This document shows positions 1 through 64,000 of a stretch of 64,000 bases of DNA, piece after piece. Position numbers and translations under genes: made by a program. Positions within the stretch are counted from its first letter, which is position 1, and the number at the start of each line of letters is the position of its first letter. The DNA comes from a virus: positions 46,148 through 110,147 of IMG/VR virus record IMGVR_UViG_3300005096_000058. The stretch is one strand, 5' to 3'. The notes beneath the pieces are model-generated. The model worked only from the letters and a program-made list of their open reading frames with translations, had not been told where the DNA came from and made no database searches.

Positions 1-403
1 GAGCGCCCCCACCAGGTTTGATGTCGGCGTTGCGTGCGACATGGGCAGCTCGCGCCTGGTTGAGTTGATCGACATTGAAATTGTAGCCGTTCGCGTTCGC
101 GACGGTCTTCAGGAGCTCGGAGAAGGTTTGGCACACCTCGCACTGCGCTTGCAGGGCTGGCTGGGCTGCCACCAACTGCACAAACGCTTTGGCGCTTGAG
201 ATCGAGGGTTTGGGGACGGTGGGGGTGCCCCGACGCGTGGCCTTCGTCTGGATGACATCTTCGGTCCAGCCACAAGCTAAAGCCTTGTTGGCATTGACCT
301 CGTCCTCAACGTCGATACACAAGTCAGCTCCGACTGCGTACGACGTGCCGTTGATGTCGATGGATTTACCCTTCAAGTGCGCGGAGCGTGTCTGGAGCAG
401 CAT
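1..403 (-). CDS. hypothetical protein (runs off window) with Nif11-leader-like helical segment
   Basis: Not in ORF track; manual translation from ATG at 403 (AAGGA RBS upstream) gives MLLQTRSAHLKGK...SISSAKAFVQLVAAQPALQAQCEVCQTFSELLKTVANANGYNFNVDQL..., open to position 1. Confidence 0.7.
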   Translation of the reverse strand, partial: MLLQTRSAHLKGKSIDINGTSYAVGADLCIDVEDEVNANKALACGWTEDVIQTKATRRGTPTVPKPSISSAKAFVQLVAAQPALQAQCEVCQTFSELLKTVANANGYNFNVDQLNQARAAHVARNADIKPGGGA

Positions 404-441
404 CTGATTTCTTCCTTGTTTCGGGGGAAACGATCGGCCCC

Positions 442-487
442 AAAAGAAGAAGGGGCGCGCGACCATCATAAGTCGTACACCCCTTCT
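442..487 (-). terminator. Rho-independent terminator after major capsid gene
   Basis: Minus-strand stem AGAAGGGGUGUACGAC / GUCGCGCGCCCCUUCU (with G-U pairs) followed by CUUUU. Confidence 0.7.
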
Positions 488-522
488 ATTCCAGACACCC
501 GGTCCCCGCTAGGGGTTAGGCG

Positions 523-1959
523 TTAGGGCTGCCCTTTGAAGTTGGGAGCGCGGCCGATGTTTTTGATCAGCACGGCTTTCCCGGGGGCGTAGAGCACCGG
601 CACGCCGTAGACCAACTGCATCCAACGGATGGACGTGTTGATCGTGGCCAACGGTACTTTGAGGAATGGCGCCAGCTGTTTCCAGCTGAGACATTCCAAG
701 TTTTGCTGCCAGAGGATCGCGATCGACGTGAACGGCAGACGATCGTTGAGATCCGTGACGGTGTGTTCACCGGCACCAGACGTGTTGGGGATGCGCGCGA
801 TGAGCCGTTGTTTGCCAACGGGGCCATCTTTGCGCGTGCGGTAGAGCTCGTACCACTTCACACCGATGGCAGACCCGGGGGTCACACCAAACGTCATGGA
901 GTCACCAGCGGCAACCGCGATGGCACCACCGCTGACCGCGACTGCGACACTGCGACCGGAATCGTTGTGCGCAGAAACGCTGTAGAAGTAGCTGCCCGCA
1001 TCGTCCGCTCCGAAGAGTGATCCGACGTCGACAGGGGTCGTGGCACCCGTGGAGATCGTCGGGGTGGCTGGCCGTAGCGCAGCATCACCCGCGGCGGTGG
1101 TCTTGGGGGCACCACCGTCGTTGACGAACACGTTGGGTTCGAATTTGACGTCACCAGCGGGGCTGGTGAAGCCAGACACGTCGAGGCCCACCATCCCATC
1201 TTTGCGCTTGTCCAGAAGGTCATAACGGCCTTTCGGGAAGAAGCTTTTGATGAGGTCGGCTTTGATCTTCGGATTCAGATGCAGATGCGTCGGAATGCCG
1301 TAGTTGGGCTCATCGGAAATGGTCAGTGCGGCGTCGATGAGAATGTCCTCGTCGAGCGGCTGACCACGTTGGTCGATGATGTTGTCAGCCGGCGCATTGT
1401 CGGTGATCAACTTTTCATAGCCATCGAACTGGATGTTCGACAGCGAAGAGTCCGCATAGAACATCGCGCGCTCGACGATGCGGAGAAGCCACATCGTTCC
1501 GGCCACGGTTTCGTTCGCGATGACATTGCCGTGAGCCGGGCGAATCAAGCTCATGACATGGGACACGCTGCGTGTCGTTCCGAGGAACTTCACGGCGGCG
1601 TAGCGTCGGGCGTAGGTGGAGTCGTCTTCGGTCGGCAACGCCCCTTCCGAAATGAACCCTTCAAGACCCTCGCCGTAGCTCGAAATCTCATTGTGCTCTT
1701 CTACTGTGTTGTACGCAGCCAATTTTGGGATCGCTTTGAACAGCCGAATGTGCTCCATGCGGTAGGTGACGTTTTTCAACGTCTGCTCCAAGGACTCCAC
1801 GCGGAGCGGGAAGCCTTGCCCGGGCGCAGCACCGGGGTTGTTGATGTCGCCGCCCGCAGTGAGCGCCTTGTTGAGGTGGTCGAGGTCGGTCGAGGAGAAT
1901 TGCCCGTCGCCGAATCCGTCCACCCCGTCGTAATCTTTCCAGGAAACTTGGTTCATCAT
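523..1959 (-). CDS. major capsid protein (Herelleviridae/SPO1-like)
   Basis: 478 aa; LNKALTAG...LRVESLEQTL N-terminus, AAVKFLGTTRSVSHV, FDG motif and WxQLxP/VYGVPVL C-terminus; follows protease and scaffold genes; GAAGGAGG RBS. Confidence 0.92.
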   Translation of the reverse strand: MMNQVSWKDYDGVDGFGDGQFSSTDLDHLNKALTAGGDINNPGAAPGQGFPLRVESLEQTLKNVTYRMEHIRLFKAIPKLAAYNTVEEHNEISSYGEGLEGFISEGALPTEDDSTYARRYAAVKFLGTTRSVSHVMSLIRPAHGNVIANETVAGTMWLLRIVERAMFYADSSLSNIQFDGYEKLITDNAPADNIIDQRGQPLDEDILIDAALTISDEPNYGIPTHLHLNPKIKADLIKSFFPKGRYDLLDKRKDGMVGLDVSGFTSPAGDVKFEPNVFVNDGGAPKTTAAGDAALRPATPTISTGATTPVDVGSLFGADDAGSYFYSVSAHNDSGRSVAVAVSGGAIAVAAGDSMTFGVTPGSAIGVKWYELYRTRKDGPVGKQRLIARIPNTSGAGEHTVTDLNDRLPFTSIAILWQQNLECLSWKQLAPFLKVPLATINTSIRWMQLVYGVPVLYAPGKAVLIKNIGRAPNFKGQP

Positions 1960-2035
1960 TTTGATGTCCCTCCTTCAGGTTTTTTGTCTGGACAAAGGTT
2001 TTGAGCCCGTTAGGCCCGTGGGTGAAGCAGTTGGC

Positions 2036-2722
2036 TCAGGCCCGCTGCGGAGAAGCGCGTTGCACCTTGGCGACGTCCAGAACCTCTTTGGCGAGGCCCT
2101 TGGAAATCTCGTTGGTGATCTCGTACTTCGCGATGGCGGTGCTCATGTTCTCGCCGCTCTTCGCGAAGCCACTATTGTCTTCGGAGATCGTCTGCATGAT
2201 CTCCATGACCTGCGACTTCGAAAGCTTGTTGCCCTCAGCCGGTTGGCCCGCGAGACTTTTCTCAATCGGGGTAGCGGCGGGAGCGTTCACGCCGGCACTG
2301 CGAACAGGGCCAGCCGGTTGTCCAGACAGCGCGGCCACTTGGTCAGAAAGGCTCTTCACGAGCTCACCCATCTGAACCACGGAGGTGGCGAGCGCGACCC
2401 GGAACTGGTGCTCCGATCCTTCGCTTTTCTCGATGCGATTGGCGAGGGTGGCAAGCCCTGCGACGACCGCGCCGTGTTGCTCTTTGATGTACGGGCTGAC
2501 GTCGATGGATTTCACCATCGCGTCAGACTGCAGCGGGGCGGTGACATCAGCGGCGAGGCCGCCACCTCCGCCCAAGCTTTTCACGAGCTCGTCGCGTTCT
2601 TCGCCGGTGATGGTGCCTTCGTTGGCTTTGGCGAAAAGCAACTTCGATCGCGCAGCGGGATTGCTGGCTTCTGCTGCAGCCGTGAGGGCATCCAAGCCCG
2701 TCTGGAGTTGATTCTGGTCCAT
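2036..2722 (-). CDS. putative scaffold/head assembly protein
   Basis: Lies between prohead protease and capsid; helical; many hydrophobic-x-K-[AS] motifs. Confidence 0.6.
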   Translation of the reverse strand: MDQNQLQTGLDALTAAAEASNPAARSKLLFAKANEGTITGEERDELVKSLGGGGGLAADVTAPLQSDAMVKSIDVSPYIKEQHGAVVAGLATLANRIEKSEGSEHQFRVALATSVVQMGELVKSLSDQVAALSGQPAGPVRSAGVNAPAATPIEKSLAGQPAEGNKLSKSQVMEIMQTISEDNSGFAKSGENMSTAIAKYEITNEISKGLAKEVLDVAKVQRASPQRA

Positions 2723-2733
2723 GGTGGTTCTCC

Positions 2734-3576
2734 TTAGAGCATTCCCTGCTCTGCCAAGGTGGTGAGCACGCCGTAAGCGTGCTCGACGAAAGACGCGTCG
2801 GCTCCGGGGAACCGCGCGCGAATGGTGGTGATCGCTACGCTTTTGCTCAGCTGCTCATCCTGTGTGGCAGCGAGATCTTTCTTGTCGCGTTCCAATGACT
2901 GCGGGGACAGGATGCGACCTGCGCCCTCCCCCGTTGTGGGGCCCTGTGAGCTCGGATGCGTGCCTGCGGGTGCGGCGGCCCCGGTGGTAGCCGTCATGGC
3001 CTTGCTTGCCTCTTCAGCAGCTTCCTCGTCGCCCTCTTCCACGGCTACCAGGCTCTTGGCTAGACATTCCAGACGAGTGCCATAGCCGACCGGGCAATTG
3101 GTGATCGCGGTGTGCTTCACGACTGCTTCAGCGATCGTCTTGTTGTTAGGGCCGGTGCGGCGGACCACGTCGCCCTCAATTGAGAAGCCCAAGCGGCGCT
3201 CATTGCCGGCTTTGGCGAAAGCCAGTCCCAGGTCCCAGATGCGATTTGCGCGTGGGGTGTCGAGCATCCAGCCTTCAGCCCAGGTGCCGTTCGTGGAGGC
3301 GGTCGCGCCATCTGGGAGGCGATCGCCCTTCTGGAACCTCCGCACCTCTGTGGGGTAACCAAGCGGGCTGTCTGTATCTTTGCTGTGGTTGTCGTTGAAG
3401 AACCCAGTCTCCAAGAACGGCTTGAAATTGAGTCCCCTCTGGATCACCACCTCGCCTTGCTTGTCGAGAATGTTTGTGGAGATCACGCCCGCAATCCTCC
3501 TCCGTTGCCCACGCGCGCCGTCCGCCTTCTCAAAAAAGGACAGAGGGGCGAAGAACTTGAAGGGGTTGCTGCCCAC
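2734..3576 (-). CDS. prohead (capsid maturation) protease
   Basis: IAGVIST..LDKQGE, NDNH, LGFSIEG and HTAITNCPV motifs of HK97/SPO1-type prohead proteases; gene position. Confidence 0.88.
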   Translation of the reverse strand: MGSNPFKFFAPLSFFEKADGARGQRRRIAGVISTNILDKQGEVVIQRGLNFKPFLETGFFNDNHSKDTDSPLGYPTEVRRFQKGDRLPDGATASTNGTWAEGWMLDTPRANRIWDLGLAFAKAGNERRLGFSIEGDVVRRTGPNNKTIAEAVVKHTAITNCPVGYGTRLECLAKSLVAVEEGDEEAAEEASKAMTATTGAAAPAGTHPSSQGPTTGEGAGRILSPQSLERDKKDLAATQDEQLSKSVAITTIRARFPGADASFVEHAYGVLTTLAEQGML

Positions 3577-3595
3577 GTTTCGTCTCCAGAAATAG

Positions 3596-3644
3596 AAAAA
3601 GGCGAAGTCCAGACGAAGCAGACTGCTTCCTCCGTGACCTCGCC
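3596..3644 (-). terminator. long hairpin plus U-tract in leader of protease-capsid operon (terminator/attenuator)
   Basis: GGCGAGGUC..GAAGCAG/CUGCUUC..GACUUCGCC then UUUUU, just upstream of the protease GGAG RBS. Confidence 0.55.
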
Positions 3645-3742
3645 CCTACTCGAACCCTAAAAGCGGTTCCTAATCGGGCCTCACGCTGACGCGCTCGGTT
3701 GTGCTTCAGATTTATAGGTCCGTCTGGACTGAGTCAAGGAGC

Positions 3743-3943
3743 CTACTCGCGCACAACGTAGCGCTCGGGAGCCAATTCCACGCCCTCATCCAAGCTGATC
3801 GGGAGGGTGACCGTCTTCTTGCACCAATGGCAGGAGGCTTCCGCCTTGCCGTCTGGATCGAAACGCACGACGCCAGTGATGCGTAGGCGCGTTTCGTCGC
3901 CGCTCTTCTGCAGAAGGCGGCCTTTGCAATGCGGGCATCTCAA
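3743..3943 (-). CDS. small zinc-ribbon protein (Mu Com-like)
   Basis: CPHC...CHWC; probable TTG start overlapping the upstream stop (TTGA at 3940-3943). Confidence 0.55.
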   Translation of the reverse strand: MRCPHCKGRLLQKSGDETRLRITGVVRFDPDGKAEASCHWCKKTVTLPISLDEGVELAPERYVVRE

Positions 3944-4293
3944 AGGATGTCCTGGAAGAGCTTGCCCAGATTCGTCTGGATGTCCGCTTCGTTCTCGGGC
4001 TTTGGAAAGATGGAGGGACGCCACGCGGGCGACAAGATCTTGTAGTAGCGATCCATCGTCGGCCAAAGAAGCGTCACCAAGCCACCCGCCGCAGGGAGTC
4101 GCACAATGCCCTCCTCTTCGTCGTCGAGGAAGTCAGGATGCTCGTCGAGGATAGGTAGCGTGACCGCCCCGTTACCTGGGATGTTCCTCAGATAGATGTC
4201 GCCCTGAGAGAAAAAAGGACGGACGACGTCAGTTAAGCGTCGATGAGGATTTGGGCGGCCGTCGAGGGCTAAATAGAAATGGTCGTATTTCAT
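3940..4293 (-). CDS. hypothetical protein
   Basis: 117 aa; ATGA overlap with upstream gene. Confidence 0.65.
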   Translation of the reverse strand: MKYDHFYLALDGRPNPHRRLTDVVRPFFSQGDIYLRNIPGNGAVTLPILDEHPDFLDDEEEGIVRLPAAGGLVTLLWPTMDRYYKILSPAWRPSIFPKPENEADIQTNLGKLFQDIL

Positions 4294-7200
4294 GGGGCAG
4301 GCACCTTCAAGCCTTTGCAGGCCTTGTTGATGGAGGCGTTATTCTGCGTTGGGCTGGTGAAGAAGAAATCAGCGACGGGGATGTTGTTGATCTCAGTCTT
4401 CCCCGCTGACGTCAGCGTCTCAATCAATCCAGATCTGACTTGGTCGGAAGCACACCACACACCTGCAATGTCCTCGTGTGCGACACCATGCTCAAACAAG
4501 ACTTCATGGCTACTAGAATTCAAATTGAGTGTGTCAGGTTTTGACTTAGCCGGTGCTTGCGATCCGTAACCGTCGTGGTTGTGGGCCCAATAATCAGCCC
4601 GCTTCAGAATGCGAGGTCGATAGATATAGCGCACGGTAGAACCCGTATTGTAGCCATGCACACCGCTCGCCTGAGGACCACCTTTGCGTGCGATCCTCGT
4701 GAACACGCCTGCTGCGCCACCGGTATTCACGTCGGAGCCCGCCTGTGACGAGTAGGGTGCGGTGCCGGTTGTGTACCCCTGCTTCCGAGAGGGGACGCCA
4801 GTTTCTTGGAGCAGAAAGGCTGTGGCCGCACCGGGTGAATCGGCACCCGTGTGCACAAATTGCACGTCTTTGAGATCAGCATCGGTGATTTGATCAAATT
4901 CAACGGTGTGGGCGCCGCCCGCGCCCACCTTGATGCGGGCTGTGTCGACGTACTTGTCGAATCCAGATTTCTTGAGTTGGGAGTCGAGCCAAACTTCGTT
5001 GTCGTAGTTTTTCCGAGAAGCGCCCCAGTAACCCTTAGCCCCTAACGAGTTTCGCACAAGCTGCGATTTGATGAATAGCCGCTCAGCTTGTCCATCATGC
5101 GCGCTGGCAGCTAGCGCGGGCGCGATTCCCGCCAGCTGCAAGCCTTGTTGAAGTTCCGTTTGCACATCTTTTGACGCGGGGATACGCGCAACGAAGCGGT
5201 TCCGCATCGCCAACCCCCCATGGGCTTCAGGGGCTAGATCGCCGTTGTGCGCCACGCCTACGTAGGACCCCCCGTCCGTGAGCCCATCAAAACCAAACCA
5301 GCCCCCCTCAATGACGTTGTCTCCTTTTTTGTGGAGCCCAGTGTCCTCGTCATATACGTCGTACACCGCCCCACCAGCTTCATCCGTGGTGGAGGTGTAT
5401 TTGATCTTCCCTTTAGAAAGCTTGGATTTCTGCGGGTTGAAATTAAGCAGGTCGCCCGTGACCTCAAAGAAATCCTCGCCGTCTGGATTCGCAACACGGC
5501 GGACGCTGATCTGGCTGTTGATCCAGAGTCCCGCGCCGCCATGCCTAATCGTGTGACCCCAATGCCCCATCTTGATCGCATCGAGAGCACCGAGGTCAGC
5601 CTCGTTGTTGATGGCAAGCTCGCCTTGCTTCTGCGGCCCAAGAGCAAACGGGGGGGCCGACTGCGCAAAAGCAGGAGGCAGATCGGGAAGCTTGGGCGTA
5701 GTCACCGTCGTGGTTTCCACCGCGACGTCAAGGTCCGCTTTTGTCACGGTGAACACCGTGTTGGTGGCCACCATGGGCTCGCCGTGAACAGTGATGCTCT
5801 TGTCTGCAAGATATTGTTTGGCGGCTGCTTGCGCCTCGTTGGTAATCCCGCCGAATTTGATGACAATTTTATCACTGTCCGTGTCGTGCGGCTTGATCTT
5901 TTTAGGCTTCCCGAGGCCCTCTTCCGAAAACCCAGACACGAAATCAGCGACCACCTCATGTTTGACTGTTTTGGTGGTCACTTCCGTCTGCTCAAACGTG
6001 GTGCCCGCAGGGTAGTCAACGTTGTCTGGACCCTTGATCGTTTGCGTGCCTGGGAAGCGGTTGGCGAGTTCGTCCTTGCTCACGCCGAGCATGTCCCCAA
6101 GAGGAGAGGTTACGTCCGTCGACGGGGGCATACTTTGCCAGTTGGCCACCGCCTCTTTGAACTTCGCTGAATCCTTGCCGGCAATCAGGAAGTTACCTTC
6201 CCCATCGTCGTGCACGTGCAGCCCACCCTCGTAGCCCAGGCCAGCTAGCTTCTCCTGCAAGAAGGACAGGGTGAGGAGGTCCGAAGCCTTGTTGGATTGG
6301 GGGTGGGACTTCACCCAAGCTGCCCACGCCTTGGCCTTCTTCACTTTTTCAGAGTCAACACTTGGTTTTTTTACCGTCGGCGCGAGAGGTTTAGGTTTCT
6401 TCTTCTTTTTGACCGGGTCACCAGGCCACTGCACAGAAGCACCACCGGCCTCCTGAATCATCGAGGCCGCTTTTTTGGCGGTGAACCCCTCGCTGAGGGT
6501 GACGCCCTGTTTGTTCGTGACGCTGAACATGGGGTTCAACGCATTGGCTCCTGGACCGAGTGAGCTAAGCGTTTCCCCCCACTTGGTGTGTAGCTTCACG
6601 CCTGCCGGGAGGGCGTAAATCTTATCTATGACCGTCGTCAGTTTCAAATTGGAAGGAAGTGACTTCAGTTTCTTCTTGCCAGCGTCTGGACCCGGGGAAT
6701 CGAGGTCGGCATGGTCTACATACGGAGGCTGTGCAGCCGACTCAGCCACTGTGGTTTCGGCGGCGTACAGTTTGGAGGAAACGTCGGCGTCTGTGGGTAC
6801 GTCGGCCCACGCACCGCTGCTAGGCCCGGGCCCAAAGAATTCGACTTCCCAATCGAGCGCGTGGTCAGCTAGAAACGACGCTAGGGCCTCTGTAGGGGCC
6901 GCGCTCAAACCTTGTTTCGCATAACAATACAGTGAGTCATCTTCTAAATTAAATTCAGCCGCATATTTCTCTTGCACAGACGCGAGCGCGACGTACTCGG
7001 CTAGCGGTAGTTTGTCGACGACGACTTTGTTCTTCTGCTCCGGTGGGATGTCCTGCGGGTGAACGCCGATCGCTTCACCTGCGGTGGGCAAAGCCTTGTA
7101 CGTAGCAAACGAAACGTCTTGAGGGAAAGACGCATCAACGAGTTTGAATGCCGCCTTCACCTCGGCAATTGTCAGATTATAGATACCCATGAGATCTGCG

Positions 7201-10200
7201 AGCGCGTAATCCAATGCGAGAGCGGACGACGACGACTCAGCCCCATGGACAATCTTTCCATCCTCGTCGATCGCCACAAACTTCAGTGTCGGCGAAGCGT
7301 CTCCGTCCTCGCCGTACCCGGTCGCCGATGGGGTGATCCAGATCTTCTCACCGTGCAGCACCCCTTCGAGCCAAACACCCATCGGAGGCACCCACGACGC
7401 CCAATGCGGGGATTTCATCCCGAAAGTCTTGTTGGGCTTGCCCGGGACAGGTAATCCAGACAGCTTGGTGGCATTGCTCCAGACAACATCTTTGTCGGGG
7501 AAATCTGGCAGCGCTTCCTTTGTCGTGACCACGGTGGGTCCGATGTCCCCTGTGATGCTCGGGGTGGCTGGCTCCGGGTCAAGGTTGGGCGGACCTCCTG
7601 CGAGGAGCAGCTCCAAGGTGGTTGGATCTTTGGCCTCGACGGGTTGGCCGCCCTTGAGGTCGACGGACCACTCAACCGACTCAGAAGAGAGCCATTCCGC
7701 CGTGTAAACCATGTCCAGCTTGGGGTTCAGCCACTTACCTTGCGGGAAGTCTTTGTGGCTTATTTTCGTGAAGGTGTCTATTCCGTCGTTGATCTCAGCG
7801 TCAACGGGGAGCGCGTCTAGCTCAGCCACCGTGAGGGGCTTGGTCCCCGACGTGTCTGGAGATCCGGGCTGGTCCTCGATACTCAGCGCATGTTCGATCA
7901 TGTCGCTGACTGTGTAGCTGGCACCGCTGATGGTCTGGAAAGCTCCAGACAGCTGCTTCTTGTATTGGTAGCCCGCCACGTCCTTCAGCACCGTGCCAAA
8001 AACCAAAGCTTTAAGCTGTGCTGCGGTGGGCACCTTCGATCCCTGCCACGCGAGAGAACTCGGGGGTGGTGGCGGCTCACCGATTGAATTCACCTTCAGA
8101 CCACCAAAGCCCGAAGCGGCGTCCTCAGCAACGTCCGCACTCAACTCTGTGGCAGTGAGTGCTGTAGTCATCGACCCACCCATAGGCTTCCACCCGTCAG
8201 GGTGTTTGACCCAGCCCTCACCCTCAGGGTCAGAGTTGGGGAAGGGCTTAGCGACCGGGTCGCCATAACCCAGCACAGAGCCTATGGGGAGCTCGTCGAG
8301 CTCATCCGCGGTGGGACTCTTCCAACCATCCCAGCCAGGTTCTCCGGGTGGCTGTAGGGCTGCTTCCGCCGTGGTCGCGATGACGTTGGCGAACTCCATG
8401 AACTCGCCCGTCTTGGGCTTCACACCGAAGAACTTCCAGCCGCCTCCTGAAGCGATCTTCGTTTTGCCCGTCTTGGCTTTGTAATCGGCTTTGCCGAGAT
8501 AGCCCTTCTGGACGAGCCAAACGTGATCACTGGCCGCGCTCAGGCTTTTGTGTTTGGTGACGTCGTCGCCCTTTGGGGCCTTGATCGTGACCTCAAATCC
8601 CTCCTCCAAAACTTCCAGCTGCACCTTGAGTTCCCCGAGGTGATCAAAAGGCTTGGTGAGCTCGTGCTTATGACCAATAGGGAGGGGACCACCCTTCTTC
8701 GGGTATTTCACCTCTTTGGGCGTCTGGACTTTCTTAGCTGCGGGGGTCACTTCAGCTTGAGGCGCTGGACCTGCCGGGAGCGGCTTTGGCTTTGGTTGCT
8801 TGGCGGTTTGCGTCGCCTTGGCGGCAGCAACTACCGACGGGAGAGCGAGGACGGACTTCAAACTTTGGGATGCAGGGTGCGTTGACCCGAAGACCACGGG
8901 GACACCAGTTGAGGGCACTGTGACGTTTTTGAGCAGCGGGGCACCGCCTTCGGCGGCCTGATGGACGACCCAGATGTCGAACGTTCCATCCGCGCTGAGA
9001 ATTTTGATGACGCTGCCAGGCAGAGGGAGCGTTTTTGGCCAATCATGCGGGACGGATATTGCAGCATGCTCCATCGCGAACGTCAGGGCCGCTGGGGGAA
9101 TGAGCGTGGAGTCGGTGACGATCCCATCTTCAACCGCGGCCAGCATCTCGTGCAGCGTGATCTCTTTCTTCTCGGGGGCTAGGCCCAGCTCAGCCATGAG
9201 TTCGTCAGCGCTCATGCTCCCGATCGTTGGCTCCGATGTGGTGCCTGCGGCCTGGAACTCCCCTTCAAATTGCTTCAGCGCGAAAAGCTTGGTGGCCGGG
9301 TAGGCGATGCCTTTGGCTTTCTTTTCCGTCGAACCCATGTCTAGAGGCAAACCCTTGTTGAACAGCTGCGTGCTGTCCGCAGCCGCTGCGGGGGAGGGGT
9401 AGATCTTTGTGGTCCCGTTGGGGAAAAGCACTGCGATCGCAGGCTTCCCATCGACGGAATCAAAGCCAAACTCAAAAACGTTGCCCGCCATCTTAACCGC
9501 GGCCTGGTATCCGGGGCCGGGGTATTTGGTGGGCCAGCCGGGGGGATGCTCACCACCAGGGGCGTGCACAGTCACGTTCCCCTTGGTGACGGGCCAGCCG
9601 GGTGTCTGGACGAAGTCGACGATCTTCTCGGTCTTATCCTCGACGGGGGTGATCGCAGGCTCATCTGCGGCTGACGGGATCGTGACTTTGTCCCCCGTCA
9701 TCTCAGAGAGGAATGTCTCCCAGTTGCTGCGGAGATCTTTGAACCGCTTCTCAATCAGCGCCCATTTTTTCTTCGGCTCAAAGTCTTCCAGACCCTGCGC
9801 GGCGTCTTCCAGATAGGGGGCCACGATGCTGTGGTACTGCTCCACGGACAGGTTCTTCTCGATACTGAGCAACACCTCCGTGACAGCTTTGATGGGGTCG
9901 CCTTTGATTTCCCCGTTTTGGAAGAGCTTCCACATTGCATTGTACGCGGGAGAACTCGCGTTCAATTTATAGCTGGTGCTGAGCTTGTCTGCGCCGATCG
10001 CTTTGAACGCTTGGCCTTTATCAATAGCGGCGAGGTCACCACCGAGCGTCTCGACGAAGTTGGCCCCGTGGCTATCGTGGTTGGACATCATCCAATCCAG
10101 CACTTGGTGCTGCACTAGCCGCTCAAAATGTTTTTGAAGCTTGGCTTTAGTGGTCCCGTGATCACCACTGACCTCGTTGCCGATGGTACCTTTATTGTCG

Positions 10201-10970
10201 ACCCACGACAGGAGCACCCCTTGGTCGCCAGCGTGCTCAATCATCTCCGCGTCTGGATATAGACCCTCCTTGGGGAAGACGAGAGAAGCCACTCGGTTGA
10301 ACGCCTCTTCAGCACGGCTCACCCAAGTTTGACCTCCGTTGGTTTTCCAGGCGTACTGGTTCCCATTTTTGTCCTCGACGATCTTACCGCCGTGGCTGCC
10401 CCCCAGGTTTCCCTTGAGTTTGAGCGTCGCAAGCAAGCTGTCTGGAAACGGAGGATCAGCGTCAGCCCCCGAGGCCCCTTTGGCCGACCACGCGGTGATC
10501 TCGTGCGGAGGGGGCACCAACGGTTCCCCAACGTGCTGCCAAAGTTCAGACGCTTTGAACTTGACCAAGCCGCCGATGCCAGCGGACTTGAGCCCGGGGA
10601 AAGAAGCCAGCAACAGCTGGGCGTCGCTGGCGCTGACGACGAAGATGCCTGCAAAACCCCCACCTTTCGATTGGATGCCCACGTCCTCTAACCACTCCCA
10701 AATTTGAGAGGCATGATCGGAGTCTTTTGGGTGGAGAGGTGGCGCGCCCTTGGTGGCCTTGGCCGCGTCTTTTTTGGCTTTGAGCTTCTTGGCGGCAGAG
10801 GACCCACCGTAGACCGGTTTGCCGTGCACCCAACCGACGATCTTGCCCCCTTTGGGGCCGATCGCCAGCACGACCATGCCGTTCGCAAACCCGAGCTTGG
10901 GCTTGGGCGTCTTAGCTTTTACGGCCTTGGAAAGGGCCGCAGGTTGGATTGCTAGCGCCGTCTGGAACAT
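4290..10970 (-). CDS. large multi-domain (polyvalent-type) virion-associated protein: HipA/PI3-4-kinase-like domain, RAMA/DUF2924-like modules, internal repeats, C-terminal ADP-ribosyltransferase-like domain
   Basis: 2226 aa; GGSHGG loop, AWK, LDWMMSNHDSHGANF and AIDKGQAF kinase-like motifs; SLSAAS...GGWKFF; C-terminal VHTG...GVPSR...GGAAGVFTR...HEVLF. Confidence 0.7.
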   Translation of the reverse strand: MFQTALAIQPAALSKAVKAKTPKPKLGFANGMVVLAIGPKGGKIVGWVHGKPVYGGSSAAKKLKAKKDAAKATKGAPPLHPKDSDHASQIWEWLEDVGIQSKGGGFAGIFVVSASDAQLLLASFPGLKSAGIGGLVKFKASELWQHVGEPLVPPPHEITAWSAKGASGADADPPFPDSLLATLKLKGNLGGSHGGKIVEDKNGNQYAWKTNGGQTWVSRAEEAFNRVASLVFPKEGLYPDAEMIEHAGDQGVLLSWVDNKGTIGNEVSGDHGTTKAKLQKHFERLVQHQVLDWMMSNHDSHGANFVETLGGDLAAIDKGQAFKAIGADKLSTSYKLNASSPAYNAMWKLFQNGEIKGDPIKAVTEVLLSIEKNLSVEQYHSIVAPYLEDAAQGLEDFEPKKKWALIEKRFKDLRSNWETFLSEMTGDKVTIPSAADEPAITPVEDKTEKIVDFVQTPGWPVTKGNVTVHAPGGEHPPGWPTKYPGPGYQAAVKMAGNVFEFGFDSVDGKPAIAVLFPNGTTKIYPSPAAAADSTQLFNKGLPLDMGSTEKKAKGIAYPATKLFALKQFEGEFQAAGTTSEPTIGSMSADELMAELGLAPEKKEITLHEMLAAVEDGIVTDSTLIPPAALTFAMEHAAISVPHDWPKTLPLPGSVIKILSADGTFDIWVVHQAAEGGAPLLKNVTVPSTGVPVVFGSTHPASQSLKSVLALPSVVAAAKATQTAKQPKPKPLPAGPAPQAEVTPAAKKVQTPKEVKYPKKGGPLPIGHKHELTKPFDHLGELKVQLEVLEEGFEVTIKAPKGDDVTKHKSLSAASDHVWLVQKGYLGKADYKAKTGKTKIASGGGWKFFGVKPKTGEFMEFANVIATTAEAALQPPGEPGWDGWKSPTADELDELPIGSVLGYGDPVAKPFPNSDPEGEGWVKHPDGWKPMGGSMTTALTATELSADVAEDAASGFGGLKVNSIGEPPPPPSSLAWQGSKVPTAAQLKALVFGTVLKDVAGYQYKKQLSGAFQTISGASYTVSDMIEHALSIEDQPGSPDTSGTKPLTVAELDALPVDAEINDGIDTFTKISHKDFPQGKWLNPKLDMVYTAEWLSSESVEWSVDLKGGQPVEAKDPTTLELLLAGGPPNLDPEPATPSITGDIGPTVVTTKEALPDFPDKDVVWSNATKLSGLPVPGKPNKTFGMKSPHWASWVPPMGVWLEGVLHGEKIWITPSATGYGEDGDASPTLKFVAIDEDGKIVHGAESSSSALALDYALADLMGIYNLTIAEVKAAFKLVDASFPQDVSFATYKALPTAGEAIGVHPQDIPPEQKNKVVVDKLPLAEYVALASVQEKYAAEFNLEDDSLYCYAKQGLSAAPTEALASFLADHALDWEVEFFGPGPSSGAWADVPTDADVSSKLYAAETTVAESAAQPPYVDHADLDSPGPDAGKKKLKSLPSNLKLTTVIDKIYALPAGVKLHTKWGETLSSLGPGANALNPMFSVTNKQGVTLSEGFTAKKAASMIQEAGGASVQWPGDPVKKKKKPKPLAPTVKKPSVDSEKVKKAKAWAAWVKSHPQSNKASDLLTLSFLQEKLAGLGYEGGLHVHDDGEGNFLIAGKDSAKFKEAVANWQSMPPSTDVTSPLGDMLGVSKDELANRFPGTQTIKGPDNVDYPAGTTFEQTEVTTKTVKHEVVADFVSGFSEEGLGKPKKIKPHDTDSDKIVIKFGGITNEAQAAAKQYLADKSITVHGEPMVATNTVFTVTKADLDVAVETTTVTTPKLPDLPPAFAQSAPPFALGPQKQGELAINNEADLGALDAIKMGHWGHTIRHGGAGLWINSQISVRRVANPDGEDFFEVTGDLLNFNPQKSKLSKGKIKYTSTTDEAGGAVYDVYDEDTGLHKKGDNVIEGGWFGFDGLTDGGSYVGVAHNGDLAPEAHGGLAMRNRFVARIPASKDVQTELQQGLQLAGIAPALAASAHDGQAERLFIKSQLVRNSLGAKGYWGASRKNYDNEVWLDSQLKKSGFDKYVDTARIKVGAGGAHTVEFDQITDADLKDVQFVHTGADSPGAATAFLLQETGVPSRKQGYTTGTAPYSSQAGSDVNTGGAAGVFTRIARKGGPQASGVHGYNTGSTVRYIYRPRILKRADYWAHNHDGYGSQAPAKSKPDTLNLNSSSHEVLFEHGVAHEDIAGVWCASDQVRSGLIETLTSAGKTEINNIPVADFFFTSPTQNNASINKACKGLKVPAP

Positions 10971-11002
10971 GCTCCCACCCTACTCGGGAAGCTGCGACCG
11001 GG

Positions 11003-11281
11003 CTACTGGACAACGTAGAGCTCAACCGCTTTTTTCTGTGGAGCGCCGAAGCTTTTAGCCAAGGCGGATTCAAGGTCGGCAGCGTCAGGGAGCGCGTGCC
11101 TGGCCGCGAGCTCGCCGTCTGCACGGATGTCGTAGAACGTCCCCGTGAGCTCGGGGCTGTTACGCTCGATCTCCAGGTTGCGCTTTCCAGACACCCAAGC
11201 CCGCGCGTACGCGCCAAGCACTTGCATACCAAAGTCCGTGAACGATCCGTCTGCGTTTTCAGTTGGTAAGGTCATAGCCAA
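11003..11281 (-). CDS. hypothetical protein
   Basis: 92 aa ORF coupled to the MuF gene; contains LAKS. Confidence 0.55.
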   Translation of the reverse strand: MAMTLPTENADGSFTDFGMQVLGAYARAWVSGKRNLEIERNSPELTGTFYDIRADGELAARHALPDAADLESALAKSFGAPQKKAVELYVVQ

Positions 11282-13767
11282 CTCTTTTCATCTTCCAGTT
11301 CGAGTAGGTGGGTGACGGGGCTGTCTTCACCTAAAAATTTCACAGCCACCGCTAAACGTTCCTCGTCGTCGGTAGCATTTCCCCAGGCGGACCATCCTTC
11401 CTCACCCATCTGCTCATCAGGAATGACTACAATAGGGACAGACACACCGGCCGCCTTGGCCGCAGCAACTCTATGCGAACCGGTCCAAGCGTCTGGGCGG
11501 ACAGGATCGCCAGAAACCACGACGGGGGCGCCCACAAATTCACCTTGGGCGCGGAAGCGGCGCTCAATCGATTTTAATTTGTCCTGGTCGCGTACCTCGT
11601 GGAGGGGGTTGATCCGACTAGCTTGTATACTGCGCTGGCGCCTAATTGCGTGGCCTTTTAGATTCGAAAAATCAGCTGTATCTTTCGTATAGGGGATCGT
11701 GTGCTGTGGGTCGGCCCACTTGCCCCCTCGCGGTCCCAAGAACAAAGCCTTGTCTAGTAGATCGTCGCCACTCTTAGTGCCGAGGTCAATCGGTTTGCGT
11801 TCCTCGTCGTTCTCAATGATCCGCGCTGAATCATCTTCGATGGGCCAACGGGGCCTGCCCTCTTGCTGCGTCGGGTGCCACTGGCCTTCGGGCTGACGGA
11901 CAGCGCCGCGGTTGGTAGGTACGTCGCGCATCTGGAAACTGATCCGCGCCACCTCACGCTTGTGCTCTTCCGCGCGGTTCTCCGTCTCGTCGGGTGTGAT
12001 GATGTTCTTGGTGTTCTTGTAGGCATCGGCGATCGCGTAAATCTGCGTGTCGACACCCGCCCCAAAAACATAGATGCTGGGGTCGCGGCGGACGATGACA
12101 TCGCCATGATGTTGCGCCCCTTGGAGGTATTCGCGGACACCTGCGACGTCATGAGGGTTGTGCGGCTTGGCCGGTAGCTCGGCCTGAATGTTGACCCCGC
12201 CGCCGCTGCCTTCTTTGAGGATGAACTGCCCGCCGCCAACGGCGAAAGCTGTACCGCTCACACCCTCGACGTAGGGGACACCCTTCCGCATGAGGGTCAC
12301 CGCTCGTCTGCGGATCTTAGGCCGAATTGTGAACCGCGCGTCTGGACGGAGAGGAGGAGGCACCGGCTCCACGTAGTTGGGGTTGGGCACCACGAACTCA
12401 GGGGTGGCTTTTGACAACTTGCGCGGGTTGGCCAACGTGGTGGTGAGCTTGTCTTTGAGCTTGCCCACGCTCATCGTCGTCATGCTTCCGAAAAAACCTT
12501 CGTCATCGTAGTTGGCGAGATAGGCCGCTTTGGCCTCCCCTGCCGACGAAAAACCAAGCATAACCTTGTCCTCGTCGTAGCCCTCAAACTTCCCCTCTAA
12601 GGTGCGCTTGCGTTGGTGCACGACGTACGCCTTCGATGCAAGGGGGTTGGGTCCGACGAAGCAATCGACGTGATCACCGTCGACACCAAGCGTGCGCCGG
12701 ATGTAGCCGTAGGGCCAAAGCATCACGCTGGCCCCTGAAGTCTTGTTCTTGTGGTCCTTCCAAAAGCGCAGTCCACCCGCGCCGTTCTCGATGGCGATGT
12801 CCATGCCTTGGAATTGCAGCTCCCCGTCCAGACGGTACGCCTTCACCAGCGCGTCCATATGCTGGTCTTCTGCTCGCAGCGCTTTCTCCACGTCGTCAGC
12901 AGCACCCTCGTACTCAACACCAAACTCGCCGCCTGGCACCATCGTACCATCTTCGTCGTAGCCCCATCCTGCGGGGACGCGAACAGCCTGGCACTGGCAA
13001 TTGGGATGAATTGAGCCAATGCTTGGTACCCAGTCCGCTGCTTTCTTCCCCACGTTGGACCCGGGGGCGCCCAACTGAGACAGCTTGAAGATGATCGGGG
13101 CACCGTCGGGGCCTAAACTCAATCTGAGGCAGTGTTTGCAGGCGTCGGGCATGGCGATCAGAGAGACCCGGGCGTCCTCACCATATTGTTTGCGGAAACC
13201 GTCGGCGACGCCTTCCTGCATGACGTTGTGCTTCTCCGTGACGGCAATGCGGTCGAGGTTGCGGGTCCAGTCCTGCATGGCGTGCCCGAGCTTGCTCTTG
13301 AGCGTACCCACCGTGCTGCGGCTAGCCACATTCTCAGAGGTGCTCGTCTGGATGTCAGCTTGAAGTTTTTTGCGCTGGGCCTGGTCAGCTTCGATCAGGA
13401 GCTTGCCCGTCTGGATGTCGATCGTGTTCCCCAGCCCCTGCACGTACTGGGCGGCATTGATCTTAGCCGTCTGGATGGCCTGCTCCTCGACGGCAGACAA
13501 TGGGATGGGGTTTTTGGCGAGTTCAGCCTTGACCTTGTCGAGGTCCCAGGTAGGCATATTTGGATCTTGAAGCTTGGCCACCAGCTGGCCGTAGGTGTAC
13601 GCGGTTTCAAATAGATCTTCGTGGCCCTCTAGCAGCCCCGCGCTCTTCAGATCAGCCACAACTCCAGCCGGAATAGCAGTCGGACCAAAGACGTCGACGA
13701 CAAAAGCAGCGTTGTGCTTCTGGATGACCTCCTTCACCAACTGCATGAGTTCCGGGGTGAGCTTCAT
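11272..13767 (-). CDS. MuF-like minor head protein fused to inorganic-pyrophosphatase-like (InPase) and ParB/Srx-like domains
   Basis: RIAVTE..ACKHC..HPNCQC (MuF); IAIEN..YGYIRRTLGVDGDHVDCFVGP..DEDKVMLGF (InPase); PVVV..TGSHRVAAA..VPIVV (ParB-like); start chosen at ATGA overlap (track start 13794). Confidence 0.8.
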   Translation of the reverse strand: MKLTPELMQLVKEVIQKHNAAFVVDVFGPTAIPAGVVADLKSAGLLEGHEDLFETAYTYGQLVAKLQDPNMPTWDLDKVKAELAKNPIPLSAVEEQAIQTAKINAAQYVQGLGNTIDIQTGKLLIEADQAQRKKLQADIQTSTSENVASRSTVGTLKSKLGHAMQDWTRNLDRIAVTEKHNVMQEGVADGFRKQYGEDARVSLIAMPDACKHCLRLSLGPDGAPIIFKLSQLGAPGSNVGKKAADWVPSIGSIHPNCQCQAVRVPAGWGYDEDGTMVPGGEFGVEYEGAADDVEKALRAEDQHMDALVKAYRLDGELQFQGMDIAIENGAGGLRFWKDHKNKTSGASVMLWPYGYIRRTLGVDGDHVDCFVGPNPLASKAYVVHQRKRTLEGKFEGYDEDKVMLGFSSAGEAKAAYLANYDDEGFFGSMTTMSVGKLKDKLTTTLANPRKLSKATPEFVVPNPNYVEPVPPPLRPDARFTIRPKIRRRAVTLMRKGVPYVEGVSGTAFAVGGGQFILKEGSGGGVNIQAELPAKPHNPHDVAGVREYLQGAQHHGDVIVRRDPSIYVFGAGVDTQIYAIADAYKNTKNIITPDETENRAEEHKREVARISFQMRDVPTNRGAVRQPEGQWHPTQQEGRPRWPIEDDSARIIENDEERKPIDLGTKSGDDLLDKALFLGPRGGKWADPQHTIPYTKDTADFSNLKGHAIRRQRSIQASRINPLHEVRDQDKLKSIERRFRAQGEFVGAPVVVSGDPVRPDAWTGSHRVAAAKAAGVSVPIVVIPDEQMGEEGWSAWGNATDDEERLAVAVKFLGEDSPVTHLLELEDEKSWL

Positions 13768-14192
13768 CCCAGGCGGCCACGCGGCGTTGGGCACGTGATG
13801 GCCCGGTCGTGGTCAAGCGGGAACGCCTTGAGCACGATCTTCGGCTTACTAAAAAAGAACTCACGGATGCGCTGCTTGAGAGGTGGTCGGTACGCGGGCA
13901 GACCGGAAGCGATGCGGTGGTGCTCATCAAGGGTGTTAAACATGGGCGCCTGCTTAATGTCACGCCAGAACTCCACGTGCTCCATCTTAAAACTGACGCT
14001 GCGTAGCGTCAGCTCCAACGGCTCCGCGCGCCAGCCCACGCCTTGGGGGGGTAACGTGAGCGCCTCAAGTACCTCACCATGTGTCAACCGCGTGACCGGC
14101 TTGTACCCGAGGTCCAGGTTAGCTGCGAGCATGGCACCAGCAATACCAATACCAAGCTTCTTAAAGAATCCGCGACGTGTATCTGACATCAT
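13764..14192 (-). CDS. hypothetical protein with twin-arginine-like signal
   Basis: N-terminal DTRRGFFKKLGIGIAGAMLAA. Confidence 0.5.
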   Translation of the reverse strand: MMSDTRRGFFKKLGIGIAGAMLAANLDLGYKPVTRLTHGEVLEALTLPPQGVGWRAEPLELTLRSVSFKMEHVEFWRDIKQAPMFNTLDEHHRIASGLPAYRPPLKQRIREFFFSKPKIVLKAFPLDHDRAITCPTPRGRLG

Positions 14193-14650
14193 TTTGAGTC
14201 TGCTTTCTTTGTCGACTCCGTGAACAGATCGCGGAGCTCGTTGACGCTCATGCCGTAAAGCGGGCCGCCTTCTTCGAAGTCTTCCGGGGTGTAACCCTGA
14301 CCAATGAGCGCAGCCTGCATCTTGTCATAGGCAGCTTGCTCCTCGTCGACCATTTTGGCCGTGTAATCTGGGCTCGCTGTTGCGCTCTTGACCATGTGGC
14401 CGTCCACCGTCTGGACAATCTCTGTGATCATGCGATCGAAACCGCGTTGGGCTCGGGCGCGCATTTTCGTGTGGAGGTCGCGAAGCGCCTGGTGCTTGAG
14501 GACGGGTTCGTGCGCGGGGGCCGTGGCCGCCTTCTGCAGCCGGTCAGCGAGCGCAGGAGCATCCTCCCCGAGCGCTTTGGCCATCGCGTCGAGCAACTCC
14601 GACCCACGCTCACGCAGCTCCTCAGGCGTAGCTTCCAGACGCAATTTCAC
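14189..14650 (-). CDS. hypothetical head-module protein
   Basis: GTGA overlap start; helical; LQKA, MVKS motifs. Confidence 0.6.
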   Translation of the reverse strand: MKLRLEATPEELRERGSELLDAMAKALGEDAPALADRLQKAATAPAHEPVLKHQALRDLHTKMRARAQRGFDRMITEIVQTVDGHMVKSATASPDYTAKMVDEEQAAYDKMQAALIGQGYTPEDFEEGGPLYGMSVNELRDLFTESTKKADSK

Positions 14651-15048
14651 GGCAGCGCGTCTCCCCACACAGCCCAGATGAGACGGAGGTCTGCGATCGG
14701 GGTGACGATCAAAGCGGAGACGTCGCATTCCATAAAAACTTTAGACTCAGCAAACACGGCAGCGCTGGCCCCTGTTGCCCCGCGCCGCACCTGGAACGGG
14801 CCGGCGCCGTTGATCAACAGATCGAAGTCCCCTGTGGCGCGAAGGAAGAAACCTTTACCCACCGTCACCACTGCGCCAAACGGGACGGTGAACGCACCAT
14901 CTGACGAGAGCAGATTTTTGGCGTCGCTGGTCTGTGAGGTGAACCCATCGAGGATCGCCTCAGAGAGGGCATCGTCCAGACCCAGCAACACGTTCTTGCC
15001 GTCCGCGTCTTCGGTGATCTTGGGATTAACTGTGTGCCTGATACGCAT
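14647..15048 (-). CDS. hypothetical (possible structural) protein
   Basis: 133 aa; GGAGG RBS; directly follows portal. Confidence 0.65.
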   Translation of the reverse strand: MRIRHTVNPKITEDADGKNVLLGLDDALSEAILDGFTSQTSDAKNLLSSDGAFTVPFGAVVTVGKGFFLRATGDFDLLINGAGPFQVRRGATGASAAVFAESKVFMECDVSALIVTPIADLRLIWAVWGDALP

Positions 15049-15057
15049 GACGCCCTC

Positions 15058-18000
15058 CTATAGGTCGAGGTCGATGCTCACAATACCCGGCACCGCCGCT
15101 GGTGTCCCCTGCCCCCCCAAAGCCTGTGAGGACCAGCTGCCTTTGCCGAATGGATTTCCTCCCCCAGACGAGCCCTTCTTGGCTTCCTCATCGGAGGTGG
15201 CAGCTGCGCCGTCCTCAGCATCTGCTGCGTTCTCGTTTTGGATGCCATCGAGTTCACCACCGAATGCGGCGTCCGTGCCGTCGTCCTCCGCAAAGTCTCC
15301 GGTGCCCATCTCCTGCTGCGCCGCCATCGTCTTGTTTTGCATCCAGACAGCGTGGAGAATGACTTGCCCCTCTCCGTCTGGAAGCGGCGGGAGATCTTCC
15401 TCGGCACGCACCTCGTCGACCATCTTGTACGATGTCACCTGCTTTGTATTGAGGTCAGCGAGCTCGTCTGGGGTTTGCGCGTCCAGACCGACAAAAGCGA
15501 ATTCGAAATCTTCGTCGATGCGGTGAACGAGGAAGGAGGACAACCGGTGCTGGATAAATCGGAGAAGGGGCTGCAGCCCTTTGTCTTTGGACTGCGCCAG
15601 CTTTTGCTTGTTGCTCGACTCAAACATCGAGCCGCCGCTGCCCCCGCTGTCCCCATATTTGAAGTTGATCTCCATCGGATCCATGCCGTAGATCGCGCAC
15701 GCCACCTTGATCAGGAAATCAAACCACGCGCTGAATTCCATGTCGCGGTTGGATTGCTGCAGGTTGATGTATTGGAGCTCCTCCGCATTTGTGATCGGAG
15801 TTTTGAATGCGTTCTCGACGCCAGCGACCATCGAATACCAATGACGGCGAAAAGCGCGCAGCTGTTTCTCAGGCACGGCACCTTTGAAGTTGATGATGCC
15901 TTTGGTCGACGTGCCTTGGCTGTTGTGCACGGCCATGTGGTTGAGCACGAACAGGTGCTCGTCGTTGAAAACCTCGACATCGAACATCTCACGATCTTCG
16001 TCGGCGTGACCAACAACCTCAACCGGCACCTGTAGGTAGCGCAGCCACGCGGGCTCCTCAGCACCGAGGCGTTGCAGAAGGTGGATTGCGTAGGCGCGGC
16101 TCATCGTCACGCGTCCCCCCGACGCTTTGCGGGCCATGTCGCGCTCCGCAACAGAGAGGGACTTGTAGTTGTCGTGCTTCCAGACGTGCGTACCAAGGTT
16201 GCGGCTCAAGTGCGGGTGCAACCGGTCCCAGCGATCGCGCTGAGCAGGACTGCGTTCAATCCCCTCGTTTTTGTACGCCTGCAAATAACCCACGGACGAC
16301 GTGAAAGAGGCGATGTCCTGCACGGTGATGGTACCGTGTCGGCTCGCAGCTGTGCCTCCACCCACAAGGTTTGAAGCCACGCCCACCGACCACAAACACT
16401 TGAGGATGTCCTGCGCCAGAGCCGGATCGGAGGAATGCACGCTTGGGGTACGGTAACCTGTGGCGTGTGTGGCGGTGCAGCCATCAGCACTGAAGATGCC
16501 GCGGAGCAAAGCGGCACGGATGTGCGCTGGCTGGCGGTAGACACTTTCAGGGATGCGCTTACCCTCACGAGACGGGCGGAAACCAATGTCACGCAGCCAG
16601 CGGTGGAACGCTGTGTGGCATATTTGCAACGCTGGGTAACCAAACTCGCCATCGCTACGCTCGATGGTTTTGTTGATCACACGGTCGGTGCAATGAATAC
16701 CATGCCTCACGCAAACAGCCTTAAACCGTTCGAAGAGATCAGCATCACGAGAATAGTGCGGGAAGACTTGCAACCAGCTGGGGGTGTCTCGCCCTTCATC
16801 GGGGAAGTACCCATCACCTAGCGCGAAGCCCATGAACTCCCAAAATTCAGGGTCCTCAATGAGCGCTTTCGTGGGGCGGAAGTCGCGTCCTGTTTTTCGA
16901 TCGGTGTCGTAAACGCGGTCGACGAGGAGGGTCTCATAATCGAATTCAGGGTCGGAGCGCTCATAGCTGACCAAGGCGAAATCGCCGGCCTGCAAGTCTT
17001 CTTGGCGGACCCATTCGGGATCACCATCACGGGAGCTCGCTGGGATCACGCGGTACCTATGGTCGGGACTGGTGGTGAGCTCCAGCCCATTCCACAATGT
17101 GGTGACCGCGGTGACCTTCTTGCCTGTGGGGAAAGCGCGCGCCTCCCCCCAAGTGCCTGGGCCAGTGCTGGCCACGAAGTTTTTTCCAGACAGATCCCTC
17201 AAAGGGATCAACCCTTCTGATGTGGTCACCAGCCCGTCGCCATCCGCACAAAAGAATTTCTGATTATAGTCCCATGACCAAAGTAACGACGTCACCGTCG
17301 AGATCAACATCTCTGTTTCGGCAATCCCGTACCCTTGGTTTCGGATGTCCGTGACCGGATTGCGAACACCAAAACACATCTGATCAGCGCCATATTCGGC
17401 TGTGACCAGGCCGTCGTAGATCTGGACGTAGCGGGTCTCTTCGGGTGTGCCTTGGTAGTAAAGCTTGGTTGTGTCCGCGATGCGCAGCGTGGCGCCGTCA
17501 ACGGCGTAGAAGTCGTAAGGCTTGTCACCACGATCTTCCCGCACCTCGAAACCCAGTTGGTCATAGGTCAATGCGTCGCGCACGATCTTGCGCAAGAACG
17601 TCTCAAAATTGTCGCGAGCATTGGGTGTGCCGCGGTCGTTGACCTTGCCCGTTGTCATCACCCAGTTGGTGATCTCTTTGCTCTTCTTTTCGCTGGCCTT
17701 AGAGGGGGAAGCCTTGCGATCACGCAACTGGATGCGAAAGCCTGTCTGGAACTTGTCCTCCTGCGGCAGACTGAAATTGGCCATCTGGTCGGTGCGCGTC
17801 TTGATGATCGCCTGGATGATCGGCATGCGGAAGACCATCGCCGACAACGTCGAGTAACTGATTGAGCTTGGCCGCTCTTTGTATCCGAGCGCGTCAATGA
17901 CTGAGAACGGATCCCAGAACAAGGCTTTGGGATCGCTGACCGGATCACCAATTTCTGACGGGTGTGGACCGGCCGTTGCGGGCGTGTCCGTAGTGGGTTG

Positions 18001-18099
18001 TGCGCCGTCGTCACCCTCATCCTGCGCCTTGGACAGCACATCGAGAGCCGCCGTAGAGGCGGCTCCCGCTGCTTCCCTCACTGTGTCGAAGAGCCCCAC
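15058..18099 (-). CDS. portal protein with intein
   Basis: FLRKIVRDALTYDQ..E, VDGATLR, GYGIAETE, DMEF..W, KDKGLQPLL and DEVRAEEDLPP SPO1/Twort-type portal motifs. Confidence 0.9.
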   Translation of the reverse strand: MGLFDTVREAAGAASTAALDVLSKAQDEGDDGAQPTTDTPATAGPHPSEIGDPVSDPKALFWDPFSVIDALGYKERPSSISYSTLSAMVFRMPIIQAIIKTRTDQMANFSLPQEDKFQTGFRIQLRDRKASPSKASEKKSKEITNWVMTTGKVNDRGTPNARDNFETFLRKIVRDALTYDQLGFEVREDRGDKPYDFYAVDGATLRIADTTKLYYQGTPEETRYVQIYDGLVTAEYGADQMCFGVRNPVTDIRNQGYGIAETEMLISTVTSLLWSWDYNQKFFCADGDGLVTTSEGLIPLRDLSGKNFVASTGPGTWGEARAFPTGKKVTAVTTLWNGLELTTSPDHRYRVIPASSRDGDPEWVRQEDLQAGDFALVSYERSDPEFDYETLLVDRVYDTDRKTGRDFRPTKALIEDPEFWEFMGFALGDGYFPDEGRDTPSWLQVFPHYSRDADLFERFKAVCVRHGIHCTDRVINKTIERSDGEFGYPALQICHTAFHRWLRDIGFRPSREGKRIPESVYRQPAHIRAALLRGIFSADGCTATHATGYRTPSVHSSDPALAQDILKCLWSVGVASNLVGGGTAASRHGTITVQDIASFTSSVGYLQAYKNEGIERSPAQRDRWDRLHPHLSRNLGTHVWKHDNYKSLSVAERDMARKASGGRVTMSRAYAIHLLQRLGAEEPAWLRYLQVPVEVVGHADEDREMFDVEVFNDEHLFVLNHMAVHNSQGTSTKGIINFKGAVPEKQLRAFRRHWYSMVAGVENAFKTPITNAEELQYINLQQSNRDMEFSAWFDFLIKVACAIYGMDPMEINFKYGDSGGSGGSMFESSNKQKLAQSKDKGLQPLLRFIQHRLSSFLVHRIDEDFEFAFVGLDAQTPDELADLNTKQVTSYKMVDEVRAEEDLPPLPDGEGQVILHAVWMQNKTMAAQQEMGTGDFAEDDGTDAAFGGELDGIQNENAADAEDGAAATSDEEAKKGSSGGGNPFGKGSWSSQALGGQGTPAAVPGIVSIDLDL
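15922..17250 (-). mobile_element. intein with LAGLIDADG homing endonuclease in portal (443 aa)
   Basis: QKFF|CADGD start, block B TSPDHRY, MGFALGDG and LRGIFSADG, FDVEV...VHN|S end. Confidence 0.9.
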
Positions 18100-18107
18100 A
18101 AGGCCGC

Positions 18108-20642
18108 CTAGTCGTCGAAGGTGAGCCCACCGGGCGCGAGAAGGTCACGACCTGGTACGGGGCGGCGCAGGCCGGGGCCCTTGCTGTGCGTCTGCGGAAT
18201 GTCAGCTTGGGCCTCTGCGGTAAAGCCCTTCTGGAGGGAGCCGCCCATGCGATCCACGCCGCACGCGGGACATTTGGTGAGCGCCTTCATCACGCGCGTG
18301 CCGCACGCGGGGCACGCAAGACTCTTGGTGAGGTCGTTCCCCATATCGAAGCCAGGTTGGCGGCCGTGATACCCGAAGTTGTCTTCGCTGCTCTTGAGCA
18401 GCGCGACACAAGCCCGATCAGAAATGTCCGTCATGATGATCCCACCCTTCATCATGACCCGCACCGGTTGGCTCTGCAGCGGAGCTTCTTGCCCAACACT
18501 TTCCCGGACACCGAGGCCCATGACGATGTCGTCTCCACCCTTGCGCAGCGCGCTCACAGCTGCAGCATGGGATCGCTGCTCTGAGATCGTCTCTTGATCT
18601 GCGTGCAGAGGCATGCCGGTTTGCGCATCGATCTCAGCTTTGCTGAACAGCTTGGAGGAACTTTCGTTCTGATGCAGGCCAGGGGCGCCAGTTTGTGGGT
18701 TACTTCCAGACGGAGCTCCGGGGCTGGCTCCAGACGCGCCACCTTGAGGGTCGTGCGTGCTGGCGCGCATGGATTGTTGGTTGCCGGTGTGGTTGGAGCC
18801 ATAGGCAGGTCCGCCTTGGCTGCGCTTCTCGCCGATGCCAGCGGCTCCCGTTTGGGGATTGCTTCCAGACGCCGCTGCGGAGCTCGGTGCTCCAGGCATG
18901 GGCGCGGTGGCGTCGCCGTAAGCATTACCGCCTTGGCTCGCTGCGGAGCGCTGAGCACCCTGCGCTCCGTAGGCGCCAGCGGGCGCGCCGGGCATGGAGA
19001 TCATCCCCAGTTTCGACTTCATTTTGTCGGTGTCGTTGGGGTCGTCGGGGGTGAACTGGTCGGTCTTGCCCGCACCGGTCATCTTTGTCGTGGATTGCAT
19101 GTTCGCCATTCCTCCATCGGATTTTCCAGACGTGGCACCGACACCGTCCAGCTTACCACCATCTTCGCCACGGCTCACTCCGACGTTTCCGGTGTAGCCG
19201 TTGCGCTCATCCAAGCCACCACGCACTCCCTTGGGGAGGGGTTTGCCCGCAGTGCCGCCGCCGTAGTTGCCGGTGCCGGGACCAACAGCCTTACTGAGCC
19301 AGTTGTGCGGATCGCTGAGCCAATCCCCAAGCGCGCCGTCACCAGCGAAACTTTTGGACATAGATGGTCCATGCAGCTCTTTCAGCGATTTGCCTTTGTG
19401 TTTCTTTGGCACGCGGTCGTCGTGCTCGCCGGACATGGCTTCGTCGTGGAATTGGTCAGCCATCACTTTGGCAGCGGCTTGTCTAGTCGGCACATCATGC
19501 GCGGGAGCTCCGCCTGACATCTTTTTCGAAGAGGCGGTGGTGAGGTGCGTGAAGAGTTTGGTGGCTTGTGCGTGGTCGTACTTGCCCGCTGCCATTTTGC
19601 GCGCGAGGTTGTCACGGATGGGTTCGTGTTGTTGCTGGTGGAGATCGCCGTCGTTCTCGGTGGTGAGCACGAGATCGCGGGCACCCTCAGGGTCGTGCTT
19701 CTTCGCCGTTGGGGCATTTTTGCCTGCGTGCTTCTTGTCGTTCCACGGGATCTTGTGCGCGGCGTCGGCCCACTTGCCGCCGCGGACACCGATGAACGGG
19801 CCGCCCGCCTTGCTGATCTCCGATTTCTTGAGGGGACTACCGCCCGCTTTTTTGCTGTGGTGTTGGGCTGATCGCAACTGGAAGTTGGCAGCCTCTTCGT
19901 GCTCGCTATCCCCACTTTCTTTGTGCGCCTGTGTGTACGCTTCTGATGCGTTCGCATGGTGCTCAGCCATTTTGGCGTGCATCTCTTTCTTCGCTTTACC
20001 CCGCAAACTTTGACTGCGCATAGATAGGTTCGCCGCCTGTTGCGCGTGCTGCTTGGCCTGCTCATAGATCGGTTTTCCAGACGCAGAATGACCTACAACG
20101 TTGCCTCCACGGGTTCCTTCACCCTCCCCCTTCTCGACGAGGTCATCGTAGCTTTTGGAGAATGTGTCCTCAGCAGCAAGGTCGAGAATGTCGTCCTCTC
20201 CACGATCGGAAAGCCAAGCGTTCAAACCGCCCTTGTTCATGTCCGAATAGTCGTCCATGTTCTTCGCCATGGGTGGCCCCTCATTCGCTTCCGACCCCTC
20301 TTCTTTCGCGGCCTCAGCTTCAGACTCGTCGGGCTCGTCATCGGAACCACCTTCGGCGGTGACATCGACCTGCTCAGCGGGCTTGTCGGTGCCGGCCTTG
20401 CTCAGCTGGGCTGAGCGGGAGTCATGCCATTCGTGCCGGGACTGGTGCCCAGACGTCTGGGGATCGTCGACGAGGCCCATCTGGAGTTCATCAAGCTGAC
20501 CGGTGCTCTTCGCCAATTCGCGGGACGCGTCGCGGGCGAGTGCATGGGCGGCCGACGCGCTCTTGTGTAACGCGGGCGTGTTCTCCTTCTCGGCCTGGGT
20601 GGAGGCATCAAAGGCAGCTTTTGCGAGGTCGTTGTAATTCAT
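18108..20642 (-). CDS. putative internal head protein/polyprotein with Gly-rich region and C-terminal Zn ribbon
   Basis: 844 aa; about 20 hydrophobic-x-K-[ASG] sites, two GxRGG motifs, CPAC..CPAC. Confidence 0.65.
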   Translation of the reverse strand: MNYNDLAKAAFDASTQAEKENTPALHKSASAAHALARDASRELAKSTGQLDELQMGLVDDPQTSGHQSRHEWHDSRSAQLSKAGTDKPAEQVDVTAEGGSDDEPDESEAEAAKEEGSEANEGPPMAKNMDDYSDMNKGGLNAWLSDRGEDDILDLAAEDTFSKSYDDLVEKGEGEGTRGGNVVGHSASGKPIYEQAKQHAQQAANLSMRSQSLRGKAKKEMHAKMAEHHANASEAYTQAHKESGDSEHEEAANFQLRSAQHHSKKAGGSPLKKSEISKAGGPFIGVRGGKWADAAHKIPWNDKKHAGKNAPTAKKHDPEGARDLVLTTENDGDLHQQQHEPIRDNLARKMAAGKYDHAQATKLFTHLTTASSKKMSGGAPAHDVPTRQAAAKVMADQFHDEAMSGEHDDRVPKKHKGKSLKELHGPSMSKSFAGDGALGDWLSDPHNWLSKAVGPGTGNYGGGTAGKPLPKGVRGGLDERNGYTGNVGVSRGEDGGKLDGVGATSGKSDGGMANMQSTTKMTGAGKTDQFTPDDPNDTDKMKSKLGMISMPGAPAGAYGAQGAQRSAASQGGNAYGDATAPMPGAPSSAAASGSNPQTGAAGIGEKRSQGGPAYGSNHTGNQQSMRASTHDPQGGASGASPGAPSGSNPQTGAPGLHQNESSSKLFSKAEIDAQTGMPLHADQETISEQRSHAAAVSALRKGGDDIVMGLGVRESVGQEAPLQSQPVRVMMKGGIIMTDISDRACVALLKSSEDNFGYHGRQPGFDMGNDLTKSLACPACGTRVMKALTKCPACGVDRMGGSLQKGFTAEAQADIPQTHSKGPGLRRPVPGRDLLAPGGLTFDD

Positions 20643-20679
20643 GTCCAGAACCCTAACTGATAGATCTGCGTGAGTCTTC

Positions 20680-21744
20680 TCACGCTTTGGAAGGAGCGAG
20701 TTTGCCCGCCGTGTGTACGAGCTCGCCGGCCTTCACGGAGTCACGGATCGCGTCTTTGACGAGTTCATCGTCGTAGCCCCCGTAGCCCTTGAGATCATCG
20801 AGGGTGCATCCCTTGCCCACGCGTTTGGCTAAGCCCTCCCGGCATTTGCGCTTGAGGACGTCCCGTCCAGACACGTGCGCACCGTCTTGTTTTGCGTAGT
20901 CGTCTTCGTTGTAGAAATAGCGGTGCTTGCCCGTTTCTTTGTCGGTGACACGGCGGTGGTAGCTGCCCCCACGGGGTGAAGCCTTGCGCATTGACTCGTC
21001 AAAATCTGGATGTGAGTCGTCGCCGTCATTGTCCCACGCTTGTTGCGCCATCGCTCGGCCCGCCGCATCCATTGCGAGGCAATAGCGCACCCCTTGGTCA
21101 GCCTTGCGTAAACCGATTAGGCGGCGTTGCAAACGCTCGGCCTCATTCTGGTTGTTGCCGTGGTCTTGGTAATACCGGGAGGCACGTTGCACCACGGCAC
21201 GACGCTGCACGCTGTCCAGCTGCATGTACTGCAGCTTGTGGTTCAGTGAGGTGCGGTAGTTCACCTCGGGGTGATCCATGTTGGCTTGTACCAGCGCCTG
21301 AATTTCGTGCTCCTGCCCTTGCGAAAGGGCAAGTCCGCGGGTGATCCCTGCGGGGGTGAGCACCGGCTCGGTGAAGGCCAAAAGCTTGGCCACCGTGCGC
21401 CCGCCTTTTGGCATTGCCGTGAGCGAGCTCGGGATGCTCATACGTGGAATTTGGCCTGCGATGATGCCTGTGGCTTTACTGAGTCCACCGTTACCTTCGG
21501 TCATGGTCAGACGGTCATACTTCACGTCGACAGTCAAACCACTAGCGTCGTCGCTGCCCGCCATGGGCTGATTGTCCTCAACGAGGACGTGGAAGCACGC
21601 GCCCTTGGTGGTCTTGCTTGTAAAACCACCGCCCATCGTCTGGTAAATTCCAGACACATAGGCGTAGTTTTCGCCTTGCCCTTGTTTGGCGGCCTGCTCT
21701 TTGGCGCGGGCCCATTTGTCGTGGTCGGTGACGTTTGCCGGCAT
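20680..21744 (-). CDS. hypothetical head-module protein
   Basis: 354 aa between terminase and portal; RKASPRGG..GKHRYFY motif. Confidence 0.65.
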   Translation of the reverse strand: MPANVTDHDKWARAKEQAAKQGQGENYAYVSGIYQTMGGGFTSKTTKGACFHVLVEDNQPMAGSDDASGLTVDVKYDRLTMTEGNGGLSKATGIIAGQIPRMSIPSSLTAMPKGGRTVAKLLAFTEPVLTPAGITRGLALSQGQEHEIQALVQANMDHPEVNYRTSLNHKLQYMQLDSVQRRAVVQRASRYYQDHGNNQNEAERLQRRLIGLRKADQGVRYCLAMDAAGRAMAQQAWDNDGDDSHPDFDESMRKASPRGGSYHRRVTDKETGKHRYFYNEDDYAKQDGAHVSGRDVLKRKCREGLAKRVGKGCTLDDLKGYGGYDDELVKDAIRDSVKAGELVHTAGKLAPSKA

Positions 21745-21793
21745 TTAGGACCCTCTTCGAGTGCTCAGTGTGGCCTGCGTGAATGCCTGACGT

Positions 21794-24700
21794 CTACCAC
21801 TCGAAATCCTTGTTGCCGAGTCCAGGTAGATGCCTCCACGCCAGCTCGTCTGGATGGAGGAGTTCATCAGGGACCAAAGCGGCTTCACTCGCTGAACGTG
21901 TGGCCTTGGGTCCTACGAGGTTTTCCACTGTGAGGTTGGCTTGCAGGAACTCCTTGATCGCGTCTTTGGGCGCGTCCTCCAGCTCTACGTCGCCTCCCCA
22001 ATCTTTGAGCAAGTCCCCCACGGGGTCGTTACCCAACGCCGCGCTGTCCGGTTCAGCCATTTGCTGCTCAAGAAGTTCGTCCAGACTGAGGTCATCGTCG
22101 TCACCGAAAGAAAAGCCGAAGGCGCCAGCGCGCACAGCGCAGTTGGCAATCCAGAACGCCATCACGGTGTCATCGTGCGAACCCACCCCCTGGAGCTTGC
22201 CCTCCAGCCAAGTGAAGTGACGCATCTCCTTGATCCACTCGTCACCCTTTTCGACGCTTTCGCGATCGCCGCGGGGGATGCGCACCTTGGCGTTTTCGAG
22301 GAGCACGCGCAGCTGGGGCACTCCACCTTCCAAGGTGTTCTTGTTCATGGTGTGCGTGTTGCCTGTGGGCTGGCTGTTGTTGTTCTTCTTGGTTCCAGAC
22401 GTCACGAACTTGAAGATCGGCAGATCGGTTTCGCGGATGAGCTCGTCACCAAAGATCCGCTGCATCTGGTTCGACTCCAGATAGATGAGATCAGCGTCGT
22501 ACTTTTGGCCAAGAGCGTTGATCAGCCCCTTTTGTTGGTTGTAGGCCAGGCCGTGGTGACGCTGGATGTCGATCACCCAGCGGTTGCGAAACTGGTCAAC
22601 GCCAAGCACGAACCCGACGGTGTAATCGGCGCCCGTCGAGGTGGAGATTGCGAAGTCGAACCCGATGTAGAAACTCGTGATGCCGAGCTCTTCGTAATAG
22701 GCACGAGGCTGGCCCATCTTCACGCCGATTTGCTCGACGGGAGCCCCCTGGAACAGCTTGCCGGGGAACAGGCTCATCTCATCGCTGATTGGCTCGCACA
22801 TGAACTCGCGCGTGAAGCGCACGCTCTTGATCTCGATCTCACGCTCTTCCAGCGATTCGACGACGATGCCTTGTTCCAGATAGCGAAGACGTTCAGCTTT
22901 GGTCGCGCAGAAGCGCTCGGGCCACAAGGCTTTGCCTTCCGCATCACGGGCGGCATATTTACGGTAGCAATAACGTTTGTTCGTCGACAGGTCCGCGTAG
23001 AGGTCAGCCGCATGGAATGGCGTGCCGACGACGATGACCTGGCCACCGGGGTTCACCATGTTGGTGATCGCCGTGTAGAAATAGTCGATGTGCTTGGTGC
23101 GCACGAGCTCGGAGTACGCGTCCTCGTCGTTCAGCCCGTCGTCGACAACAATCCAATCCGGGTGGGCGCCGCGAATCTTGGTGCCGTAGCCTCGTGCATA
23201 GATTTTGTGACCGTTGGCCAACGTGATTTGCGTCTTGCTCCAGTTGCGCGCTTTGTTCTTTGGGTTGAGAAATGCGAGCTTCGGGTTGGACTCAATCTCC
23301 TCCTTGATGTCCTCCAAAATGCGCACGGCCTGGTCTTGGGTCGCCGAGAAAATGTAGCCGCGGCCCCCGGGCAGGTACGCTGCTTTCCAGATGGGGTAGG
23401 CGAAATCAAAATAAAACGTGTTGTGGTTGATGACGTCGTCGGAGACGTAGTTCACCAAACCAGGGACGTGCATCGACCAAGTTTCTTGCTCCCCAATATC
23501 CTCGATAGCGATGATCTCATCCCAAAGCACATCTGCGTCAGCAAGAGCCAACAGCTCGCTGTTGTTTTCCGCAACTGCGATCGCACGCAGCTTGGCTCGC
23601 GTCGGTTCGTACTGTGGGGTGGGGCGGGGATGTCCGCGGTCCCGAAACCAAGTCTCAGAATGTTCGACCTGCTCCCACACATCCCGAGGAAAGCGATCAA
23701 TGGCTGGGCCATGTGGGGGATCTTTGGCCTCCTGCATCTGGACCAGGGCCGCCAATTGCGTTGCCTTGCCCCCTCGCAAACTAATCTGCGCGGCAAGGCG
23801 CAAGACGTCTTGCCCCCTGACTGTGAGACGCCACGACCAATGATCTTTCGCGAGGTATTTGCCCTTTTTACGGCCCAGCACAGCCACCACGCCTAAGCGC
23901 ACAAGGAGGTGTTGCACGTCTCGTAGGAGTTGCTCCGAGACAGAATAAAACTCGACTGCGCCGCCCCCAGACAAGGCACAAGTACCATCGGCTTCCAGAT
24001 ACCCCGCAAGGAATTCAGCGATCGACGTGTCCGAGGCTGTGAACAACTCTTTAGGCACGCGCTTTTCATGCGCTGTGTGCCCCATGAGGCCAAGCGCTCG
24101 CATACGCTGCACGGGGCCACCCTCGCGAGCATAGTTGGCGTGCAGTCCATAAGTGATCGGGTCCGCGGGCCTGCGGGTGAGCCCCCACCCCAACCGAGCC
24201 GCTTCCTGTTTGACTGCCCCCAACGTAACGGCATCGGCCACGGTGATCGTGACCCCGGTTCCGGTAAGGCCGCCATCGCCAATCAACATCCCTAGAAGCC
24301 AAGCGTCATCCACCGTTTTGCTGGCGCTCGTTTGTAGCCTGCGGGGGACACCGATGCGCTGGCCCACCACCAGTTGATCAGCACGGAGCCAACGATCCAG
24401 CAACCTCAACGGATGATTTTCCGTGACGCGTACGCGGCGGCCCGTCTTCGTGGTGATCTCTAGGCAGCGCTTGTGCCCGTTGCGCCGGGACGCGGGCGCA
24501 TAGGTGGGCACGAGTTTGTGCGTGTCCTCGTCGTAAGCGATCACCTCGCCGCCTGACCAAGACTCGATCGGGATGCGGCGGCCATCAGCCGCATTTATGA
24601 GCGCACCCTCAACCTGGCACTTCCCATGATTCCGGGGGGCTAGCACGCAAATGCGATCCTGCTCCGCGACGAGATCATCCCATTCCATGTGATGATCTGC

Positions 24701-24997
24701 GACGACAAAATGGCCGTTGTAGGGAGCTTGTATTGGTCCAGACAGGAACTCACTGGCGAAAAACGCGCAGCTGTTCCTCATCATCTCTAAGGTGAACGCG
24801 TCCCACGCGTCATCGCCGCCTTCCACGGCGGCGTGTGCACGTTTCTCCACGTCGTTCTCATCCCACTCGGGGACTGAAGCACTGAAGAGGTCACGAAAGC
24901 CTGCGGTGGTCACAAGGCAAAGACTGGCGGCGATCGTCTGGAAAGTCCAGACGTCAGTGCACTGTGTCGAGCATACCCGCCTTGCGCATAGACTCAC
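21794..24997 (-). CDS. terL: terminase large subunit with intein
   Basis: Walker A APRNHGK/T, IRGAHPD, Walker B IVVDD, VGTP, nuclease GFDFA..DYT and HDDTVMA; true start may be GTG at 24913. Confidence 0.93.
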   Translation of the reverse strand: MSLCARRVCSTQCTDVWTFQTIAASLCLVTTAGFRDLFSASVPEWDENDVEKRAHAAVEGGDDAWDAFTLEMMRNSCAFFASEFLSGPIQAPYNGHFVVADHHMEWDDLVAEQDRICVLAPRNHGKCQVEGALINAADGRRIPIESWSGGEVIAYDEDTHKLVPTYAPASRRNGHKRCLEITTKTGRRVRVTENHPLRLLDRWLRADQLVVGQRIGVPRRLQTSASKTVDDAWLLGMLIGDGGLTGTGVTITVADAVTLGAVKQEAARLGWGLTRRPADPITYGLHANYAREGGPVQRMRALGLMGHTAHEKRVPKELFTASDTSIAEFLAGYLEADGTCALSGGGAVEFYSVSEQLLRDVQHLLVRLGVVAVLGRKKGKYLAKDHWSWRLTVRGQDVLRLAAQISLRGGKATQLAALVQMQEAKDPPHGPAIDRFPRDVWEQVEHSETWFRDRGHPRPTPQYEPTRAKLRAIAVAENNSELLALADADVLWDEIIAIEDIGEQETWSMHVPGLVNYVSDDVINHNTFYFDFAYPIWKAAYLPGGRGYIFSATQDQAVRILEDIKEEIESNPKLAFLNPKNKARNWSKTQITLANGHKIYARGYGTKIRGAHPDWIVVDDGLNDEDAYSELVRTKHIDYFYTAITNMVNPGGQVIVVGTPFHAADLYADLSTNKRYCYRKYAARDAEGKALWPERFCATKAERLRYLEQGIVVESLEEREIEIKSVRFTREFMCEPISDEMSLFPGKLFQGAPVEQIGVKMGQPRAYYEELGITSFYIGFDFAISTSTGADYTVGFVLGVDQFRNRWVIDIQRHHGLAYNQQKGLINALGQKYDADLIYLESNQMQRIFGDELIRETDLPIFKFVTSGTKKNNNSQPTGNTHTMNKNTLEGGVPQLRVLLENAKVRIPRGDRESVEKGDEWIKEMRHFTWLEGKLQGVGSHDDTVMAFWIANCAVRAGAFGFSFGDDDDLSLDELLEQQMAEPDSAALGNDPVGDLLKDWGGDVELEDAPKDAIKEFLQANLTVENLVGPKATRSASEAALVPDELLHPDELAWRHLPGLGNKDFEW
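23420..24619 (-). mobile_element. intein with LAGLIDADG endonuclease in terminase Walker A (400 aa)
   Basis: GK|CQVEG start, TENHPL, LGMLIGDG and LAGYLEADG, INHN|T end. Confidence 0.92.
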
Positions 24998-25229
24998 GCA
25001 TGCGCTTGGCTACCGATCGCGCTTGAGCCTGGATCGTGGCTATATGCTTTGCGCTGATCTCAGACTCTTCGGCTGATTTGCGCCAGAACGCAGCGTTGGC
25101 CTCTGCTGCGAGAAGCTGAGCCTGCACATTGGGTTTCACCCCCTCGTGCTCGAACTCAACAGAAAGCCGCACGAGGTCAACGCTGAGATGACCTCCGAGT
25201 CCTTGTTGTTCTCGGCCGTGTTGAGACAT
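24954..25229 (-). CDS. hypothetical protein upstream of terminase
   Basis: ATG at 25229, 7 nt downstream of a TACGAT -10-like hexamer. Confidence 0.5.
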   Translation of the reverse strand: MSQHGREQQGLGGHLSVDLVRLSVEFEHEGVKPNVQAQLLAAEANAAFWRKSAEESEISAKHIATIQAQARSVAKRMRESMRKAGMLDTVH

Positions 25230-25245
25230 TGACCGGATCGTAACG

Positions 25246-25275
25246 AAAAAAGGCCGCAAGCGTAAACTTGCGACC
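25246..25275 (-). terminator. Rho-independent terminator
   Basis: GGUCGCAAG-UUUACG-CUUGCGGCC followed by U6. Confidence 0.7.
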
Positions 25276-25612
25276 CCTCCCCTCATGACCGGGTTTTACA
25301 CCCCGGGGGAAAGCCCCGAAAGGCTATTGAAGCGGTGTGGGGGTACAAGCCCCATCCTACTCCACCCGGGGCCTGCCCCCGGGCGCTCTGCGGCTTATCC
25401 ACGGCCCGCGGACCCAAAGGCCCAAACACCGCACCAAGCCCTCAGCCCCGTCGTCTTTGGCAGGGCTCGCCGTTGCCGGCTCACCCCTCGATGGGACTGA
25501 CCCTCACTAACCGGCCTCTATTTTGAGAGGATCGGCCAACTTTTGTTGTCCCCCGGGTCGGGGTGTTGCTATCCCCTCTAAGAGGGGGTCCCGTCAGCGA
25601 GTCGACTCGCTG
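25276..25612 (-). ncRNA. candidate structured non-coding RNA, family unknown
   Basis: Gap with no credible minus-strand ORF; many helices, GCAA and UUCG tetraloops, long-range stems; ends in a terminator. Confidence 0.5.
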
Positions 25613-25659
25613 CACAACGAGATTGTTGTCTCAAACAACCGTGGTTGCTGTCAACACAA

Positions 25660-25878
25660 TTAAGCGAGCGCGTGCTCGCCCGTGACCGGATCACCTTCCA
25701 CACTGTCTGCTGGGATCTGCGCGCGCATTGTGCGCGTCTTGCTCCTGATCCGTGCGAGCACTTTGCGTTTCTCTTCCCGTGTGGCGTCGAGCTCGTCGGT
25801 GCTGGGGCAGTCGACGCTTTCGCCGTCTTGCTCCCCCTCGTCGTCGCGGTGGAATAGCTTGGCCAAGAGTTTCACCAT
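25660..25878 (-). CDS. hypothetical protein
   Basis: 72 aa; AAGGA RBS. Confidence 0.5.
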   Translation of the reverse strand: MVKLLAKLFHRDDEGEQDGESVDCPSTDELDATREEKRKVLARIRSKTRTMRAQIPADSVEGDPVTGEHALA

Positions 25879-25894
25879 CGGAGTACGTCCTTGA

Positions 25895-26215
25895 TCATTT
25901 GTCGACTTTGGCCACCAGTTGGCCCAGTGATTTGTCGACGTTTTGGAGGGCGTGGATGATGTCTTTGTTGTCCGCTGTCTGATCGGTCACCAGCTTCGTG
26001 ATCGTAGCCGTGCGCGCTTCGAGCAAAACGGCAGCCTCTTTGCGCATGCCGTTCCCCCACTTCCAGACGATCCCCACCACGCCACCCATGGTTCCGACCG
26101 TGCTGATCAGGATCACCTCAAGCGCGGTCAGCCCTGCAATAGCAGTGAGCTTCACGGGCGGCGGTGCGTGCTGCGCAGCGACGTCAATCAGCAAGTAAAT
26201 CAAAGATAGGTCCAC
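25895..26215 (-). CDS. putative holin-like membrane protein
   Basis: One hydrophobic helix followed by a coiled-coil C-terminus. Confidence 0.4.
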   Translation of the reverse strand: MDLSLIYLLIDVAAQHAPPPVKLTAIAGLTALEVILISTVGTMGGVVGIVWKWGNGMRKEAAVLLEARTATITKLVTDQTADNKDIIHALQNVDKSLGQLVAKVDK

Positions 26216-26426
26216 GATCCGTACCCTAGCGGGTGCCGGGTCAGACTGTCAGCTAGCGCACCATCGGCGCGCGGCCACTTCGTGCAGCTCCACGGAACTC
26301 GCGTCCGTGAGGCCCTTCAGCTGATCAGCCGCATTGAACAATTTCCAGACGGTGCCCGTCCAGAACGCCCAACCACCGGGGCCAGCCAATTGCCTGTGCC
26401 CTGGAACCGTGTCCTGCTCCACAACC

Positions 26427-26669
26427 TCACATCCAGTTGCGCTCACGCGTCAGCTCCTCATTCGCCTTGCCCGTTGCCGCGTCTACCCGTTCCAAGAGCT
26501 TGTCACTTTCGATCAGGCTGCCCGTGGGCATGAGTTTCAATGCCGCCACAAATCTCTCCCGAAGCAGCTCCGTCGATTTCACCAGCTCCGCGCGCCAATC
26601 GCCTCTAATTTGGTCCTCTTCCATTTTGTCCTCCTTAGACTTCTTCCGGCTCGCCCGTCCAGACGCCAC
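26427..26669 (-). CDS. hypothetical protein
   Basis: ORF in tightly packed minus-strand run; GGAGG before internal Met. Confidence 0.45.
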   Translation of the reverse strand: MASGRASRKKSKEDKMEEDQIRGDWRAELVKSTELLRERFVAALKLMPTGSLIESDKLLERVDAATGKANEELTRERNWM

Positions 26670-27228
26670 TCAGCGCCCTCGTGACCATGCCTCCAAAAAT
26701 GTTGCCGAGCGCTACCCGGTGCTCCCACGGAATCTCCACGGGAGACGCGGGGAGCTCGGCGGGCTTAGCTGGCGTGTGGCAGGCGTCGGTACCTGGTAGG
26801 CGTCCGTCGTGCTCCTGCATGTGGGCCACAATGCCCCGGGAGCATTCGATCGCCTCGCGTTGGATCGTGACCGCCTCGACTTTGCTCATGCCGCCCTCTT
26901 TGACCAAACGACGCCAGACGCTGGCTAATTGCTCAGTGGCGGCGAGCGGTATCTGGGCAGGCACAAAATACACGCCGCCGTTGTCACCGATGAATTTGTC
27001 GACGACCTCCATCAATGCCGCGCTGAGTGCGTGCGCGCGGTCGTGCATCACGTCGAGAATAGCAACGTGCGCCTGCATGCAGCGTGCGTGTGCCGTGGTC
27101 ACGTCCTCCTGCGCCGCTACGGGTTGACCGGCCTCGATCGAGCGGGCGCAGAGCGGGCAGGGCCCGAGATCCTCAAGGGCAAGTCCAGACACCAGCTTTT
27201 CCACGTCCAGTCCTTCAATGAAATTCAT
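26635..27228 (-). CDS. hypothetical protein with CxxC/HxxC Zn site
   Basis: CPLC...HARC; ATGA overlap start. Confidence 0.55.
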   Translation of the reverse strand: MNFIEGLDVEKLVSGLALEDLGPCPLCARSIEAGQPVAAQEDVTTAHARCMQAHVAILDVMHDRAHALSAALMEVVDKFIGDNGGVYFVPAQIPLAATEQLASVWRRLVKEGGMSKVEAVTIQREAIECSRGIVAHMQEHDGRLPGTDACHTPAKPAELPASPVEIPWEHRVALGNIFGGMVTRALSGVWTGEPEEV

Positions 27229-27845
27229 GAGGTGCTTTCTGCGAGGACGAACGTGCCTTTGGGGCCGAGCACTTTCTCGCCGGGGAAGCAGCTTTTGAGT
27301 GCTTCGTAGATGTCGCGTTTGATCTTCGGGGTGGATTTGACCGCCCACCCCTTCCAGATCGATTTCTTAGCTTTAGTCGGCTTGTCTAGAAAGGCCCATA
27401 GGGCTTTGCGATCTTTCCACGGCACGCAGTTTTTAAGCTGATAGTTAAACTTCGATGTGGCGGGACCAAAGGGCGTCTGGACAATGAGCACGGGGAAGAC
27501 CTCCTCCCCGTGAAACTTCATCTCTGTGGCTGTGATCACGATCGTCTTCTTGGTGAACCGTTTGCGCACAATGTCGGCGAACAAGGGGAAGCCCAGTGCA
27601 GACACTTGATCAGCGAGCTCCAATTTCTGCGCGTTCGCGGTGGAGTCGAGGGCGGCAATAGCCACAAGCTTGTTGGCCTCCGTTCGCTGCGCCTCAGAGG
27701 CACCAAGATCTGCCGGCAGATATTTGTCCCGGCAGACGGGCCCGATCCCCAGCTCCACCGACACCGCGTCTAAGAGCGTGCGCCCGCAGCAAATGCAGTT
27801 AGACGCGGCGAGCTTTGCTACTTTGGCTTGCTCGTACCCCATCAC
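27225..27845 (-). CDS. DUF6011-like Zn-finger protein
   Basis: CICCGRTLLDAVSVELGIGPVCR. Confidence 0.6.
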   Translation of the reverse strand: MMGYEQAKVAKLAASNCICCGRTLLDAVSVELGIGPVCRDKYLPADLGASEAQRTEANKLVAIAALDSTANAQKLELADQVSALGFPLFADIVRKRFTKKTIVITATEMKFHGEEVFPVLIVQTPFGPATSKFNYQLKNCVPWKDRKALWAFLDKPTKAKKSIWKGWAVKSTPKIKRDIYEALKSCFPGEKVLGPKGTFVLAESTS

Positions 27846-28120
27846 CCAACCTCACTGCCGAGGCGAAAAGGACCGTCGACCCAGCCGGTGCGACCATCCG
27901 ATAGTTGCACCTCGGTAGTGCTACCAGACTGCGAGAGTATCCTTGCGCGACAATCAAAAAGCCAAGAACCTGGGCCGTCAGTGTCGTTGGGCGCTGATTG
28001 GAGGAGGAGTTCCGACACATCCACCTGGCTGCCTGCGGGCAGGATAGGTAATTCAGGGCACCAGGCGTACCAAAGGTTCTCAACTTCTAATAGATCCAAG
28101 ATAGATGCGGTGTGGGCCAT
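27842..28120 (-). CDS. hypothetical protein
   Basis: AGGAG RBS downstream of a consensus promoter. Confidence 0.55.
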   Translation of the reverse strand: MAHTASILDLLEVENLWYAWCPELPILPAGSQVDVSELLLQSAPNDTDGPGSWLFDCRARILSQSGSTTEVQLSDGRTGWVDGPFRLGSEVG

Positions 28121-28147
28121 GCGGGGCTCCTTCGTGCTCATGAGTTC

Positions 28148-28186
28148 ATTATACACGCAGGCATATAGCTGTCAAGACATATGTCT
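28148..28186 (-). promoter_or_regulatory. sigma70 promoter with palindromic operator
   Basis: TTGACA-16-TATAAT; AGACATATGTCT palindrome overlapping the -35. Confidence 0.85.
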
Positions 28187-28198
28187 AAGTTTGTTAGA

Positions 28199-28387
28199 TC
28201 AGCCTTCAGTTAAAAAGTAGCGGGTGGGTGTGCCGGCCTCGATGGAGAGTTCTGGGATAAACCCACCATTACCCACCCAGTCAGTGAGATTTTGAAGGGC
28301 TTCAGTGAGCTCCTCACGGACGCCGTCTGGATGATCTACGTCCGTGAGGAGGTGGAAGATGAGGGCGAGCGTAGCGTTGGGGTCCAT
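28199..28387 (-). CDS. hypothetical protein
   Basis: MDPNATL...WVGNGGFIP small phage-type ORF. Confidence 0.6.
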   Translation of the reverse strand: MDPNATLALIFHLLTDVDHPDGVREELTEALQNLTDWVGNGGFIPELSIEAGTPTRYFLTEG

Positions 28388-28948
28388 TTATTTACTCCCT
28401 AGTTGTTGGCGACGTGCTCCTCGGGAGGGATCCCAGAACCAAACGTGCCGTTGTTTCGTCGAGACTAAAGCCCCATACGGCAGGTCGGATTCGCTCTTGC
28501 CGAATACCTCACTGCGGCTGCGGGCGGGCTCAAAGATCGCTGAGAAGTTGGAGACGAGGCCGCCATAGCAAATAGGGTGCGTGCGAGTGGCTAACACCGC
28601 TTCATAATCGTGGGCCATTTGCCTCCAAAAAGTATTGCGTAGGTCGCTGACCAGATCCTCGACCGGGCCGACACGTGCCCAGCAAAACGCAGACGCCCAC
28701 TGCAGCCAATCCGAAGTGTGATCAGCATAACGCTTGGTTAGTCTGAGTTTTCGGGCGCGAGCTAACTTCTCTTTGTGAGACTCTTCTCGATCTGTGTGTT
28801 CAACCAGCACTTCCTCCGGGCCATTAAAAAGACGGCGGCGCAGAGCTAAAAGCATGCTGCGGTACTCCTGGTTGAGGCTGTTTTCCCAGCGACAGTATTT
28901 GTGATCCAGAAGTTCGCCAGCCAAATAGTGGTGCTGTGGGTGCGTCAT
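28388..28948 (-). CDS. hypothetical protein
   Basis: 186 aa; coupled ORF. Confidence 0.55.
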   Translation of the reverse strand: MTHPQHHYLAGELLDHKYCRWENSLNQEYRSMLLALRRRLFNGPEEVLVEHTDREESHKEKLARARKLRLTKRYADHTSDWLQWASAFCWARVGPVEDLVSDLRNTFWRQMAHDYEAVLATRTHPICYGGLVSNFSAIFEPARSRSEVFGKSESDLPYGALVSTKQRHVWFWDPSRGARRQQLGSK

Positions 28949-29220
28949 TGGTCACACACGCGGTAGGCATCAATCAGCGCGTGGATGGGAGATTCGTCTG
29001 GACGGTTGGGTTTAAGGCCCAGCTGCTCTGTGATCTCTTCCTCGGCCAGACGCTTAACCTGCACCTCGTGCCTAAGCGCGTCGAGGTCACGCTCCATCTG
29101 GACAATCTGATTGACCAGGGCGTCGCCGTGTTCGTCCCAACGGGGGCCATCCCAGCGCACCTGCAAACAAAGCTTCCAGACTTTCTTTCGCTCTTTCACG
29201 GTCTGGTCGGAATAGGTCAT
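28945..29220 (-). CDS. hypothetical protein
   Basis: 91 aa; AGGGG RBS. Confidence 0.55.
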   Translation of the reverse strand: MTYSDQTVKERKKVWKLCLQVRWDGPRWDEHGDALVNQIVQMERDLDALRHEVQVKRLAEEEITEQLGLKPNRPDESPIHALIDAYRVCDQ

Positions 29221-29380
29221 GGTTCCCCCTTAATGTGCCCGCCGCTGCGTTCCAGCTCGGTGATCTCATGTGCGAGTTTGGGGTGTGTGGTGCGGAGTAG
29301 TTCACGGAGTGCTCTAAGCGAAAAGCCCTTCACGTCAGCCTCCGACCAGTCCAAAGCTTTAGCTATACGGGTATGCAGGC

Positions 29381-29962
29381 TCACGCTTTGCTCCGGGTGA
29401 GGCCAGCCAAGGTGTGGCGGGCGGTGGTGCCGGCGTAATGGGCGGCCACCGACTCAACCCCATCCTCGAATTCGTCGTAGTCGAAATCACCCTCGACAAG
29501 TGCCTTAAACAGCTCTGCGTTGAGAAGCTTGGCTAGCGCGTGCCGGGTAGCGAGACAAGCCTTGTAGACTTTTTCTGCAGAACGGCTGTCATCGTCGTAA
29601 CCAAGATCGCTGGCCCAGTCCTCGAACGGTTGGTCCGTTCCAGATGCGTCAGAAACGAGGCTGAAAAGCACGTCGTCGGCTGTTGGTGGTTCAAAGTGCG
29701 CGCTCCCTTGGGAGAAGGTCTGCGCCGCCATCAGCCTGCCTTGGAACACGAGCGTGCACGCCCAATGTGATCCCCCCTTGAACGTTTCGTGCCGTTCGGC
29801 CGGAAGGGCATCGCCTTCCAGACGGCGAACAACCAAGCAGACTTTCTCCTTATCCTCGCCATCACGGATGCCTGCGGGGAGCTCCTGATAGGCCGCAGCC
29901 ATGTTGGCCTTGTTCTGCTCGAAATCGTAGATGGTGCGGGGGTTGTGGGTGGTGTTGAACAT
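29381..29962 (-). CDS. phage hypothetical protein
   Basis: First gene after promoter; PTADDVLFSL..FEDWASDLGYDDDSR motif. Confidence 0.65.
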   Translation of the reverse strand: MFNTTHNPRTIYDFEQNKANMAAAYQELPAGIRDGEDKEKVCLVVRRLEGDALPAERHETFKGGSHWACTLVFQGRLMAAQTFSQGSAHFEPPTADDVLFSLVSDASGTDQPFEDWASDLGYDDDSRSAEKVYKACLATRHALAKLLNAELFKALVEGDFDYDEFEDGVESVAAHYAGTTARHTLAGLTRSKA

Positions 29963-29989
29963 TGGCGGCTCCGTTTGGTTGATAGAGAC

Positions 29990-30029
29990 AGCCTAACAAG
30001 CGGGCATATGGCTGTCAAGACATATGTCT
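29990..30029 (-). promoter_or_regulatory. sigma70 promoter with palindromic operator
   Basis: TTGACA-17-TAGGCT; AGACATATGTCT. Confidence 0.8.
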
Positions 30030-30044
30030 GTGTTTATTTTCAGA

Positions 30045-31091
30045 TCACCAAAATAAAGTTGCAGCACGTGGTTGTGGTCGGCGGGCTAGGAAGGCGGCCA
30101 CGAACGCTGACGCTTGCGGAGCCACGATGGCGTTTCCGTAGGCGCGCAGGCGTCCCACTCGATTGGTAACCCCATGAGCCAACGGGAATGTGCCGGGTTC
30201 AACTGGCCGGGCTTTTCCGTCTGAGCACCTGAGCCACTCGGCTCCAGCCCAAGCACCATTTGTTTCAGCGCTTGGTCGCCTTGTCGGTTCGGAGGGGGCT
30301 GTGCGCCCGTCCCGTCGTTGGCCCTCGGGGTGGGCCAACCCTGGACCGTCTGGACTTGGAGGCTGAGGCTGGTAAGGCTCACGCCCAACTTTGATCCCTT
30401 CTGAATCGCCCGCCGTTTGCGCTCCAGAAATTGCTCCGGGGTGCCTCCCGCTTCGCGGGCTGCCGGCGTGGCCCAGGTTGCCAAGGCCGCTGAGTGTAGG
30501 TCTTGTGGGCCGCCCTTGCGGGCTGTCTCGCGTGCCGCTCCTGCGGCCGATCGGACGTTCTTGGTGCCGGCCGGCGATCTCGTCGTGGGCCACCCAATAA
30601 AGTCGCTTTCGTTGGTGCGGGGCACCGAAACCACAAGCCGCGGTAACGCTCGCCCCGACGGCGTAGCCTCCACTTTCCAAGTCTGACGATACAAGGTCGA
30701 ACCAAGCCTCTCCTGCTTTTCCCGCAACCTGCTCGCCAAAGATCGTGTGAGGCGCGCACTGTTCGACGAGCCAATGCCAGGAGGGCCAAAGGTGCCGCTC
30801 GTCGTCAAACCCAGCTCCTTTGCCTGCCGCGCTGAAAGGCTGGCACGGGCAGCTGCCTGTCCAGATGGGCCGGTCATCGGGCCACCCGGCATTGCGCAGC
30901 GCTAAACTCCAGACGCCAACACCCGCAAAGAAATGACATTGTACATAGCCTTTCAGATCGCTCGGGACGACGTCCTCGATGCTGCGCTCGTCGACGTCAC
31001 CGTGGGCGATCTGGCCAGCGTCGATAAGGTTGCGCAACCACTGCGCGGCGTAGGGATCGATCTCATTGTAATAGGCTGAGCGCAAGATCAT
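30045..31091 (-). CDS. C5-cytosine DNA methyltransferase, alpha polypeptide
   Basis: FFAGVG (I), GSCPCQPFS (IV), GEQV (VI), QRKRLY (VIII), YGNAIV (X). Confidence 0.88.
30086..30892 (-). CDS. C5 methyltransferase beta polypeptide, alternative frame nested in alpha
   Basis: WPT/WATP/WPTP repeats and [15 protein letters not shown] (motif IX-like); true start uncertain. Confidence 0.65.
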
Positions 31092-31465
31092 TCCCCCTCA
31101 AAAGCCTCTAGCATGTCGCCAAAGAAGGCATAGACCGGGGCGTCCATGTCCAGCTTGGCGCGGTCGTAGCCACCAAAGCGTTCGTCAATCTTCTTGAACA
31201 CGTCCATTCCTGGGGGCATCGGCGCGGATTTGGTCCCTGGTTTGTTCTCCAACAAGGTTTTGGGGCCATACCGGTAGTAAACGCCGCCCCGAGGCTGCGG
31301 GTGTGCCCAGCGGGCTATCAAGCCCAGCAGGAGCAGCGCGCGCAAATGTCCTGAGGTGGTTTTGGGTGTCAGGCCGGTCAAGGTTGCGATCTCGCTGCTG
31401 GTCGCGGGCTGGTCAAAGGCCAGCGTGATGTTCAGGGTGGTGCGTAGTCCAGGTGTAAGTTTCAT
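31088..31465 (-). CDS. winged HTH DNA-binding protein
   Basis: TSSEIATLTGLTPKTTSGHLRALLLLGLI. Confidence 0.7.
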   Translation of the reverse strand: MKLTPGLRTTLNITLAFDQPATSSEIATLTGLTPKTTSGHLRALLLLGLIARWAHPQPRGGVYYRYGPKTLLENKPGTKSAPMPPGMDVFKKIDERFGGYDRAKLDMDAPVYAFFGDMLEAFEGE

Positions 31466-32688
31466 TGCGATCCTTCCTCAACATCAGCGCCGAGCTCGTG
31501 TGTGGTTTTCTCAGAGGTGGGGGCGTCTTGAGGTCCGCGCCAAAAGGGGTTGCGATACTTCCAGACGCGATCGATGCGGCCCTTGCCAGAAGCAAAGCGT
31601 TGCCAATGTCCAGACACCAGCGTGCGCGTGGTCAGCTGTGCGCGGGGGAGCGCATCTTTCTCAGTGGCCGTGGTGGGCATCGATCGATCCACCTGGATCG
31701 TCTTGCCCAAGAGGATCCGGGGTTGGTGCACTTGTTGTTTGTGCTGGATCACAAGCTTTGCGCGCTTCTTGTTGCCCTTCTTGGGTAGCGTCTGGATGCG
31801 GGCCCAGAGGCGTGCAGCGGTTGCGTTGGCCTCGATGGCGTGCAGCTCAGCGACAGGTGACGTCGTGTAGAAGATCAAATTCATGATCCAGCGGAACACG
31901 TTGACCCAAACGTCCGCCTGCCGATCCATCGCCGCTTCATCTTGCGGGAGGTTGAGATCTATGCGCGCTTGGTGTGACTGGCTGCGCATGTTTTCCAGCA
32001 CAGAGGTCAGCGTGGCTGCAATCGGCTGGTCAGCGATCAACGGCACGAAGAAATGCGAAAGAGAATCGTCGAGCTCATCGGTCTTGCCTGCAGCTGTGAG
32101 AAGCAGGCGCAAGCCACGGAACCCCTTGTGCACATCGGTGGCGACGTAGCAGCCTGTGACGTCGTGCCAGCCGGTGTGCCGATCGAACGTCTGGAATCCC
32201 AAGCTCTTGGGGAGCGTCACGTAGATCGTGTGGTAGGGCATCTGGAGGTCTGATCCGGTGATCCCTCGCAGCTCTGTGAGGAGCAGGCGTTGTGTCAGCC
32301 CCTCGCTGGGCACGTAGGTCTGGCGGCCGGCTGCGCGGAAGCGGGCTGACTGCCAAGCGACCATCGCCTGCGTGACACACTCCCCTTCCAAGCCGTTGGG
32401 ATCGAGTCCTGCGGCGTGCGCGAGCGCGGTGGTGGCTTGGTAGATCTCCTCCCCAGACAACGTGTTCTCCGACCACACATCGAAGGGCAGCGAGTCGGCG
32501 GTGTCCAGACCGCGTTGAGCCCACACGCTTTGCAGCGCGATCAGAGCTAACGCCCGATGTGGTGCGGTCTCAATCAGCTTGAGGGAGACACGACTGAGGG
32601 GGGCGTCTCCCCACTTTGTCGCGAACGCTTTGGCGAAAGGCAGCTGCGAGTCGATCACGCGTTCGTAATGGTGTTGGTTCTGAGTCAT
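31462..32688 (-). CDS. hypothetical protein with C-terminal VSGHW..PFWRG motif
   Basis: 408 aa; first gene after promoter, apparently leaderless. Confidence 0.7.
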   Translation of the reverse strand: MTQNQHHYERVIDSQLPFAKAFATKWGDAPLSRVSLKLIETAPHRALALIALQSVWAQRGLDTADSLPFDVWSENTLSGEEIYQATTALAHAAGLDPNGLEGECVTQAMVAWQSARFRAAGRQTYVPSEGLTQRLLLTELRGITGSDLQMPYHTIYVTLPKSLGFQTFDRHTGWHDVTGCYVATDVHKGFRGLRLLLTAAGKTDELDDSLSHFFVPLIADQPIAATLTSVLENMRSQSHQARIDLNLPQDEAAMDRQADVWVNVFRWIMNLIFYTTSPVAELHAIEANATAARLWARIQTLPKKGNKKRAKLVIQHKQQVHQPRILLGKTIQVDRSMPTTATEKDALPRAQLTTRTLVSGHWQRFASGKGRIDRVWKYRNPFWRGPQDAPTSEKTTHELGADVEEGSQ

Positions 32689-32694
32689 GTTTGC

Positions 32695-32734
32695 ATGCTA
32701 ATCAGCGGGCGTATGGCTGTCAAGACATATGTCT
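32695..32734 (-). promoter_or_regulatory. sigma70 promoter with palindromic operator
   Basis: TTGACA-17-TAGCAT; AGACATATGTCT; ATG 6 nt after the -10. Confidence 0.8.
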
Positions 32735-32841
32735 GTGTTATTCTCAAAAAGAAAGCAAGACAACATCGCCTTGCTCCTTTCCGGGCCCCACACGACCCTG
32801 ACAACTCTCAGCTGCAGATCTTAATCCCCAACGGGGGAAGA

Positions 32842-33255
32842 TCAAGGCAGATATTCGACGGCGTGCCCGGTATTGATCAGCTCTTGGTTCAGGTTGATCC
32901 ACTCACCCATGAGGTTCGGATGCCAGATAGTGCACAGCCAGCGGCCGTATTTACCCGTCTTGTCCCGGTGGGTTTCAATGACGACTGCGGCACTGATCTG
33001 GACAAGATCCTCCAGCTCCTCCAGACCTTTGTAGAGCAGCCTGGCCTTCAACCAGTCACGGGCCGCGCGACCTTTGACCTTCTCCTCCTCATCTCCACGG
33101 AGTTCAGGCGTGTCGATCCCGAAAAGGCGCAACTTCTGCTTCGTCACCCAGGTACCTAAGCCGAGGTCGATGTCGGCCGTCACCGAATCCCCGTCGTAGA
33201 CCTTGGTGATGTTGGCGCGGTAGCGGTACAGCTGGTCGAGGATGTCCGTCGTCAT
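32842..33255 (-). CDS. thermonuclease (SNase-like)
   Basis: VYDGDS..DLG..LRLFGIDTPE..GKYGRWL..NQELINTGHA. Confidence 0.85.
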   Translation of the reverse strand: MTTDILDQLYRYRANITKVYDGDSVTADIDLGLGTWVTKQKLRLFGIDTPELRGDEEEKVKGRAARDWLKARLLYKGLEELEDLVQISAAVVIETHRDKTGKYGRWLCTIWHPNLMGEWINLNQELINTGHAVEYLP

Positions 33256-33869
33256 GAGAGGGGCACCTTCTTGGCGTTGTAAAGCTTGGTTGCGATAGCC
33301 TCTAGACCCAGAGGGACGCCCCAAAACCTTTGCGAGGCGTGCTTAAAGTCGTCACCGTCTGCTAGCTCCTGCATCTCGTGTGTGGCTTCGTGGTCGTATT
33401 CGATCTGCGTGAGGGTGAGTTCTGGACGCACGACCAGGTGGATCTCGTCCCCGTCGTGCCAGCCCGCAACATAGAGCGGTGTGCCTTCAGCGGTGGTACG
33501 CCCCCAAGGATCGCGGATGTGCTGGGCAGCGCGCCCATCTGATTCGGCCTCAACGCCAGGGTCGTAGGCGTACCAAACCACGCGGAGGTTGTTGCACTTC
33601 TGGATGGCGTCTTTGCGGTTGAGCCCCACCTCAACGGCGGCTTCAACCAAGCACTCGTTCATGAGAGCGATGTCCTCGACCGTGGCCTCAAATGGGGGCT
33701 TCCTTTCCAGACGCGTATCCCAGCCGGGCACCTTGACCGGGAAGCGCGCTTCATACGCGTTGCGCTGCAAGCGGGGAAAGAGCACGAGGGTGAATAGCGT
33801 AAAGGCTGCTGCGAAACCGACGATCGCCGTGGCCATCACGGCGAGGAGAATCAATTCAAATGTGCTCAT
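33252..33869 (-). CDS. membrane-anchored protein with HExxH zincin-like motif
   Basis: N-terminal hydrophobic helix; HEATHE. Confidence 0.5.
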   Translation of the reverse strand: MSTFELILLAVMATAIVGFAAAFTLFTLVLFPRLQRNAYEARFPVKVPGWDTRLERKPPFEATVEDIALMNECLVEAAVEVGLNRKDAIQKCNNLRVVWYAYDPGVEAESDGRAAQHIRDPWGRTTAEGTPLYVAGWHDGDEIHLVVRPELTLTQIEYDHEATHEMQELADGDDFKHASQRFWGVPLGLEAIATKLYNAKKVPLS

Positions 33870-34405
33870 TCCCTAGGCTCCTTGTCTGGATGATTCCACC
33901 ATTTTGGCAGCGTCATCCTCAGAGGTGAGATCGTACGGGGTAGCCACGGTTTGCTCCAGAGGCCAGCAAACACCCCCCGCATTGGCCACCACACATTCTG
34001 ATCGAAAGAGGCACCGACGAGGTGGCTATGGCCGAAGAGGCCGATGATGCAGCGGTGACCCACGACGGCGCAGCCAAACCAAGCGAGAGCGTTGACGAGC
34101 GCGAGCCCCCTGACCCCGTTCATCGTTGAGCACGCGCGCAACCAAAGGCGATCGACGTTGGACCAGCGCGGATCTTTCTGAGGTAGATGCTCTTCTCCCA
34201 CCGTCGCTGTGCCGGGATAACCGTGTCCCCAAAACTGTAGATCAACGTCGCTGCGGTCTGCGCAAGCGTCAAGGATGTCACCCCATGACCGGGCCTTCAC
34301 GACGACGTCAAACTTCCAGAAGAAAACCAGGGCGCCCAATCTCCAGAACGTCGCGACATTCCAAACGGGTGTGGGCGTGGCGTCATAGGCAAGGATCCGA
34401 GTCAT
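33866..34405 (-). CDS. DUF4347-like / caspase-fold-like protein
   Basis: LQFWGHG...LWLRACST His/Cys arrangement. Confidence 0.4.
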   Translation of the reverse strand: MTRILAYDATPTPVWNVATFWRLGALVFFWKFDVVVKARSWGDILDACADRSDVDLQFWGHGYPGTATVGEEHLPQKDPRWSNVDRLWLRACSTMNGVRGLALVNALAWFGCAVVGHRCIIGLFGHSHLVGASFDQNVWWPMRGVFAGLWSKPWLPRTISPLRMTLPKWWNHPDKEPRE

Positions 34406-34499
34406 CTGGACTTCCTTTGATGAAACGTTGCCGGCAGCTCAAACTCCTGCCAGCGGCCATCCAGCTGCCATGTTCAGCGAAAGTTCCTACCACGGTGCG

Positions 34500-34916
34500 C
34501 TACCGTGGGTGCTCGGAGTCGTCGCCTTCAGCCCTGCGCACTCCGCTTTCCTGAGCGTCCTCAGGCGCGCGATGCGTGGGGGTGATGTCTGCTTGTACCC
34601 CTAAGGCCCCGAGCATGGTTAGGAGTCTTTGAAGAGATCCACGCTTGCGGGGATCTCGGGGCTTTGCCCTGGCCTCTGTGAGGCGTCTGTGGGCCTCATC
34701 ACGGGCGGCCTGTTTTGCGCGCTGCTTGGCCAACCTCTTCCGCACCGAGGCGTTGGGTTTCGGGGCTTTGCGTTTCAAGGTGGTCTCCTGCGCAAAGTCA
34801 GCTTCAATCGCAGCCCAGTCAGACGCGATAGCCTCCGCATCGCTTTTGGTGGGCTGAGGCGCGGGTGGGCCAAACGCAAGCGCATGCGTGAGGCCATAGG
34901 CGAAACCCTGAGTCAT
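34500..34916 (-). CDS. hypothetical basic protein
   Basis: Coupled ORF. Confidence 0.5.
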   Translation of the reverse strand: MTQGFAYGLTHALAFGPPAPQPTKSDAEAIASDWAAIEADFAQETTLKRKAPKPNASVRKRLAKQRAKQAARDEAHRRLTEARAKPRDPRKRGSLQRLLTMLGALGVQADITPTHRAPEDAQESGVRRAEGDDSEHPR

Positions 34917-35155
34917 GCGGCGGTGGCGAGCTTTGCGCGAACGTGATCAGGCAGCTGCGTAATCGGTTGGCGAGCATCAAAGCCGGTTTGCGAGGCGATG
35001 TCGTGGAGCAGGAAGGCGAGGTTCCCCTCGTCGCGCTCCGCAATATCCTTGTGGGCCTTGCATGCCTCAGCCTCTTGCTGGGCGGAAGTGCAACGTGACT
35101 GCGCGTCGGCGAGCTCGTCTTCCAGACGGCGGATTTGGGCTTGGTGTTGGGTCAT
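34913..35155 (-). CDS. hypothetical coiled-coil protein
   Basis: GGAGG RBS. Confidence 0.55.
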   Translation of the reverse strand: MTQHQAQIRRLEDELADAQSRCTSAQQEAEACKAHKDIAERDEGNLAFLLHDIASQTGFDARQPITQLPDHVRAKLATAA

Positions 35156-35558
35156 GGGTTTCCTCCGTGGTTGGGTGTCCAGACGAGTATATCGGCTCGG
35201 TCAACATCCTGCGCGCTGTGCGAGACATATCAGCCAAATCAAACATCGCCGTTCTGACTGCGTGAGAGACGGGAGCCACTTCCAAGAACGCTTCCAGACG
35301 TTCAGCTTGTTCCACCACGTAGCCCAGCACGCTGTCCAGCTGCTTCAGGCGCACCTCGGGATCCTCAGGAAAATGCTGAGGGCCGTCCTCTATTTTTGAC
35401 TCGTAGCCCATGCAGATCGTGCAGTCCGCATCGAAACAAAACAGCGCGTGATTGAGAATTCGATAGAGGGATTTCTCCCTCTTGGTTAGCTGCGTTGGTG
35501 TCCTGCCTTTGACCACGTGTGCACGGTAGGCCGTTCCCAGACGGACGTCCAGACCAAC

Positions 35559-35882
35559 TTATTCAGGGGGCGGGGGCTCCCCATCTGCTCCTGGCCGGTC
35601 CAGAAAGTCAAACGTCTTATCGCTGAGCACCCCGTTCTCCCCTTCTGTGGGGATGTGGGGTTTCCCCGCAGAATGTGAGGGTGTTTCCTGCGGGGGTTCG
35701 TCGAACTCCTCCAGACGTTTTTCCAGATGGGTGCCTACGTCCTCGATCAAGAGGAGCGTGCGCTCGATCGCGTGCTTGGTCCCGCGCGCTCCGCGGACAA
35801 AGAGTTCAGCGCCCACCTTGCCTCCGAGGGTGAGGCCGTCGAACAGCTTGTCAATGAGCGGGTGGTCTTCAGGATCGGTCAT
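35559..35882 (-). CDS. hypothetical protein
   Basis: GGAGG RBS; ATGA coupling. Confidence 0.55.
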   Translation of the reverse strand: MTDPEDHPLIDKLFDGLTLGGKVGAELFVRGARGTKHAIERTLLLIEDVGTHLEKRLEEFDEPPQETPSHSAGKPHIPTEGENGVLSDKTFDFLDRPGADGEPPPPE

Positions 35883-36171
35883 AAGCCTCCCGGCTGGACG
35901 CGGGCCAGGTCTGCCTTGTGGGTCGCGTCTCGATTATGGGCAGCCACCAGGCCATCGAGTTCAAGGATGAGCGTCCCCACCTTCAGGCGAGCCACATGCT
36001 CCTCGGACCTGCTCTGCTCCAATTGGATCAGAGCCCTGTCAGCATCCCTCCGTGCCAGAGCGGCATGTTCTTCCAGACGACCTATGGTGGCCCAGAGAAT
36101 GCGGACCATGTCCTTGTCTTTCGTGCCTGCGGGAAAGACCCGATCGAGTCTGCAATCGTCTGATAATGCGG

Positions 36172-36411
36172 TCATGGTTTCACCCCTGGAGCGACATGAA
36201 AGTCGCATTCGCCAACGCAATCCTCGCCCCAATCGTCTGGATTTTCTGGACAACTTACGTGGTGGCCCGCCTCGCAGCCCAGGGCACAACCCTCATCACA
36301 CGGCGCGAGGTCTCCGATAAGGCAAGCGCATTGGCCGGGGTCGACCAAGCCGTCGTACCCGTCCGTGATCAAGCGCTGCCGGACAATATCTAAAACTATT
36401 AACGACGTCAC
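36172..36411 (-). CDS. small Cys-rich protein
   Basis: GYDGL..CAC..DLAPC..C motif. Confidence 0.55.
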   Translation of the reverse strand: MTSLIVLDIVRQRLITDGYDGLVDPGQCACLIGDLAPCDEGCALGCEAGHHVSCPENPDDWGEDCVGECDFHVAPGVKP

Positions 36412-36710
36412 GACCCCACCTCGGCATCGCCAATTCTCCCAGTGACAACGAGAATTATGTGCTCCTCTTGCCCGGGCGGGCCGCCCTTTGTTGTGAGGTA
36501 ACGCATGAGCAAGTCCTCCCTGGCTTTACTAACCTTTTCCAATTCCTCTTTGAATTCTGTACCTGGGTGGTTTGAGATATGCATACGCTTAATTCTACAC
36601 GCAACTTCAGCAGCCCTTTCAAGCTCGGCTTTATATTCCTCGACGGTGAAGATCTTGGCTTTGAGACAAAGCTTCAGCAGCGTTAGGTCGCCTACACTTT
36701 CGATATTCAT
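36408..36710 (-). CDS. hypothetical protein
   Basis: GGAG RBS; ATGA coupling. Confidence 0.55.
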   Translation of the reverse strand: MNIESVGDLTLLKLCLKAKIFTVEEYKAELERAAEVACRIKRMHISNHPGTEFKEELEKVSKAREDLLMRYLTTKGGPPGQEEHIILVVTGRIGDAEVGS

Positions 36711-38131
36711 GATTTCTCCTCGTCGCCTACGCCCTTTGCGCCGTGCATCTTGTCGGTGCCGGGTTTAGGCGTCGACTCGTCGGGTGTATTATGGCCTGGC
36801 ACTGGACATTCGCTGTCCCCGATTTCTTGATGGCATTGGCATTTTGGCTCGCCGGTCAACTCGACCATCGTCGGATTGATGAGCGCGTTCGTTGAGGCCC
36901 CGTCGTCGTCGTCGGCCGGTTTGCGCATGTGCTTGACGGCAGCACCGACGATTGCGCGCATTTCGGGCGTGTCAGGCAACGGGCTGAATGTTTTGACGTC
37001 GGACAGGTCGGCGTCGTCGGTCTTTTTGGCGTAGGGGTTTGCCATTGGTGAGTCAGGAGCTACCCCATCAATCTCCGCGTGATGCTGATGGGCCCAGTCG
37101 GTCCCGCCTGCCCTGTAGGCTTCATCCCAGACCTGCGCATCCCGCGCCCGCAGCGCTTCGGTGGGGGTAATCTTGAGGGAAGTCCTCAACACGTCTTCGA
37201 TGTGCGCGGAGACGCGCACCTCTCCTGCGTCAATCGCGCGAAGCAGTTCGACGAGCACAACCAAAAGCGGAGCATATTGTGCTTGCGTCGCGAGGTGTAG
37301 ATGATTCTCGGTAGCCAGCTTCGCCAACAAGGCTTCGCAGTTTTGGCAGGGGACCTCCTCTTGCTCAGGCACCGCGAGGTCAAAGGCTGATTCGGCAGCG
37401 TCGTCAATTGGCGACAATAGATCTTGCGTCCCCCACCGAGGCGTCCCGCCATCCGCTTTGGCGCTGTGCATACCGCCGTGTCCTTCCGGTAAGGCACAGT
37501 GGAGGTCGTTCAGGGTGGAGGTGCAGGGCTCGAATTCGGGGGGTCCAAGTGCTTCCGTTGTGGGCTCCGTTGTGGCGTCACAGGCGGAATCAAGCACCTT
37601 ACGCGCGTCACGCATCCGCCCGCTATAAAAGCTATCGCCGGTGACTCTGGGTCGATTTTCGTAGTCTTTTATCGTTTGCTCCCAAGCATTAAACGCTCCC
37701 ACCACCGTCGCCAGCTTCGCAGCCAGAGCAGCATTATCGCGCAATGCGCCGCTATAGAGATCCTCGGCGAAGTGCTTCTCGTTGAGGTGTGTAAGCGCCG
37801 ATTTTTTATGGGCGTCTGTGGCATCACGGAGGTTTTGGATCTCCACCAAAGCCTTGTCGCGCTCATGTCTGCAAGCGTCGTACTTTGCTTGTAAGCTACC
37901 AAGCGTTAGCTTTTGATTGAGCTTCTTTCTTTCGAGTAAAGTGGCGGCGCGTGAAGCAACGCCAAGTGCCTCGCCCATCCTGACTGATGTGTCGCTCGCC
38001 TGTTTGGCTGACAGCGCTACCAGCGCCATCTCGACTTCCAGACACGTGATCTTGTCCAGGGCCTTGTCCCTCTGGTTCTTGATCACGCGGATTGTCTCGC
38101 GGTTAACAGCCGCCATAGCGCCCTTACTCAT
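36707..38131 (-). CDS. hypothetical coiled-coil protein with small Cys/His motifs
   Basis: 474 aa; CALPEGHGGMH, CQCH..CPVPGH. Confidence 0.6.
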   Translation of the reverse strand: MSKGAMAAVNRETIRVIKNQRDKALDKITCLEVEMALVALSAKQASDTSVRMGEALGVASRAATLLERKKLNQKLTLGSLQAKYDACRHERDKALVEIQNLRDATDAHKKSALTHLNEKHFAEDLYSGALRDNAALAAKLATVVGAFNAWEQTIKDYENRPRVTGDSFYSGRMRDARKVLDSACDATTEPTTEALGPPEFEPCTSTLNDLHCALPEGHGGMHSAKADGGTPRWGTQDLLSPIDDAAESAFDLAVPEQEEVPCQNCEALLAKLATENHLHLATQAQYAPLLVVLVELLRAIDAGEVRVSAHIEDVLRTSLKITPTEALRARDAQVWDEAYRAGGTDWAHQHHAEIDGVAPDSPMANPYAKKTDDADLSDVKTFSPLPDTPEMRAIVGAAVKHMRKPADDDDGASTNALINPTMVELTGEPKCQCHQEIGDSECPVPGHNTPDESTPKPGTDKMHGAKGVGDEEKS

Positions 38132-38472
38132 GGTGTAGCTCGTGCGATGCCTAGCAAGAACTCAAAAACCGGAATGGGGCCGCCGCGAGGGCAAACACTC
38201 GCGGTCACCTCGCCCCCCTCCCTAACAGGTAGCTGCGCTGGCTGGACCATCGTAAATGTGCCTTCGTCGTCGGTAATCGTGTACCGCTGGTTGGCCGCGT
38301 ACAATTGGTCGTTCGCCCCTAACGTAGTGAGCACTACCCAGGTACCACTGCCGTCATCAGGTGCTTCCGCAACATCAGAGCAAACCACCTCGTAGGTCTC
38401 CCAAACGATGGGCGTGTCTGGAACTCCGCAGGCCGCGGTGGTCAGGGCTAAGGCCAGAATGAGTTTGCGCAT
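38128..38472 (-). CDS. putative lipoprotein
   Basis: MRKLILALALTTAA-C lipobox-like signal; GGAGG RBS. Confidence 0.6.
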   Translation of the reverse strand: MRKLILALALTTAACGVPDTPIVWETYEVVCSDVAEAPDDGSGTWVVLTTLGANDQLYAANQRYTITDDEGTFTMVQPAQLPVREGGEVTASVCPRGGPIPVFEFLLGIARATP

Positions 38473-38490
38473 GAGGAGCCTCCAGACAAG

Positions 38491-38519
38491 AGCGTAAGCA
38501 GCGGGCATATAGCTGTCAA
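38491..38519 (-). promoter_or_regulatory. sigma70 promoter (same family, no upstream palindrome)
   Basis: TTGACA-GCTATATGCCCGCTGCT-TACGCT. Confidence 0.7.
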
Positions 38520-38522
38520 GCC

Positions 38523-38930
38523 TCATTCGGCGAAAGTGATGATCCCACCACGCTTGGCTGCACCCTCAAACTCAGGCTCAGCCTCTGTGCCGGTGACGAT
38601 CGGACCCCCGCGGATGAGGTTGTTGCGTTTGTCTGGATCAAGGGCCACGGCGGTGACCGGGGTGACCTCTGCGCATTCCTCTTTGCTGAGCACACGGTTG
38701 AGGTGTTGGGGTCCAACGTTGATGTGGCTGACGTTCATGCCGAAGCATTCCCCATCTGGACGGATGCCTAGATCTCGCACACGATCCTCCGCTTGACGCA
38801 CGTTGCCCGCTTGCACGATGACCACGCCGCGGAACACGTCGTCATCCATGAAGCTGAGCCACCAAGTTTGTGCCCCGGTGACGTAACCCGTGGACGGTTT
38901 GTCGCTGCCGATGTCAAGTGTTTTTGTCAT
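38523..38930 (-). CDS. hypothetical protein
   Basis: WWLSF..FRGVVIV motif. Confidence 0.6.
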   Translation of the reverse strand: MTKTLDIGSDKPSTGYVTGAQTWWLSFMDDDVFRGVVIVQAGNVRQAEDRVRDLGIRPDGECFGMNVSHINVGPQHLNRVLSKEECAEVTPVTAVALDPDKRNNLIRGGPIVTGTEAEPEFEGAAKRGGIITFAE

Positions 38931-39112
38931 CTTCGATCTCGATGTCCGGTTGTAGTTCGAGCAGCTCTTCCAGACGCCGCACTAACTTTGTTTGAGAACG
39001 TCCAGCGCCAGAGCGGCGCCATCGACCGCCATTTATTCGCACCCACAACGATGACGAAGCAGGCCATTGCCCTTTGGCTCCCGGTGGGCCGCCGTGCGAA
39101 CTCGACTCAATT

Positions 39113-39646
39113 TCAATCGTCGTCTTCACGTGCCACTTCGCCCTGCATGAAGCCCCACAACTGGTCGACAAGGGCCTCGATCTTGGCTGGTGCTGGATGC
39201 CCCTGTGGGAACACCGCTGATCTCAGCATAGCGATCCCCTCGATGACAGCGCTGTGTGGCCTATCGCTCCGCCCCATTGCGGCCACGTCCTCCAGACGGC
39301 TGAGCGGGGTGCCGTGCTCGTCGATGTCGCTGTAGCTAGCGAAGTTGATGCCCTTGACCAACTTGTCAAAGCACGACGGGCAGAAGTCCCACTCCCATTC
39401 GCCAAACGCTTGGAAAAGCTTCGGGTTCTCAGGGTCATCGCGATTGATGGCTGAGAGCCCGCTGCGCTTGGTCACCGTCGTCGTGTAAAACTCTACTTCG
39501 CGCCGGACCCCTTCTTCATGGGCTCGGCTCCACCCTTGTCCATGGCGCGTGTGGTGCCCGCCGTCGCGGTCCTCCTTGCCGCACTTGTCGCAACGGAGGC
39601 CGATCGTCGGGCGTTGTGGATGCTCAAGGTTGACCAGTTTTGCCAT
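39113..39646 (-). CDS. hypothetical Zn-binding protein
   Basis: CDKC...CPSC. Confidence 0.55.
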   Translation of the reverse strand: MAKLVNLEHPQRPTIGLRCDKCGKEDRDGGHHTRHGQGWSRAHEEGVRREVEFYTTTVTKRSGLSAINRDDPENPKLFQAFGEWEWDFCPSCFDKLVKGINFASYSDIDEHGTPLSRLEDVAAMGRSDRPHSAVIEGIAMLRSAVFPQGHPAPAKIEALVDQLWGFMQGEVAREDDD

Positions 39647-39964
39647 TCAAACCACCTGCCTAAACACGTGGGCAACGAGGCCGCGATGATCGTCAACGGC
39701 TGAGCCCACGTGTTCGAAGCCATTGCCCACAAACTCAAAGCCGGTGCCCACGATGCCGAAGGTTTCCGTCTCCAAGTGTTCGTGCGTGTCGGTACGCACG
39801 AGGCACCAAACACAAAGCTTCCCTCGTTGCACACCGACGTGCAGCGTATGATGCAGACTCATTTGAAGCTCGACCACGTGGATCGGCCCAATGTGTGCAA
39901 TCTCGCAGAGCTCATATTTCCAGACAGCAAGTTTGCTGTCTGGCTCACCATTGGCGTTCTTCAT
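39647..39964 (-). CDS. phage hypothetical protein
   Basis: VWKYEL..LHVGVQ..GTG..LVAHVF. Confidence 0.6.
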   Translation of the reverse strand: MKNANGEPDSKLAVWKYELCEIAHIGPIHVVELQMSLHHTLHVGVQRGKLCVWCLVRTDTHEHLETETFGIVGTGFEFVGNGFEHVGSAVDDHRGLVAHVFRQVV

Positions 39965-40215
39965 GATTCCATGCTCCGTTCTTCGTATTGCCCAAGGAAC
40001 GTGCGCACCTTCTGGACGTCGTCAGTCTCGGTGGTGCTCTTGCGCCCGAGCCTGAACAGGTATTTCCAGACGTTGCCCAAGTAGAAGTCCTTCTTGGCCG
40101 CAGCGTCGATGAGGTCAAAGCATTCGACGGTGACCAACTGCCGGTTGCCGTTGGCCAACGTCGCCATCACCACCACCTTGTAGTAGTTGGGGCGAAGTTC
40201 TTCAGACTTGGCCAC
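39961..40215 (-). CDS. DUF3310-like protein
   Basis: PNYY..ECFDLI..FYLGNVWKYLFRLGRK..DDVQK. Confidence 0.7.
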   Translation of the reverse strand: MAKSEELRPNYYKVVVMATLANGNRQLVTVECFDLIDAAAKKDFYLGNVWKYLFRLGRKSTTETDDVQKVRTFLGQYEERSMES

Positions 40216-40513
40216 GCAGCTTCCTTTCCAGCACACCAACCTCGCTGAGCTTGGATTTGAGTTGATCCTCCAGCTCTTGCACGCGCTCCATCTGGACGCG
40301 CATTTGCGGAGGGATCGGAACGTCTGCGGCGTTGGGTAGCAGGCCGGACGCGGTCAGGAGCTCGTAGACGTCAAGCTTCTGAAGCTTGTCGGCTGCGCGG
40401 TCGTCGCCTTGTTGGTGGAGTGCTTTGGCTTGCACGTCCTGCACACGCTCAACGAGGTTGCGGAGTTCTCCGAGAATAGAGGCGGCGAGGCGTTCATTCA
40501 GTTTTTGAGACAT
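40202..40513 (-). CDS. hypothetical coiled-coil protein
   Basis: AGGAG RBS. Confidence 0.55.
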   Translation of the reverse strand: MSQKLNERLAASILGELRNLVERVQDVQAKALHQQGDDRAADKLQKLDVYELLTASGLLPNAADVPIPPQMRVQMERVQELEDQLKSKLSEVGVLERKLRGQV

Positions 40514-41126
40514 GGACAGTGATCTCCTTGGTGCTGGGTTCCAGACGGCGTAGCGCGACATCAGGAACACGTGAAGGGGGTAGCGGTGTTGCTGTCATCA
40601 CAATGGGGGCGAACACCCGATCATGACGCTTGAGGAGTTCAGAGCGGGCCTCTGCGACCGTCTTGAAAAACACCCGACCGCAGAGCATGCGCTGCCACAA
40701 TTGCCACTGAGCTTCTACTCCGGTCTCAACAAGCACCACGGGGAGGCAATCGCCTAGGAGCTTGAGCAAGCCCTCGTTCGGGTCGCGGCTCCAGATCTCA
40801 AAGCGGCCTGAGATCTTAGGTCGTGCTCCGGTTGGATACGGCAGCGCGAGCTTTTGTTCACGGCGGGCGGTTGCGTCTGGAAAGCGGAAGCCCAGCTCCA
40901 GCTTGCCGTGTTTCTTGAGCACGTAGCGCAGATGGCTGGTGGTCTGCATGTCTGGAGGTCGTGGTCGCAGATAAATGTCTTGGCCGCCAACGTAATGGCC
41001 TTCGTAGTCTTGTTTGGCCACCGTCTGTGCGGCGGCGCCATAGATGTTGTCAGCCTCGACGGCTTGGCGCCTGGATTGCCACTTGCCTTGTGTGGTGACG
41101 ACGATGTCTTCGGAGACTTTGATCAT
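40494..41126 (-). CDS. hypothetical protein
   Basis: 210 aa coupled ORF. Confidence 0.55.
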   Translation of the reverse strand: MIKVSEDIVVTTQGKWQSRRQAVEADNIYGAAAQTVAKQDYEGHYVGGQDIYLRPRPPDMQTTSHLRYVLKKHGKLELGFRFPDATARREQKLALPYPTGARPKISGRFEIWSRDPNEGLLKLLGDCLPVVLVETGVEAQWQLWQRMLCGRVFFKTVAEARSELLKRHDRVFAPIVMTATPLPPSRVPDVALRRLEPSTKEITVHVSKTE

Positions 41127-41398
41127 GGGCGCTTCTCCATCCGTTCCGCTACGGCTGTTTTATACGCGACGTAATCGGTGGGGTCTTCGCCCTTGCTGAC
41201 CATGACAGCCGCAACTGCGCGGCTCACTGCGCGCGTCCATGGTGCCCAAGTAGCGTTGACGCAGTCCTCCCGGATCTTCACCGTCCTGTAAACCCCCAAC
41301 TGCACATCTGGTGGTACGAGGGACCAACACCCACGGCACATGAGGTGCGCCGGTGGGCACGCGTTCGAGCAGCCTGGTTGGTGGCAAGTGTGTTTCAC
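41123..41398 (-). CDS. small Zn-finger protein
   Basis: HTCHQPGC..LMCRGCW. Confidence 0.6.
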   Translation of the reverse strand: MKHTCHQPGCSNACPPAHLMCRGCWSLVPPDVQLGVYRTVKIREDCVNATWAPWTRAVSRAVAAVMVSKGEDPTDYVAYKTAVAERMEKRP

Positions 41399-41907
41399 GA
41401 CAACGTCTCCTTATCAACAACGAGCACTGCTTTTGGTAGCTTGTCGGACAGCACCTTGAGTTTGCGTTTCATCGCTTGGTTTTCCCGCACGATCTTGCCA
41501 TTGAAATGCCGGCAGCCCTCGTAGGGGCACGACGTGTTGCCGTAGGGAAATTCAGCGCACATCTTCGGCCTGTCCTCGTAGTCCAGACAGTTGCGTGTCT
41601 CGCCGTCAAAGTATTTGCAGGTGAAGAAGTTTGCGCGTCCGCTGCCTAGGCGATCGGGACGCACGGGGTTGTCGACACGCTTGCCAAGGGGAATGACCAT
41701 GTCCGCAATCTTCTGGAGGTCGCGCCAGCGCTCGTGAGCATCTGACCAAGCCTTGTCGGTGTGATAGTCGGCCCACTTGGGCTCTGCCTCCTCGCGAGCC
41801 ATCTTCCGCAACGCCGTCATCGACATGGGCAGCGTGAAGGCGGCGCAACAATAACCTTTGCACGCGTTCCGTTTAGTCGACATTGAGAAACCTATCTGCC
41901 TGGGCAA
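41395..41907 (-). CDS. YkgJ/CxxCxxCC-family Zn/Fe-chelating protein
   Basis: ACKGYCC..CKYFD...CLDYEDRPKMCAEFPY. Confidence 0.7.
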   Translation of the reverse strand: MPRQIGFSMSTKRNACKGYCCAAFTLPMSMTALRKMAREEAEPKWADYHTDKAWSDAHERWRDLQKIADMVIPLGKRVDNPVRPDRLGSGRANFFTCKYFDGETRNCLDYEDRPKMCAEFPYGNTSCPYEGCRHFNGKIVRENQAMKRKLKVLSDKLPKAVLVVDKETLS

Positions 41908-42139
41908 GCCACTCGCGCACCTTCACCGTGCGCACGGGTTGGTTGGGGTGCTGGATACTGGCTCGACTTACGACAGCTTTCGAGTCGTGTTCTAAGAGAA
42001 ACACAGCGTCATCAACAATGTCTCTGGCGTGCGCCTTCTTAGTCCTCAGATAGGTGACATATTCGCGCACAGCGTTCTCTTTGCAGCCGTCAGCCGCCTC
42101 CAGCGCAGCAAGCCAAGCATCGAAATGAAGGTCATCCAT
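41873..42139 (-). CDS. hypothetical protein
   Basis: Coupled ORF. Confidence 0.5.
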   Translation of the reverse strand: MDDLHFDAWLAALEAADGCKENAVREYVTYLRTKKAHARDIVDDAVFLLEHDSKAVVSRASIQHPNQPVRTVKVREWLAQADRFLNVD

Positions 42140-42932
42140 GGGTGTTTCTTTCCGCCCAACTCGACAAACTGAGCAGCGTCGTCTCAGTGCGGTCCATCTG
42201 TTGTCCGTGCGTAGAGATCAAGGCACGGAGCGCTTCCCCCTCGTCTCTGAAGGTCGGCGGGTATAAGACGGAGGGCACCACCCACCGCTTACCGCGGAGA
42301 TAAGCGAGTTCCCCAGAGGGCAGGTGCAGGTGTACAACGGGAGAGCCGCTCCACGTCGTGTAGGTTACGAATTCACCCATGACCAATCTGTTCCCCTAGA
42401 TTTTGGATCATGTCGTCGGCCAATTTCACCTGCTTGGTCATGGCCTTGAGCAGGAACGGCCTCATCGGTTCCCACTCGTCTTTCGCCTCGTCGAAATCGC
42501 GTTCTTCGTTCTCACTGTGCCAGACGGTTGCTCCCAGAAACTCGACCCAAGAAACCACACCATCGCTGGAGAAAGTTAGCAGCATGGCCGCTTCTTCGGG
42601 CTCGCCATAAGCTTCTCTAATGGCGTCATTGACGATGGCTACAGCCTGAAAGGCTTCCTTCGATTTCCCGTTGCAGTCGGCGAGGATGTTAGCGTGTAAT
42701 TCGGCGGTGGTGATTCCTTCGGGCCTCCACCCGTCTTTTCTCGCACGAGCCAAGAGATCCCAGGGCGGACCGCTCCGTTGATGGTGCAGCACACCCTTAG
42801 CCACATCCCTCAACGCTATCCGCGCCGACGCACCGTCTTGGCTGATGACGAAGCACCCATCCGTTGGTAGCCACTCTTTGGCGGGGGCGCTGACATACCA
42901 ATGGCCGTCGTTGGTTGTGAAATCTGCGGTCA

Positions 42933-43322
42933 TCATGGCGTGAGGTTTCCTTTGGGGATTGGGTGGTTGGCGACGTCGCGTTTGGCGGCGGGTTTCCAGC
43001 GCGCCTTGATCACGCGGCGCGATATGACACGGCGGGGGATGATTTCCATTTGTGTGCGGCGGAGACCTGCACCGTTGCCCGCAAGCCATCCAGAGAAAAG
43101 GGCCAGGGTCGGCTCGGAACCGCCTCTGGTGCTATAATGGATCTCCCAAAACCAGTAGGCGGCGTCGCGCTCGACGCTGCGGAGAAGTTGGCCGCGCTCC
43201 CATATGGCGGCACCACTGACGTTCACTCGCACGGCGCGGGGGCCATTTTGCCAAGCGATGCACTCAACAGGGTTGCCCCAGATCTGGATCGGGGCGCGAA
43301 CCATCAAGAATGTTTGGATCAT
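42933..43322 (-). CDS. hypothetical protein
   Basis: ATGA coupling. Confidence 0.5.
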   Translation of the reverse strand: MIQTFLMVRAPIQIWGNPVECIAWQNGPRAVRVNVSGAAIWERGQLLRSVERDAAYWFWEIHYSTRGGSEPTLALFSGWLAGNGAGLRRTQMEIIPRRVISRRVIKARWKPAAKRDVANHPIPKGNLTP

Positions 43323-43555
43323 GATTTGGCCTCGTCGCGGAAGAAGCCGTCAGCTTCTTCGGTCGCGGTGAGTTCGCACGTGACTTTGTAGAAGGTGCGT
43401 GGCCCAAGGGTGCGGACCAAGACGCGGGTTTCCCGGTCCGGCGCTCCTGCTTCTCTGACGGCTTTCTCCGCCGCTTGGGTGGGGGTTTCTGCGCCGACGT
43501 GGACGTGCCCTTGATGGCCCTTGCCGTAGTCGAGCACGCAAAGAAATTCAGTCAT
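43319..43555 (-). CDS. hypothetical protein
   Basis: AAGGAG RBS. Confidence 0.6.
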   Translation of the reverse strand: MTEFLCVLDYGKGHQGHVHVGAETPTQAAEKAVREAGAPDRETRVLVRTLGPRTFYKVTCELTATEEADGFFRDEAKS

Positions 43556-43580
43556 TTTGGCTCTCCTTTAGCACTACCCA

Positions 43581-44057
43581 CTACAACACCTGAGGGTTGG
43601 GTTTTTCCAATGGCTGCTGAAACTTTTTGCGCCGTCTGGACATCTCGCGCAAAGCCCGCGGGGTGAGGCTCACGATCGCGCGGGGGCCCCTGTGGTTCTT
43701 AGTTCGGTGGATGGCTGCACGGTTTGCTTGCACCATGCTGCTGACCAGCTCACTCACGGTTGTTTGCGTCATGCCCAGATGCTTGCGGATCTCCTGGTAG
43801 GACATGCGGCTGGTGCCGATCAGGAGCATGAGCACGAAATGCTGCAGCGGAATGACATCCACGCGAATGATGGGGAGAGCTTCGTAGAGGCGGCGTGCGA
43901 GCTCGCGATCTGCCTTGCGGCCTCTATGTGTCGGAATGCCTCTTCGCGCCCTAGCGGCGTACACGGCCTGCACAGATACACCCAGCTGAAGGGCTAGCGT
44001 GCTGTCAGGCACCTGGCCTAGCAGCTGTTTGTTCCAGACAATGTGTTTCTTCGCCAC
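43581..44057 (-). CDS. double-HTH (HTH plus MarR-like wHTH) regulator
   Basis: LLGQVPDSTLALQLGVS..V; MSYQEIRKHLGMTQTTVSELVSSM..VSLT. Confidence 0.6.
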   Translation of the reverse strand: MAKKHIVWNKQLLGQVPDSTLALQLGVSVQAVYAARARRGIPTHRGRKADRELARRLYEALPIIRVDVIPLQHFVLMLLIGTSRMSYQEIRKHLGMTQTTVSELVSSMVQANRAAIHRTKNHRGPRAIVSLTPRALREMSRRRKKFQQPLEKPNPQVL

Positions 44058-44403
44058 GGGCTCCCCTACGTGCAGCTTTGGTTTGGTGATTGACGATCAG
44101 TCTAACTCACCTACTCCACACAGTTTTTTCTATTTTTGAGGTTTTAGGCTGATAGCACGCACCTGATTGGCTCGTTCAGCCCTCACCCGCACCGACTGCA
44201 ACACCTCAGCGCGCTTAGCTGCGGCTGCGTTATCGAGGCTTACGGCCTTGTTGAGCTTCTGCCGTTCACTGGGTAGGAGGATGAGTGTTCGCTCGTCTGG
44301 ACAGATGTAGCAGCTTGGTGGTGGGTTGTTTGGTGCCGGGGAGAGTCTCGACTGGCCGCCGCATTTTGGGCACATGAGGGATCTGGTTTCGATAGGTGGG
44401 GAC

Positions 44404-44928
44404 TTAGCCATCGTGGATCACCCGCTCCAACGTGCGGCTGATCGTGTCCTTGATCCTGCCTGATTGTTCTGGGTGTAGCGCCTTCAAGAACCGGGAGGCC
44501 ACAGCCTTCGCTTGCGCGTTCTGCACGTCTTCGTGCGTGACGTGTTGGCTGTACCCGAGTCGATCATTGGCGGGTTCTTCCAGACACATTTGGCGCACCT
44601 CCTGCCATTGGACGTTGTTGTGTCCAGACGCCACATAGATACGGGGGCTGCTCAGGTTGTGGCTGTGCTGGTCGATAAACTGTTGGGCAGCTTGTCTAGT
44701 GAAGAACGGTTGCACCCACTTCCAGATGTCTTTGTAGCCAACAGTTTCGTCAGCGTCGTAGTCGTTGGGGTCGCATTCGTCCCGGTCGCGGTTGAGGTGG
44801 ACACGTCCTTCAGCGTGGTCATGGTCCATGCCGTAGACACGGAGGCGCTCCTCGACGATGAAAATGGGGTGAGCGGTGATGTGCTCTTTGGGGTCGTTGC
44901 GGACGTCTTCTGAGAATGAAGGTTTCAT
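44404..44928 (-). CDS. phage hypothetical protein (Ead/Ea22-associated-like)
   Basis: TAHPIFIV..FFT..A..FI..H.HNL..PRIYV.S. Confidence 0.5.
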   Translation of the reverse strand: MKPSFSEDVRNDPKEHITAHPIFIVEERLRVYGMDHDHAEGRVHLNRDRDECDPNDYDADETVGYKDIWKWVQPFFTRQAAQQFIDQHSHNLSSPRIYVASGHNNVQWQEVRQMCLEEPANDRLGYSQHVTHEDVQNAQAKAVASRFLKALHPEQSGRIKDTISRTLERVIHDG

Positions 44929-45139
44929 GGTGTCGTCTGGATGTGTTGGAGGGCGTTGTGCTCACGGAAGTATTTGCGCACGACCTCTGAGCTCGTCTTG
45001 GCTCGTTGGGAGATAACGGAAATGGTCATGGGGTTGCCGCCATTCTTGAGGCTGGAGAGGATGCGGGCGAGACGCTCATCACGCGCTTGCGTTCTGGATT
45101 GAACGCAGCCGGTCTTGAACACTTTGTGTGAGGTGGCGG

Positions 45140-45859
45140 TCATTGTGGTTTCCGTGGTGGGGTTGTCCGGGGTGTACGTATGAGTCCCTCCGGCCCTGGA
45201 AACTGCTCCTCGGGGATTGGCCCTAGGGCCATGCGTGACCTGATCGCGTTCAGCTTATAAGCGAGTTCTTCTTTGGTGAGTAAGCCGCGGTCTCGTTGTG
45301 CGAGCACTACCCGCATCTCGTCTAGGCTGGCCTCGCTGCCGGCGCCTTCAACCATTTGTAGGTGGCTGCCGGTCTCTGCGTCGTTTGGGTTGATGGGGAT
45401 GTCGAGGTCAGAGCGGCCTTTGCGCGCGTTCACCTCGTTAAACTTCTGGACGATGGCTGCCCCCAGATCAATGCCCAGCTTTTCAGCGAGCAGGTCGCAG
45501 TAGGTGATGACATCGGACAGCTCTTTGCCAATTTCCAGACATGCGGCGTCATCTGTCAGTGCTCCTTGGCGATGTTTGTTGATCACCTTGATCACCTCTC
45601 CGGCTTCGCCCGCAATGAGGGCTGCCCATTCAAGATCTGTGTTCCGGTCGATGATGTGGAAGGCTTCTTCACAACGGTTGGCATTGTGCTTGCGGAAAGC
45701 GCGGAATGTGAGGTCCCAGCTTAGTGCTTCCGCCGATCGGGTGGCAGCGTCATAAGCGCACATCACGTCATAAGCCGCATGGATGGCCCCTGCATCGAGC
45801 AGCACCGAAGCCGCCGCAAGAGCCGATGAAAACAGGTCGAGTTGTTTGTCGGTGGGCAT
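45140..45859 (-). CDS. MazG-like nucleotide pyrophosphohydrolase domain protein
   Basis: GEAGEV..K..KELSDVITY..LLA..GIDL..KFN. Confidence 0.75.
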   Translation of the reverse strand: MPTDKQLDLFSSALAAASVLLDAGAIHAAYDVMCAYDAATRSAEALSWDLTFRAFRKHNANRCEEAFHIIDRNTDLEWAALIAGEAGEVIKVINKHRQGALTDDAACLEIGKELSDVITYCDLLAEKLGIDLGAAIVQKFNEVNARKGRSDLDIPINPNDAETGSHLQMVEGAGSEASLDEMRVVLAQRDRGLLTKEELAYKLNAIRSRMALGPIPEEQFPGPEGLIRTPRTTPPRKPQ

Positions 45860-45860
45860 C

Positions 45861-46298
45861 TCAGCCTCCCATCACCCCGAGCTCGTCGTCGGTGGGCTCG
45901 GGTGTGAGTTTTTGTTGTTTGGTGACGACGCGGATTTCCGCACCCGCAAGCACGTGACGGGACCGGGCCACGGCGGCGATTTGTTTCTCTTCGGTGTCGA
46001 TGTCGATGTCGCGCAACGACGTGTTGGCTCCGAGGCGACTGAGCACCTCAGCAATGTACGCGGCTGCTGCTGTTTTTCCAGCCTTCGCGGGGCCCTCGAC
46101 GGTGATGGTGATCATGAGATCCCTCCTCTGGTGTTTCTTGTTGAATTTTGCCGCCGCAGCTTCAGCTACGACTGGACACATGATGTCGTGTTGACCCACG
46201 ACGAGGTGCCCATGGTCGGGACTTTTGCAGGCGTCGCATGGCGGGTCCATCTGGGGCCAGGTGTCGATGTGGATAACGTTCATGTCATCCTGGGTCAT
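45861..46298 (-). CDS. hypothetical protein with short P-loop (thymidylate-kinase-like N-motif)
   Basis: ITVEGPAKAGKT. Confidence 0.45.
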   Translation of the reverse strand: MTQDDMNVIHIDTWPQMDPPCDACKSPDHGHLVVGQHDIMCPVVAEAAAAKFNKKHQRRDLMITITVEGPAKAGKTAAAAYIAEVLSRLGANTSLRDIDIDTEEKQIAAVARSRHVLAGAEIRVVTKQQKLTPEPTDDELGVMGG

Positions 46299-46839
46299 AT
46301 TCATCCCCGTGCCCGTCCCAGCCTTCTGGAATCTTGCCGCGGGCGAAAAGTTCAATGCGCGGGCGATCGCCAAGTAGCTCGACGATGCGATCGCGCACTT
46401 CGGGGGGCTTAGTCGAATGCTTCCCAGGCAATGGCTTCGGAGCAAAAACCGTCTGGACAATCTTCTCGCTCAACAGCGGAAAAACGCGCTTGTCCTTCGT
46501 CGAGTAAACAAGGCAGAATTCAGTGAGAGGCTTAACCGTGCGCGGACGGACACCACTGGCCTTGAGCGGAGTACCGTCCAGCTTGGTCTTCACCCAAACG
46601 AAGGCCACGCCTTGGTAGATCAAGCCTTGTTTCTTCCAGCGTTCGCCGCAGCGAAGAGCCAGGTCCAACTTCGGGCAGGTCACCCATGAGAAGACGATCG
46701 CATCTTTCGCGAGGAAGAGGGACCAATCGAAGTTGGAGATCTCCTCCTCAGTCATTTGCTTGTACGTGAGCTTGGCCGTGCCGAATTTTGTGTACGTCCA
46801 TGGGAAATCAGTGAGGACAATTTCGTAACGCTTGGTCAT
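46285..46839 (-). CDS. MT-A70-family adenine methyltransferase
   Basis: DFPW, FVWVK, TEFCL, HSTKP, RIELFAR, GWDGHG. Confidence 0.85.
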   Translation of the reverse strand: MTKRYEIVLTDFPWTYTKFGTAKLTYKQMTEEEISNFDWSLFLAKDAIVFSWVTCPKLDLALRCGERWKKQGLIYQGVAFVWVKTKLDGTPLKASGVRPRTVKPLTEFCLVYSTKDKRVFPLLSEKIVQTVFAPKPLPGKHSTKPPEVRDRIVELLGDRPRIELFARGKIPEGWDGHGDEYDPG

Positions 46840-48476
46840 TCTGTTCCCCAGTCGTACTTGTCTAGCTGCATCATCTGCTCGTGCGTGACAAGGGAAAGTT
46901 GATTTGCGCTGAGGTAATTGTGGAGGGCAGCCTCAAAGGCGGTTTGGAACGCGGGGCCTTCGGGCTGCAACGTTGCCACATCCAGCCCCACGTTGGTGGG
47001 AAGCACGATTGTATGTGTCTGGACGTTCTGCCCGAGCATCCACTCGTCAATGTCCTTGGCAAGAAGGCCCAACCCTTTGACGTGTGTGCCAGAGAAGCTG
47101 GGTCCGTAACGAAGGTGGATAAGGAAAGTGCTGGGTCCGGCAGCGTGGACGACTGGTGGGTGCGCTTGGATCTCCTCCATCTTGGGTCCAGGAGGGATCA
47201 GATTTGTGAGTGCTGTTTTTAAGTCTTGTTCAAACTGCGCCAGAGCCTTGTCGGTGATGGTGTGGTGGTGGTCCTCAATGGTGATATTGCTGCTCTGGCT
47301 CGGCCCCACAAACCCACCAGTCGGTCCCCAGGGGACTGGTGAGTAGGGGATCGGCTTTGCTGGGGTAGCCGCTACTTGCTTGGACCAAGCCAAAGCCTTG
47401 TCGTTAAGACTCTGGCGGGCGCCGGTAACGACGTTGTCGCTCGGGATCGGTTCCTTAGGCACCTGCTGCACGTTGTGGGTGACACAATCATCCCAAGTGA
47501 AGGTCAGATCCGGTAACAGCATGCTGACCGCCATCATAAATTGCTCTAGCTGCGCCTCTGCTCCCCACGTCGCAGCCTTTGTGGTGGTGACGTGGCACGC
47601 CAATTTGAAATCTTGGTCGAATTTCGTTTCGACAGACACCACCTCGAACGCAAGGCCGGCCCCAGCATCGTCCAGCCACTCGTGCAATTGCCCCGATGAC
47701 GGGGTACTACTTTTTCCCCATGGGGGAGGAAGCAGCGATTTGGCGTACGTGTCGTCCCAGACGCAAACCACTTCTCCAACCCACGGGGATGCGTGGCTTA
47801 ACACGTCGTGGATGCAGTTTTGTATGCTGGTCAGATCCACGTGAAGGTTTGGGTTCGCAAACGTGATCAATAAAGTCTTCTTGTTCTTGGGGAAGCCAAG
47901 AGAGGCTACCGATAAGACAAACAGACCGATCGATTTGGCGAGATCTTTGACCCACTTCCTGACTCCGCTGATGGTCGCAAAGTCCCAGGCTGCCGATGGT
48001 GCTGTGGGCGGCCAGACGGACGCCGTTGGGTGCCATGCCTGCCCATACTTCTGCTGCATAATTGCCAGGGGCGTGGCTAGCGGGAACTCCTTCGGTGATT
48101 CATCAATGATGGCGGTGGTCAGCGAGGGCCCTTTGATCGGGTCTTCGTTGGCCCTATCCTCTGCCAATTTCTTAGCGAGTTTGGTATCGGCGAGAGCGTA
48201 CTCGGCAGCTGTGTAGACGGACCCAGCGTCGGCGACGACTTTCAACTCTTGGTGGGAGACTGTAAGTTGTTGAGCCGTCCAGACAGGCCCTGACGGCATG
48301 ATCTTCCCGTTGAAATACGCTGATTTGAAACCCGGATCTTGCTCGTGCTTCTTCTTCAGCGCAAGCATCTGTTCATCATCCAGAAGGAGGATGCCTGGGC
48401 CTGTCCCCGCGTAATTTAGCCGGTCGATCGTCACGTCCAGAGCAGGGTTGAACAGGCTGATGGGTTTTCCAGACAC
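46836..48476 (-). CDS. hypothetical protein
   Basis: 546 aa ORF; no recognised motif. Confidence 0.6.
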   Translation of the reverse strand: MSGKPISLFNPALDVTIDRLNYAGTGPGILLLDDEQMLALKKKHEQDPGFKSAYFNGKIMPSGPVWTAQQLTVSHQELKVVADAGSVYTAAEYALADTKLAKKLAEDRANEDPIKGPSLTTAIIDESPKEFPLATPLAIMQQKYGQAWHPTASVWPPTAPSAAWDFATISGVRKWVKDLAKSIGLFVLSVASLGFPKNKKTLLITFANPNLHVDLTSIQNCIHDVLSHASPWVGEVVCVWDDTYAKSLLPPPWGKSSTPSSGQLHEWLDDAGAGLAFEVVSVETKFDQDFKLACHVTTTKAATWGAEAQLEQFMMAVSMLLPDLTFTWDDCVTHNVQQVPKEPIPSDNVVTGARQSLNDKALAWSKQVAATPAKPIPYSPVPWGPTGGFVGPSQSSNITIEDHHHTITDKALAQFEQDLKTALTNLIPPGPKMEEIQAHPPVVHAAGPSTFLIHLRYGPSFSGTHVKGLGLLAKDIDEWMLGQNVQTHTIVLPTNVGLDVATLQPEGPAFQTAFEAALHNYLSANQLSLVTHEQMMQLDKYDWGTE

Positions 48477-48479
48477 GAA

Positions 48480-48818
48480 TCAGACGCCTTTCAGATGACT
48501 GAAAAGCACCGTTTCAATCTGGGCAAAACCCACGTCATCTAGGTTCAGCACCACGGTCGTGCGCAGCTCAGCCATGATCGTGTCCGCGACGTCACCATTG
48601 ATCGCCTTTTCAGCGCGCAGATCATGGGCCAGCTGCTCGTATTTGGTCGCGAGGGTGTGCATGCGCGTCTGGACGTTCTCGTGTTTGGTCCGTTCTGCAT
48701 CGGCGTATGCCTTCAGTTTGTCGAAGCGCTCACCTAAGTTGGAGAGTTCCCGTTCCTCCTCCGCACGCGCTTCGTTGATGAGGTTGAACGCTATCTGGAT
48801 TTTGTCGTCAGAGGGCAT
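48480..48818 (-). CDS. hypothetical coiled-coil protein
   Basis: GGAG RBS. Confidence 0.6.
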   Translation of the reverse strand: MPSDDKIQIAFNLINEARAEEERELSNLGERFDKLKAYADAERTKHENVQTRMHTLATKYEQLAHDLRAEKAINGDVADTIMAELRTTVVLNLDDVGFAQIETVLFSHLKGV

Positions 48819-48822
48819 GGGC

Positions 48823-49053
48823 TTATCTCCTGGGCAGAAGGGCTGTGAGCTTCACACCAAGGGCGTCGGCGATCGTGCGCATCGTACCAAGGGTTGGTTT
48901 CCTGTCCCCTCGTTCAAGCTTGAGAATGGCGTCGTAATGCAAGCCGCACGTGTCCGCGAACTCAGCGCGTGTTTGCTTTCGTTTCAGACGCGCTTTGGTG
49001 AGGCGTTCACCAAACCCATCAAGGGCTTCGGCGTTGTATTCGGCGTTTGTCAT
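48823..49053 (-). CDS. XRE-family HTH regulator
   Basis: FGERLTKAR..TRAEFADTCGL..ILKLERGDRKPT..IADALGV. Confidence 0.85.
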   Translation of the reverse strand: MTNAEYNAEALDGFGERLTKARLKRKQTRAEFADTCGLHYDAILKLERGDRKPTLGTMRTIADALGVKLTALLPRR

Positions 49054-49057
49054 AGGA

Positions 49058-49840
49058 TCACTCCCCAAATGGTTGCGTGGCGTCGAGATCGTCTAGCCAG
49101 CCTGGGTATTGTTCGTAAGAGGGGAGCAGCGCTGCCTGTTTCGCGTGTCTTTTGCGCGGAAAACTTCCTCGTCTTGCCGTGAACTTGTTGCGCTCGGATG
49201 CCACACGGGCGTGATCAACACACGCCCGGAAGTTGCCCGCGTGCAGGGCTGCACAGAGGTCATGATCATCCTCGATCACCCGGTCGAACTCGGTCCATGC
49301 GATGCCAATCATGCCGGCCCAATGTGCATCCGAGCCCCCGGTGATGGGTAGGCCCATTCGTTGGGCCGCTCCGCGTGCGAGAGCGTTTGTCTCGGGCGAT
49401 CGGGTTTCCACCTGCCCGTTGTAGCCCTCGATAGCAGCGAGCCCCTGAAGGCCTGTAACGTGGTCCTTGGCTGCGCGAGCGTAGCCTTTGTAAGGGTGGG
49501 GCACGACGCAGGCGCCGCCCATGGCGTTCACCTCGTCAATAACGGCCTGGATGTTGGGGTACATGCCCCAGGCCAGCGCGGGGACGGGGACGTCGATCCC
49601 GAAAATGAGCAGGTGGTTCATCTCCGTGCTGTACTCAACACCTACGAACGCGCGCACGCCCACCGCCTCCAGGGCCTCAGCCACCCGGTGCACCTCCGCA
49701 TTGTCCCCCACCGTGTTGGTGTGGTGGTCCGTGAGACAAAGCCCATCGAGGCCCGCAGCCTTAGCCGCGTGGGCAATGTCGACGGGGGAGCTCATGCCGT
49801 CGGAGCCCTTTGTGTGGCTGTGCATATCGAGCTTGAACAT
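49058..49840 (-). CDS. PHP-domain phosphoesterase
   Basis: DMHSHT..SDG, LTDHH, GVE, PHPY, GGSDAH. Confidence 0.88.
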   Translation of the reverse strand: MFKLDMHSHTKGSDGMSSPVDIAHAAKAAGLDGLCLTDHHTNTVGDNAEVHRVAEALEAVGVRAFVGVEYSTEMNHLLIFGIDVPVPALAWGMYPNIQAVIDEVNAMGGACVVPHPYKGYARAAKDHVTGLQGLAAIEGYNGQVETRSPETNALARGAAQRMGLPITGGSDAHWAGMIGIAWTEFDRVIEDDHDLCAALHAGNFRACVDHARVASERNKFTARRGSFPRKRHAKQAALLPSYEQYPGWLDDLDATQPFGE

Positions 49841-49841
49841 C

Positions 49842-50201
49842 TCAGCTACCGATCAATTTGGTGTTGGTGGTGGGGAGAGCGAAGCCGTGGTTTCCAGACG
49901 CGAGGGCCAAACCGAAATCCTGTGCGCCAATGCACGCGATCCAATGCTTGCTGCCCTTGGTGATTTTGGTGAGCGAGGTCAGGCCGGCGCTCTTCATGGC
50001 TTCCAGAAGGCGTTTCTTACTTACACACTTGAACACGAGGAGAGCAGGGTTGGAGGTGTGGGGCTTCACTTTGATGTTGGCGTCCGTGAACGAGCCATCA
50101 CCCGTATCGAGGAGCATCACGTGCTTGATTTTGAGGCCCTTGTGCGTTTTGCTTTTGGTCAGCGTGTTTTTGTTCGTCTTCACCAGCATTTGAGCCTCCA
50201 T
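49842..50201 (-). CDS. hypothetical basic protein
   Basis: First gene after promoter; GGAGG RBS. Confidence 0.6.
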   Translation of the reverse strand: MEAQMLVKTNKNTLTKSKTHKGLKIKHVMLLDTGDGSFTDANIKVKPHTSNPALLVFKCVSKKRLLEAMKSAGLTSLTKITKGSKHWIACIGAQDFGLALASGNHGFALPTTNTKLIGS

Positions 50202-50216
50202 TTGGTCGGTAAAGAC

Positions 50217-50256
50217 AGCTTAACAAGCGGGCTATGTGCTGTCAAGACATATGTCT
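50217..50256 (-). promoter_or_regulatory. sigma70 promoter with palindromic operator
   Basis: TTGACA-17-TAAGCT; AGACATATGTCT. Confidence 0.8.
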
Positions 50257-50549
50257 GTGTTTAACGTCTTTTTTTGTCCAGCCGAGTTAAACGAGCACTA
50301 CACACGTTGAGCGCGGTTTCCAAGCGGATCTCTGTGATCTCGCACTGCTCGATGATCTTGTGGCCTGTCTCCAGACAACGATCTGTTAGATGGCTTTCCA
50401 CCGACAAAAGACCACGCAAAAGATCGTTCACCTCGCGCACGTTGGCCAACTCATTCGGGCGCCGCAACGACTCGCAGCTCGACGTAGAAGCGGCAAACGT
50501 TATGGCCAAGAGCGCAATAGACGCATTGATCAGTAAGAACGCACGCACG

Positions 50550-50801
50550 TCAGGGGGACCGGTTGGCGAGCGCGCTTGTGGCGATCTGTTGTGCGACTTC
50601 AAGGGTCGGCGCGCGTTGGACTGCTTCCAACGAAATCTTGCGGCAGGCGAGTTCCGCAAGCAGCGCCCGGCCGACGTCGCTATCGAGAAATATGGCTTGG
50701 GCTGCATGGGTGCCGCACAACGTCTGGAGATCGGCGTCAATCTCCGACAACTCGCGGGACACTGCTGTGACCTTTAGACGCTTTGTTTTTCTTTTTGCCA
50801 T
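50550..50801 (-). CDS. hypothetical protein
   Basis: Coupled ORF. Confidence 0.5.
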   Translation of the reverse strand: MAKRKTKRLKVTAVSRELSEIDADLQTLCGTHAAQAIFLDSDVGRALLAELACRKISLEAVQRAPTLEVAQQIATSALANRSP

Positions 50802-51072
50802 GGCCGTCCATCACCTTCTGCATGCGTTGCTTCAAAGATTTCAGAGGTCGCAGAGCCTTCTCCAGCTCCTCAATCCGATTAAGCAATAAGGCTTCGTATT
50901 CACCCTCTTCAGAGTCGCCTTCATTCTGAAAACATTCCCCCTCATCATTGTCATGGGTGGCATAGGCTTCGTCTAGCTCCTGCTCCGCATCATCCAAAGC
51001 TTCACGAAGTCCAGACGGGCCACCAAGGCGGACCTTCTCTTCACGAAGGCGGCGCCGGAGCCATGGGGTCAC
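50737..51072 (-). CDS. hypothetical protein
   Basis: Coupled ORF. Confidence 0.45.
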   Translation of the reverse strand: MTPWLRRRLREEKVRLGGPSGLREALDDAEQELDEAYATHDNDEGECFQNEGDSEEGEYEALLLNRIEELEKALRPLKSLKQRMQKVMDGHGKKKNKASKGHSSVPRVVGD

Positions 51073-51395
51073 GGGGTGACGATCGGGACTGGGATCTCTT
51101 GCACCTTGGCTACGAGGGCGGCGAGCACACGCAACTGGAGTTCGTCTGCCAATGCGGTGGGGATACGCCTGGCCTTGTGCATGGCAGCGATCGCCCCCTG
51201 CACTGACCCTGCGGCCATCAGGAACGCTTGGGAAGCTTGCTGCGCCTTGAGGGCCGATCCTTTGTGGTTAGGGTCGATCGCTTCGATCAGCTGCCTTTTG
51301 AGGGGGAGCTCTGCGACCATCTCCAAGATCCAATTCTTGGCCTCGTCGTCAGTCTCCAGGAACCACCCTGGAGCTTGCTCTAACTTTGCGAACAT
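51069..51395 (-). CDS. hypothetical protein
   Basis: Coupled ORF. Confidence 0.55.
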   Translation of the reverse strand: MFAKLEQAPGWFLETDDEAKNWILEMVAELPLKRQLIEAIDPNHKGSALKAQQASQAFLMAAGSVQGAIAAMHKARRIPTALADELQLRVLAALVAKVQEIPVPIVTP

Positions 51396-51399
51396 TCAT

Positions 51400-52236
51400 T
51401 CACCCCACTGCCAACAATTCGTTGACGTCTGTACGGCCGGCGCCATCGGTGTTGACTACATATTTGGTGGTCAGCGTCTGGATTTTTGCGTCTGGCCAGA
51501 TGAGTTGAAACAACGGGCCAAGGGCGGGGTCACAGCTGTTGCTATAGATCACCGTCGCGCCTGCGTTGCGCCACTTCCAGATCTGGCAGAGGAGCTCGAC
51601 GTGGTCCGCGTGATCAAAGCCCCCAGCCGTGTACCCGGCAAAGGCTCCGTAGTAGGGCGGATCGACGTAGACGCAGGCCCCTGGGGCTACCTCCAGCTCT
51701 TGGTAGCTCCCCGTGCGCAGCTCGACGTACTGTAACGCTTGGTGCCATTCGTCGATGTTGTCGTTGTCAGGGAGAGCGATGCTCTTGTATTTGCCCCAGG
51801 AAGCGTTCAGTTTGTCTTGGCGGTTCACGCGCCAGAGTCCGTTGAATGTGGTTTGTTTCAGGAACACGAAGCGCGCAGGATCACGTCCTTTTTCGCTTTC
51901 ATTCCAGAGGCGTCTGGACTCCAAGAACATTTGGGCGCGATCTTCCTGGGTCCCGTCGTCGTACTGCTCACGGTAGACCGACAATGCGGCTTTCAACCTC
52001 TGCACCCCCCGGGGGTCCTGCACCATTTGGTAGAGGGACATCAGGTGAGGGTTGATGTCCCCCAGCGACACGCGTTGGCACGTGTCCAGATCTCCAGCGT
52101 TGACCAGCTCGCAGAAGAGCGCGGCGCCCCCTGCAAACGGCTCGTGATATTCGGTCACGACGAGAGGGACATGCTCCGCAATGTCGGGGGCCAACCGGGT
52201 TTTCCCTCCGACGTATTTGGTCAATGGGCGCATCAC
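51400..52236 (-). CDS. dam: Dam-like (D12 class) DNA adenine methyltransferase
   Basis: KYVGGK, EPFAGGAA, DIN, FNGLWRVN, YVDPPY, YSNS. Confidence 0.9.
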   Translation of the reverse strand: MMRPLTKYVGGKTRLAPDIAEHVPLVVTEYHEPFAGGAALFCELVNAGDLDTCQRVSLGDINPHLMSLYQMVQDPRGVQRLKAALSVYREQYDDGTQEDRAQMFLESRRLWNESEKGRDPARFVFLKQTTFNGLWRVNRQDKLNASWGKYKSIALPDNDNIDEWHQALQYVELRTGSYQELEVAPGACVYVDPPYYGAFAGYTAGGFDHADHVELLCQIWKWRNAGATVIYSNSCDPALGPLFQLIWPDAKIQTLTTKYVVNTDGAGRTDVNELLAVG

Positions 52237-52370
52237 CGCTCCTCACTGTAGCCGCACACCGTGCAACACCAAGAATTCTGAGTGAGACGGCGTAAGGCCT
52301 CCTCGTCGCAGTTTGGACACTTCATGATCTCAGGGGTAGGGGTTTCAGCTGTCTGGATACGGAGCGGCAT
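52233..52370 (-). CDS. small Zn-ribbon protein (below ORF-track cutoff)
   Basis: ...MKCPNCDEEALRRLTQNSWCCTVCGYSEER; stop overlaps the dam start. Confidence 0.45.
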   Translation of the reverse strand: MPLRIQTAETPTPEIMKCPNCDEEALRRLTQNSWCCTVCGYSEER

Positions 52371-53382
52371 GTGTGTCCCCTTTCATAAGGTAAAGCTGGC
52401 GGGCTGCAGACGCGGCGCGCATGAGTCTGCAAGCCAAGTGTTGTAGCTCCTCAGTCTTCTCCACGGCAATGACCCAGTCGAGGCGGATCTCCCCATAGCC
52501 CACGTACGCTCCTGCGAGTGCACCAGCGATGGCGGCAATGCTATCGCTGTCTCCGGGAGAATTGGCCCCCATGCGGACCACGGCTGTGTGCCCACCCACT
52601 TTGACGTAGCGGAGAAACACAAAGAGCGCAGCCGCCACGGCTTCGTGCCCGGCCCATCCGCGCCATTGGTCCAGCATAGCGGCTGTGGTGATCTTGCCGT
52701 CCTGAGCAGACGCTTCGGCGATCACGAGCATGTCCCCGGTGCCTTGGTCGTAACGGTAAGCGGCGTCTTGCATGCTGGAGGCGATGCGTGCGGGATCGTA
52801 GTTGCGTAAAGCTGACCAGACGCCAGCGGCCAGAGCGGCACTCGCAGCCATCGCCAACGGGGCGCCGTGGGTCAACCGGCTGTGCTCCGCTGCCACCTTG
52901 ATCGCGCGCGCACGATCGTCAAAGTAGAACAGCCCGTAAGGGTGCGCACGCATGACGCTACCGCAGCCACCCGCACCGTCGTTGGTGTTGGGTCCGCCGC
53001 ACTCCCACCAGGGAAGCTGGCCCTCGTCGAGCTTAGTGCACCCTGACATGCACGCGCCGCCTGGAGCCCGATTATTGTCTGGGCTTTTGTACCAAGCAAT
53101 GAACTCCTCAGCGACTTCAGAGGCGGCGTCATTCACCGTACCCACCTTGCCAGCTCGGATCAGGCCCTCGGCCACCGCGCGGGCCATCTGCGTGTCGTCG
53201 CTGTAGATTGCGCAGTTTTCTCCGTCGATCTCGCGTAGTTGCAGCGTCTGGATACCGGCAGAGCCAAAGCGTTTGTGTATGTCCGCCATGGACGAGAACT
53301 CGACGGTATAACCCAACGCATCCCCTATGGCGGACCCCAAAATGCACCCCATGAACTTGTCTTTCAGATCGATTGCAGGCAC
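52345..53382 (-). CDS. ADP-ribosylglycohydrolase (DraG/ARH family)
   Basis: GSAIGDALG..EF, YSDDTQM, GCGSVMR, LTHG, GDSDSIAAIAGALAGA. Confidence 0.92.
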   Translation of the reverse strand: MPAIDLKDKFMGCILGSAIGDALGYTVEFSSMADIHKRFGSAGIQTLQLREIDGENCAIYSDDTQMARAVAEGLIRAGKVGTVNDAASEVAEEFIAWYKSPDNNRAPGGACMSGCTKLDEGQLPWWECGGPNTNDGAGGCGSVMRAHPYGLFYFDDRARAIKVAAEHSRLTHGAPLAMAASAALAAGVWSALRNYDPARIASSMQDAAYRYDQGTGDMLVIAEASAQDGKITTAAMLDQWRGWAGHEAVAAALFVFLRYVKVGGHTAVVRMGANSPGDSDSIAAIAGALAGAYVGYGEIRLDWVIAVEKTEELQHLACRLMRAASAARQLYLMKGDTHAAPYPDS

Positions 53383-53408
53383 GTGGCCCTCCTTTTGTGT
53401 CTGAAAGC

Positions 53409-53447
53409 ATGGTAAGGCATATTGCCCGCTCTGTCAAGACATTTGTC
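53409..53447 (-). promoter_or_regulatory. sigma70 promoter (same family) for ARH
   Basis: TTGACA-17-TACCAT; degenerate GACAAATGTC; spacer motif inverted. Confidence 0.7.
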
Positions 53448-53452
53448 GTGCG

Positions 53453-54388
53453 CTATTGCTGTGGGACAAATCCATTAGGCGGAGGATAACCTGGGGGCAT
53501 CTGCTGTTGCGGGGGTGGGGACGACATCGGCATCTGCTGCGGCTGCATCTGTTGGGGGGGCTGTTGCAGCTGTTGTGGAGGCATTTGCTGCTGCGGCGGT
53601 GGCGGTGGCTGCATCTGTTGCGGCGGGGGGGCCGACATGGGCATTTGCTGCTGGGGAGGAGGGGTCGACATTGGGGCTAGTGGTGGTCCTCCAGGTGCCG
53701 GGCCCGGTACGCCTGCATAGCCTGGGGTGGGCGGTGGTGGTGTCGCGGCGGCGTTGGGGGCGGCAGGTTGTGGTGGGGCTTGGTTACTCAGCAACAGCTG
53801 CTCAAGGAGGCTGGTGATTTTTTGGAGTTCGGCGAGGGCTTGTTGGTCCATTTGTTCTTCCGTCCAGAAGGGAAGATCATCGGCGTTCAAAAGCGCCTCT
53901 GCCTCGTCTTCAGGGGGTTCGGGTTTATCGTCATCGTCGTTGGTAGCAACGTCGAGCTCTTGTTGAACCGGGGCGCCCGGTTCGGGAGGGGGCGGAGGTG
54001 GGGCTGTCTGGACAACGGCAGACTTTCCAGATTGGCAGCACCACTCTCCAGACGCGTCGCGGGAGGCGGCGAACAAGCCTGCGCCCGTGCGCATGATGAG
54101 ACCCTTTTCTTCCAGACCTTCCAGGATTTTGGCGGCGTCGACGGCGATGGCTCCCACGGTCATCTCTGCCTCACCTAAGGACAGCCCCCGGTGTGCGCAC
54201 GTCGTGGTCATTACTGAAAGTATGGAACTTTCAGCTTGTCCTGCGGGGGTGAGCCGGATCTCTTCGGGGGTGGGTGGATCCTTCTTGGCTGCTGCGCGCT
54301 TCTTGCGCGTGGTGGTGGCCTTTGTGGTGGCCACTTTCTTCTTGGCTGCGGCTTTCTTTTTCGTCGTGCGTGTAGCCATCGGGCTCAC
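53453..54388 (-). CDS. hypothetical protein with basic N-terminus and Pro/Gln-rich tail
   Basis: GGAGG RBS; low-complexity PQQQM repeats. Confidence 0.65.
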   Translation of the reverse strand: MSPMATRTTKKKAAAKKKVATTKATTTRKKRAAAKKDPPTPEEIRLTPAGQAESSILSVMTTTCAHRGLSLGEAEMTVGAIAVDAAKILEGLEEKGLIMRTGAGLFAASRDASGEWCCQSGKSAVVQTAPPPPPPEPGAPVQQELDVATNDDDDKPEPPEDEAEALLNADDLPFWTEEQMDQQALAELQKITSLLEQLLLSNQAPPQPAAPNAAATPPPPTPGYAGVPGPAPGGPPLAPMSTPPPQQQMPMSAPPPQQMQPPPPPQQQMPPQQLQQPPQQMQPQQMPMSSPPPQQQMPPGYPPPNGFVPQQ

Positions 54389-54427
54389 CTCCTGATCTAA
54401 GACAACAAACTCGTCGCCTTAATTTCC

Positions 54428-54463
54428 AAAAAATAAAAGAGGCACCGCGAAGGGTGCCTCTTT
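54428..54463 (-). terminator. Rho-independent terminator
   Basis: AAAGAGGCACC-CUUCGC-GGUGCCUCUUU followed by UAUUUUUU. Confidence 0.85.
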
Positions 54464-54482
54464 CGAAAGTAGTTCCGCCGAC

Positions 54483-54857
54483 TTAGACGTCGAGGTCATC
54501 CTCGTCATCGCCGTCGTAGCCAGCCAGAGGCTCCTGAGCCACCTCAGGGGTCGGGGGAGGAGCGGTCAACCCCTCAGACGCCCATTCCGCGATGTCAGCA
54601 GCGGTGCCTCGGCTGATGACCGCGATCGCGTACTTGTGACCCTGGAACCGCTCGTTAACGAGCGTCATGATTTTCCCTGAAACTGTGTCCTCGCTGTGCC
54701 CGGCTGCGAGCAGGGTAGCACGTAGAACCATGTCGATAGCTTCAGGGTTTTTGCATTTGGCGACGATGTAGCCGTCATCGTCCTTGTGCGGCTGCAGCCG
54801 CAGCGTGGGCAGATTGTGAAGCTGAATGTAGATGCGAGACGCTTTGAGATTTTCCAT
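54483..54857 (-). CDS. hypothetical protein with acidic tail
   Basis: GGAG RBS before MENLK; has its own promoter and terminator. Confidence 0.65.
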   Translation of the reverse strand: MENLKASRIYIQLHNLPTLRLQPHKDDDGYIVAKCKNPEAIDMVLRATLLAAGHSEDTVSGKIMTLVNERFQGHKYAIAVISRGTAADIAEWASEGLTAPPPTPEVAQEPLAGYDGDDEDDLDV

Positions 54858-54896
54858 TTGTTCTCCCTTTTCACCCGTTGTGGGTGGGTTGCTCGC

Positions 54897-54925
54897 AGCA
54901 TAGACGCCGGGCATATTGCCGTCAA
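54897..54925 (-). promoter_or_regulatory. sigma70 promoter (same family)
   Basis: TTGACG-GCAATATGCCCGGCGTC-TATGCT. Confidence 0.65.
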
Positions 54926-54943
54926 GTGTTTTGTCTGTGTTTT

Positions 54944-55723
54944 TTATTCGGGAGGGAGGAGGCATTGCCCATCGAATGATTGATCTCGACGGCTGAACAA
55001 CTCTAGGGCGTCGTCGTCGACAGCCCCCACATCCATACCCGGAACAATTGGTCGTCGGAACGCCGCCGCTTTGATACGATCTCCCGGGAATAACGGACCA
55101 GGGTCCTGCTTCCGTCCCGGGCTCAAGAAGCTGTGATCAAGGATGCGGCCGGCGGTGATCGCTGGCGTGTCCTGCACCATAAGCCTGACCAGAAAGATGT
55201 TTGATTCGATCAGCTCCTCGGTGAACGGTTCCCACCATCGAGTGTGCCCGTCGTCGCCTATATGGCTCTGGGGTGCGGGGAGATCGGCCGGGTAGGGCCT
55301 GCCTTTGATCCAGCCTTGCCCTGACTTCTTCGGGACAAAGAATGACTTGGTTTTTTCGTCTCGGATCAGCCACCCGTAATTGCTGTTCTCGATGCCAACT
55401 GTGAATTCGTTGATTTCCGCCTTGGGGTCCATCAGGGGCCAGCGCCCTGAATTGAGGCCCGCTGCGTGGTAACACACCTCGTCGAGGTCAGCCTGCTGGA
55501 CGGTGTGACCATTCCGGTAGATTGTGAAATGCGCGAAGTATTTGGCCGGTGGGACCAGCTTACCCTTCCAGACAGATTTGCCCGCAACCCAGCGAACAAG
55601 GCTTCGGCCTGAGCCGCCGCCCGTGTAATGCTGCACAACGCCCGACAAAGGCAGCGTGCGTTTGTGGCGCACCAAGGCTGCGCGCACGTATTCGATTTTG
55701 GGGCTGAGAAGTTTGTACGTCAC
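54944..55723 (-). CDS. N-acetylmuramoyl-L-alanine amidase (AmpD-like; putative endolysin)
   Basis: VVQHYT, AHFTI, CYHAAG, VGIE, H..LSPGRKQDPG; GTGA overlap start. Confidence 0.85.
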   Translation of the reverse strand: MTYKLLSPKIEYVRAALVRHKRTLPLSGVVQHYTGGGSGRSLVRWVAGKSVWKGKLVPPAKYFAHFTIYRNGHTVQQADLDEVCYHAAGLNSGRWPLMDPKAEINEFTVGIENSNYGWLIRDEKTKSFFVPKKSGQGWIKGRPYPADLPAPQSHIGDDGHTRWWEPFTEELIESNIFLVRLMVQDTPAITAGRILDHSFLSPGRKQDPGPLFPGDRIKAAAFRRPIVPGMDVGAVDDDALELFSRRDQSFDGQCLLPPE

Positions 55724-56835
55724 TTGGGTGCCTCCACTTTGATGAGGGGCCAGACCGCCTCCACGAACCTGTCCGCTTCCAGACGAATGGGGTCCGTGGA
55801 GGTGGAATAGCACACGTTGACTAGGTCATCCGCGATATTGTGCAGCGCGTCCCAGAGGAGTTTGCCACGGTAGCGCGCGATGACGATGTCAGTGCTGGGG
55901 GCAGCTGGGAAGGGGAGCGTCTGGGCAAACTTGACCTCCCCGTCAGCCTCAATGCCTTGGATACTGAGGGCAGCATCGCCAAAGCGGAGTTCCACTTGCT
56001 GCGAAACGGTAGACGTTTGTGCGTGCTTCACAGCTTGTTTGAACGCCATTTTGTCGACGATAGAACGGTGGCCGAGGTGCTTGTCTGGGAGCATGGCAGA
56101 CAGGTCAAAATACGTACTTGCGTCCAGACATTTGGTGAAACGGAGTTCGCCTCCAGCCCAGAAAAAAGCGTGCTCGCCGTGCCATCCCACCGCGCACCCG
56201 AGCGCGTCATTTTTGCGGGCGGGCCATTGCGCGAAAATGCGTGCGGGAACCAACCGGGGCTCGTGCGTGAGCGCTAGCGACGTGCGGGCTACGCGGTACT
56301 GATCGCTGGCCTCGGTCCACTTGGGGTGGAAGTGCACACCTTGCAGTGCGGGGCGCTCGTGCCCGTCCTTGGTGTCCTTCTGCGCGGCGTGGAGCACGGC
56401 CTTGATATGCGGCCACCCTTCAAAGCGGTGGAGCTCAGGTGGCGCCTCAGGCAACGGCGGGAATTCTGATCCATGTGTGCACGGAACCACAAATTTGTTC
56501 CCTGATTGGAAATCGATCCGTGCTGTGCTGGGGCCGGTTGTTTTGATTTCAAAGCGCGTGGTTTTCTTGGTGCCCTTGAACGCGATCGCCAAGGAGGTTG
56601 CCCGCATGGTGAGATCAGGCACGACCTCGAAAGGGTCGATGGTGATCATCACGCCCGTGTCGCCGTCTGTGGCGGTCACATATCCTGGAAACGTGGGCCA
56701 CCAGCCCCCCGCGGCATCCTGCTGAAAGTCCGCGGGGGGCACGCAATGGACGCAGTGTATCGCGCGGATGGCTTGATCCTTAGCTTCCTTCGCCGCAAAT
56801 TTCGCAGCGCGAAGCAAAGCGTCACGTAGCAGCAT
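55720..56835 (-). CDS. DNA polymerase III beta-type sliding clamp
   Basis: 371 aa; ATDG, EFPPLP, RPALQGVHF, ASDQYRVA, LWDAL. Confidence 0.75.
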   Translation of the reverse strand: MLLRDALLRAAKFAAKEAKDQAIRAIHCVHCVPPADFQQDAAGGWWPTFPGYVTATDGDTGVMITIDPFEVVPDLTMRATSLAIAFKGTKKTTRFEIKTTGPSTARIDFQSGNKFVVPCTHGSEFPPLPEAPPELHRFEGWPHIKAVLHAAQKDTKDGHERPALQGVHFHPKWTEASDQYRVARTSLALTHEPRLVPARIFAQWPARKNDALGCAVGWHGEHAFFWAGGELRFTKCLDASTYFDLSAMLPDKHLGHRSIVDKMAFKQAVKHAQTSTVSQQVELRFGDAALSIQGIEADGEVKFAQTLPFPAAPSTDIVIARYRGKLLWDALHNIADDLVNVCYSTSTDPIRLEADRFVEAVWPLIKVEAPK

Positions 56836-57628
56836 CGTCTCCCCCTAAAGTTTTTTGTCGTCGTCGCTTGAGAATCGCCATAGCAGCGCTGCGTACCTCG
56901 TCGGTAGAAAGCTTGGGTTTGTCCAGACCCACTTGCGGAGTCAGGCCGGCAGCGGCCCCCATCCCATAACCCGGCTTCGTCGTGACGTGCATGATCGCCT
57001 CGGCCATCTCCTCGCGAACCTTGATCAGCTTGAGGAGCGCGTCGACCGCTTTGTCTCCTGACACGCCCAAAAAAGGATCGAGGTGCTGCATGCGGGTGAG
57101 TCCGCAGACTTTACAAATCTCGACAGGCTCAATGAGCTTGCCGGGATAATTGACGATGTCCCCGGCTTCCCAGTCGTGATCTAAGGGCATCAACCGCTTG
57201 AACAGCTGCGTCTGGATTTTTTCCATCTGGTCGACGAGGAGCATTTTGTGTTGAATGAGCCGATCGCCTACCCGGGCTTCTATCTGGGCACGCCAGCGAT
57301 CAAGGAGTTCGCGACGTCGTGGGCTCCAGTTATCTTTGAGGCTCCATTTTTCCATCGTCGACAACGGAACCGAGGCGAACATCGGGTCCTCACACAATGC
57401 GCGCACGCTGCGGCCATTCAAATCGGTGGTGTACTGGAGGCCAGCGGCATACCTCAACCAATTCTGGCTACCGTTGGCGTCGGTGGGGATCTCCACCTTG
57501 ACCACCTCGGGGGCCATGACCACTGCCTTGCGTGTTTTGACTTTGGGTTTGGATCTTTTCTTAGGTGGCGGACGCTTTTTAGGGGCGGGCGTCGTCATCA
57601 CCTTCTTTGCACGTTTTTTGGTCGCCAT
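56822..57628 (-). CDS. HTH protein, possible terminase small subunit
   Basis: SVRAL..VPLSTMEKWSLKDNW..RR HTH followed by helical region. Confidence 0.4.
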   Translation of the reverse strand: MATKKRAKKVMTTPAPKKRPPPKKRSKPKVKTRKAVVMAPEVVKVEIPTDANGSQNWLRYAAGLQYTTDLNGRSVRALCEDPMFASVPLSTMEKWSLKDNWSPRRRELLDRWRAQIEARVGDRLIQHKMLLVDQMEKIQTQLFKRLMPLDHDWEAGDIVNYPGKLIEPVEICKVCGLTRMQHLDPFLGVSGDKAVDALLKLIKVREEMAEAIMHVTTKPGYGMGAAAGLTPQVGLDKPKLSTDEVRSAAMAILKRRRQKTLGGDDAAT

Positions 57629-57935
57629 CAGATGCAGCCTGCACCTTCGCACCGCTTTCGGTACTCACGCATCGCAATCATGATCAACTGCCCGACGTGC
57701 TCGCGAATCCAATTGTGAGACTCTTTGAAATACTTGCCCCGCTGATCGCCAGGGCCAAGACTTGTCGGGACATGAAAGTTGATCTCAGGGACAAGGTGCC
57801 CCTCTTTGTTGTGCACAAGTTTGAGTTCCACCCATTCCTCCTTCAGCCCAAGCGACATAGCGATGCGGGTGCGGCACGCGTTCAGCGTTTCAAAGCGGAT
57901 GGAGTCTTGGTTGAGTAGAATGATCATGGGCGCTT

Positions 57936-58223
57936 TCAGAGGGGGAGGTGAGGGCCGTCGTCGACGGTGTAGGTCCACCCCGTGACCACTCGCGTAAGCC
58001 TAGCAGGCGCCATGTGGCCCGCCACGACGTAGGAACGCTTTATCGTCCCATTCGGGTGGAATTTGACTTGGGTAACTTCATGGGTAACGTCGTCGATCGA
58101 CGTTACCATCGACACTCTATGTCCGTCTCCGTCATAGACCTTGATTAGGTTAGCTAGCTGATGCACACCAACTTCAATGCGCATGTTGTTTTTCCTTTGT
58201 TCTTCTTGCGGTGGCGATTTCAC
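57936..58223 (-). CDS. hypothetical protein
   Basis: Coupled ORF. Confidence 0.45.
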   Translation of the reverse strand: MKSPPQEEQRKNNMRIEVGVHQLANLIKVYDGDGHRVSMVTSIDDVTHEVTQVKFHPNGTIKRSYVVAGHMAPARLTRVVTGWTYTVDDGPHLPL

Positions 58224-58821
58224 GTTCGCCAGTTGTTTTCACATCGGAACAGCTGCGGCACATCACCTGTAGGTTTTCGACCTCACAAAACATGGCCGCG
58301 ATGACGAGGTCCCAAGACACAAAGCCGATGGCTGGGTCTATGATCGGGAGGGTGTGGTCGACGATGACGTTGTTGATTCTCTTTTTCTTAGACTTGTGCC
58401 CCGGGGGTGTCGGTATCGACGAGGGCACCACCTTGCTGCAGACAGAGCAGCGGTACATCCCCCGGGACACCTTGGCAGCACGGCGTGCGTCTGCGATCGG
58501 GGCCCAACGCATGGACATCTGACGTAGCCCACCTTTGATAAAGGACACAAACCTGGCCTCGGTCCATTGGCCGCTGGCGCGCGTGCGCGGGACAAGTTGC
58601 CTACCCTTCGCTGGTTTCGGCGTCTTCGCGACTGGGGGCGATGGTGAGCGGGGGGCGGGCAGGGTCGGTGACGGCGTCGTCTTCTTCCTCGCTTTGGATT
58701 TCTGGGAAATCACTCGGTGGATCGTCACTGCCCTCTTCACCACTCGCTTCGCGGGCCGAGTCCGCGTTCGCGGTGACTGCACGGTTGACGAGGGCGGCTG
58801 CCAGTTTCTCGGGGTCTGCAT
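58174..58821 (-). CDS. HNH endonuclease (start uncertain)
   Basis: YRCSVC..VDH..P..NLQVMCRSC..KT; track start overlaps the upstream ORF by about 220 nt. Confidence 0.75.
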   Translation of the reverse strand: MQTPRNWQPPSSTVQSPRTRTRPAKRVVKRAVTIHRVISQKSKARKKTTPSPTLPAPRSPSPPVAKTPKPAKGRQLVPRTRASGQWTEARFVSFIKGGLRQMSMRWAPIADARRAAKVSRGMYRCSVCSKVVPSSIPTPPGHKSKKKRINNVIVDHTLPIIDPAIGFVSWDLVIAAMFCEVENLQVMCRSCSDVKTTGEREIATARRTKEKQHAH

Positions 58822-59179
58822 TTTCCACTCCCTTGAATGCAGCGGTGATCTCCTCTTTTGAGAGGGGGCCCTCGACGCGACAAAGCACGAGGTTGTTGGT
58901 CATGACGATCACTGGCTTGCCCAGCGAGTCCATCATGCGCTGCTCGATGCTGCGGGCCATGTCGTAGCTCGTCGTCGGCGGGACGGCCACGACAAGACAG
59001 TCCTTAAACGGGGTATCGATGATCTCAGACTTCGGGTGGTCCTGAATCAAAGTCTCCTTCACCGTCGGACCCAGCCCATCTTGTTGGTCGGCTTGTGCGA
59101 TCTCCATCGGAACCACGCGCCAAAAGGTGTGCTCCTTGGCGATGTGTCGTCGTGCTTTTCGTTTCTGCGTTGAGCTCAT
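58601..59179 (-). CDS. hypothetical protein
   Basis: ATGA coupling with sbcC-like gene. Confidence 0.6.
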   Translation of the reverse strand: MSSTQKRKARRHIAKEHTFWRVVPMEIAQADQQDGLGPTVKETLIQDHPKSEIIDTPFKDCLVVAVPPTTSYDMARSIEQRMMDSLGKPVIVMTNNLVLCRVEGPLSKEEITAAFKGVENADPEKLAAALVNRAVTANADSAREASGEEGSDDPPSDFPEIQSEEEDDAVTDPARPPLTIAPSREDAETSEG

Positions 59180-61074
59180 GCTTGTGCCTCTAAAATTCTG
59201 GATTCACCGTTGTGCTTCTGGACAACAATTGTTTCCGCAAACGTGCCTTGGAAACGGGGATCGTGGTCGATGACGAAGATGGAGCTCTTCTCTGCGGACA
59301 AGGCTTGCAGCATCTCAGCCACAGCCTCCTTGCCAGACTGGTCCAGATGTTTACCGAAGATCTCATCCAGAAAGAGCATGTCGTAGCTTTGCTCTGCCCG
59401 GTTGGCAACGAGGCGGGCCAGCCCAAAATCAATCCCTGACCCTACGCGTGCTTTTTCCCCGCCGCACCAAGATCGATAATTGCGGCCGATTTGGGTGCCG
59501 TCTGGATTGTGCCTAAACACCCGCACGGCAAATTTGTCGACGAGCTTTTCGGACTTTCCTTTGCCTGTTTTGGTCTGGGTTTCGAATCGCACCCAGATCG
59601 TGCCTCCAGTCAGCAACGACACCCAACGGTTGGCCTCGTCGGTCATCTCCTGCAGCCGGCTGTCCAGAATGTGGCTTTTGATGCCCCGCGGGCCAAACGC
59701 CTCCACCCAGAATTTGTAATACGGGATCTGGTCGTCCAGATGCGCGAGTTCGTGCTGGGCCCCATCCACTTCGGCGCTGAGCTCTTGGTACTTGTTCAGC
59801 CAAGCGTCAATGCGCGGTTGGTAGGGGTTCACTTGTGGGGGCTGTTGCTGTGCTGTCTGGTACGCGTTGAGGTCGCGCTGCACTTCGGCGTAGCGTGAAT
59901 TCAGCCTTGCGTGCCTATCGTTCTGTGCCGCGAGGGAGCGTAGCTGCTCCTGGTGCTGCTGCGTGCGTGCGAAGAAATCCGAATCAAGGTCGGCTTTGTG
60001 GGTCGCTATTTGTGCGGTGGTGGCCTGTGCCTCGACCAGTCGGTGCCGGGCAAGATCAGCGATGCCCTCTGCGTCGAGGTAGACCTGGGGGTCTGGTGGG
60101 TGATCCGGGGTAACGGGCTGTCCGCACGTTGGGCAGGTTCCAGACGCTGCCGCGGTTTGGGCTGCCTGTTGTAACGTCCCTATGGTGGAATTGGCGGCGC
60201 CCACCTCAAGGAGGCGGGTGTTCACCCAATCGTTGGCTTCAGCGAGATCAGAATTCACTCGGGCGAGCTCTGCGGCCGGTTGCGGCGGTGGAGGCACAGG
60301 CAGCGCGGGGCATACCTGCAGCTCTGCTGCGAGAGCCTGTAAGCCTTGTTGGTACTCGGTTATTTTGGAAGACAGATCAGCTGCATGCTGTGCGTCCCAC
60401 TCGGAAGCGAGAGGGCGTGGGTCAGATCCTGGTAGCAGGTCGAGCTCGCCCTTTTTGGTTACCACACGCAGTTGCAGCGCTTCAGCTTGTTCCGTCGCCT
60501 CAGCCAGCCGCAACTTTGCCGCGCACAACCACTCGTCGACGACAGCCAGCTCGGGTATTATTTTAGACAACAAGGCTTTGCGCTGCACGTCAGTAGCGTC
60601 AGCGAATTTCCATTCGTCGAACTGCGCGAAGAGGACAGCACTATGGAACACCGATCGATCCATGCCCAGCTGGGTTTCCAGCCGCCGCTGAGTTTCTGCG
60701 GTGTCGTGGGTGGTCAGCTCCTCGTCACCCACCCAGAAGCGGAGCCCGTCCTTCTCACCCTTCACCTTCCGGCAGCGGGTGATCGTGAGGATCACCCCGT
60801 CATCTTTACGCACGCGCACCGTGACTTTCGTGTCCCGGTTGGTTTTCTCGTTGATGACGGAATCTGCGACGTCCCCCCGAGGGACAACGCCCGTGAGGCA
60901 CCAATCCACTGCATCAGGGATCATGCTTTTGCCCGAGCCGTTGGAATTCATCTTGGGATCGTCTTTGTTGTCACCCAGAATTAAGCACAGTCCCCGAGAT
61001 TCCAGACGAAAGGGGGGGTGCGGGCCACAGAAACTGCCGTAGTTCTGAACTGTGACGTCGAGGAAGGCGCTCAT
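59176..61074 (-). CDS. SbcC/Rad50-like (gp46-like) recombination ATPase
   Basis: NGSGKS Walker A, Q-loop, CPTCGQ Zn hook, CGGE signature, LFLDE, IDH. Confidence 0.9.
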   Translation of the reverse strand: MSAFLDVTVQNYGSFCGPHPPFRLESRGLCLILGDNKDDPKMNSNGSGKSMIPDAVDWCLTGVVPRGDVADSVINEKTNRDTKVTVRVRKDDGVILTITRCRKVKGEKDGLRFWVGDEELTTHDTAETQRRLETQLGMDRSVFHSAVLFAQFDEWKFADATDVQRKALLSKIIPELAVVDEWLCAAKLRLAEATEQAEALQLRVVTKKGELDLLPGSDPRPLASEWDAQHAADLSSKITEYQQGLQALAAELQVCPALPVPPPPQPAAELARVNSDLAEANDWVNTRLLEVGAANSTIGTLQQAAQTAAASGTCPTCGQPVTPDHPPDPQVYLDAEGIADLARHRLVEAQATTAQIATHKADLDSDFFARTQQHQEQLRSLAAQNDRHARLNSRYAEVQRDLNAYQTAQQQPPQVNPYQPRIDAWLNKYQELSAEVDGAQHELAHLDDQIPYYKFWVEAFGPRGIKSHILDSRLQEMTDEANRWVSLLTGGTIWVRFETQTKTGKGKSEKLVDKFAVRVFRHNPDGTQIGRNYRSWCGGEKARVGSGIDFGLARLVANRAEQSYDMLFLDEIFGKHLDQSGKEAVAEMLQALSAEKSSIFVIDHDPRFQGTFAETIVVQKHNGESRILEAQA

Positions 61075-62048
61075 GCGTGCGTCACTTCTGCGAGCGCTTC
61101 CAGAAGTCCAGCCGAGTCGAGCTCCCCCGCATGCGTGAGGGCGTAGGCGCGGGCCGTCTCTGCTGCGGAGGCTGACGTGCCGAGGCCCAGCCGGTCCGCT
61201 CCGTAAGATTGCTTAGGAGGGTCGACAAACACCTCAGCGCCAGTCAGCGCTTTCACCTGCTTCACAGCCTCGACGGGGTCTAGCTCGGGATCGAGGGTGA
61301 GGTGTACGCGGTCGCCGGGAGAAGCCTCTGCGAGTTCAGGGTTTGGGGACCCTTTGGTCATCTGGACGCGGTGGTGTCTACGCCCAACCCTGATGGGCAC
61401 GTGCTCCCAGCCGTCATCATCTATCCAGATGAACCCCTTTTCCTGGCCGGCCTCGTCGGCGCGCGTCTGCCAAGGGCTGCCGACGTACACCACGTTAGCT
61501 ACCTCCTGGTGGCGGTGCCAATGTCCCGCAAACACGGTGTCAAAGCCCGAAAACACCGCAGGGGGGATACCGTCAAGTTCGCCCGCGACAACGTTGGTAT
61601 TCATCATGGCACCTTGAATTCCATGATGGAGCCACGCCACGTTAGGGCTGCTGTCTGGACGTGGTTGTGTCTGGACCACCTCAATGATCTCGGAAATGTT
61701 GCGACGAAAAGGCAGCCAAAGGCCGTGCTCGTTCCACGCCGGATCCGTCATGATCTGTGCGTGTGCTCGGAACACCTCCAGCGCATGACGGCCCGCAACG
61801 TCGTCCTGATCGTGGTTGCCGGGAAGGATCACCAGCTCGAAGCTTTGTCGTGCTCGCTCAACCCAGTCGAGGACACGATTTTGAAGTGCGATCGGCACCG
61901 TGTATCTCAAATCGTAGACGTCACCGAGGAGCACCAGCGTTTGCACGTTGTACTCCTCGGCCTTCTGCAGATAGACGTCCAGCACCTCAAAAACGATGTC
62001 GGCCGTTTCAGGTTTGAGGTGTAGATCTGCGGCGAGGAGGTAGCTCAC
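61071..62048 (-). CDS. SbcD/Mre11-like (gp47-like) nuclease
   Basis: ADLH, LGD, PGNHD, GHWH, YVGSP. Confidence 0.9.
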   Translation of the reverse strand: MSYLLAADLHLKPETADIVFEVLDVYLQKAEEYNVQTLVLLGDVYDLRYTVPIALQNRVLDWVERARQSFELVILPGNHDQDDVAGRHALEVFRAHAQIMTDPAWNEHGLWLPFRRNISEIIEVVQTQPRPDSSPNVAWLHHGIQGAMMNTNVVAGELDGIPPAVFSGFDTVFAGHWHRHQEVANVVYVGSPWQTRADEAGQEKGFIWIDDDGWEHVPIRVGRRHHRVQMTKGSPNPELAEASPGDRVHLTLDPELDPVEAVKQVKALTGAEVFVDPPKQSYGADRLGLGTSASAAETARAYALTHAGELDSAGLLEALAEVTHA

Positions 62049-62293
62049 GAATCGCTGCGCTTCGCTGAAGTGCGGACGTTGTTCACGCGGTGCTTGGATC
62101 CATCCGCACCAATAGCGTGCATTCGGTATTTGCCTTTAGAGAAGTCGCGCGTCTGGATCAGCTCAGGAGCTCCGACGTGTCTGGACAGCTCACCACACTC
62201 TTTGCAGGACTCAACGAGGGTGTCTTTCTCGTTGTGTCTACAGAGCACTTCCTGTGTGTGGCCGGTGGCGCAGGTGAACGTGTAGATGGGCAA
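62045..62293 (-). CDS. FmdB-like zinc-ribbon protein
   Basis: MPIYTFTC..GH..E...CKECG. Confidence 0.7.
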   Translation of the reverse strand: MPIYTFTCATGHTQEVLCRHNEKDTLVESCKECGELSRHVGAPELIQTRDFSKGKYRMHAIGADGSKHRVNNVRTSAKRSDS

Positions 62294-62295
62294 CC

Positions 62296-62505
62296 TTAGC
62301 CCTCCTCAGCGTCTGGAATATGGGACCGCACAAAGCAGTCTTTCGCCTCCAGAAGTTTGCGCAGCGCAACGGTTTGTTCCGCGCGGTCAACCGATTCTGA
62401 ACCAGCAATGTGCTCAGCGAGATCAGCAAACGGCTTGCTGCGCGGTTGCAGGTGGTCGGGCAATTGTTTGTACGCAAAATAACGCAGAAGTCGGTGGCGG
62501 GTCAT
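62296..62505 (-). CDS. small helical-hairpin protein (possible Acb2/Tad1-like)
   Basis: YFAY..LP.HLQ..SKPF..LA...E.TVALRKLLEAKDC.VR. Confidence 0.5.
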   Translation of the reverse strand: MTRHRLLRYFAYKQLPDHLQPRSKPFADLAEHIAGSESVDRAEQTVALRKLLEAKDCFVRSHIPDAEEG

Positions 62506-62518
62506 GGTGGAGTGTCCT

Positions 62519-63700
62519 TTAGGGTAAAGCGTTGTAGATGCGGATAGCGAGGTCATTTAGAGCGGGATCTTCATGCAGTTTTTGACCGAAACCGATGAAG
62601 CCTTGTTGAAAGCGCACTTTGTGCCCTTCCGTCGTGGCGAACGTGTACCAACCACCGCCCGAAGTGATGTAACTGTGTTCCGACAGTTTCCAAAACAGAG
62701 AAACAACATTGTCGATGCCCGTGCCCCACGTAATCGCGAATTTCTCGTTGAGCCACGGGGTGCCCACGTTGTTCTTGTTGAACTTCGCCAAGACTTCAAT
62801 GCCAACAAAGGTGCCATCAGAAAGCTTGATCGAGCCGGTGCGCACGAGCTCGATACGAAGGGTGGAGGCAAACCTCAACGCTAGGCCGCCGTAGGTGATC
62901 TTCTTTTCACCCTTCTGGAACTTAGCAGCGAACCCCGTGACTATTTTCGTGTAGACTTGGTTCACTGCCAGAAGCAAAGCATTGGCCCTAGCGAGCCTCT
63001 CAGGGAGCGTGCGCATTGCCCCTTTGATCAGCTTGGCGGCCTTCCCTGGGGCCTGGGCCTCGTCGGTGCCCTTGTCGAACTCGCTCTGTGTCGGGGTCTG
63101 CCCCACGCTGTCCCAGACCACAACGAGGGGAATGTTATTCAGCCCCCGAGAGATCCAATGATCTAGTCCGCGCTCCATAGCGTCGATGACAGCCTCAAAG
63201 GTGTGCCTCTCAGGCTGAATGACGACGAGCTTTTCGGGATCCACGCCAATACGTTTGATGTATGGAAGGTCCCACTTGTGCTCGACGTCCACGACCTGGG
63301 CAACGCCCCCCATCGCTTGTACCTGCGCAACCGCGTGGGCAACCACGGTGGTTTTGCCTACGGACTCCTCACCACTGATCTCAACGATACGTCCCCGAGG
63401 CCAACCGCCTATGCCTGTAGCCTTGTCGAGGGCAAGAGAACGGGACGAGATCGTACCGGCGCTGTGCCCGATCACATTCTCGTCGGAGAAGGTGAGCACC
63501 TCCACTGGGTTGAAATCACGCTTCTCCAGCTTCTTCTCGCTCTGCCCTACAATCGCCGTCTTGAAGTCGTCGAAGGAATAAACACCCTGCACCGGCTTTT
63601 TCGCCTTGGTCGTTTTGGGAACGGCCTTAGGCTTGGCTTTTGGCGGGGAGGATTTTGGGTCCGCCGTTACGGCTTTTTTTCGTGTTTTCTTCGCGGGCAT
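62519..63700 (-). CDS. recA: RecA/UvsX recombinase
   Basis: LDKATGIGGWPRGRIVEISGEESVGKTT, DVEH, VVWDSV, NQ, GGLALRFAS. Confidence 0.93.
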   Translation of the reverse strand: MPAKKTRKKAVTADPKSSPPKAKPKAVPKTTKAKKPVQGVYSFDDFKTAIVGQSEKKLEKRDFNPVEVLTFSDENVIGHSAGTISSRSLALDKATGIGGWPRGRIVEISGEESVGKTTVVAHAVAQVQAMGGVAQVVDVEHKWDLPYIKRIGVDPEKLVVIQPERHTFEAVIDAMERGLDHWISRGLNNIPLVVVWDSVGQTPTQSEFDKGTDEAQAPGKAAKLIKGAMRTLPERLARANALLLAVNQVYTKIVTGFAAKFQKGEKKITYGGLALRFASTLRIELVRTGSIKLSDGTFVGIEVLAKFNKNNVGTPWLNEKFAITWGTGIDNVVSLFWKLSEHSYITSGGGWYTFATTEGHKVRFQQGFIGFGQKLHEDPALNDLAIRIYNALP

Positions 63701-63715
63701 GAGTAGTCAGAGGGG

Positions 63716-64000
63716 TCAGCCCCGCATCTGGTCCTGTAACTGCTGCAGCTGCCCAGGTGTGTACGTGGGCTGTGGTTGCTGTTGGTAGGCGCCCCCAGGG
63801 GCCGGTTGCAGGGGAGCGACCGGCTGACCTGGGGTCTGTCCCACCGGGGCTGTCAGGGGGGATGCCCCGTATGGGCTCGGTGCCGGTGCGTTGGGCGTTG
63901 GTGCATACGCTTGTTGGGGCTGAAGTTGTTGCTGTTGGTAGCCTTGTTGGGGCTGAAGTTGTTGCTGTTGGTAGCCTTGTTGGGGCTGAAGTTGTTGCTG
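63716..64000 (-). CDS. C-terminal Gln/Pro-rich tail of a gene entering from outside the window (possibly an SSB)
   Basis: Open frame ending ...YTPGQLQQLQDQMRG*; lies just upstream of recA. Confidence 0.55.
   Translation of the reverse strand, partial: QQQLQPQQGYQQQQLQPQQGYQQQQLQPQQAYAPTPNAPAPSPYGASPLTAPVGQTPGQPVAPLQPAPGGAYQQQPQPTYTPGQLQQLQDQMRG
63911..64000. repeat. 33-bp coding tandem repeat (at least 2.7 copies)
   Basis: Unit ttgttggggctgaagttgttgctgttggtagcc; encodes GYQQQQLQPQQ. Confidence 0.9.

Follow-up and report, generated by a model that had tools for sequence, protein, structure and literature searches.

Phages are known to avoid short fixed sites. The locus studied here therefore raises the question of why the word TCCAGAC (GTCTGGA on the other strand) is so frequent in a phage chromosome, and what reads it. 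In the window, by which we mean the whole stretch of 64,000 nt that was analysed, there were 127 exact copies (70 on the + strand and 57 on the - strand), in agreement with the figure of about 120 on both strands given in the initial annotation, whose example positions all matched a copy. The background of about 10 copies that it had derived from base composition was also correct, since dinucleotide-preserving shuffles yielded 9.02 ± 3.03 copies, with a maximum of 15. The entire genome (110,147 bp) contained 197 copies (103 on the + strand, 94 on the - strand), compared with 15.3 and 21.5 expected from order-1 and order-3 Markov models, respectively, and both models ranked TCCAGAC as the most over-represented 7-mer genome-wide. 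As to other short sites, CCGG was depleted in this genome (910 vs 1387), TCCGGA was absent (0 copies vs 69 expected) and GATC was over-represented.

The excess was not due to the encoded proteins. In 83 confident genes, we found 158 copies of TCCAGAC, while shuffling of synonymous codons gave 32.9 ± 5.1 copies, and shuffles that also kept the 3-1 dinucleotide gave 44.8 ± 4.6. As had been proposed, all six reading frames were used (read as VQT/IQT/FQT, xPD, SRx, RLE/RLD, xSG and VWx), and the same genes carried 77 sense and 81 antisense copies. A codon or dipeptide artefact was thus ruled out by the synonymous and context-preserving shuffles and by the use of six frames. Twelve copies lay outside called ORFs, and their density was the same as that of copies in coding DNA, so that the regulatory placements pointed out in the initial annotation look incidental. 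The density was lowest in stretches with the most atypical composition, which points to an effect of residence time.

The flanks of the word were asymmetric, with G or T preceding TCCAGAC and G, more often than A, following it. The extended form GTCYRGAC that had been suggested does occur, in 72 of the 197 copies, but this quasi-palindrome is not the true extension. Spacing between copies fitted an exponential distribution (genome-wide mean of about 550 bp), with no periodicity, and close pairs of copies showed no favoured arrangement. A strand-run test on the orientation of the copies was negative (z = -0.19). There was a weak switch in orientation near genome position 60.5 kb (p = 0.015), which was shared with the close relative G001 only and was absent in relatives G003, G004 and G012, indicating that no polarity is conserved.

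Further evidence that the word is maintained came from comparison with G001, of which 29.9 kb could be aligned at about 75% DNA identity. Identical sequence was found at 24 of 58 TCCAGAC sites (41%), compared with 12.5% for all 7-mers and 12.0% for 7-mers of the same composition (p = 4e-8), i.e. a 3.3-fold higher conservation than background. TCCAGA lacking the following C was not conserved in this comparison (6 of 35 identical). The TCCAGAC sites are therefore under purifying selection at the DNA level, and the word is kept by natural selection at hundreds of places in the phage chromosome. An assembly artefact or a repeat family was excluded because the flanks of the copies are unrelated and the trait recurs in dozens of independent metagenome contigs. 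Nor is it a generic trait of GC-rich DNA, as the GC-rich relatives L011, G011, G014, G015 and L081 do not have the word. The proposal that it is maintained at the DNA level thus withstood the shuffles, the analysis of frames and the comparison of relatives, which set aside proteins, composition and assembly as causes.

Using the large terminase as an anchor, we found that the phage belongs to a large uncultured clade of 105–113-kb phages that carry TCCAGAC, TCCAGAA, TTCCAGA, TCCGGAA or TCCAGC (Table 1). Every dialect listed was in excess of synonymous shuffles. Over three whole genomes, TCCAGA was counted 514, 305 and 298 times, compared with 77, 28 and 49 copies of the reversed word. In G003, TCCGGA was enriched 13-fold while TCCAGA was near expectation (23 vs 18). 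Although palindromic at its core, the TCCGGA dialect is flanked asymmetrically (TCCGGAA). A codon alignment of the terminase showed that, at conserved residues, synonymous codons are chosen in each phage to spell its own word; relatives therefore tune their synonymous codons independently to their own one-letter variant. TCCAGAC(R) is best explained as one local form of a signature word that is found across the clade and was ancestrally close to TCCGGAA. CTCGAG, GAGCTC and TCCGCA were left out of the dialect count, because they occur mainly in frame 0 or frame 2 in some relatives and are therefore partly codon effects. DNA searches against cultured phages matched a methyltransferase gene only, and the best terminase relative in a cultured phage was below 30% identity. 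When IMG/VR was scanned for clusters of the motif in unrelated phages, most of the matches listed were coding tandem repeats, and a search of the literature on TCCAGAC, TCCGGA, iterated palindromes in phages and primase-site enrichment returned nothing relevant.

Table 1. Features of the window, with their positions, and dialects of the word in the clade
Feature	Position (nt)	Strand	Remark
TCCAGAC dispersed set	246..62317	both	full word [G/T]TCCAGAC[G/A]; exact copies counted
Large terminase gene	21794..24997	-	intein inside; anchor used to find relatives
C5 cytosine methyltransferase	30045..31091	-	missing from most word-rich relatives
MT-A70 adenine methyltransferase	46285..46839	-	overlaps the stop of a 546-aa ORF (46836-48476)
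D12 (Dam-type) methyltransferase	51400..52236	-	present in 2 of 14 relatives, one of them without any word
Dialect TCCAGAC			G000 (the phage studied here), L001, L003
Dialect TTCCAGA or TCCAGAA			L002, L005, L010, L026, L028, L245, L246, L269
Dialect TCCGGA(A)			L009/L243 (412 vs 31), L025/L267, far-clade loci L096 and L058
Dialect TCCAGC			L013/L264

This single word family spans phages of 36% to 67% GC, with terminase identities down to 34%. In a Sulfuricurvum MAG that contains one of the far-clade loci (L096), though such binning is no proof of a host, TCCGGAA was present at about the level expected by chance (380 copies per 2.3 Mb). Together, these observations suggest that the word is phage-encoded rather than set by the host. 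The reader is probably a vertically inherited phage protein other than a methyltransferase, the specificity of which would drift by single-base steps, with the words of the genome following. The presence or absence of gene families across 140 loci, compared with word-rich status, recovered only clade membership and phylogeny.

A tentative candidate for the reader is a zinc-finger DnaG-type primase encoded by the phage itself, acting with the phage's DnaB-type helicase. The primase gene lies on the - strand at genome positions 5492-6580, next to that of the helicase, and belongs to the core set of both clades; the zinc ribbon of its product is of the CxxC...CxxC form. It would read the template strand as 5'-YGTCTGGA-3', which contains the classic primase trinucleotides CTG and GTC, with a pyrimidine as the start base and GGA at the 3' end; all dialects share a Y-GGA element. 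The word might then serve as an extended priming signal, on either strand, during recombination-driven replication. Its frequency per strand, about 1 per 1.1 kb, equals the size of an Okazaki fragment. Several observations speak against priming: the spacing is random rather than even, the density in G003 and G012 is above what priming would need, no lagging-strand polarity is conserved, and two word-less relatives of 32–34% GC (G008 and G020) encode a primase of this family whose zinc ribbon is similar. When 33 zinc ribbons were aligned and grouped by dialect, no clear pattern emerged, in a comparison of low power. The near-equal strand counts are equally compatible with duplex recognition.

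More broadly, the clade might write a private, heritable code of "self", i.e. a 7-letter word at 200–500 places in chromosomes of about 110 kb, that a moving primase-helicase or nuclease-helicase of the phage reads, whereby phage DNA, unlike the DNA of the host or of rivals, would be replicated or spared. Single-letter shifts in dialect, to which the phages may have been driven by hosts that restricted the ancestral TCCGGA core, would then act as barriers between relatives. We regard this self-code as doubtful; if true, phages would possess an equivalent of Chi and DUS that has a reader of its own. In any case, a widespread and wholly uncultured group of phages does the reverse of site avoidance, at a measurable cost in codon choice and protein sequences. 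The letter-by-letter change of the word along the phage tree is a natural experiment in which a DNA reader co-evolves with hundreds of sites, and naming that reader would show whether genome-wide self-marks serve replication, protection or kin discrimination in phages. The dialect also provides a simple sequence signature with which to sort the metagenomic contigs of this clade.

It is rather unlikely that the word is a Chi-like self-mark that stops or switches a processive helicase-nuclease, either phage-encoded or, less likely, the host RecBCD or AddAB, with phage DNA being spared or channelled to RecA-dependent replication, word-poor DNA being degraded and the dialects also keeping related phages apart. 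Chi shields linear DNA and promotes RecA loading, and lambda mutants without Red and Gam are under selection for it. The phage word is likewise short, asymmetric and conserved at its sites; it occurs everywhere in both orientations in about equal numbers, as required if ends arise anywhere, its random spacing fits a signal for which more is better, and the phage encodes RecA and SbcCD. RecA and SbcCD, however, also occur in word-less relatives, and Pfam and PHROGs scans of about 80 proteins revealed no RecB- or AddA-like nuclease-helicase. A Chi set by the host would not be expected to hold one word family across phages of such different GC content, the single MAG examined showed no enrichment, and both the density (1 per 280–560 bp) and the enrichment (6–13-fold) exceed those of known Chi sites.

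We consider it unlikely that the copies are putative duplex-DNA sites for a sequence-specific phage protein that would coat, organise or protect the chromosome, such as a virion protein that is packaged and then ejected, or a global silencer comparable to those acting on mycobacteriophage stoperators or the dispersed C1 operators of P1. Duplex recognition is the simplest reading of near-equal strands without conserved polarity, the core is palindromic in one dialect, and the gene set of the phage includes several HTH and winged-helix proteins along with a virion protein of 2226 aa. None of these candidates tracks the word, however, and the HTH proteins of the phage were not found in the sequence covered of most relatives. 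Furthermore, 200–500 sites per genome, mostly intragenic and in both orientations, would be unprecedented for operator-type systems, and close pairs have no preferred arrangement.

The idea that the word is modified by one of the phage's three methyltransferases (Table 1), or by an unrecognised modifying enzyme, is improbable, although the word resembles the sites of Type IIL, BREX or Type III systems, which are asymmetric, 6–7 bp long and have an A near the 3' end. The distribution of the C5 enzyme excludes it as a general reader and that of the D12 enzyme excludes it as a reader; the latter probably accounts instead for the excess of GATC. The MT-A70 enzyme is excluded by its absence from G001, which of the relatives sharing the word is the closest; the 546-aa ORF that partners this enzyme, also set aside, had no more than a partial match in G001. 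Finally, the complete genomes G003, G004, G009 and G012, in which TCCAGA or TCCGGA is enriched 6–13-fold, contained no match to PF00145, PF05063, PF02086 or PF01555, which argues against the methylation proposal of the initial annotation.

A neutral drive without selected function, by very-short-patch-like repair or by deamination of methylated TCCGGA to TCTGGA/TCCAGA, is highly improbable and was rejected as a single-position process, for although the lack of TCCGGA, a single transition away from both products and able to yield both orientations equally, and the shortage of CCGG would fit it, the roughly 35 expected TCCGGA sites are too few for the surplus of about 266 TCCAGA, the remaining one-off neighbours are not depleted, G003 shows the opposite enrichment, the sites are conserved above background, and a word specified at 7–8 positions, the seventh and eighth included, is not explained by a drive at one position.

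The likeness to HIP1, Chi and uptake sequences noted at the outset was supported, but the word does not have the full set of defining features of any of these systems, nor of primase sites. Cluster A mycobacteriophages have stoperators and P1 has dispersed C1 operators, which are asymmetric protein-binding sites, many of them intragenic; the copies of the word are, like these, scattered putative sites. Those systems, however, comprise tens of 13–17-bp sites that are oriented with transcription and have a known repressor, while the phage word forms hundreds of 7–8-bp sites in both orientations, with sense and antisense copies in balance and no repressor identified.

Primase sites, such as those of T7 gp4 (5'-(G/T)(G/T)GTC-3'), E. 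coli DnaG (CTG) and NrS-1 PrimPol (an 8-nt site), are also short and asymmetric, with a conserved core and degenerate flanks; they are read on a single strand, either of which can be used, and are spaced on the scale of Okazaki fragments, and the phage does have a zinc-finger primase. In contrast with the phage word, known DnaG-type primases require just a trinucleotide and no genome-wide enrichment, and the phage word lacks polarity and even spacing and is absent from some relatives that retain the same primase family. The DUS dialects of Neisseria and the USS of Pasteurellaceae share with the phage word a frequency of about 1 copy per kb on both strands, as well as the existence of dialects, related lineages diverging from one another at one or a few bases. 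By inspection, CGTCTGGA is one base away from the DUS core CGTCTGAA (one mismatch in 8), which is probably due to chance. DUS and USS are maintained by biased uptake via bacterial competence pili, while the phage has no such uptake step.

Chi (e.g. GCTGGTGG in E. coli, read by RecBCD or AddAB) is, like the phage word, an asymmetric word of 5–8 nt that is over-represented and kept by selection. It differs in being set by a host enzyme, in its strong co-orientation with replication and in its much lower density (in E. coli, one site every 4.5 kb or so), whereas one family of phage words, without conserved polarity, is found at very different GC contents. HIP1 (GCGATCGC) and the alternate HIPs of cyanobacteria differ from the phage word in being palindromes of cellular genomes that reportedly accompany cognate methyltransferases, while the phage word lacks symmetry in most lineages and four complete word-rich relatives show none of the four methyltransferase families searched. 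They resemble it as short words that occur tens of times more often than expected, in every frame and also outside coding DNA, and as lineage-specific signals replaced by alternate words in related genomes. Identifying the reader of the phage word could also illuminate the unexplained iterated words of cyanobacteria.

The word TCCAGAC/GTCTGGA occurred 127 times in the window (bases 46,148-110,147 of a single virus record of 110,147 bp and 58.5% GC), against 9.0 ± 3.0 in dinucleotide-preserving shuffles, and was found at every position where the initial annotation had placed a copy. The full record (G000, the phage genome under study) contained 197 copies (103 on the plus and 94 on the minus strand), where order-1 and order-3 Markov models predicted 15.3 and 21.5, making TCCAGAC the most over-represented 7-mer. 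Markov models likewise showed an excess of the hexamer TCCAGA (320 vs 54) and of the octamer TCCAGACG (129 vs 4.7). TCCAGA was mostly followed by C (197), less often by A (58) or T (55), while G was avoided (10). The logo was asymmetric, with G or T before TCCAGAC and G (129) or A (54) after it; the quasi-palindrome GTCYRGAC, previously proposed as a frequent extended form, covered only 72 of the 197 copies. Distances between copies in this genome fitted an exponential distribution (KS p = 0.48-0.69), with no periodicity and no preferred geometry of neighbouring pairs. Orientation was essentially random (runs test z = -0.19), apart from a weak switch at about 60.5 kb in the genome (p = 0.015). 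This switch was common only to G001, the closest relative found, whose sites are largely inherited, and was absent in the relatives G003, G004 and G012.

The minus strand carries nearly all G000 genes. Within the 83 genes called with confidence, the word was present 158 times, compared with 32.9 ± 5.1 when synonymous codons were permuted within each gene and 44.8 ± 4.6 when the codon-boundary dinucleotide was also kept. The shuffled value was itself about 3-fold the base-composition expectation; the protein sequences have therefore been distorted as well. The word was used in all six frames (77 sense and 81 antisense copies), and the 12 copies outside called ORFs had the same density as those in coding DNA. 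These results bear out the initial proposal that the word is kept at the DNA level, and TCCAGAC is probably a selected signal. Further evidence was provided by G001 (terminase identity 89%, DNA identity ~75%). In 29.9 kb of aligned sequence, 24 of the 58 G000 sites were identical letter for letter, against 12.5% of 7-mers overall and 12.0% of those matched in composition (p = 4e-8). Where a base other than C came after TCCAGA, 6 of 35 sites were identical, which is the background level. Thus, individual TCCAGAC sites are under purifying selection, which in this lineage acts on the full heptamer. Composition was most atypical in the stretches poor in the word (genome 14.8-19.3 kb and 36.0-40.3 kb), which fits an accumulation of words with residence time. 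The two regions nearly lacking the word (table) had the most atypical tetranucleotide make-up and are likely recent imports.

With terminase and primase profiles we gathered about 130 loci of relatives from IMG/VR. Their terminase identities spanned 33% to 89%, and many of the contigs were complete (95-113 kb). No cultured phage had a terminase of more than 30% identity, and the clade is apparently uncultured. The window and its relatives (L001-L292) belong to a very large phage group with genes almost all on one strand and a GC content of 27%-73%; at least 878 terminase relatives were found at E <= 1e-20 among 8000 candidates scored. De novo k-mer ranking per locus revealed one-letter variants, or dialects: TCCAGAC in G000, L001 and L003; TTCCAGA or TCCAGAA in L002, L005, L010, L012, L015, L026, L028, L245, L246 and L269; TCCGGA(A) in L009/L243 (412 vs 31 over 57 kb), L025/L267 (198 vs 24) and, in a distant sub-clade, L096 (44 vs 4) and L058; and TCCAGC in L013/L264. 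TCCAGA occurred 514, 305 and 298 times in the whole genomes of G012, G004 and G001, where the reversed control word occurred 77, 28 and 49 times. Every dialect word exceeded synonymous shuffles and occupied all frames. At the conserved Y/F-L-E of the codon-aligned terminase, TCCAGA phages use TAT or TTT, CTG, GA and other phages TTC-CTC-GAG, while at K-F-R-I-P, TTC-CGG-AT is confined to the two TCCGGA phages; each genome has therefore become attuned to its word independently of the others. TCCGGAA, of which the dialect words are single-base neighbours, is probably the ancestral form, since both sub-clades contain it. No word was seen in some lineages, in particular G008 and G020 with their low GC, and GC-rich relatives without TCCAGA excess served as composition controls, so that the enrichment is not a general property of GC-rich genomes.

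On balance, we favour a vertically inherited phage factor as the reader of the word. The core genes include PolA, a zinc-ribbon DnaG-type primase, DnaB-type and SNF2-type helicases, a clamp-like processivity factor, RecA and SbcCD, all also present in word-less relatives. Comparison of gene-family presence with the word across 140 loci recovered phylogeny only. The primase would be our tentative first candidate, because no other named core protein would be expected to recognise short asymmetric words. YGTCTGGA includes CTG and GTC, all dialects share a Y-GGA element, and the density is ~1 per 1.1 kb per strand; against it stand the same primase family in word-less relatives, the random spacing and the lack of polarity. 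In the primase zinc ribbons, no covariation with the dialects was visible. The main rivals are a Chi-like signal that controls a helicase-nuclease, which seems somewhat doubtful, and a duplex-binding protein coating or organising the chromosome, which is unlikely.

Modification of the word by an unrecognised enzyme, the third main rival, is quite improbable. G000 encodes one C5, one MT-A70 and one Dam-type methyltransferase, which the initial annotation had suggested as possible readers; they can be ruled out, as G001 shares the dialect without MT-A70, and the complete genomes G003, G004, G009 and G012 had no match to PF00145, PF05063, PF02086 or PF01555. The gene for the small MT-A70 protein (184 aa) runs across the stop codon of an ORF of 546 aa without Pfam or PHROG match; the pair could be a two-part adenine methylase and is missing from nearly all relatives. 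GATC was 1.8-fold enriched, as were TGATCA, AGATCT and CGATCG, which fits the Dam-type enzyme. The occurrence of one word family in phages of 36% to 67% GC makes a host-set signal unlikely; in the Sulfuricurvum MAG containing L096, a host link by binning and not proof, TCCGGAA was at about chance level. TCCGGA, one transition from the word, was absent from G000 (69 expected). A one-position repair or deamination drive was rejected, since ~35 lost TCCGGA sites cannot supply ~266 surplus TCCAGA, other one-off neighbours were undepleted, and G003 had TCCGGA enriched 13-fold with TCCAGA at expectation. Restriction avoidance was also rejected as the cause: TCCGGA (34.5 sites expected) groups with seven other palindromic hexamers with zero copies in the whole genome, CTCGAG (36), ACATGT (20), CTTAAG, TTTAAA, GATATC, ACTAGT and AGTACT. 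This is strong, ordinary restriction avoidance, which may explain the move from TCCGGA to TCCAGA in this lineage.

Other features are collected in the table. A second iterated word, AAGCCTTGT, has 29 copies genome-wide (18 plus and 11 minus), and its 8-mer AGCCTTGT occurred 35 times in the whole genome (about 4 expected). This second word sits inside genes in several frames; it is specific to G000 and recent because it is nearly absent in G001 (3 in 50 kb) and other relatives. The over-represented AT-rich rare words ATATGTCT (10 vs 0.7) and ACATATGT (8 vs 0.6) may be promoter-like elements. The two ends of the record overlap and lie inside the same 33-bp tandem repeat, so the assembly is probably circular or terminally redundant and was opened at an arbitrary position.

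Coordinates of features in the window and in the whole genome
Feature	Position	Strand
Large terminase with intein or LAGLIDADG homing-endonuclease insertion	window 21794-24997	-
Portal gene with intein or LAGLIDADG homing-endonuclease insertion	window 15058-18099	-
Clamp-like DNA polymerase processivity factor	window 55720-56835	-
HNH endonuclease	window 58174-58821	-
ADP-ribosylglycohydrolase	window 52345-53382	-
MT-A70 methyltransferase and 546-aa ORF	window 46285-48476	-
Near-lack of the word; large ORFs, one with Ig-like domain (tail-fibre-like)	genome 13517-18614 (before window)	
Near-lack of the word	genome 36035-40293 (before window)	
Second iterated word (examples)	window 280, 5140, 6284, 7091, 11745, 17919, 22924, 29557, 37327, 37849	
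33-bp tandem repeat, record start	genome 1-100	
33-bp tandem repeat, record end	genome 110050-110147 (window about 63900-64000)	

We found no description of the word in the literature searched, and its interest lies in the evolution of its dialects and the lack of any match to the four methyltransferase families in complete word-rich relatives. In its behaviour the G000 word resembles HIP1, Chi, DUS/USS or primase sites. It does not pass those of their defining tests that gave a clear answer, such as palindromy for HIP1 or an orientation bias for Chi.

Follow-up and report, generated by a model that had tools for sequence, protein, structure and literature searches.

A gene-free gap next to the packaging genes of an uncultivated phage holds a non-coding, minus-strand cassette with a conserved RNA fold at its core and a strong intrinsic terminator at its end. 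The cassette is shared with one related phage and is absent from the other relatives searched. The favoured explanation, to which a probability of roughly 45 % is given, is that it specifies a folded RNA which stands alone and acts in trans (an 'RNA moron'), and that its terminator would also insulate the packaging operon.

The window, i.e. the whole 64,000-nucleotide stretch that was analysed, comprises bases 46148-110147 of a 110,147-bp IMG/VR virus record, from a phage which is known only from a metagenome. All genes around the element are on the minus strand, and the element lies between a 72-aa ORF and p91, a helical ORF of 91 amino acids which is followed by the large terminase gene (TerL, Table 1). 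The original prediction placed the element upstream of the terminase, which is correct, but the two are not directly adjacent, p91 being in between. The p91 family had no Pfam, PHROG or Atlas assignment. Residues 36-91 of p91 weakly resemble an internal part of an upstream protein of 237 amino acids (window 26776-26955; 30-31 % identity, E values of 0.001-0.05 in a small database), and p91 may be a distant paralogue of part of this protein. Beyond TerL on the minus strand there are two ORFs without known identity and then the portal gene (15058-18099, minus), which carries an intein of the LAGLIDADG type, as TerL does. The TerL of the closest relative (644 aa) lacks an intein.

Between the conserved 237-aa gene and the element is a hypervariable stretch (25880-26640). 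It contains two or three small ORFs in the window, one of them for a membrane-like protein of 106 amino acids, and about five unrelated ORFs in the equivalent region of the relative (L002:690-3063). The 8-mer ACAAGGCT occurs in 35 copies over both strands of the whole genome, most of them followed by T, and several copies encode (D/N)-K-A. The record is flagged in IMG/VR as having direct terminal repeats. Its ends (window 63940-64000 and genome 1-64) are made up of a 33-nt unit, CAGCAACAACTTCAGCCCCAACAAGGCTAC, repeated in tandem, and the 'direct terminal repeat' may therefore represent a tandem-repeat region rather than physical ends.

No close relative of this phage was found among GenBank phages. 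Protein searches for related terminases returned a large family of metagenomic contigs, many of 100-110 kb, only one of which had a TerL with more than 70 % identity; relatives at 65-69 % identity were present in ENA and Logan assemblies. A single homologue of the element was identified, in a 106.8-kb IMG/VR contig (loci L002, L007 and L008) with a TerL 83-89 % identical to that in the window. The copy in this contig is collinear with the element. Homology starts at a TTGAC(A/G) box, after an AT-rich tract, and stops just past the TTTTTTCGTT of the terminator. The genes upstream of the element are unrelated in the two phages, and downstream both have a p91 homologue and TerL, with an extra ORF of 70 amino acids in between in the relative. 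At the nucleotide level the two phages are 75 % identical in the element, 70 % in p91, 72.5 % in another neighbouring gene and 81 % in TerL. The element has therefore been kept about as well as the surrounding protein genes.

Table 1 Features of the element and its surroundings (positions in the window; L002, locus of the relative carrying the homologous element)
Feature	Position	Strand	Remarks
72-aa ORF, upstream of the element	25660-25878	-	No conserved counterpart in L002
Whole conserved cassette, from -35-like box to terminator and CGTT, 413 nt	25242-25654	-	Homologous to L002:3090-3524
-35-like box TTGACAGC, AT-rich tract before it; putative promoter	25647-25654	-	TTGACG in L002
12-mer GTTTGAGACAAC, where a -10 box or transcript start would fall	25625-25636	-	Identical in L002
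5' palindromic hairpin CAGCGAGUCGACUCGCUG	25595-25612	-	From fold and repeat listing
Hairpin CCCCUCU-UAG-AGGGG in variable 5' region	25574-25588	-	From fold; CCUCC/GGAGG at aligned place in L002
Core domain D2, long hairpin	25442-25500	-	Predicted independently in both sequences
Core domain D3, hairpin with conserved outer stem and variable apex	25392-25440	-	Helix 8; independent folds
Linker CGCAGAGCGC between D3 and D4	25383-25392	-	Identical in both phages
Core domain D4, G+C hairpin of 8-9 bp with 5-nt loop	25363-25385	-	Helix 11; one C-G to U-A change
Conserved 3' box AAACCCGGUCAUGAGG	25281-25296	-	From alignment
Intrinsic terminator, 10-bp hairpin (25252-25275) and U6 (25246-25251)	25246-25275	-	-20.2 kcal/mol
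-10-like TACGAT (25237-25242), 7 nt, p91 ATG; no Shine-Dalgarno	25227-25242	-	Read from sequence
p91, 91-aa helical ORF, first gene past the element	24954-25229	-	Homologue with 50 % identity at L002:3757-4035
Large terminase (TerL) with LAGLIDADG intein	21794-24997	-	Follows p91

The gap was predicted to be free of genes, and this was borne out. All three sense frames contain stop codons, which are at differing places in the two homologues, and a shared TGA falls midway in the best-conserved block of the element. Similarity detected with tblastx between the element and the L002 copy jumps frames, crosses stops and occurs on both strands, and neither comparison of the frames of the two homologues nor tblastx revealed a conserved ORF on either strand. 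The element is therefore not explained by a small protein gene. The shared peptides NPVMR and LRPFFV, considered as a sign of a small ORF, derive from conserved RNA boxes. An N-terminal extension of p91, starting from an ATG at 25286 which is in frame through the terminator, was also rejected, since the same ATG in L002 opens a different, unrelated frame.

An intron or split gene was considered as well, but joining at the repeats which flank the element gives no in-frame fusion. These repeats are a 10-nt direct repeat, TGACCGGATC, at 25230-25239 and 25683-25692 in the window, and a different repeat of 14 nt in L002 (3041-3054 and 3638-3651). The probability of each arising by chance was roughly estimated as 0.06-0.17. 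The protein encoded upstream in L002 is intact, because an independent homologue shares its length and C-terminus, and the repeats are therefore not evidence of target-site duplication or gene disruption.

When the 430-nt gap was folded, the minimum free energy (MFE) was -209.7 kcal/mol on the minus strand (z -4.30), with none of 100 dinucleotide shuffles as good, and -177.9 kcal/mol on the plus strand (z -3.43). The possibility that the folding is no better than that of dinucleotide shuffles, raised with the original prediction, thus does not apply to the minus strand. The structure is concentrated in a core of 148 nt (25360-25507). This core and its 140-nt counterpart in L002, each folded alone, form the same three adjacent hairpins (D2, D3 and D4), and in both phages the MFE structure equals the centroid and accounts for 16-20 % of the ensemble. 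On the sense strand the z-scores of the core were -2.9 and -3.7 in the two phages, compared with +0.06 and -1.3 on the antisense strand, where the folds were 25 kcal/mol worse.

D2 has an asymmetric internal loop, followed by a GGGGU/GCCCU stem of 5 bp. A tandem GA/GA internal loop joins this stem to one of 4 bp, on which a GNRA tetraloop sits (GCAA in the window and GUAA in L002). In this domain (helices 6-7) four pairs are changed on both sides and two show wobble changes, with none broken. The bases flanking the linker CGCAGAGCGC extend into the neighbouring stems. A possible pseudoknot would pair GGCAGG in the D4 loop with CCUGCC in D2; in L002 one of its six pairs is lost, and its site coincides in part with a stem.

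In the two independently predicted core folds, 36 pairs occupy corresponding columns of the alignment, of which 22 are identical, 6 are changed on one side and 8 on both. Since a structure derived from both sequences could favour its own support, the fold was also predicted from one sequence alone and then judged on the other, the null distribution being obtained from 20,000 permutations of the substitutions among columns with the same base. In this non-circular test 36 of 42 and 40 of 43 pairs were kept, and 14 of 20 and 17 of 20 changed pairs still paired. The mean of the null was about 27 pairs kept and none of the 20,000 permutations reached the observed value. In the two sequences available, most of the changed core pairs thus stay paired. 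An RNAalifold consensus of the whole element had 19 pairs changed on both sides, compared with 1-2 in slid controls, but this structure was derived from the same two sequences and counts for less.

These results agree with the claim that the element acts at the RNA level on the minus strand. Its conserved sequence could also reflect non-functional leftover DNA, with folding that follows from G+C-rich composition and recent common ancestry. Only two related copies are at hand and G+C-rich repeats of the CCCGGG type pair easily, as such an account would have it, but the z-scores were obtained with shuffles which preserve dinucleotides, the 75 % identity equals that of the neighbouring protein genes, and the substitutions are biased towards kept pairs. 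Of the explanations considered, leftover DNA has the smallest chance of being right.

The original prediction offered a DNA site, pac or origin, as its alternative, and a pac or cos site or a replication origin beside the terminase genes would suit the position adjoining the packaging genes, the perfect 18-bp palindrome with its many accompanying inverted repeats of the CCCGGG type, and the terminal-repeat flag in IMG/VR, which leaves the physical ends of the genome unfixed. The core, however, folds on one strand only, and the G-U cells in its shared pairs (15 of 72) would be A-C on the other strand. Compensatory changes keep the hairpins and not the sequence, the 18-bp palindrome is not conserved in L002, and the G+C content of the core is 72 % compared with 59 % for the genome. 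There are no iterons and no AT-rich tract, and the only direct repeat is the 10-mer flanking the element. Strand-specific folding, covariation and the lack of iterons make a DNA-level site very improbable.

Outside the core, structure is not conserved in the 5' 110 nt and the 3' 80 nt of the element, and the MFE structure of the whole element in the window is poorly kept in L002, with 30 changed pairs kept and 47 broken. The architecture of about 370 nt which had been drawn by eye consequently holds in part: structural conservation extends to the 148-nt core and the terminator, but not to the remainder. Several of its hairpins were recovered, including the perfect 18-bp palindrome at 25595-25612, CCCCTCT/AGAGGGG, GCCG-GCAA-CGGC, which covaries to GUCG-GUAA-CGAU in the homologue, and CCCGGGG/CCCCGGG, in which a C-G pair has become U-A. 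L002 has different hairpins at the place of the palindrome, which is therefore not conserved as sequence. The arms of the two long-range helices, CCGGGGGA/TCCCCCGG and GCGGUGU/ACACCGC, are complementary in the window, but the alignments show neither helix preserved in the homologue, and the MFE fold does not contain the second. The GCCU-UUCG-GGGC hairpin had no conserved counterpart. A different closing helix, P1, may form between CCCGGUC (25287-25293, in AAACCCGGUCAUGAGG) and GACGGG (25590-25595), with changes from G-C to A-U and from A-U to G-U relative to L002. It is tentative, because it appears in neither single-sequence MFE structure.

The conserved region begins with a -35-like box, TTGACAGC, one of six copies that the window contains, every one of them on the minus strand. 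The remaining five belong to canonical TTGACA-16/17-TAnnnT promoters. After the copy in the element there is no canonical -10 box (TAnnnT), and a consensus promoter scan found none there. The 12-mer GTTTGAGACAAC, which takes this place, is unique in the 110-kb genome in this arrangement and is not a TAnnnT hexamer. A promoter belonging to the element itself is thus plausible but putative. An 8-mer of the promoter region, UUGAGACA, is complementary to the start of p91; antisense pairing between the two was rejected, as it is not conserved in L002.

The promoter family on the minus strand (28148-28175, 29990-30018, 32695-32723, 38491-38519 and 50217-50245) consists of near-identical copies with TTGACAGC, a conserved ATATGCCCGC-like spacer and TAnnnT. 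A palindrome, AGACATATGTCT, overlaps the -35 box in three of the four copies which were read directly and is missing from the copy at 38491. Two copies have an ATG 6 nt past the -10 box, which suggests that these promoters give leaderless mRNAs. The combination of such starts with TAnnnT hexamers hints at a host of the actinobacterial type.

The lack of a canonical -10 box after the TTGACA box would also be expected if the element were a long, structured 3' UTR belonging to the upstream operon (promoter 28148-28175), without its own promoter, which would stabilise the mRNA against 3' exonucleases and close the transcription unit. The perfect consensus promoter at 28175 is directed towards the element, and the end of the 72-aa ORF has only a weak hairpin. 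The upstream genes are, however, wholly different in the two phages, yet conservation begins exactly at the -35 box, and the conservation of loop and linker sequence (GNRA, GA/GA and CGCAGAGCGC) exceeds what a protective hairpin needs. A 3' UTR is accordingly regarded as improbable.

The intrinsic terminator that had been predicted is present, and it is conserved in L002, where the upper stem is rebuilt and the loop is GCAA. Only about four strong sites of this kind, a hairpin followed by a U-run, are present on the minus strand of the 64-kb window, this one included. The terminator was recognised by a scan for hairpins followed by U-runs and in the folds, and missed in another terminator scan. 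The -10-like TACGAT near the start of p91 may, by inference only, be considered a candidate leaderless promoter of the packaging operon. Its geometry (TACGAT, 7 nt, ATG) is like that of two early promoters of the same phage (TATAAT or TAGCAT, 6 nt, ATG). Past its own terminator L002 has TATGCT, 5 nt and ATG, which is not homologous to the stretch in the window. TAnnnT would precede an ATG by chance at about 3 % of sites, a figure that is an estimate from base composition and not a computed test.

The main rival to a stand-alone RNA is a cis-acting, terminated leader of the late packaging operon, of the lambda PR'-6S RNA-tR' type. Polymerase starting from the TTGACA promoter would then stop unless a phage factor or the folded leader made it resistant to the terminator, and the conserved fold would be the platform for this switch. 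The element is on the same strand as p91 and TerL and immediately 5' of them in both phages, the U-tract is only 16 nt from the ATG of p91 with no Shine-Dalgarno sequence in between, and the terminator stands between the promoter-like box and the first late gene, as a layout of the lambda type requires. The protease-capsid operon also has a promoter, a leader and a terminator before its first gene. In that operon (window 3596-3745, minus) a leader of about 75-110 nt separates TTGACT-15-TATAAA from a hairpin with U5. This hairpin (-30.6 kcal/mol) is directly before a Shine-Dalgarno sequence and GTG, leaving no room for a promoter after it, and the arrangement is 83 % conserved in a relative (G018, L055:1640-1900), with compensatory changes in the top of the hairpin. 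The capsid-operon layout indicates that the phage probably uses antitermination of its late genes. No match to the sigma factor family Sigma70_r2 (PF04542) was found, nor to PF00940, the latter a weak negative. Without a match to a phage RNA polymerase or sigma factor, long late operons would depend on modified host polymerase.

Against such a leader, no antiterminator of the Q family was present, PF06530 and PF03589 being absent from the complete 110-kb genome, and inspection of both sequences gave no conserved antiterminator pairing with the arms of the terminator. An alternative pairing of the attenuator type was likewise not found: neither terminator arm has a complement conserved in both phages, and GACCCC lacks a counterpart in L002. 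In L002 a different ORF, of 70 amino acids, comes after the terminator, and both phages have a TAnnnT -10 box of the leaderless type past it. Homologous TerL genes in about 30 related phages have neither such a leader nor such a terminator, and the capsid leader has no similarity to this RNA. A late leader is on balance unlikely, with a real but minor share of the probability.

The distribution of the element was assessed with nhmmer and with a covariance model, R1, built from the 148-nt core only and not from the full-length element. Across 46 terminase-linked loci, the L002 contig alone gave a match with either method. In the genome of the phage itself R1 detected one copy, and in 17 other related phage records, 10 of which are at least 95 % complete, it detected none. 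Pattern scans with exact and degenerate versions of three conserved blocks returned only the L002 contig from viral contigs, no copy from metagenome contigs, and two matches from genome contigs, both rejected by the covariance model. No copy was found in GenBank phages with blastn. A strong terminator within 2.5 kb upstream of TerL was found in none of the 31 other related loci scanned. With the cassette present in one relative and absent from the others searched, it is thus an accessory feature of one small lineage, and its absence upstream of TerL in about 30 relatives gives the pattern of an accessory insert. Being absent from about 30 related phages with homologous terminases, the element is therefore not a general cofactor of this terminase family.

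Comparison of the whole window with the covariance models of Rfam 15 gave no match at the gathering score. Even at E values up to 10 there were only four chance matches, with 16-19 bits against thresholds of 39-66, and the L002 copy gave only matches to the terminator hairpin, all below threshold. The models covered tRNA, tmRNA, RNase P, 6S, SRP, group I and II introns, T-box and riboswitches, as well as Phage_pRNA, ROOL, GOLLD, HEARO and raiA. In agreement with the original prediction, which could not match the element to tRNA or tmRNA, ARAGORN found neither. Likenesses to conserved regions of RNase P (AGAGCGC, ACCCGG) and to the T-box (GGGUGAG-CCG), both noted by eye, were rejected, having no covariance-model match even at an E value of 10. 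A likeness to SRP helix 8 (GNRA with a symmetric loop) was also rejected, as the loop sizes differ and there was no model match. Judged from sequence, the element appears to match no known RNA family, its structure being supported by two sequences.

The stand-alone RNA reading would make the cassette a lineage-specific, self-contained minus-strand transcription unit. The host-type -35 box TTGACAGC and the conserved, non-canonical box downstream of it would start a non-coding transcript of about 370 nt, from a promoter which is itself inferred, and the transcript would stop at the strong intrinsic terminator, 16 nt before the first gene of the packaging operon. The product would be the terminated RNA itself, of which the 148-nt core, a compact unit of three hairpins, most likely binds protein and acts in trans. 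As a second effect, the terminator would block transcription arriving from the variable upstream genes, and the packaging operon would then begin from a weak promoter of the leaderless type which overlaps the terminator. As regards a partner protein, the genome had no match to the Pfam families RVT_1 (reverse transcriptase), TROVE (Ro60) or Sigma70_r2, and none to the single-subunit RNA polymerase family PF00940, for which the control search matched no genome either. These negatives remove several partner-based ideas. A bolder version, in which the element would be the first member of a new class of folded phage RNAs with a role of their own in infection, acquired as a mobile, RNA-only moron, is doubtful. 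Such an RNA could, for example, be a decoy or inhibitor of host defence or of host polymerase, or the RNA partner of the lineage-specific p91.

A function has been established for few of the non-coding RNAs of phages, and the candidate motifs are mostly short. With a promoter-like box at its start, a terminator at its end, a well-supported core fold and a defined place at the early/late boundary, the element is a tractable object. The finding would be an ordinary one should the RNA turn out to be a leader and nothing more. Strong terminators directly before late operons are a regulatory theme in this family of uncultivated phages of 105-110 kb, which points to an unrecognised antitermination system.

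A known arrangement of the leader type is PR'-6S-tR' of phage lambda, where the late operon is directly preceded, in its own orientation, by a promoter, a short non-coding RNA and a strong terminator; the element, with its promoter-like box, has a similar layout. The phage studied here has no Q homologue, and the RNA of the element is twice as long. It differs from lambda 6S also in its conserved, covarying fold; to our knowledge, none has been described for lambda 6S RNA. The put RNA of HK022 is a cis-acting RNA of about 70 nt with two stem-loops, which makes polymerase resistant to terminators. The element is likewise a folded RNA between a promoter-like box and a terminator, the likeness being one of analogy only. 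The prohead RNA of phi29 (Rfam Phage_pRNA), which serves in packaging, is, like the element, a structured RNA encoded by a phage, and the original prediction considered a link of the element to packaging. Prohead RNA belongs to small protein-primed podoviruses, whereas the phage here has TerL and portal of the classical kind; the element is missing from relatives whose terminases are of the same family and gave no match to the Phage_pRNA model even at E values up to 10.

The cabRNA of staphylococcal phages is a structured RNA of about 400 nt which arises at the terminase genes (PMC10686824). It lies inside the terS-terL coding sequence and is defined by its binding to the host CBASS cyclase (PMC10686824). 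The element is alike in size and in its site at the terminase, but is intergenic and has its own terminator. ROOL and GOLLD RNAs often occur in phages and prophages. Both are large, ornate, structured non-coding RNAs without known function (PMC12286853; Rfam). The element had no match to their covariance models, is much smaller and is represented by two copies only. In a large survey of IMG/VR, the motifs were 29-151 nt long and at least three copies were required, and an element with two copies would therefore have been missed (PMC10690425).

In its anatomy the element compares with the phage morons. Morons, a concept from the lambdoid phages, are cassettes of promoter, gene and terminator inserted between conserved phage genes. 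Like them, the element has a promoter-like box at one end and an intrinsic terminator at the other, occurs in two phages while many relatives lack it at this position, and lies between a variable region and a conserved module. It differs in that the promoter-like box has no canonical -10 and that the cargo is a structured RNA and not a protein gene.
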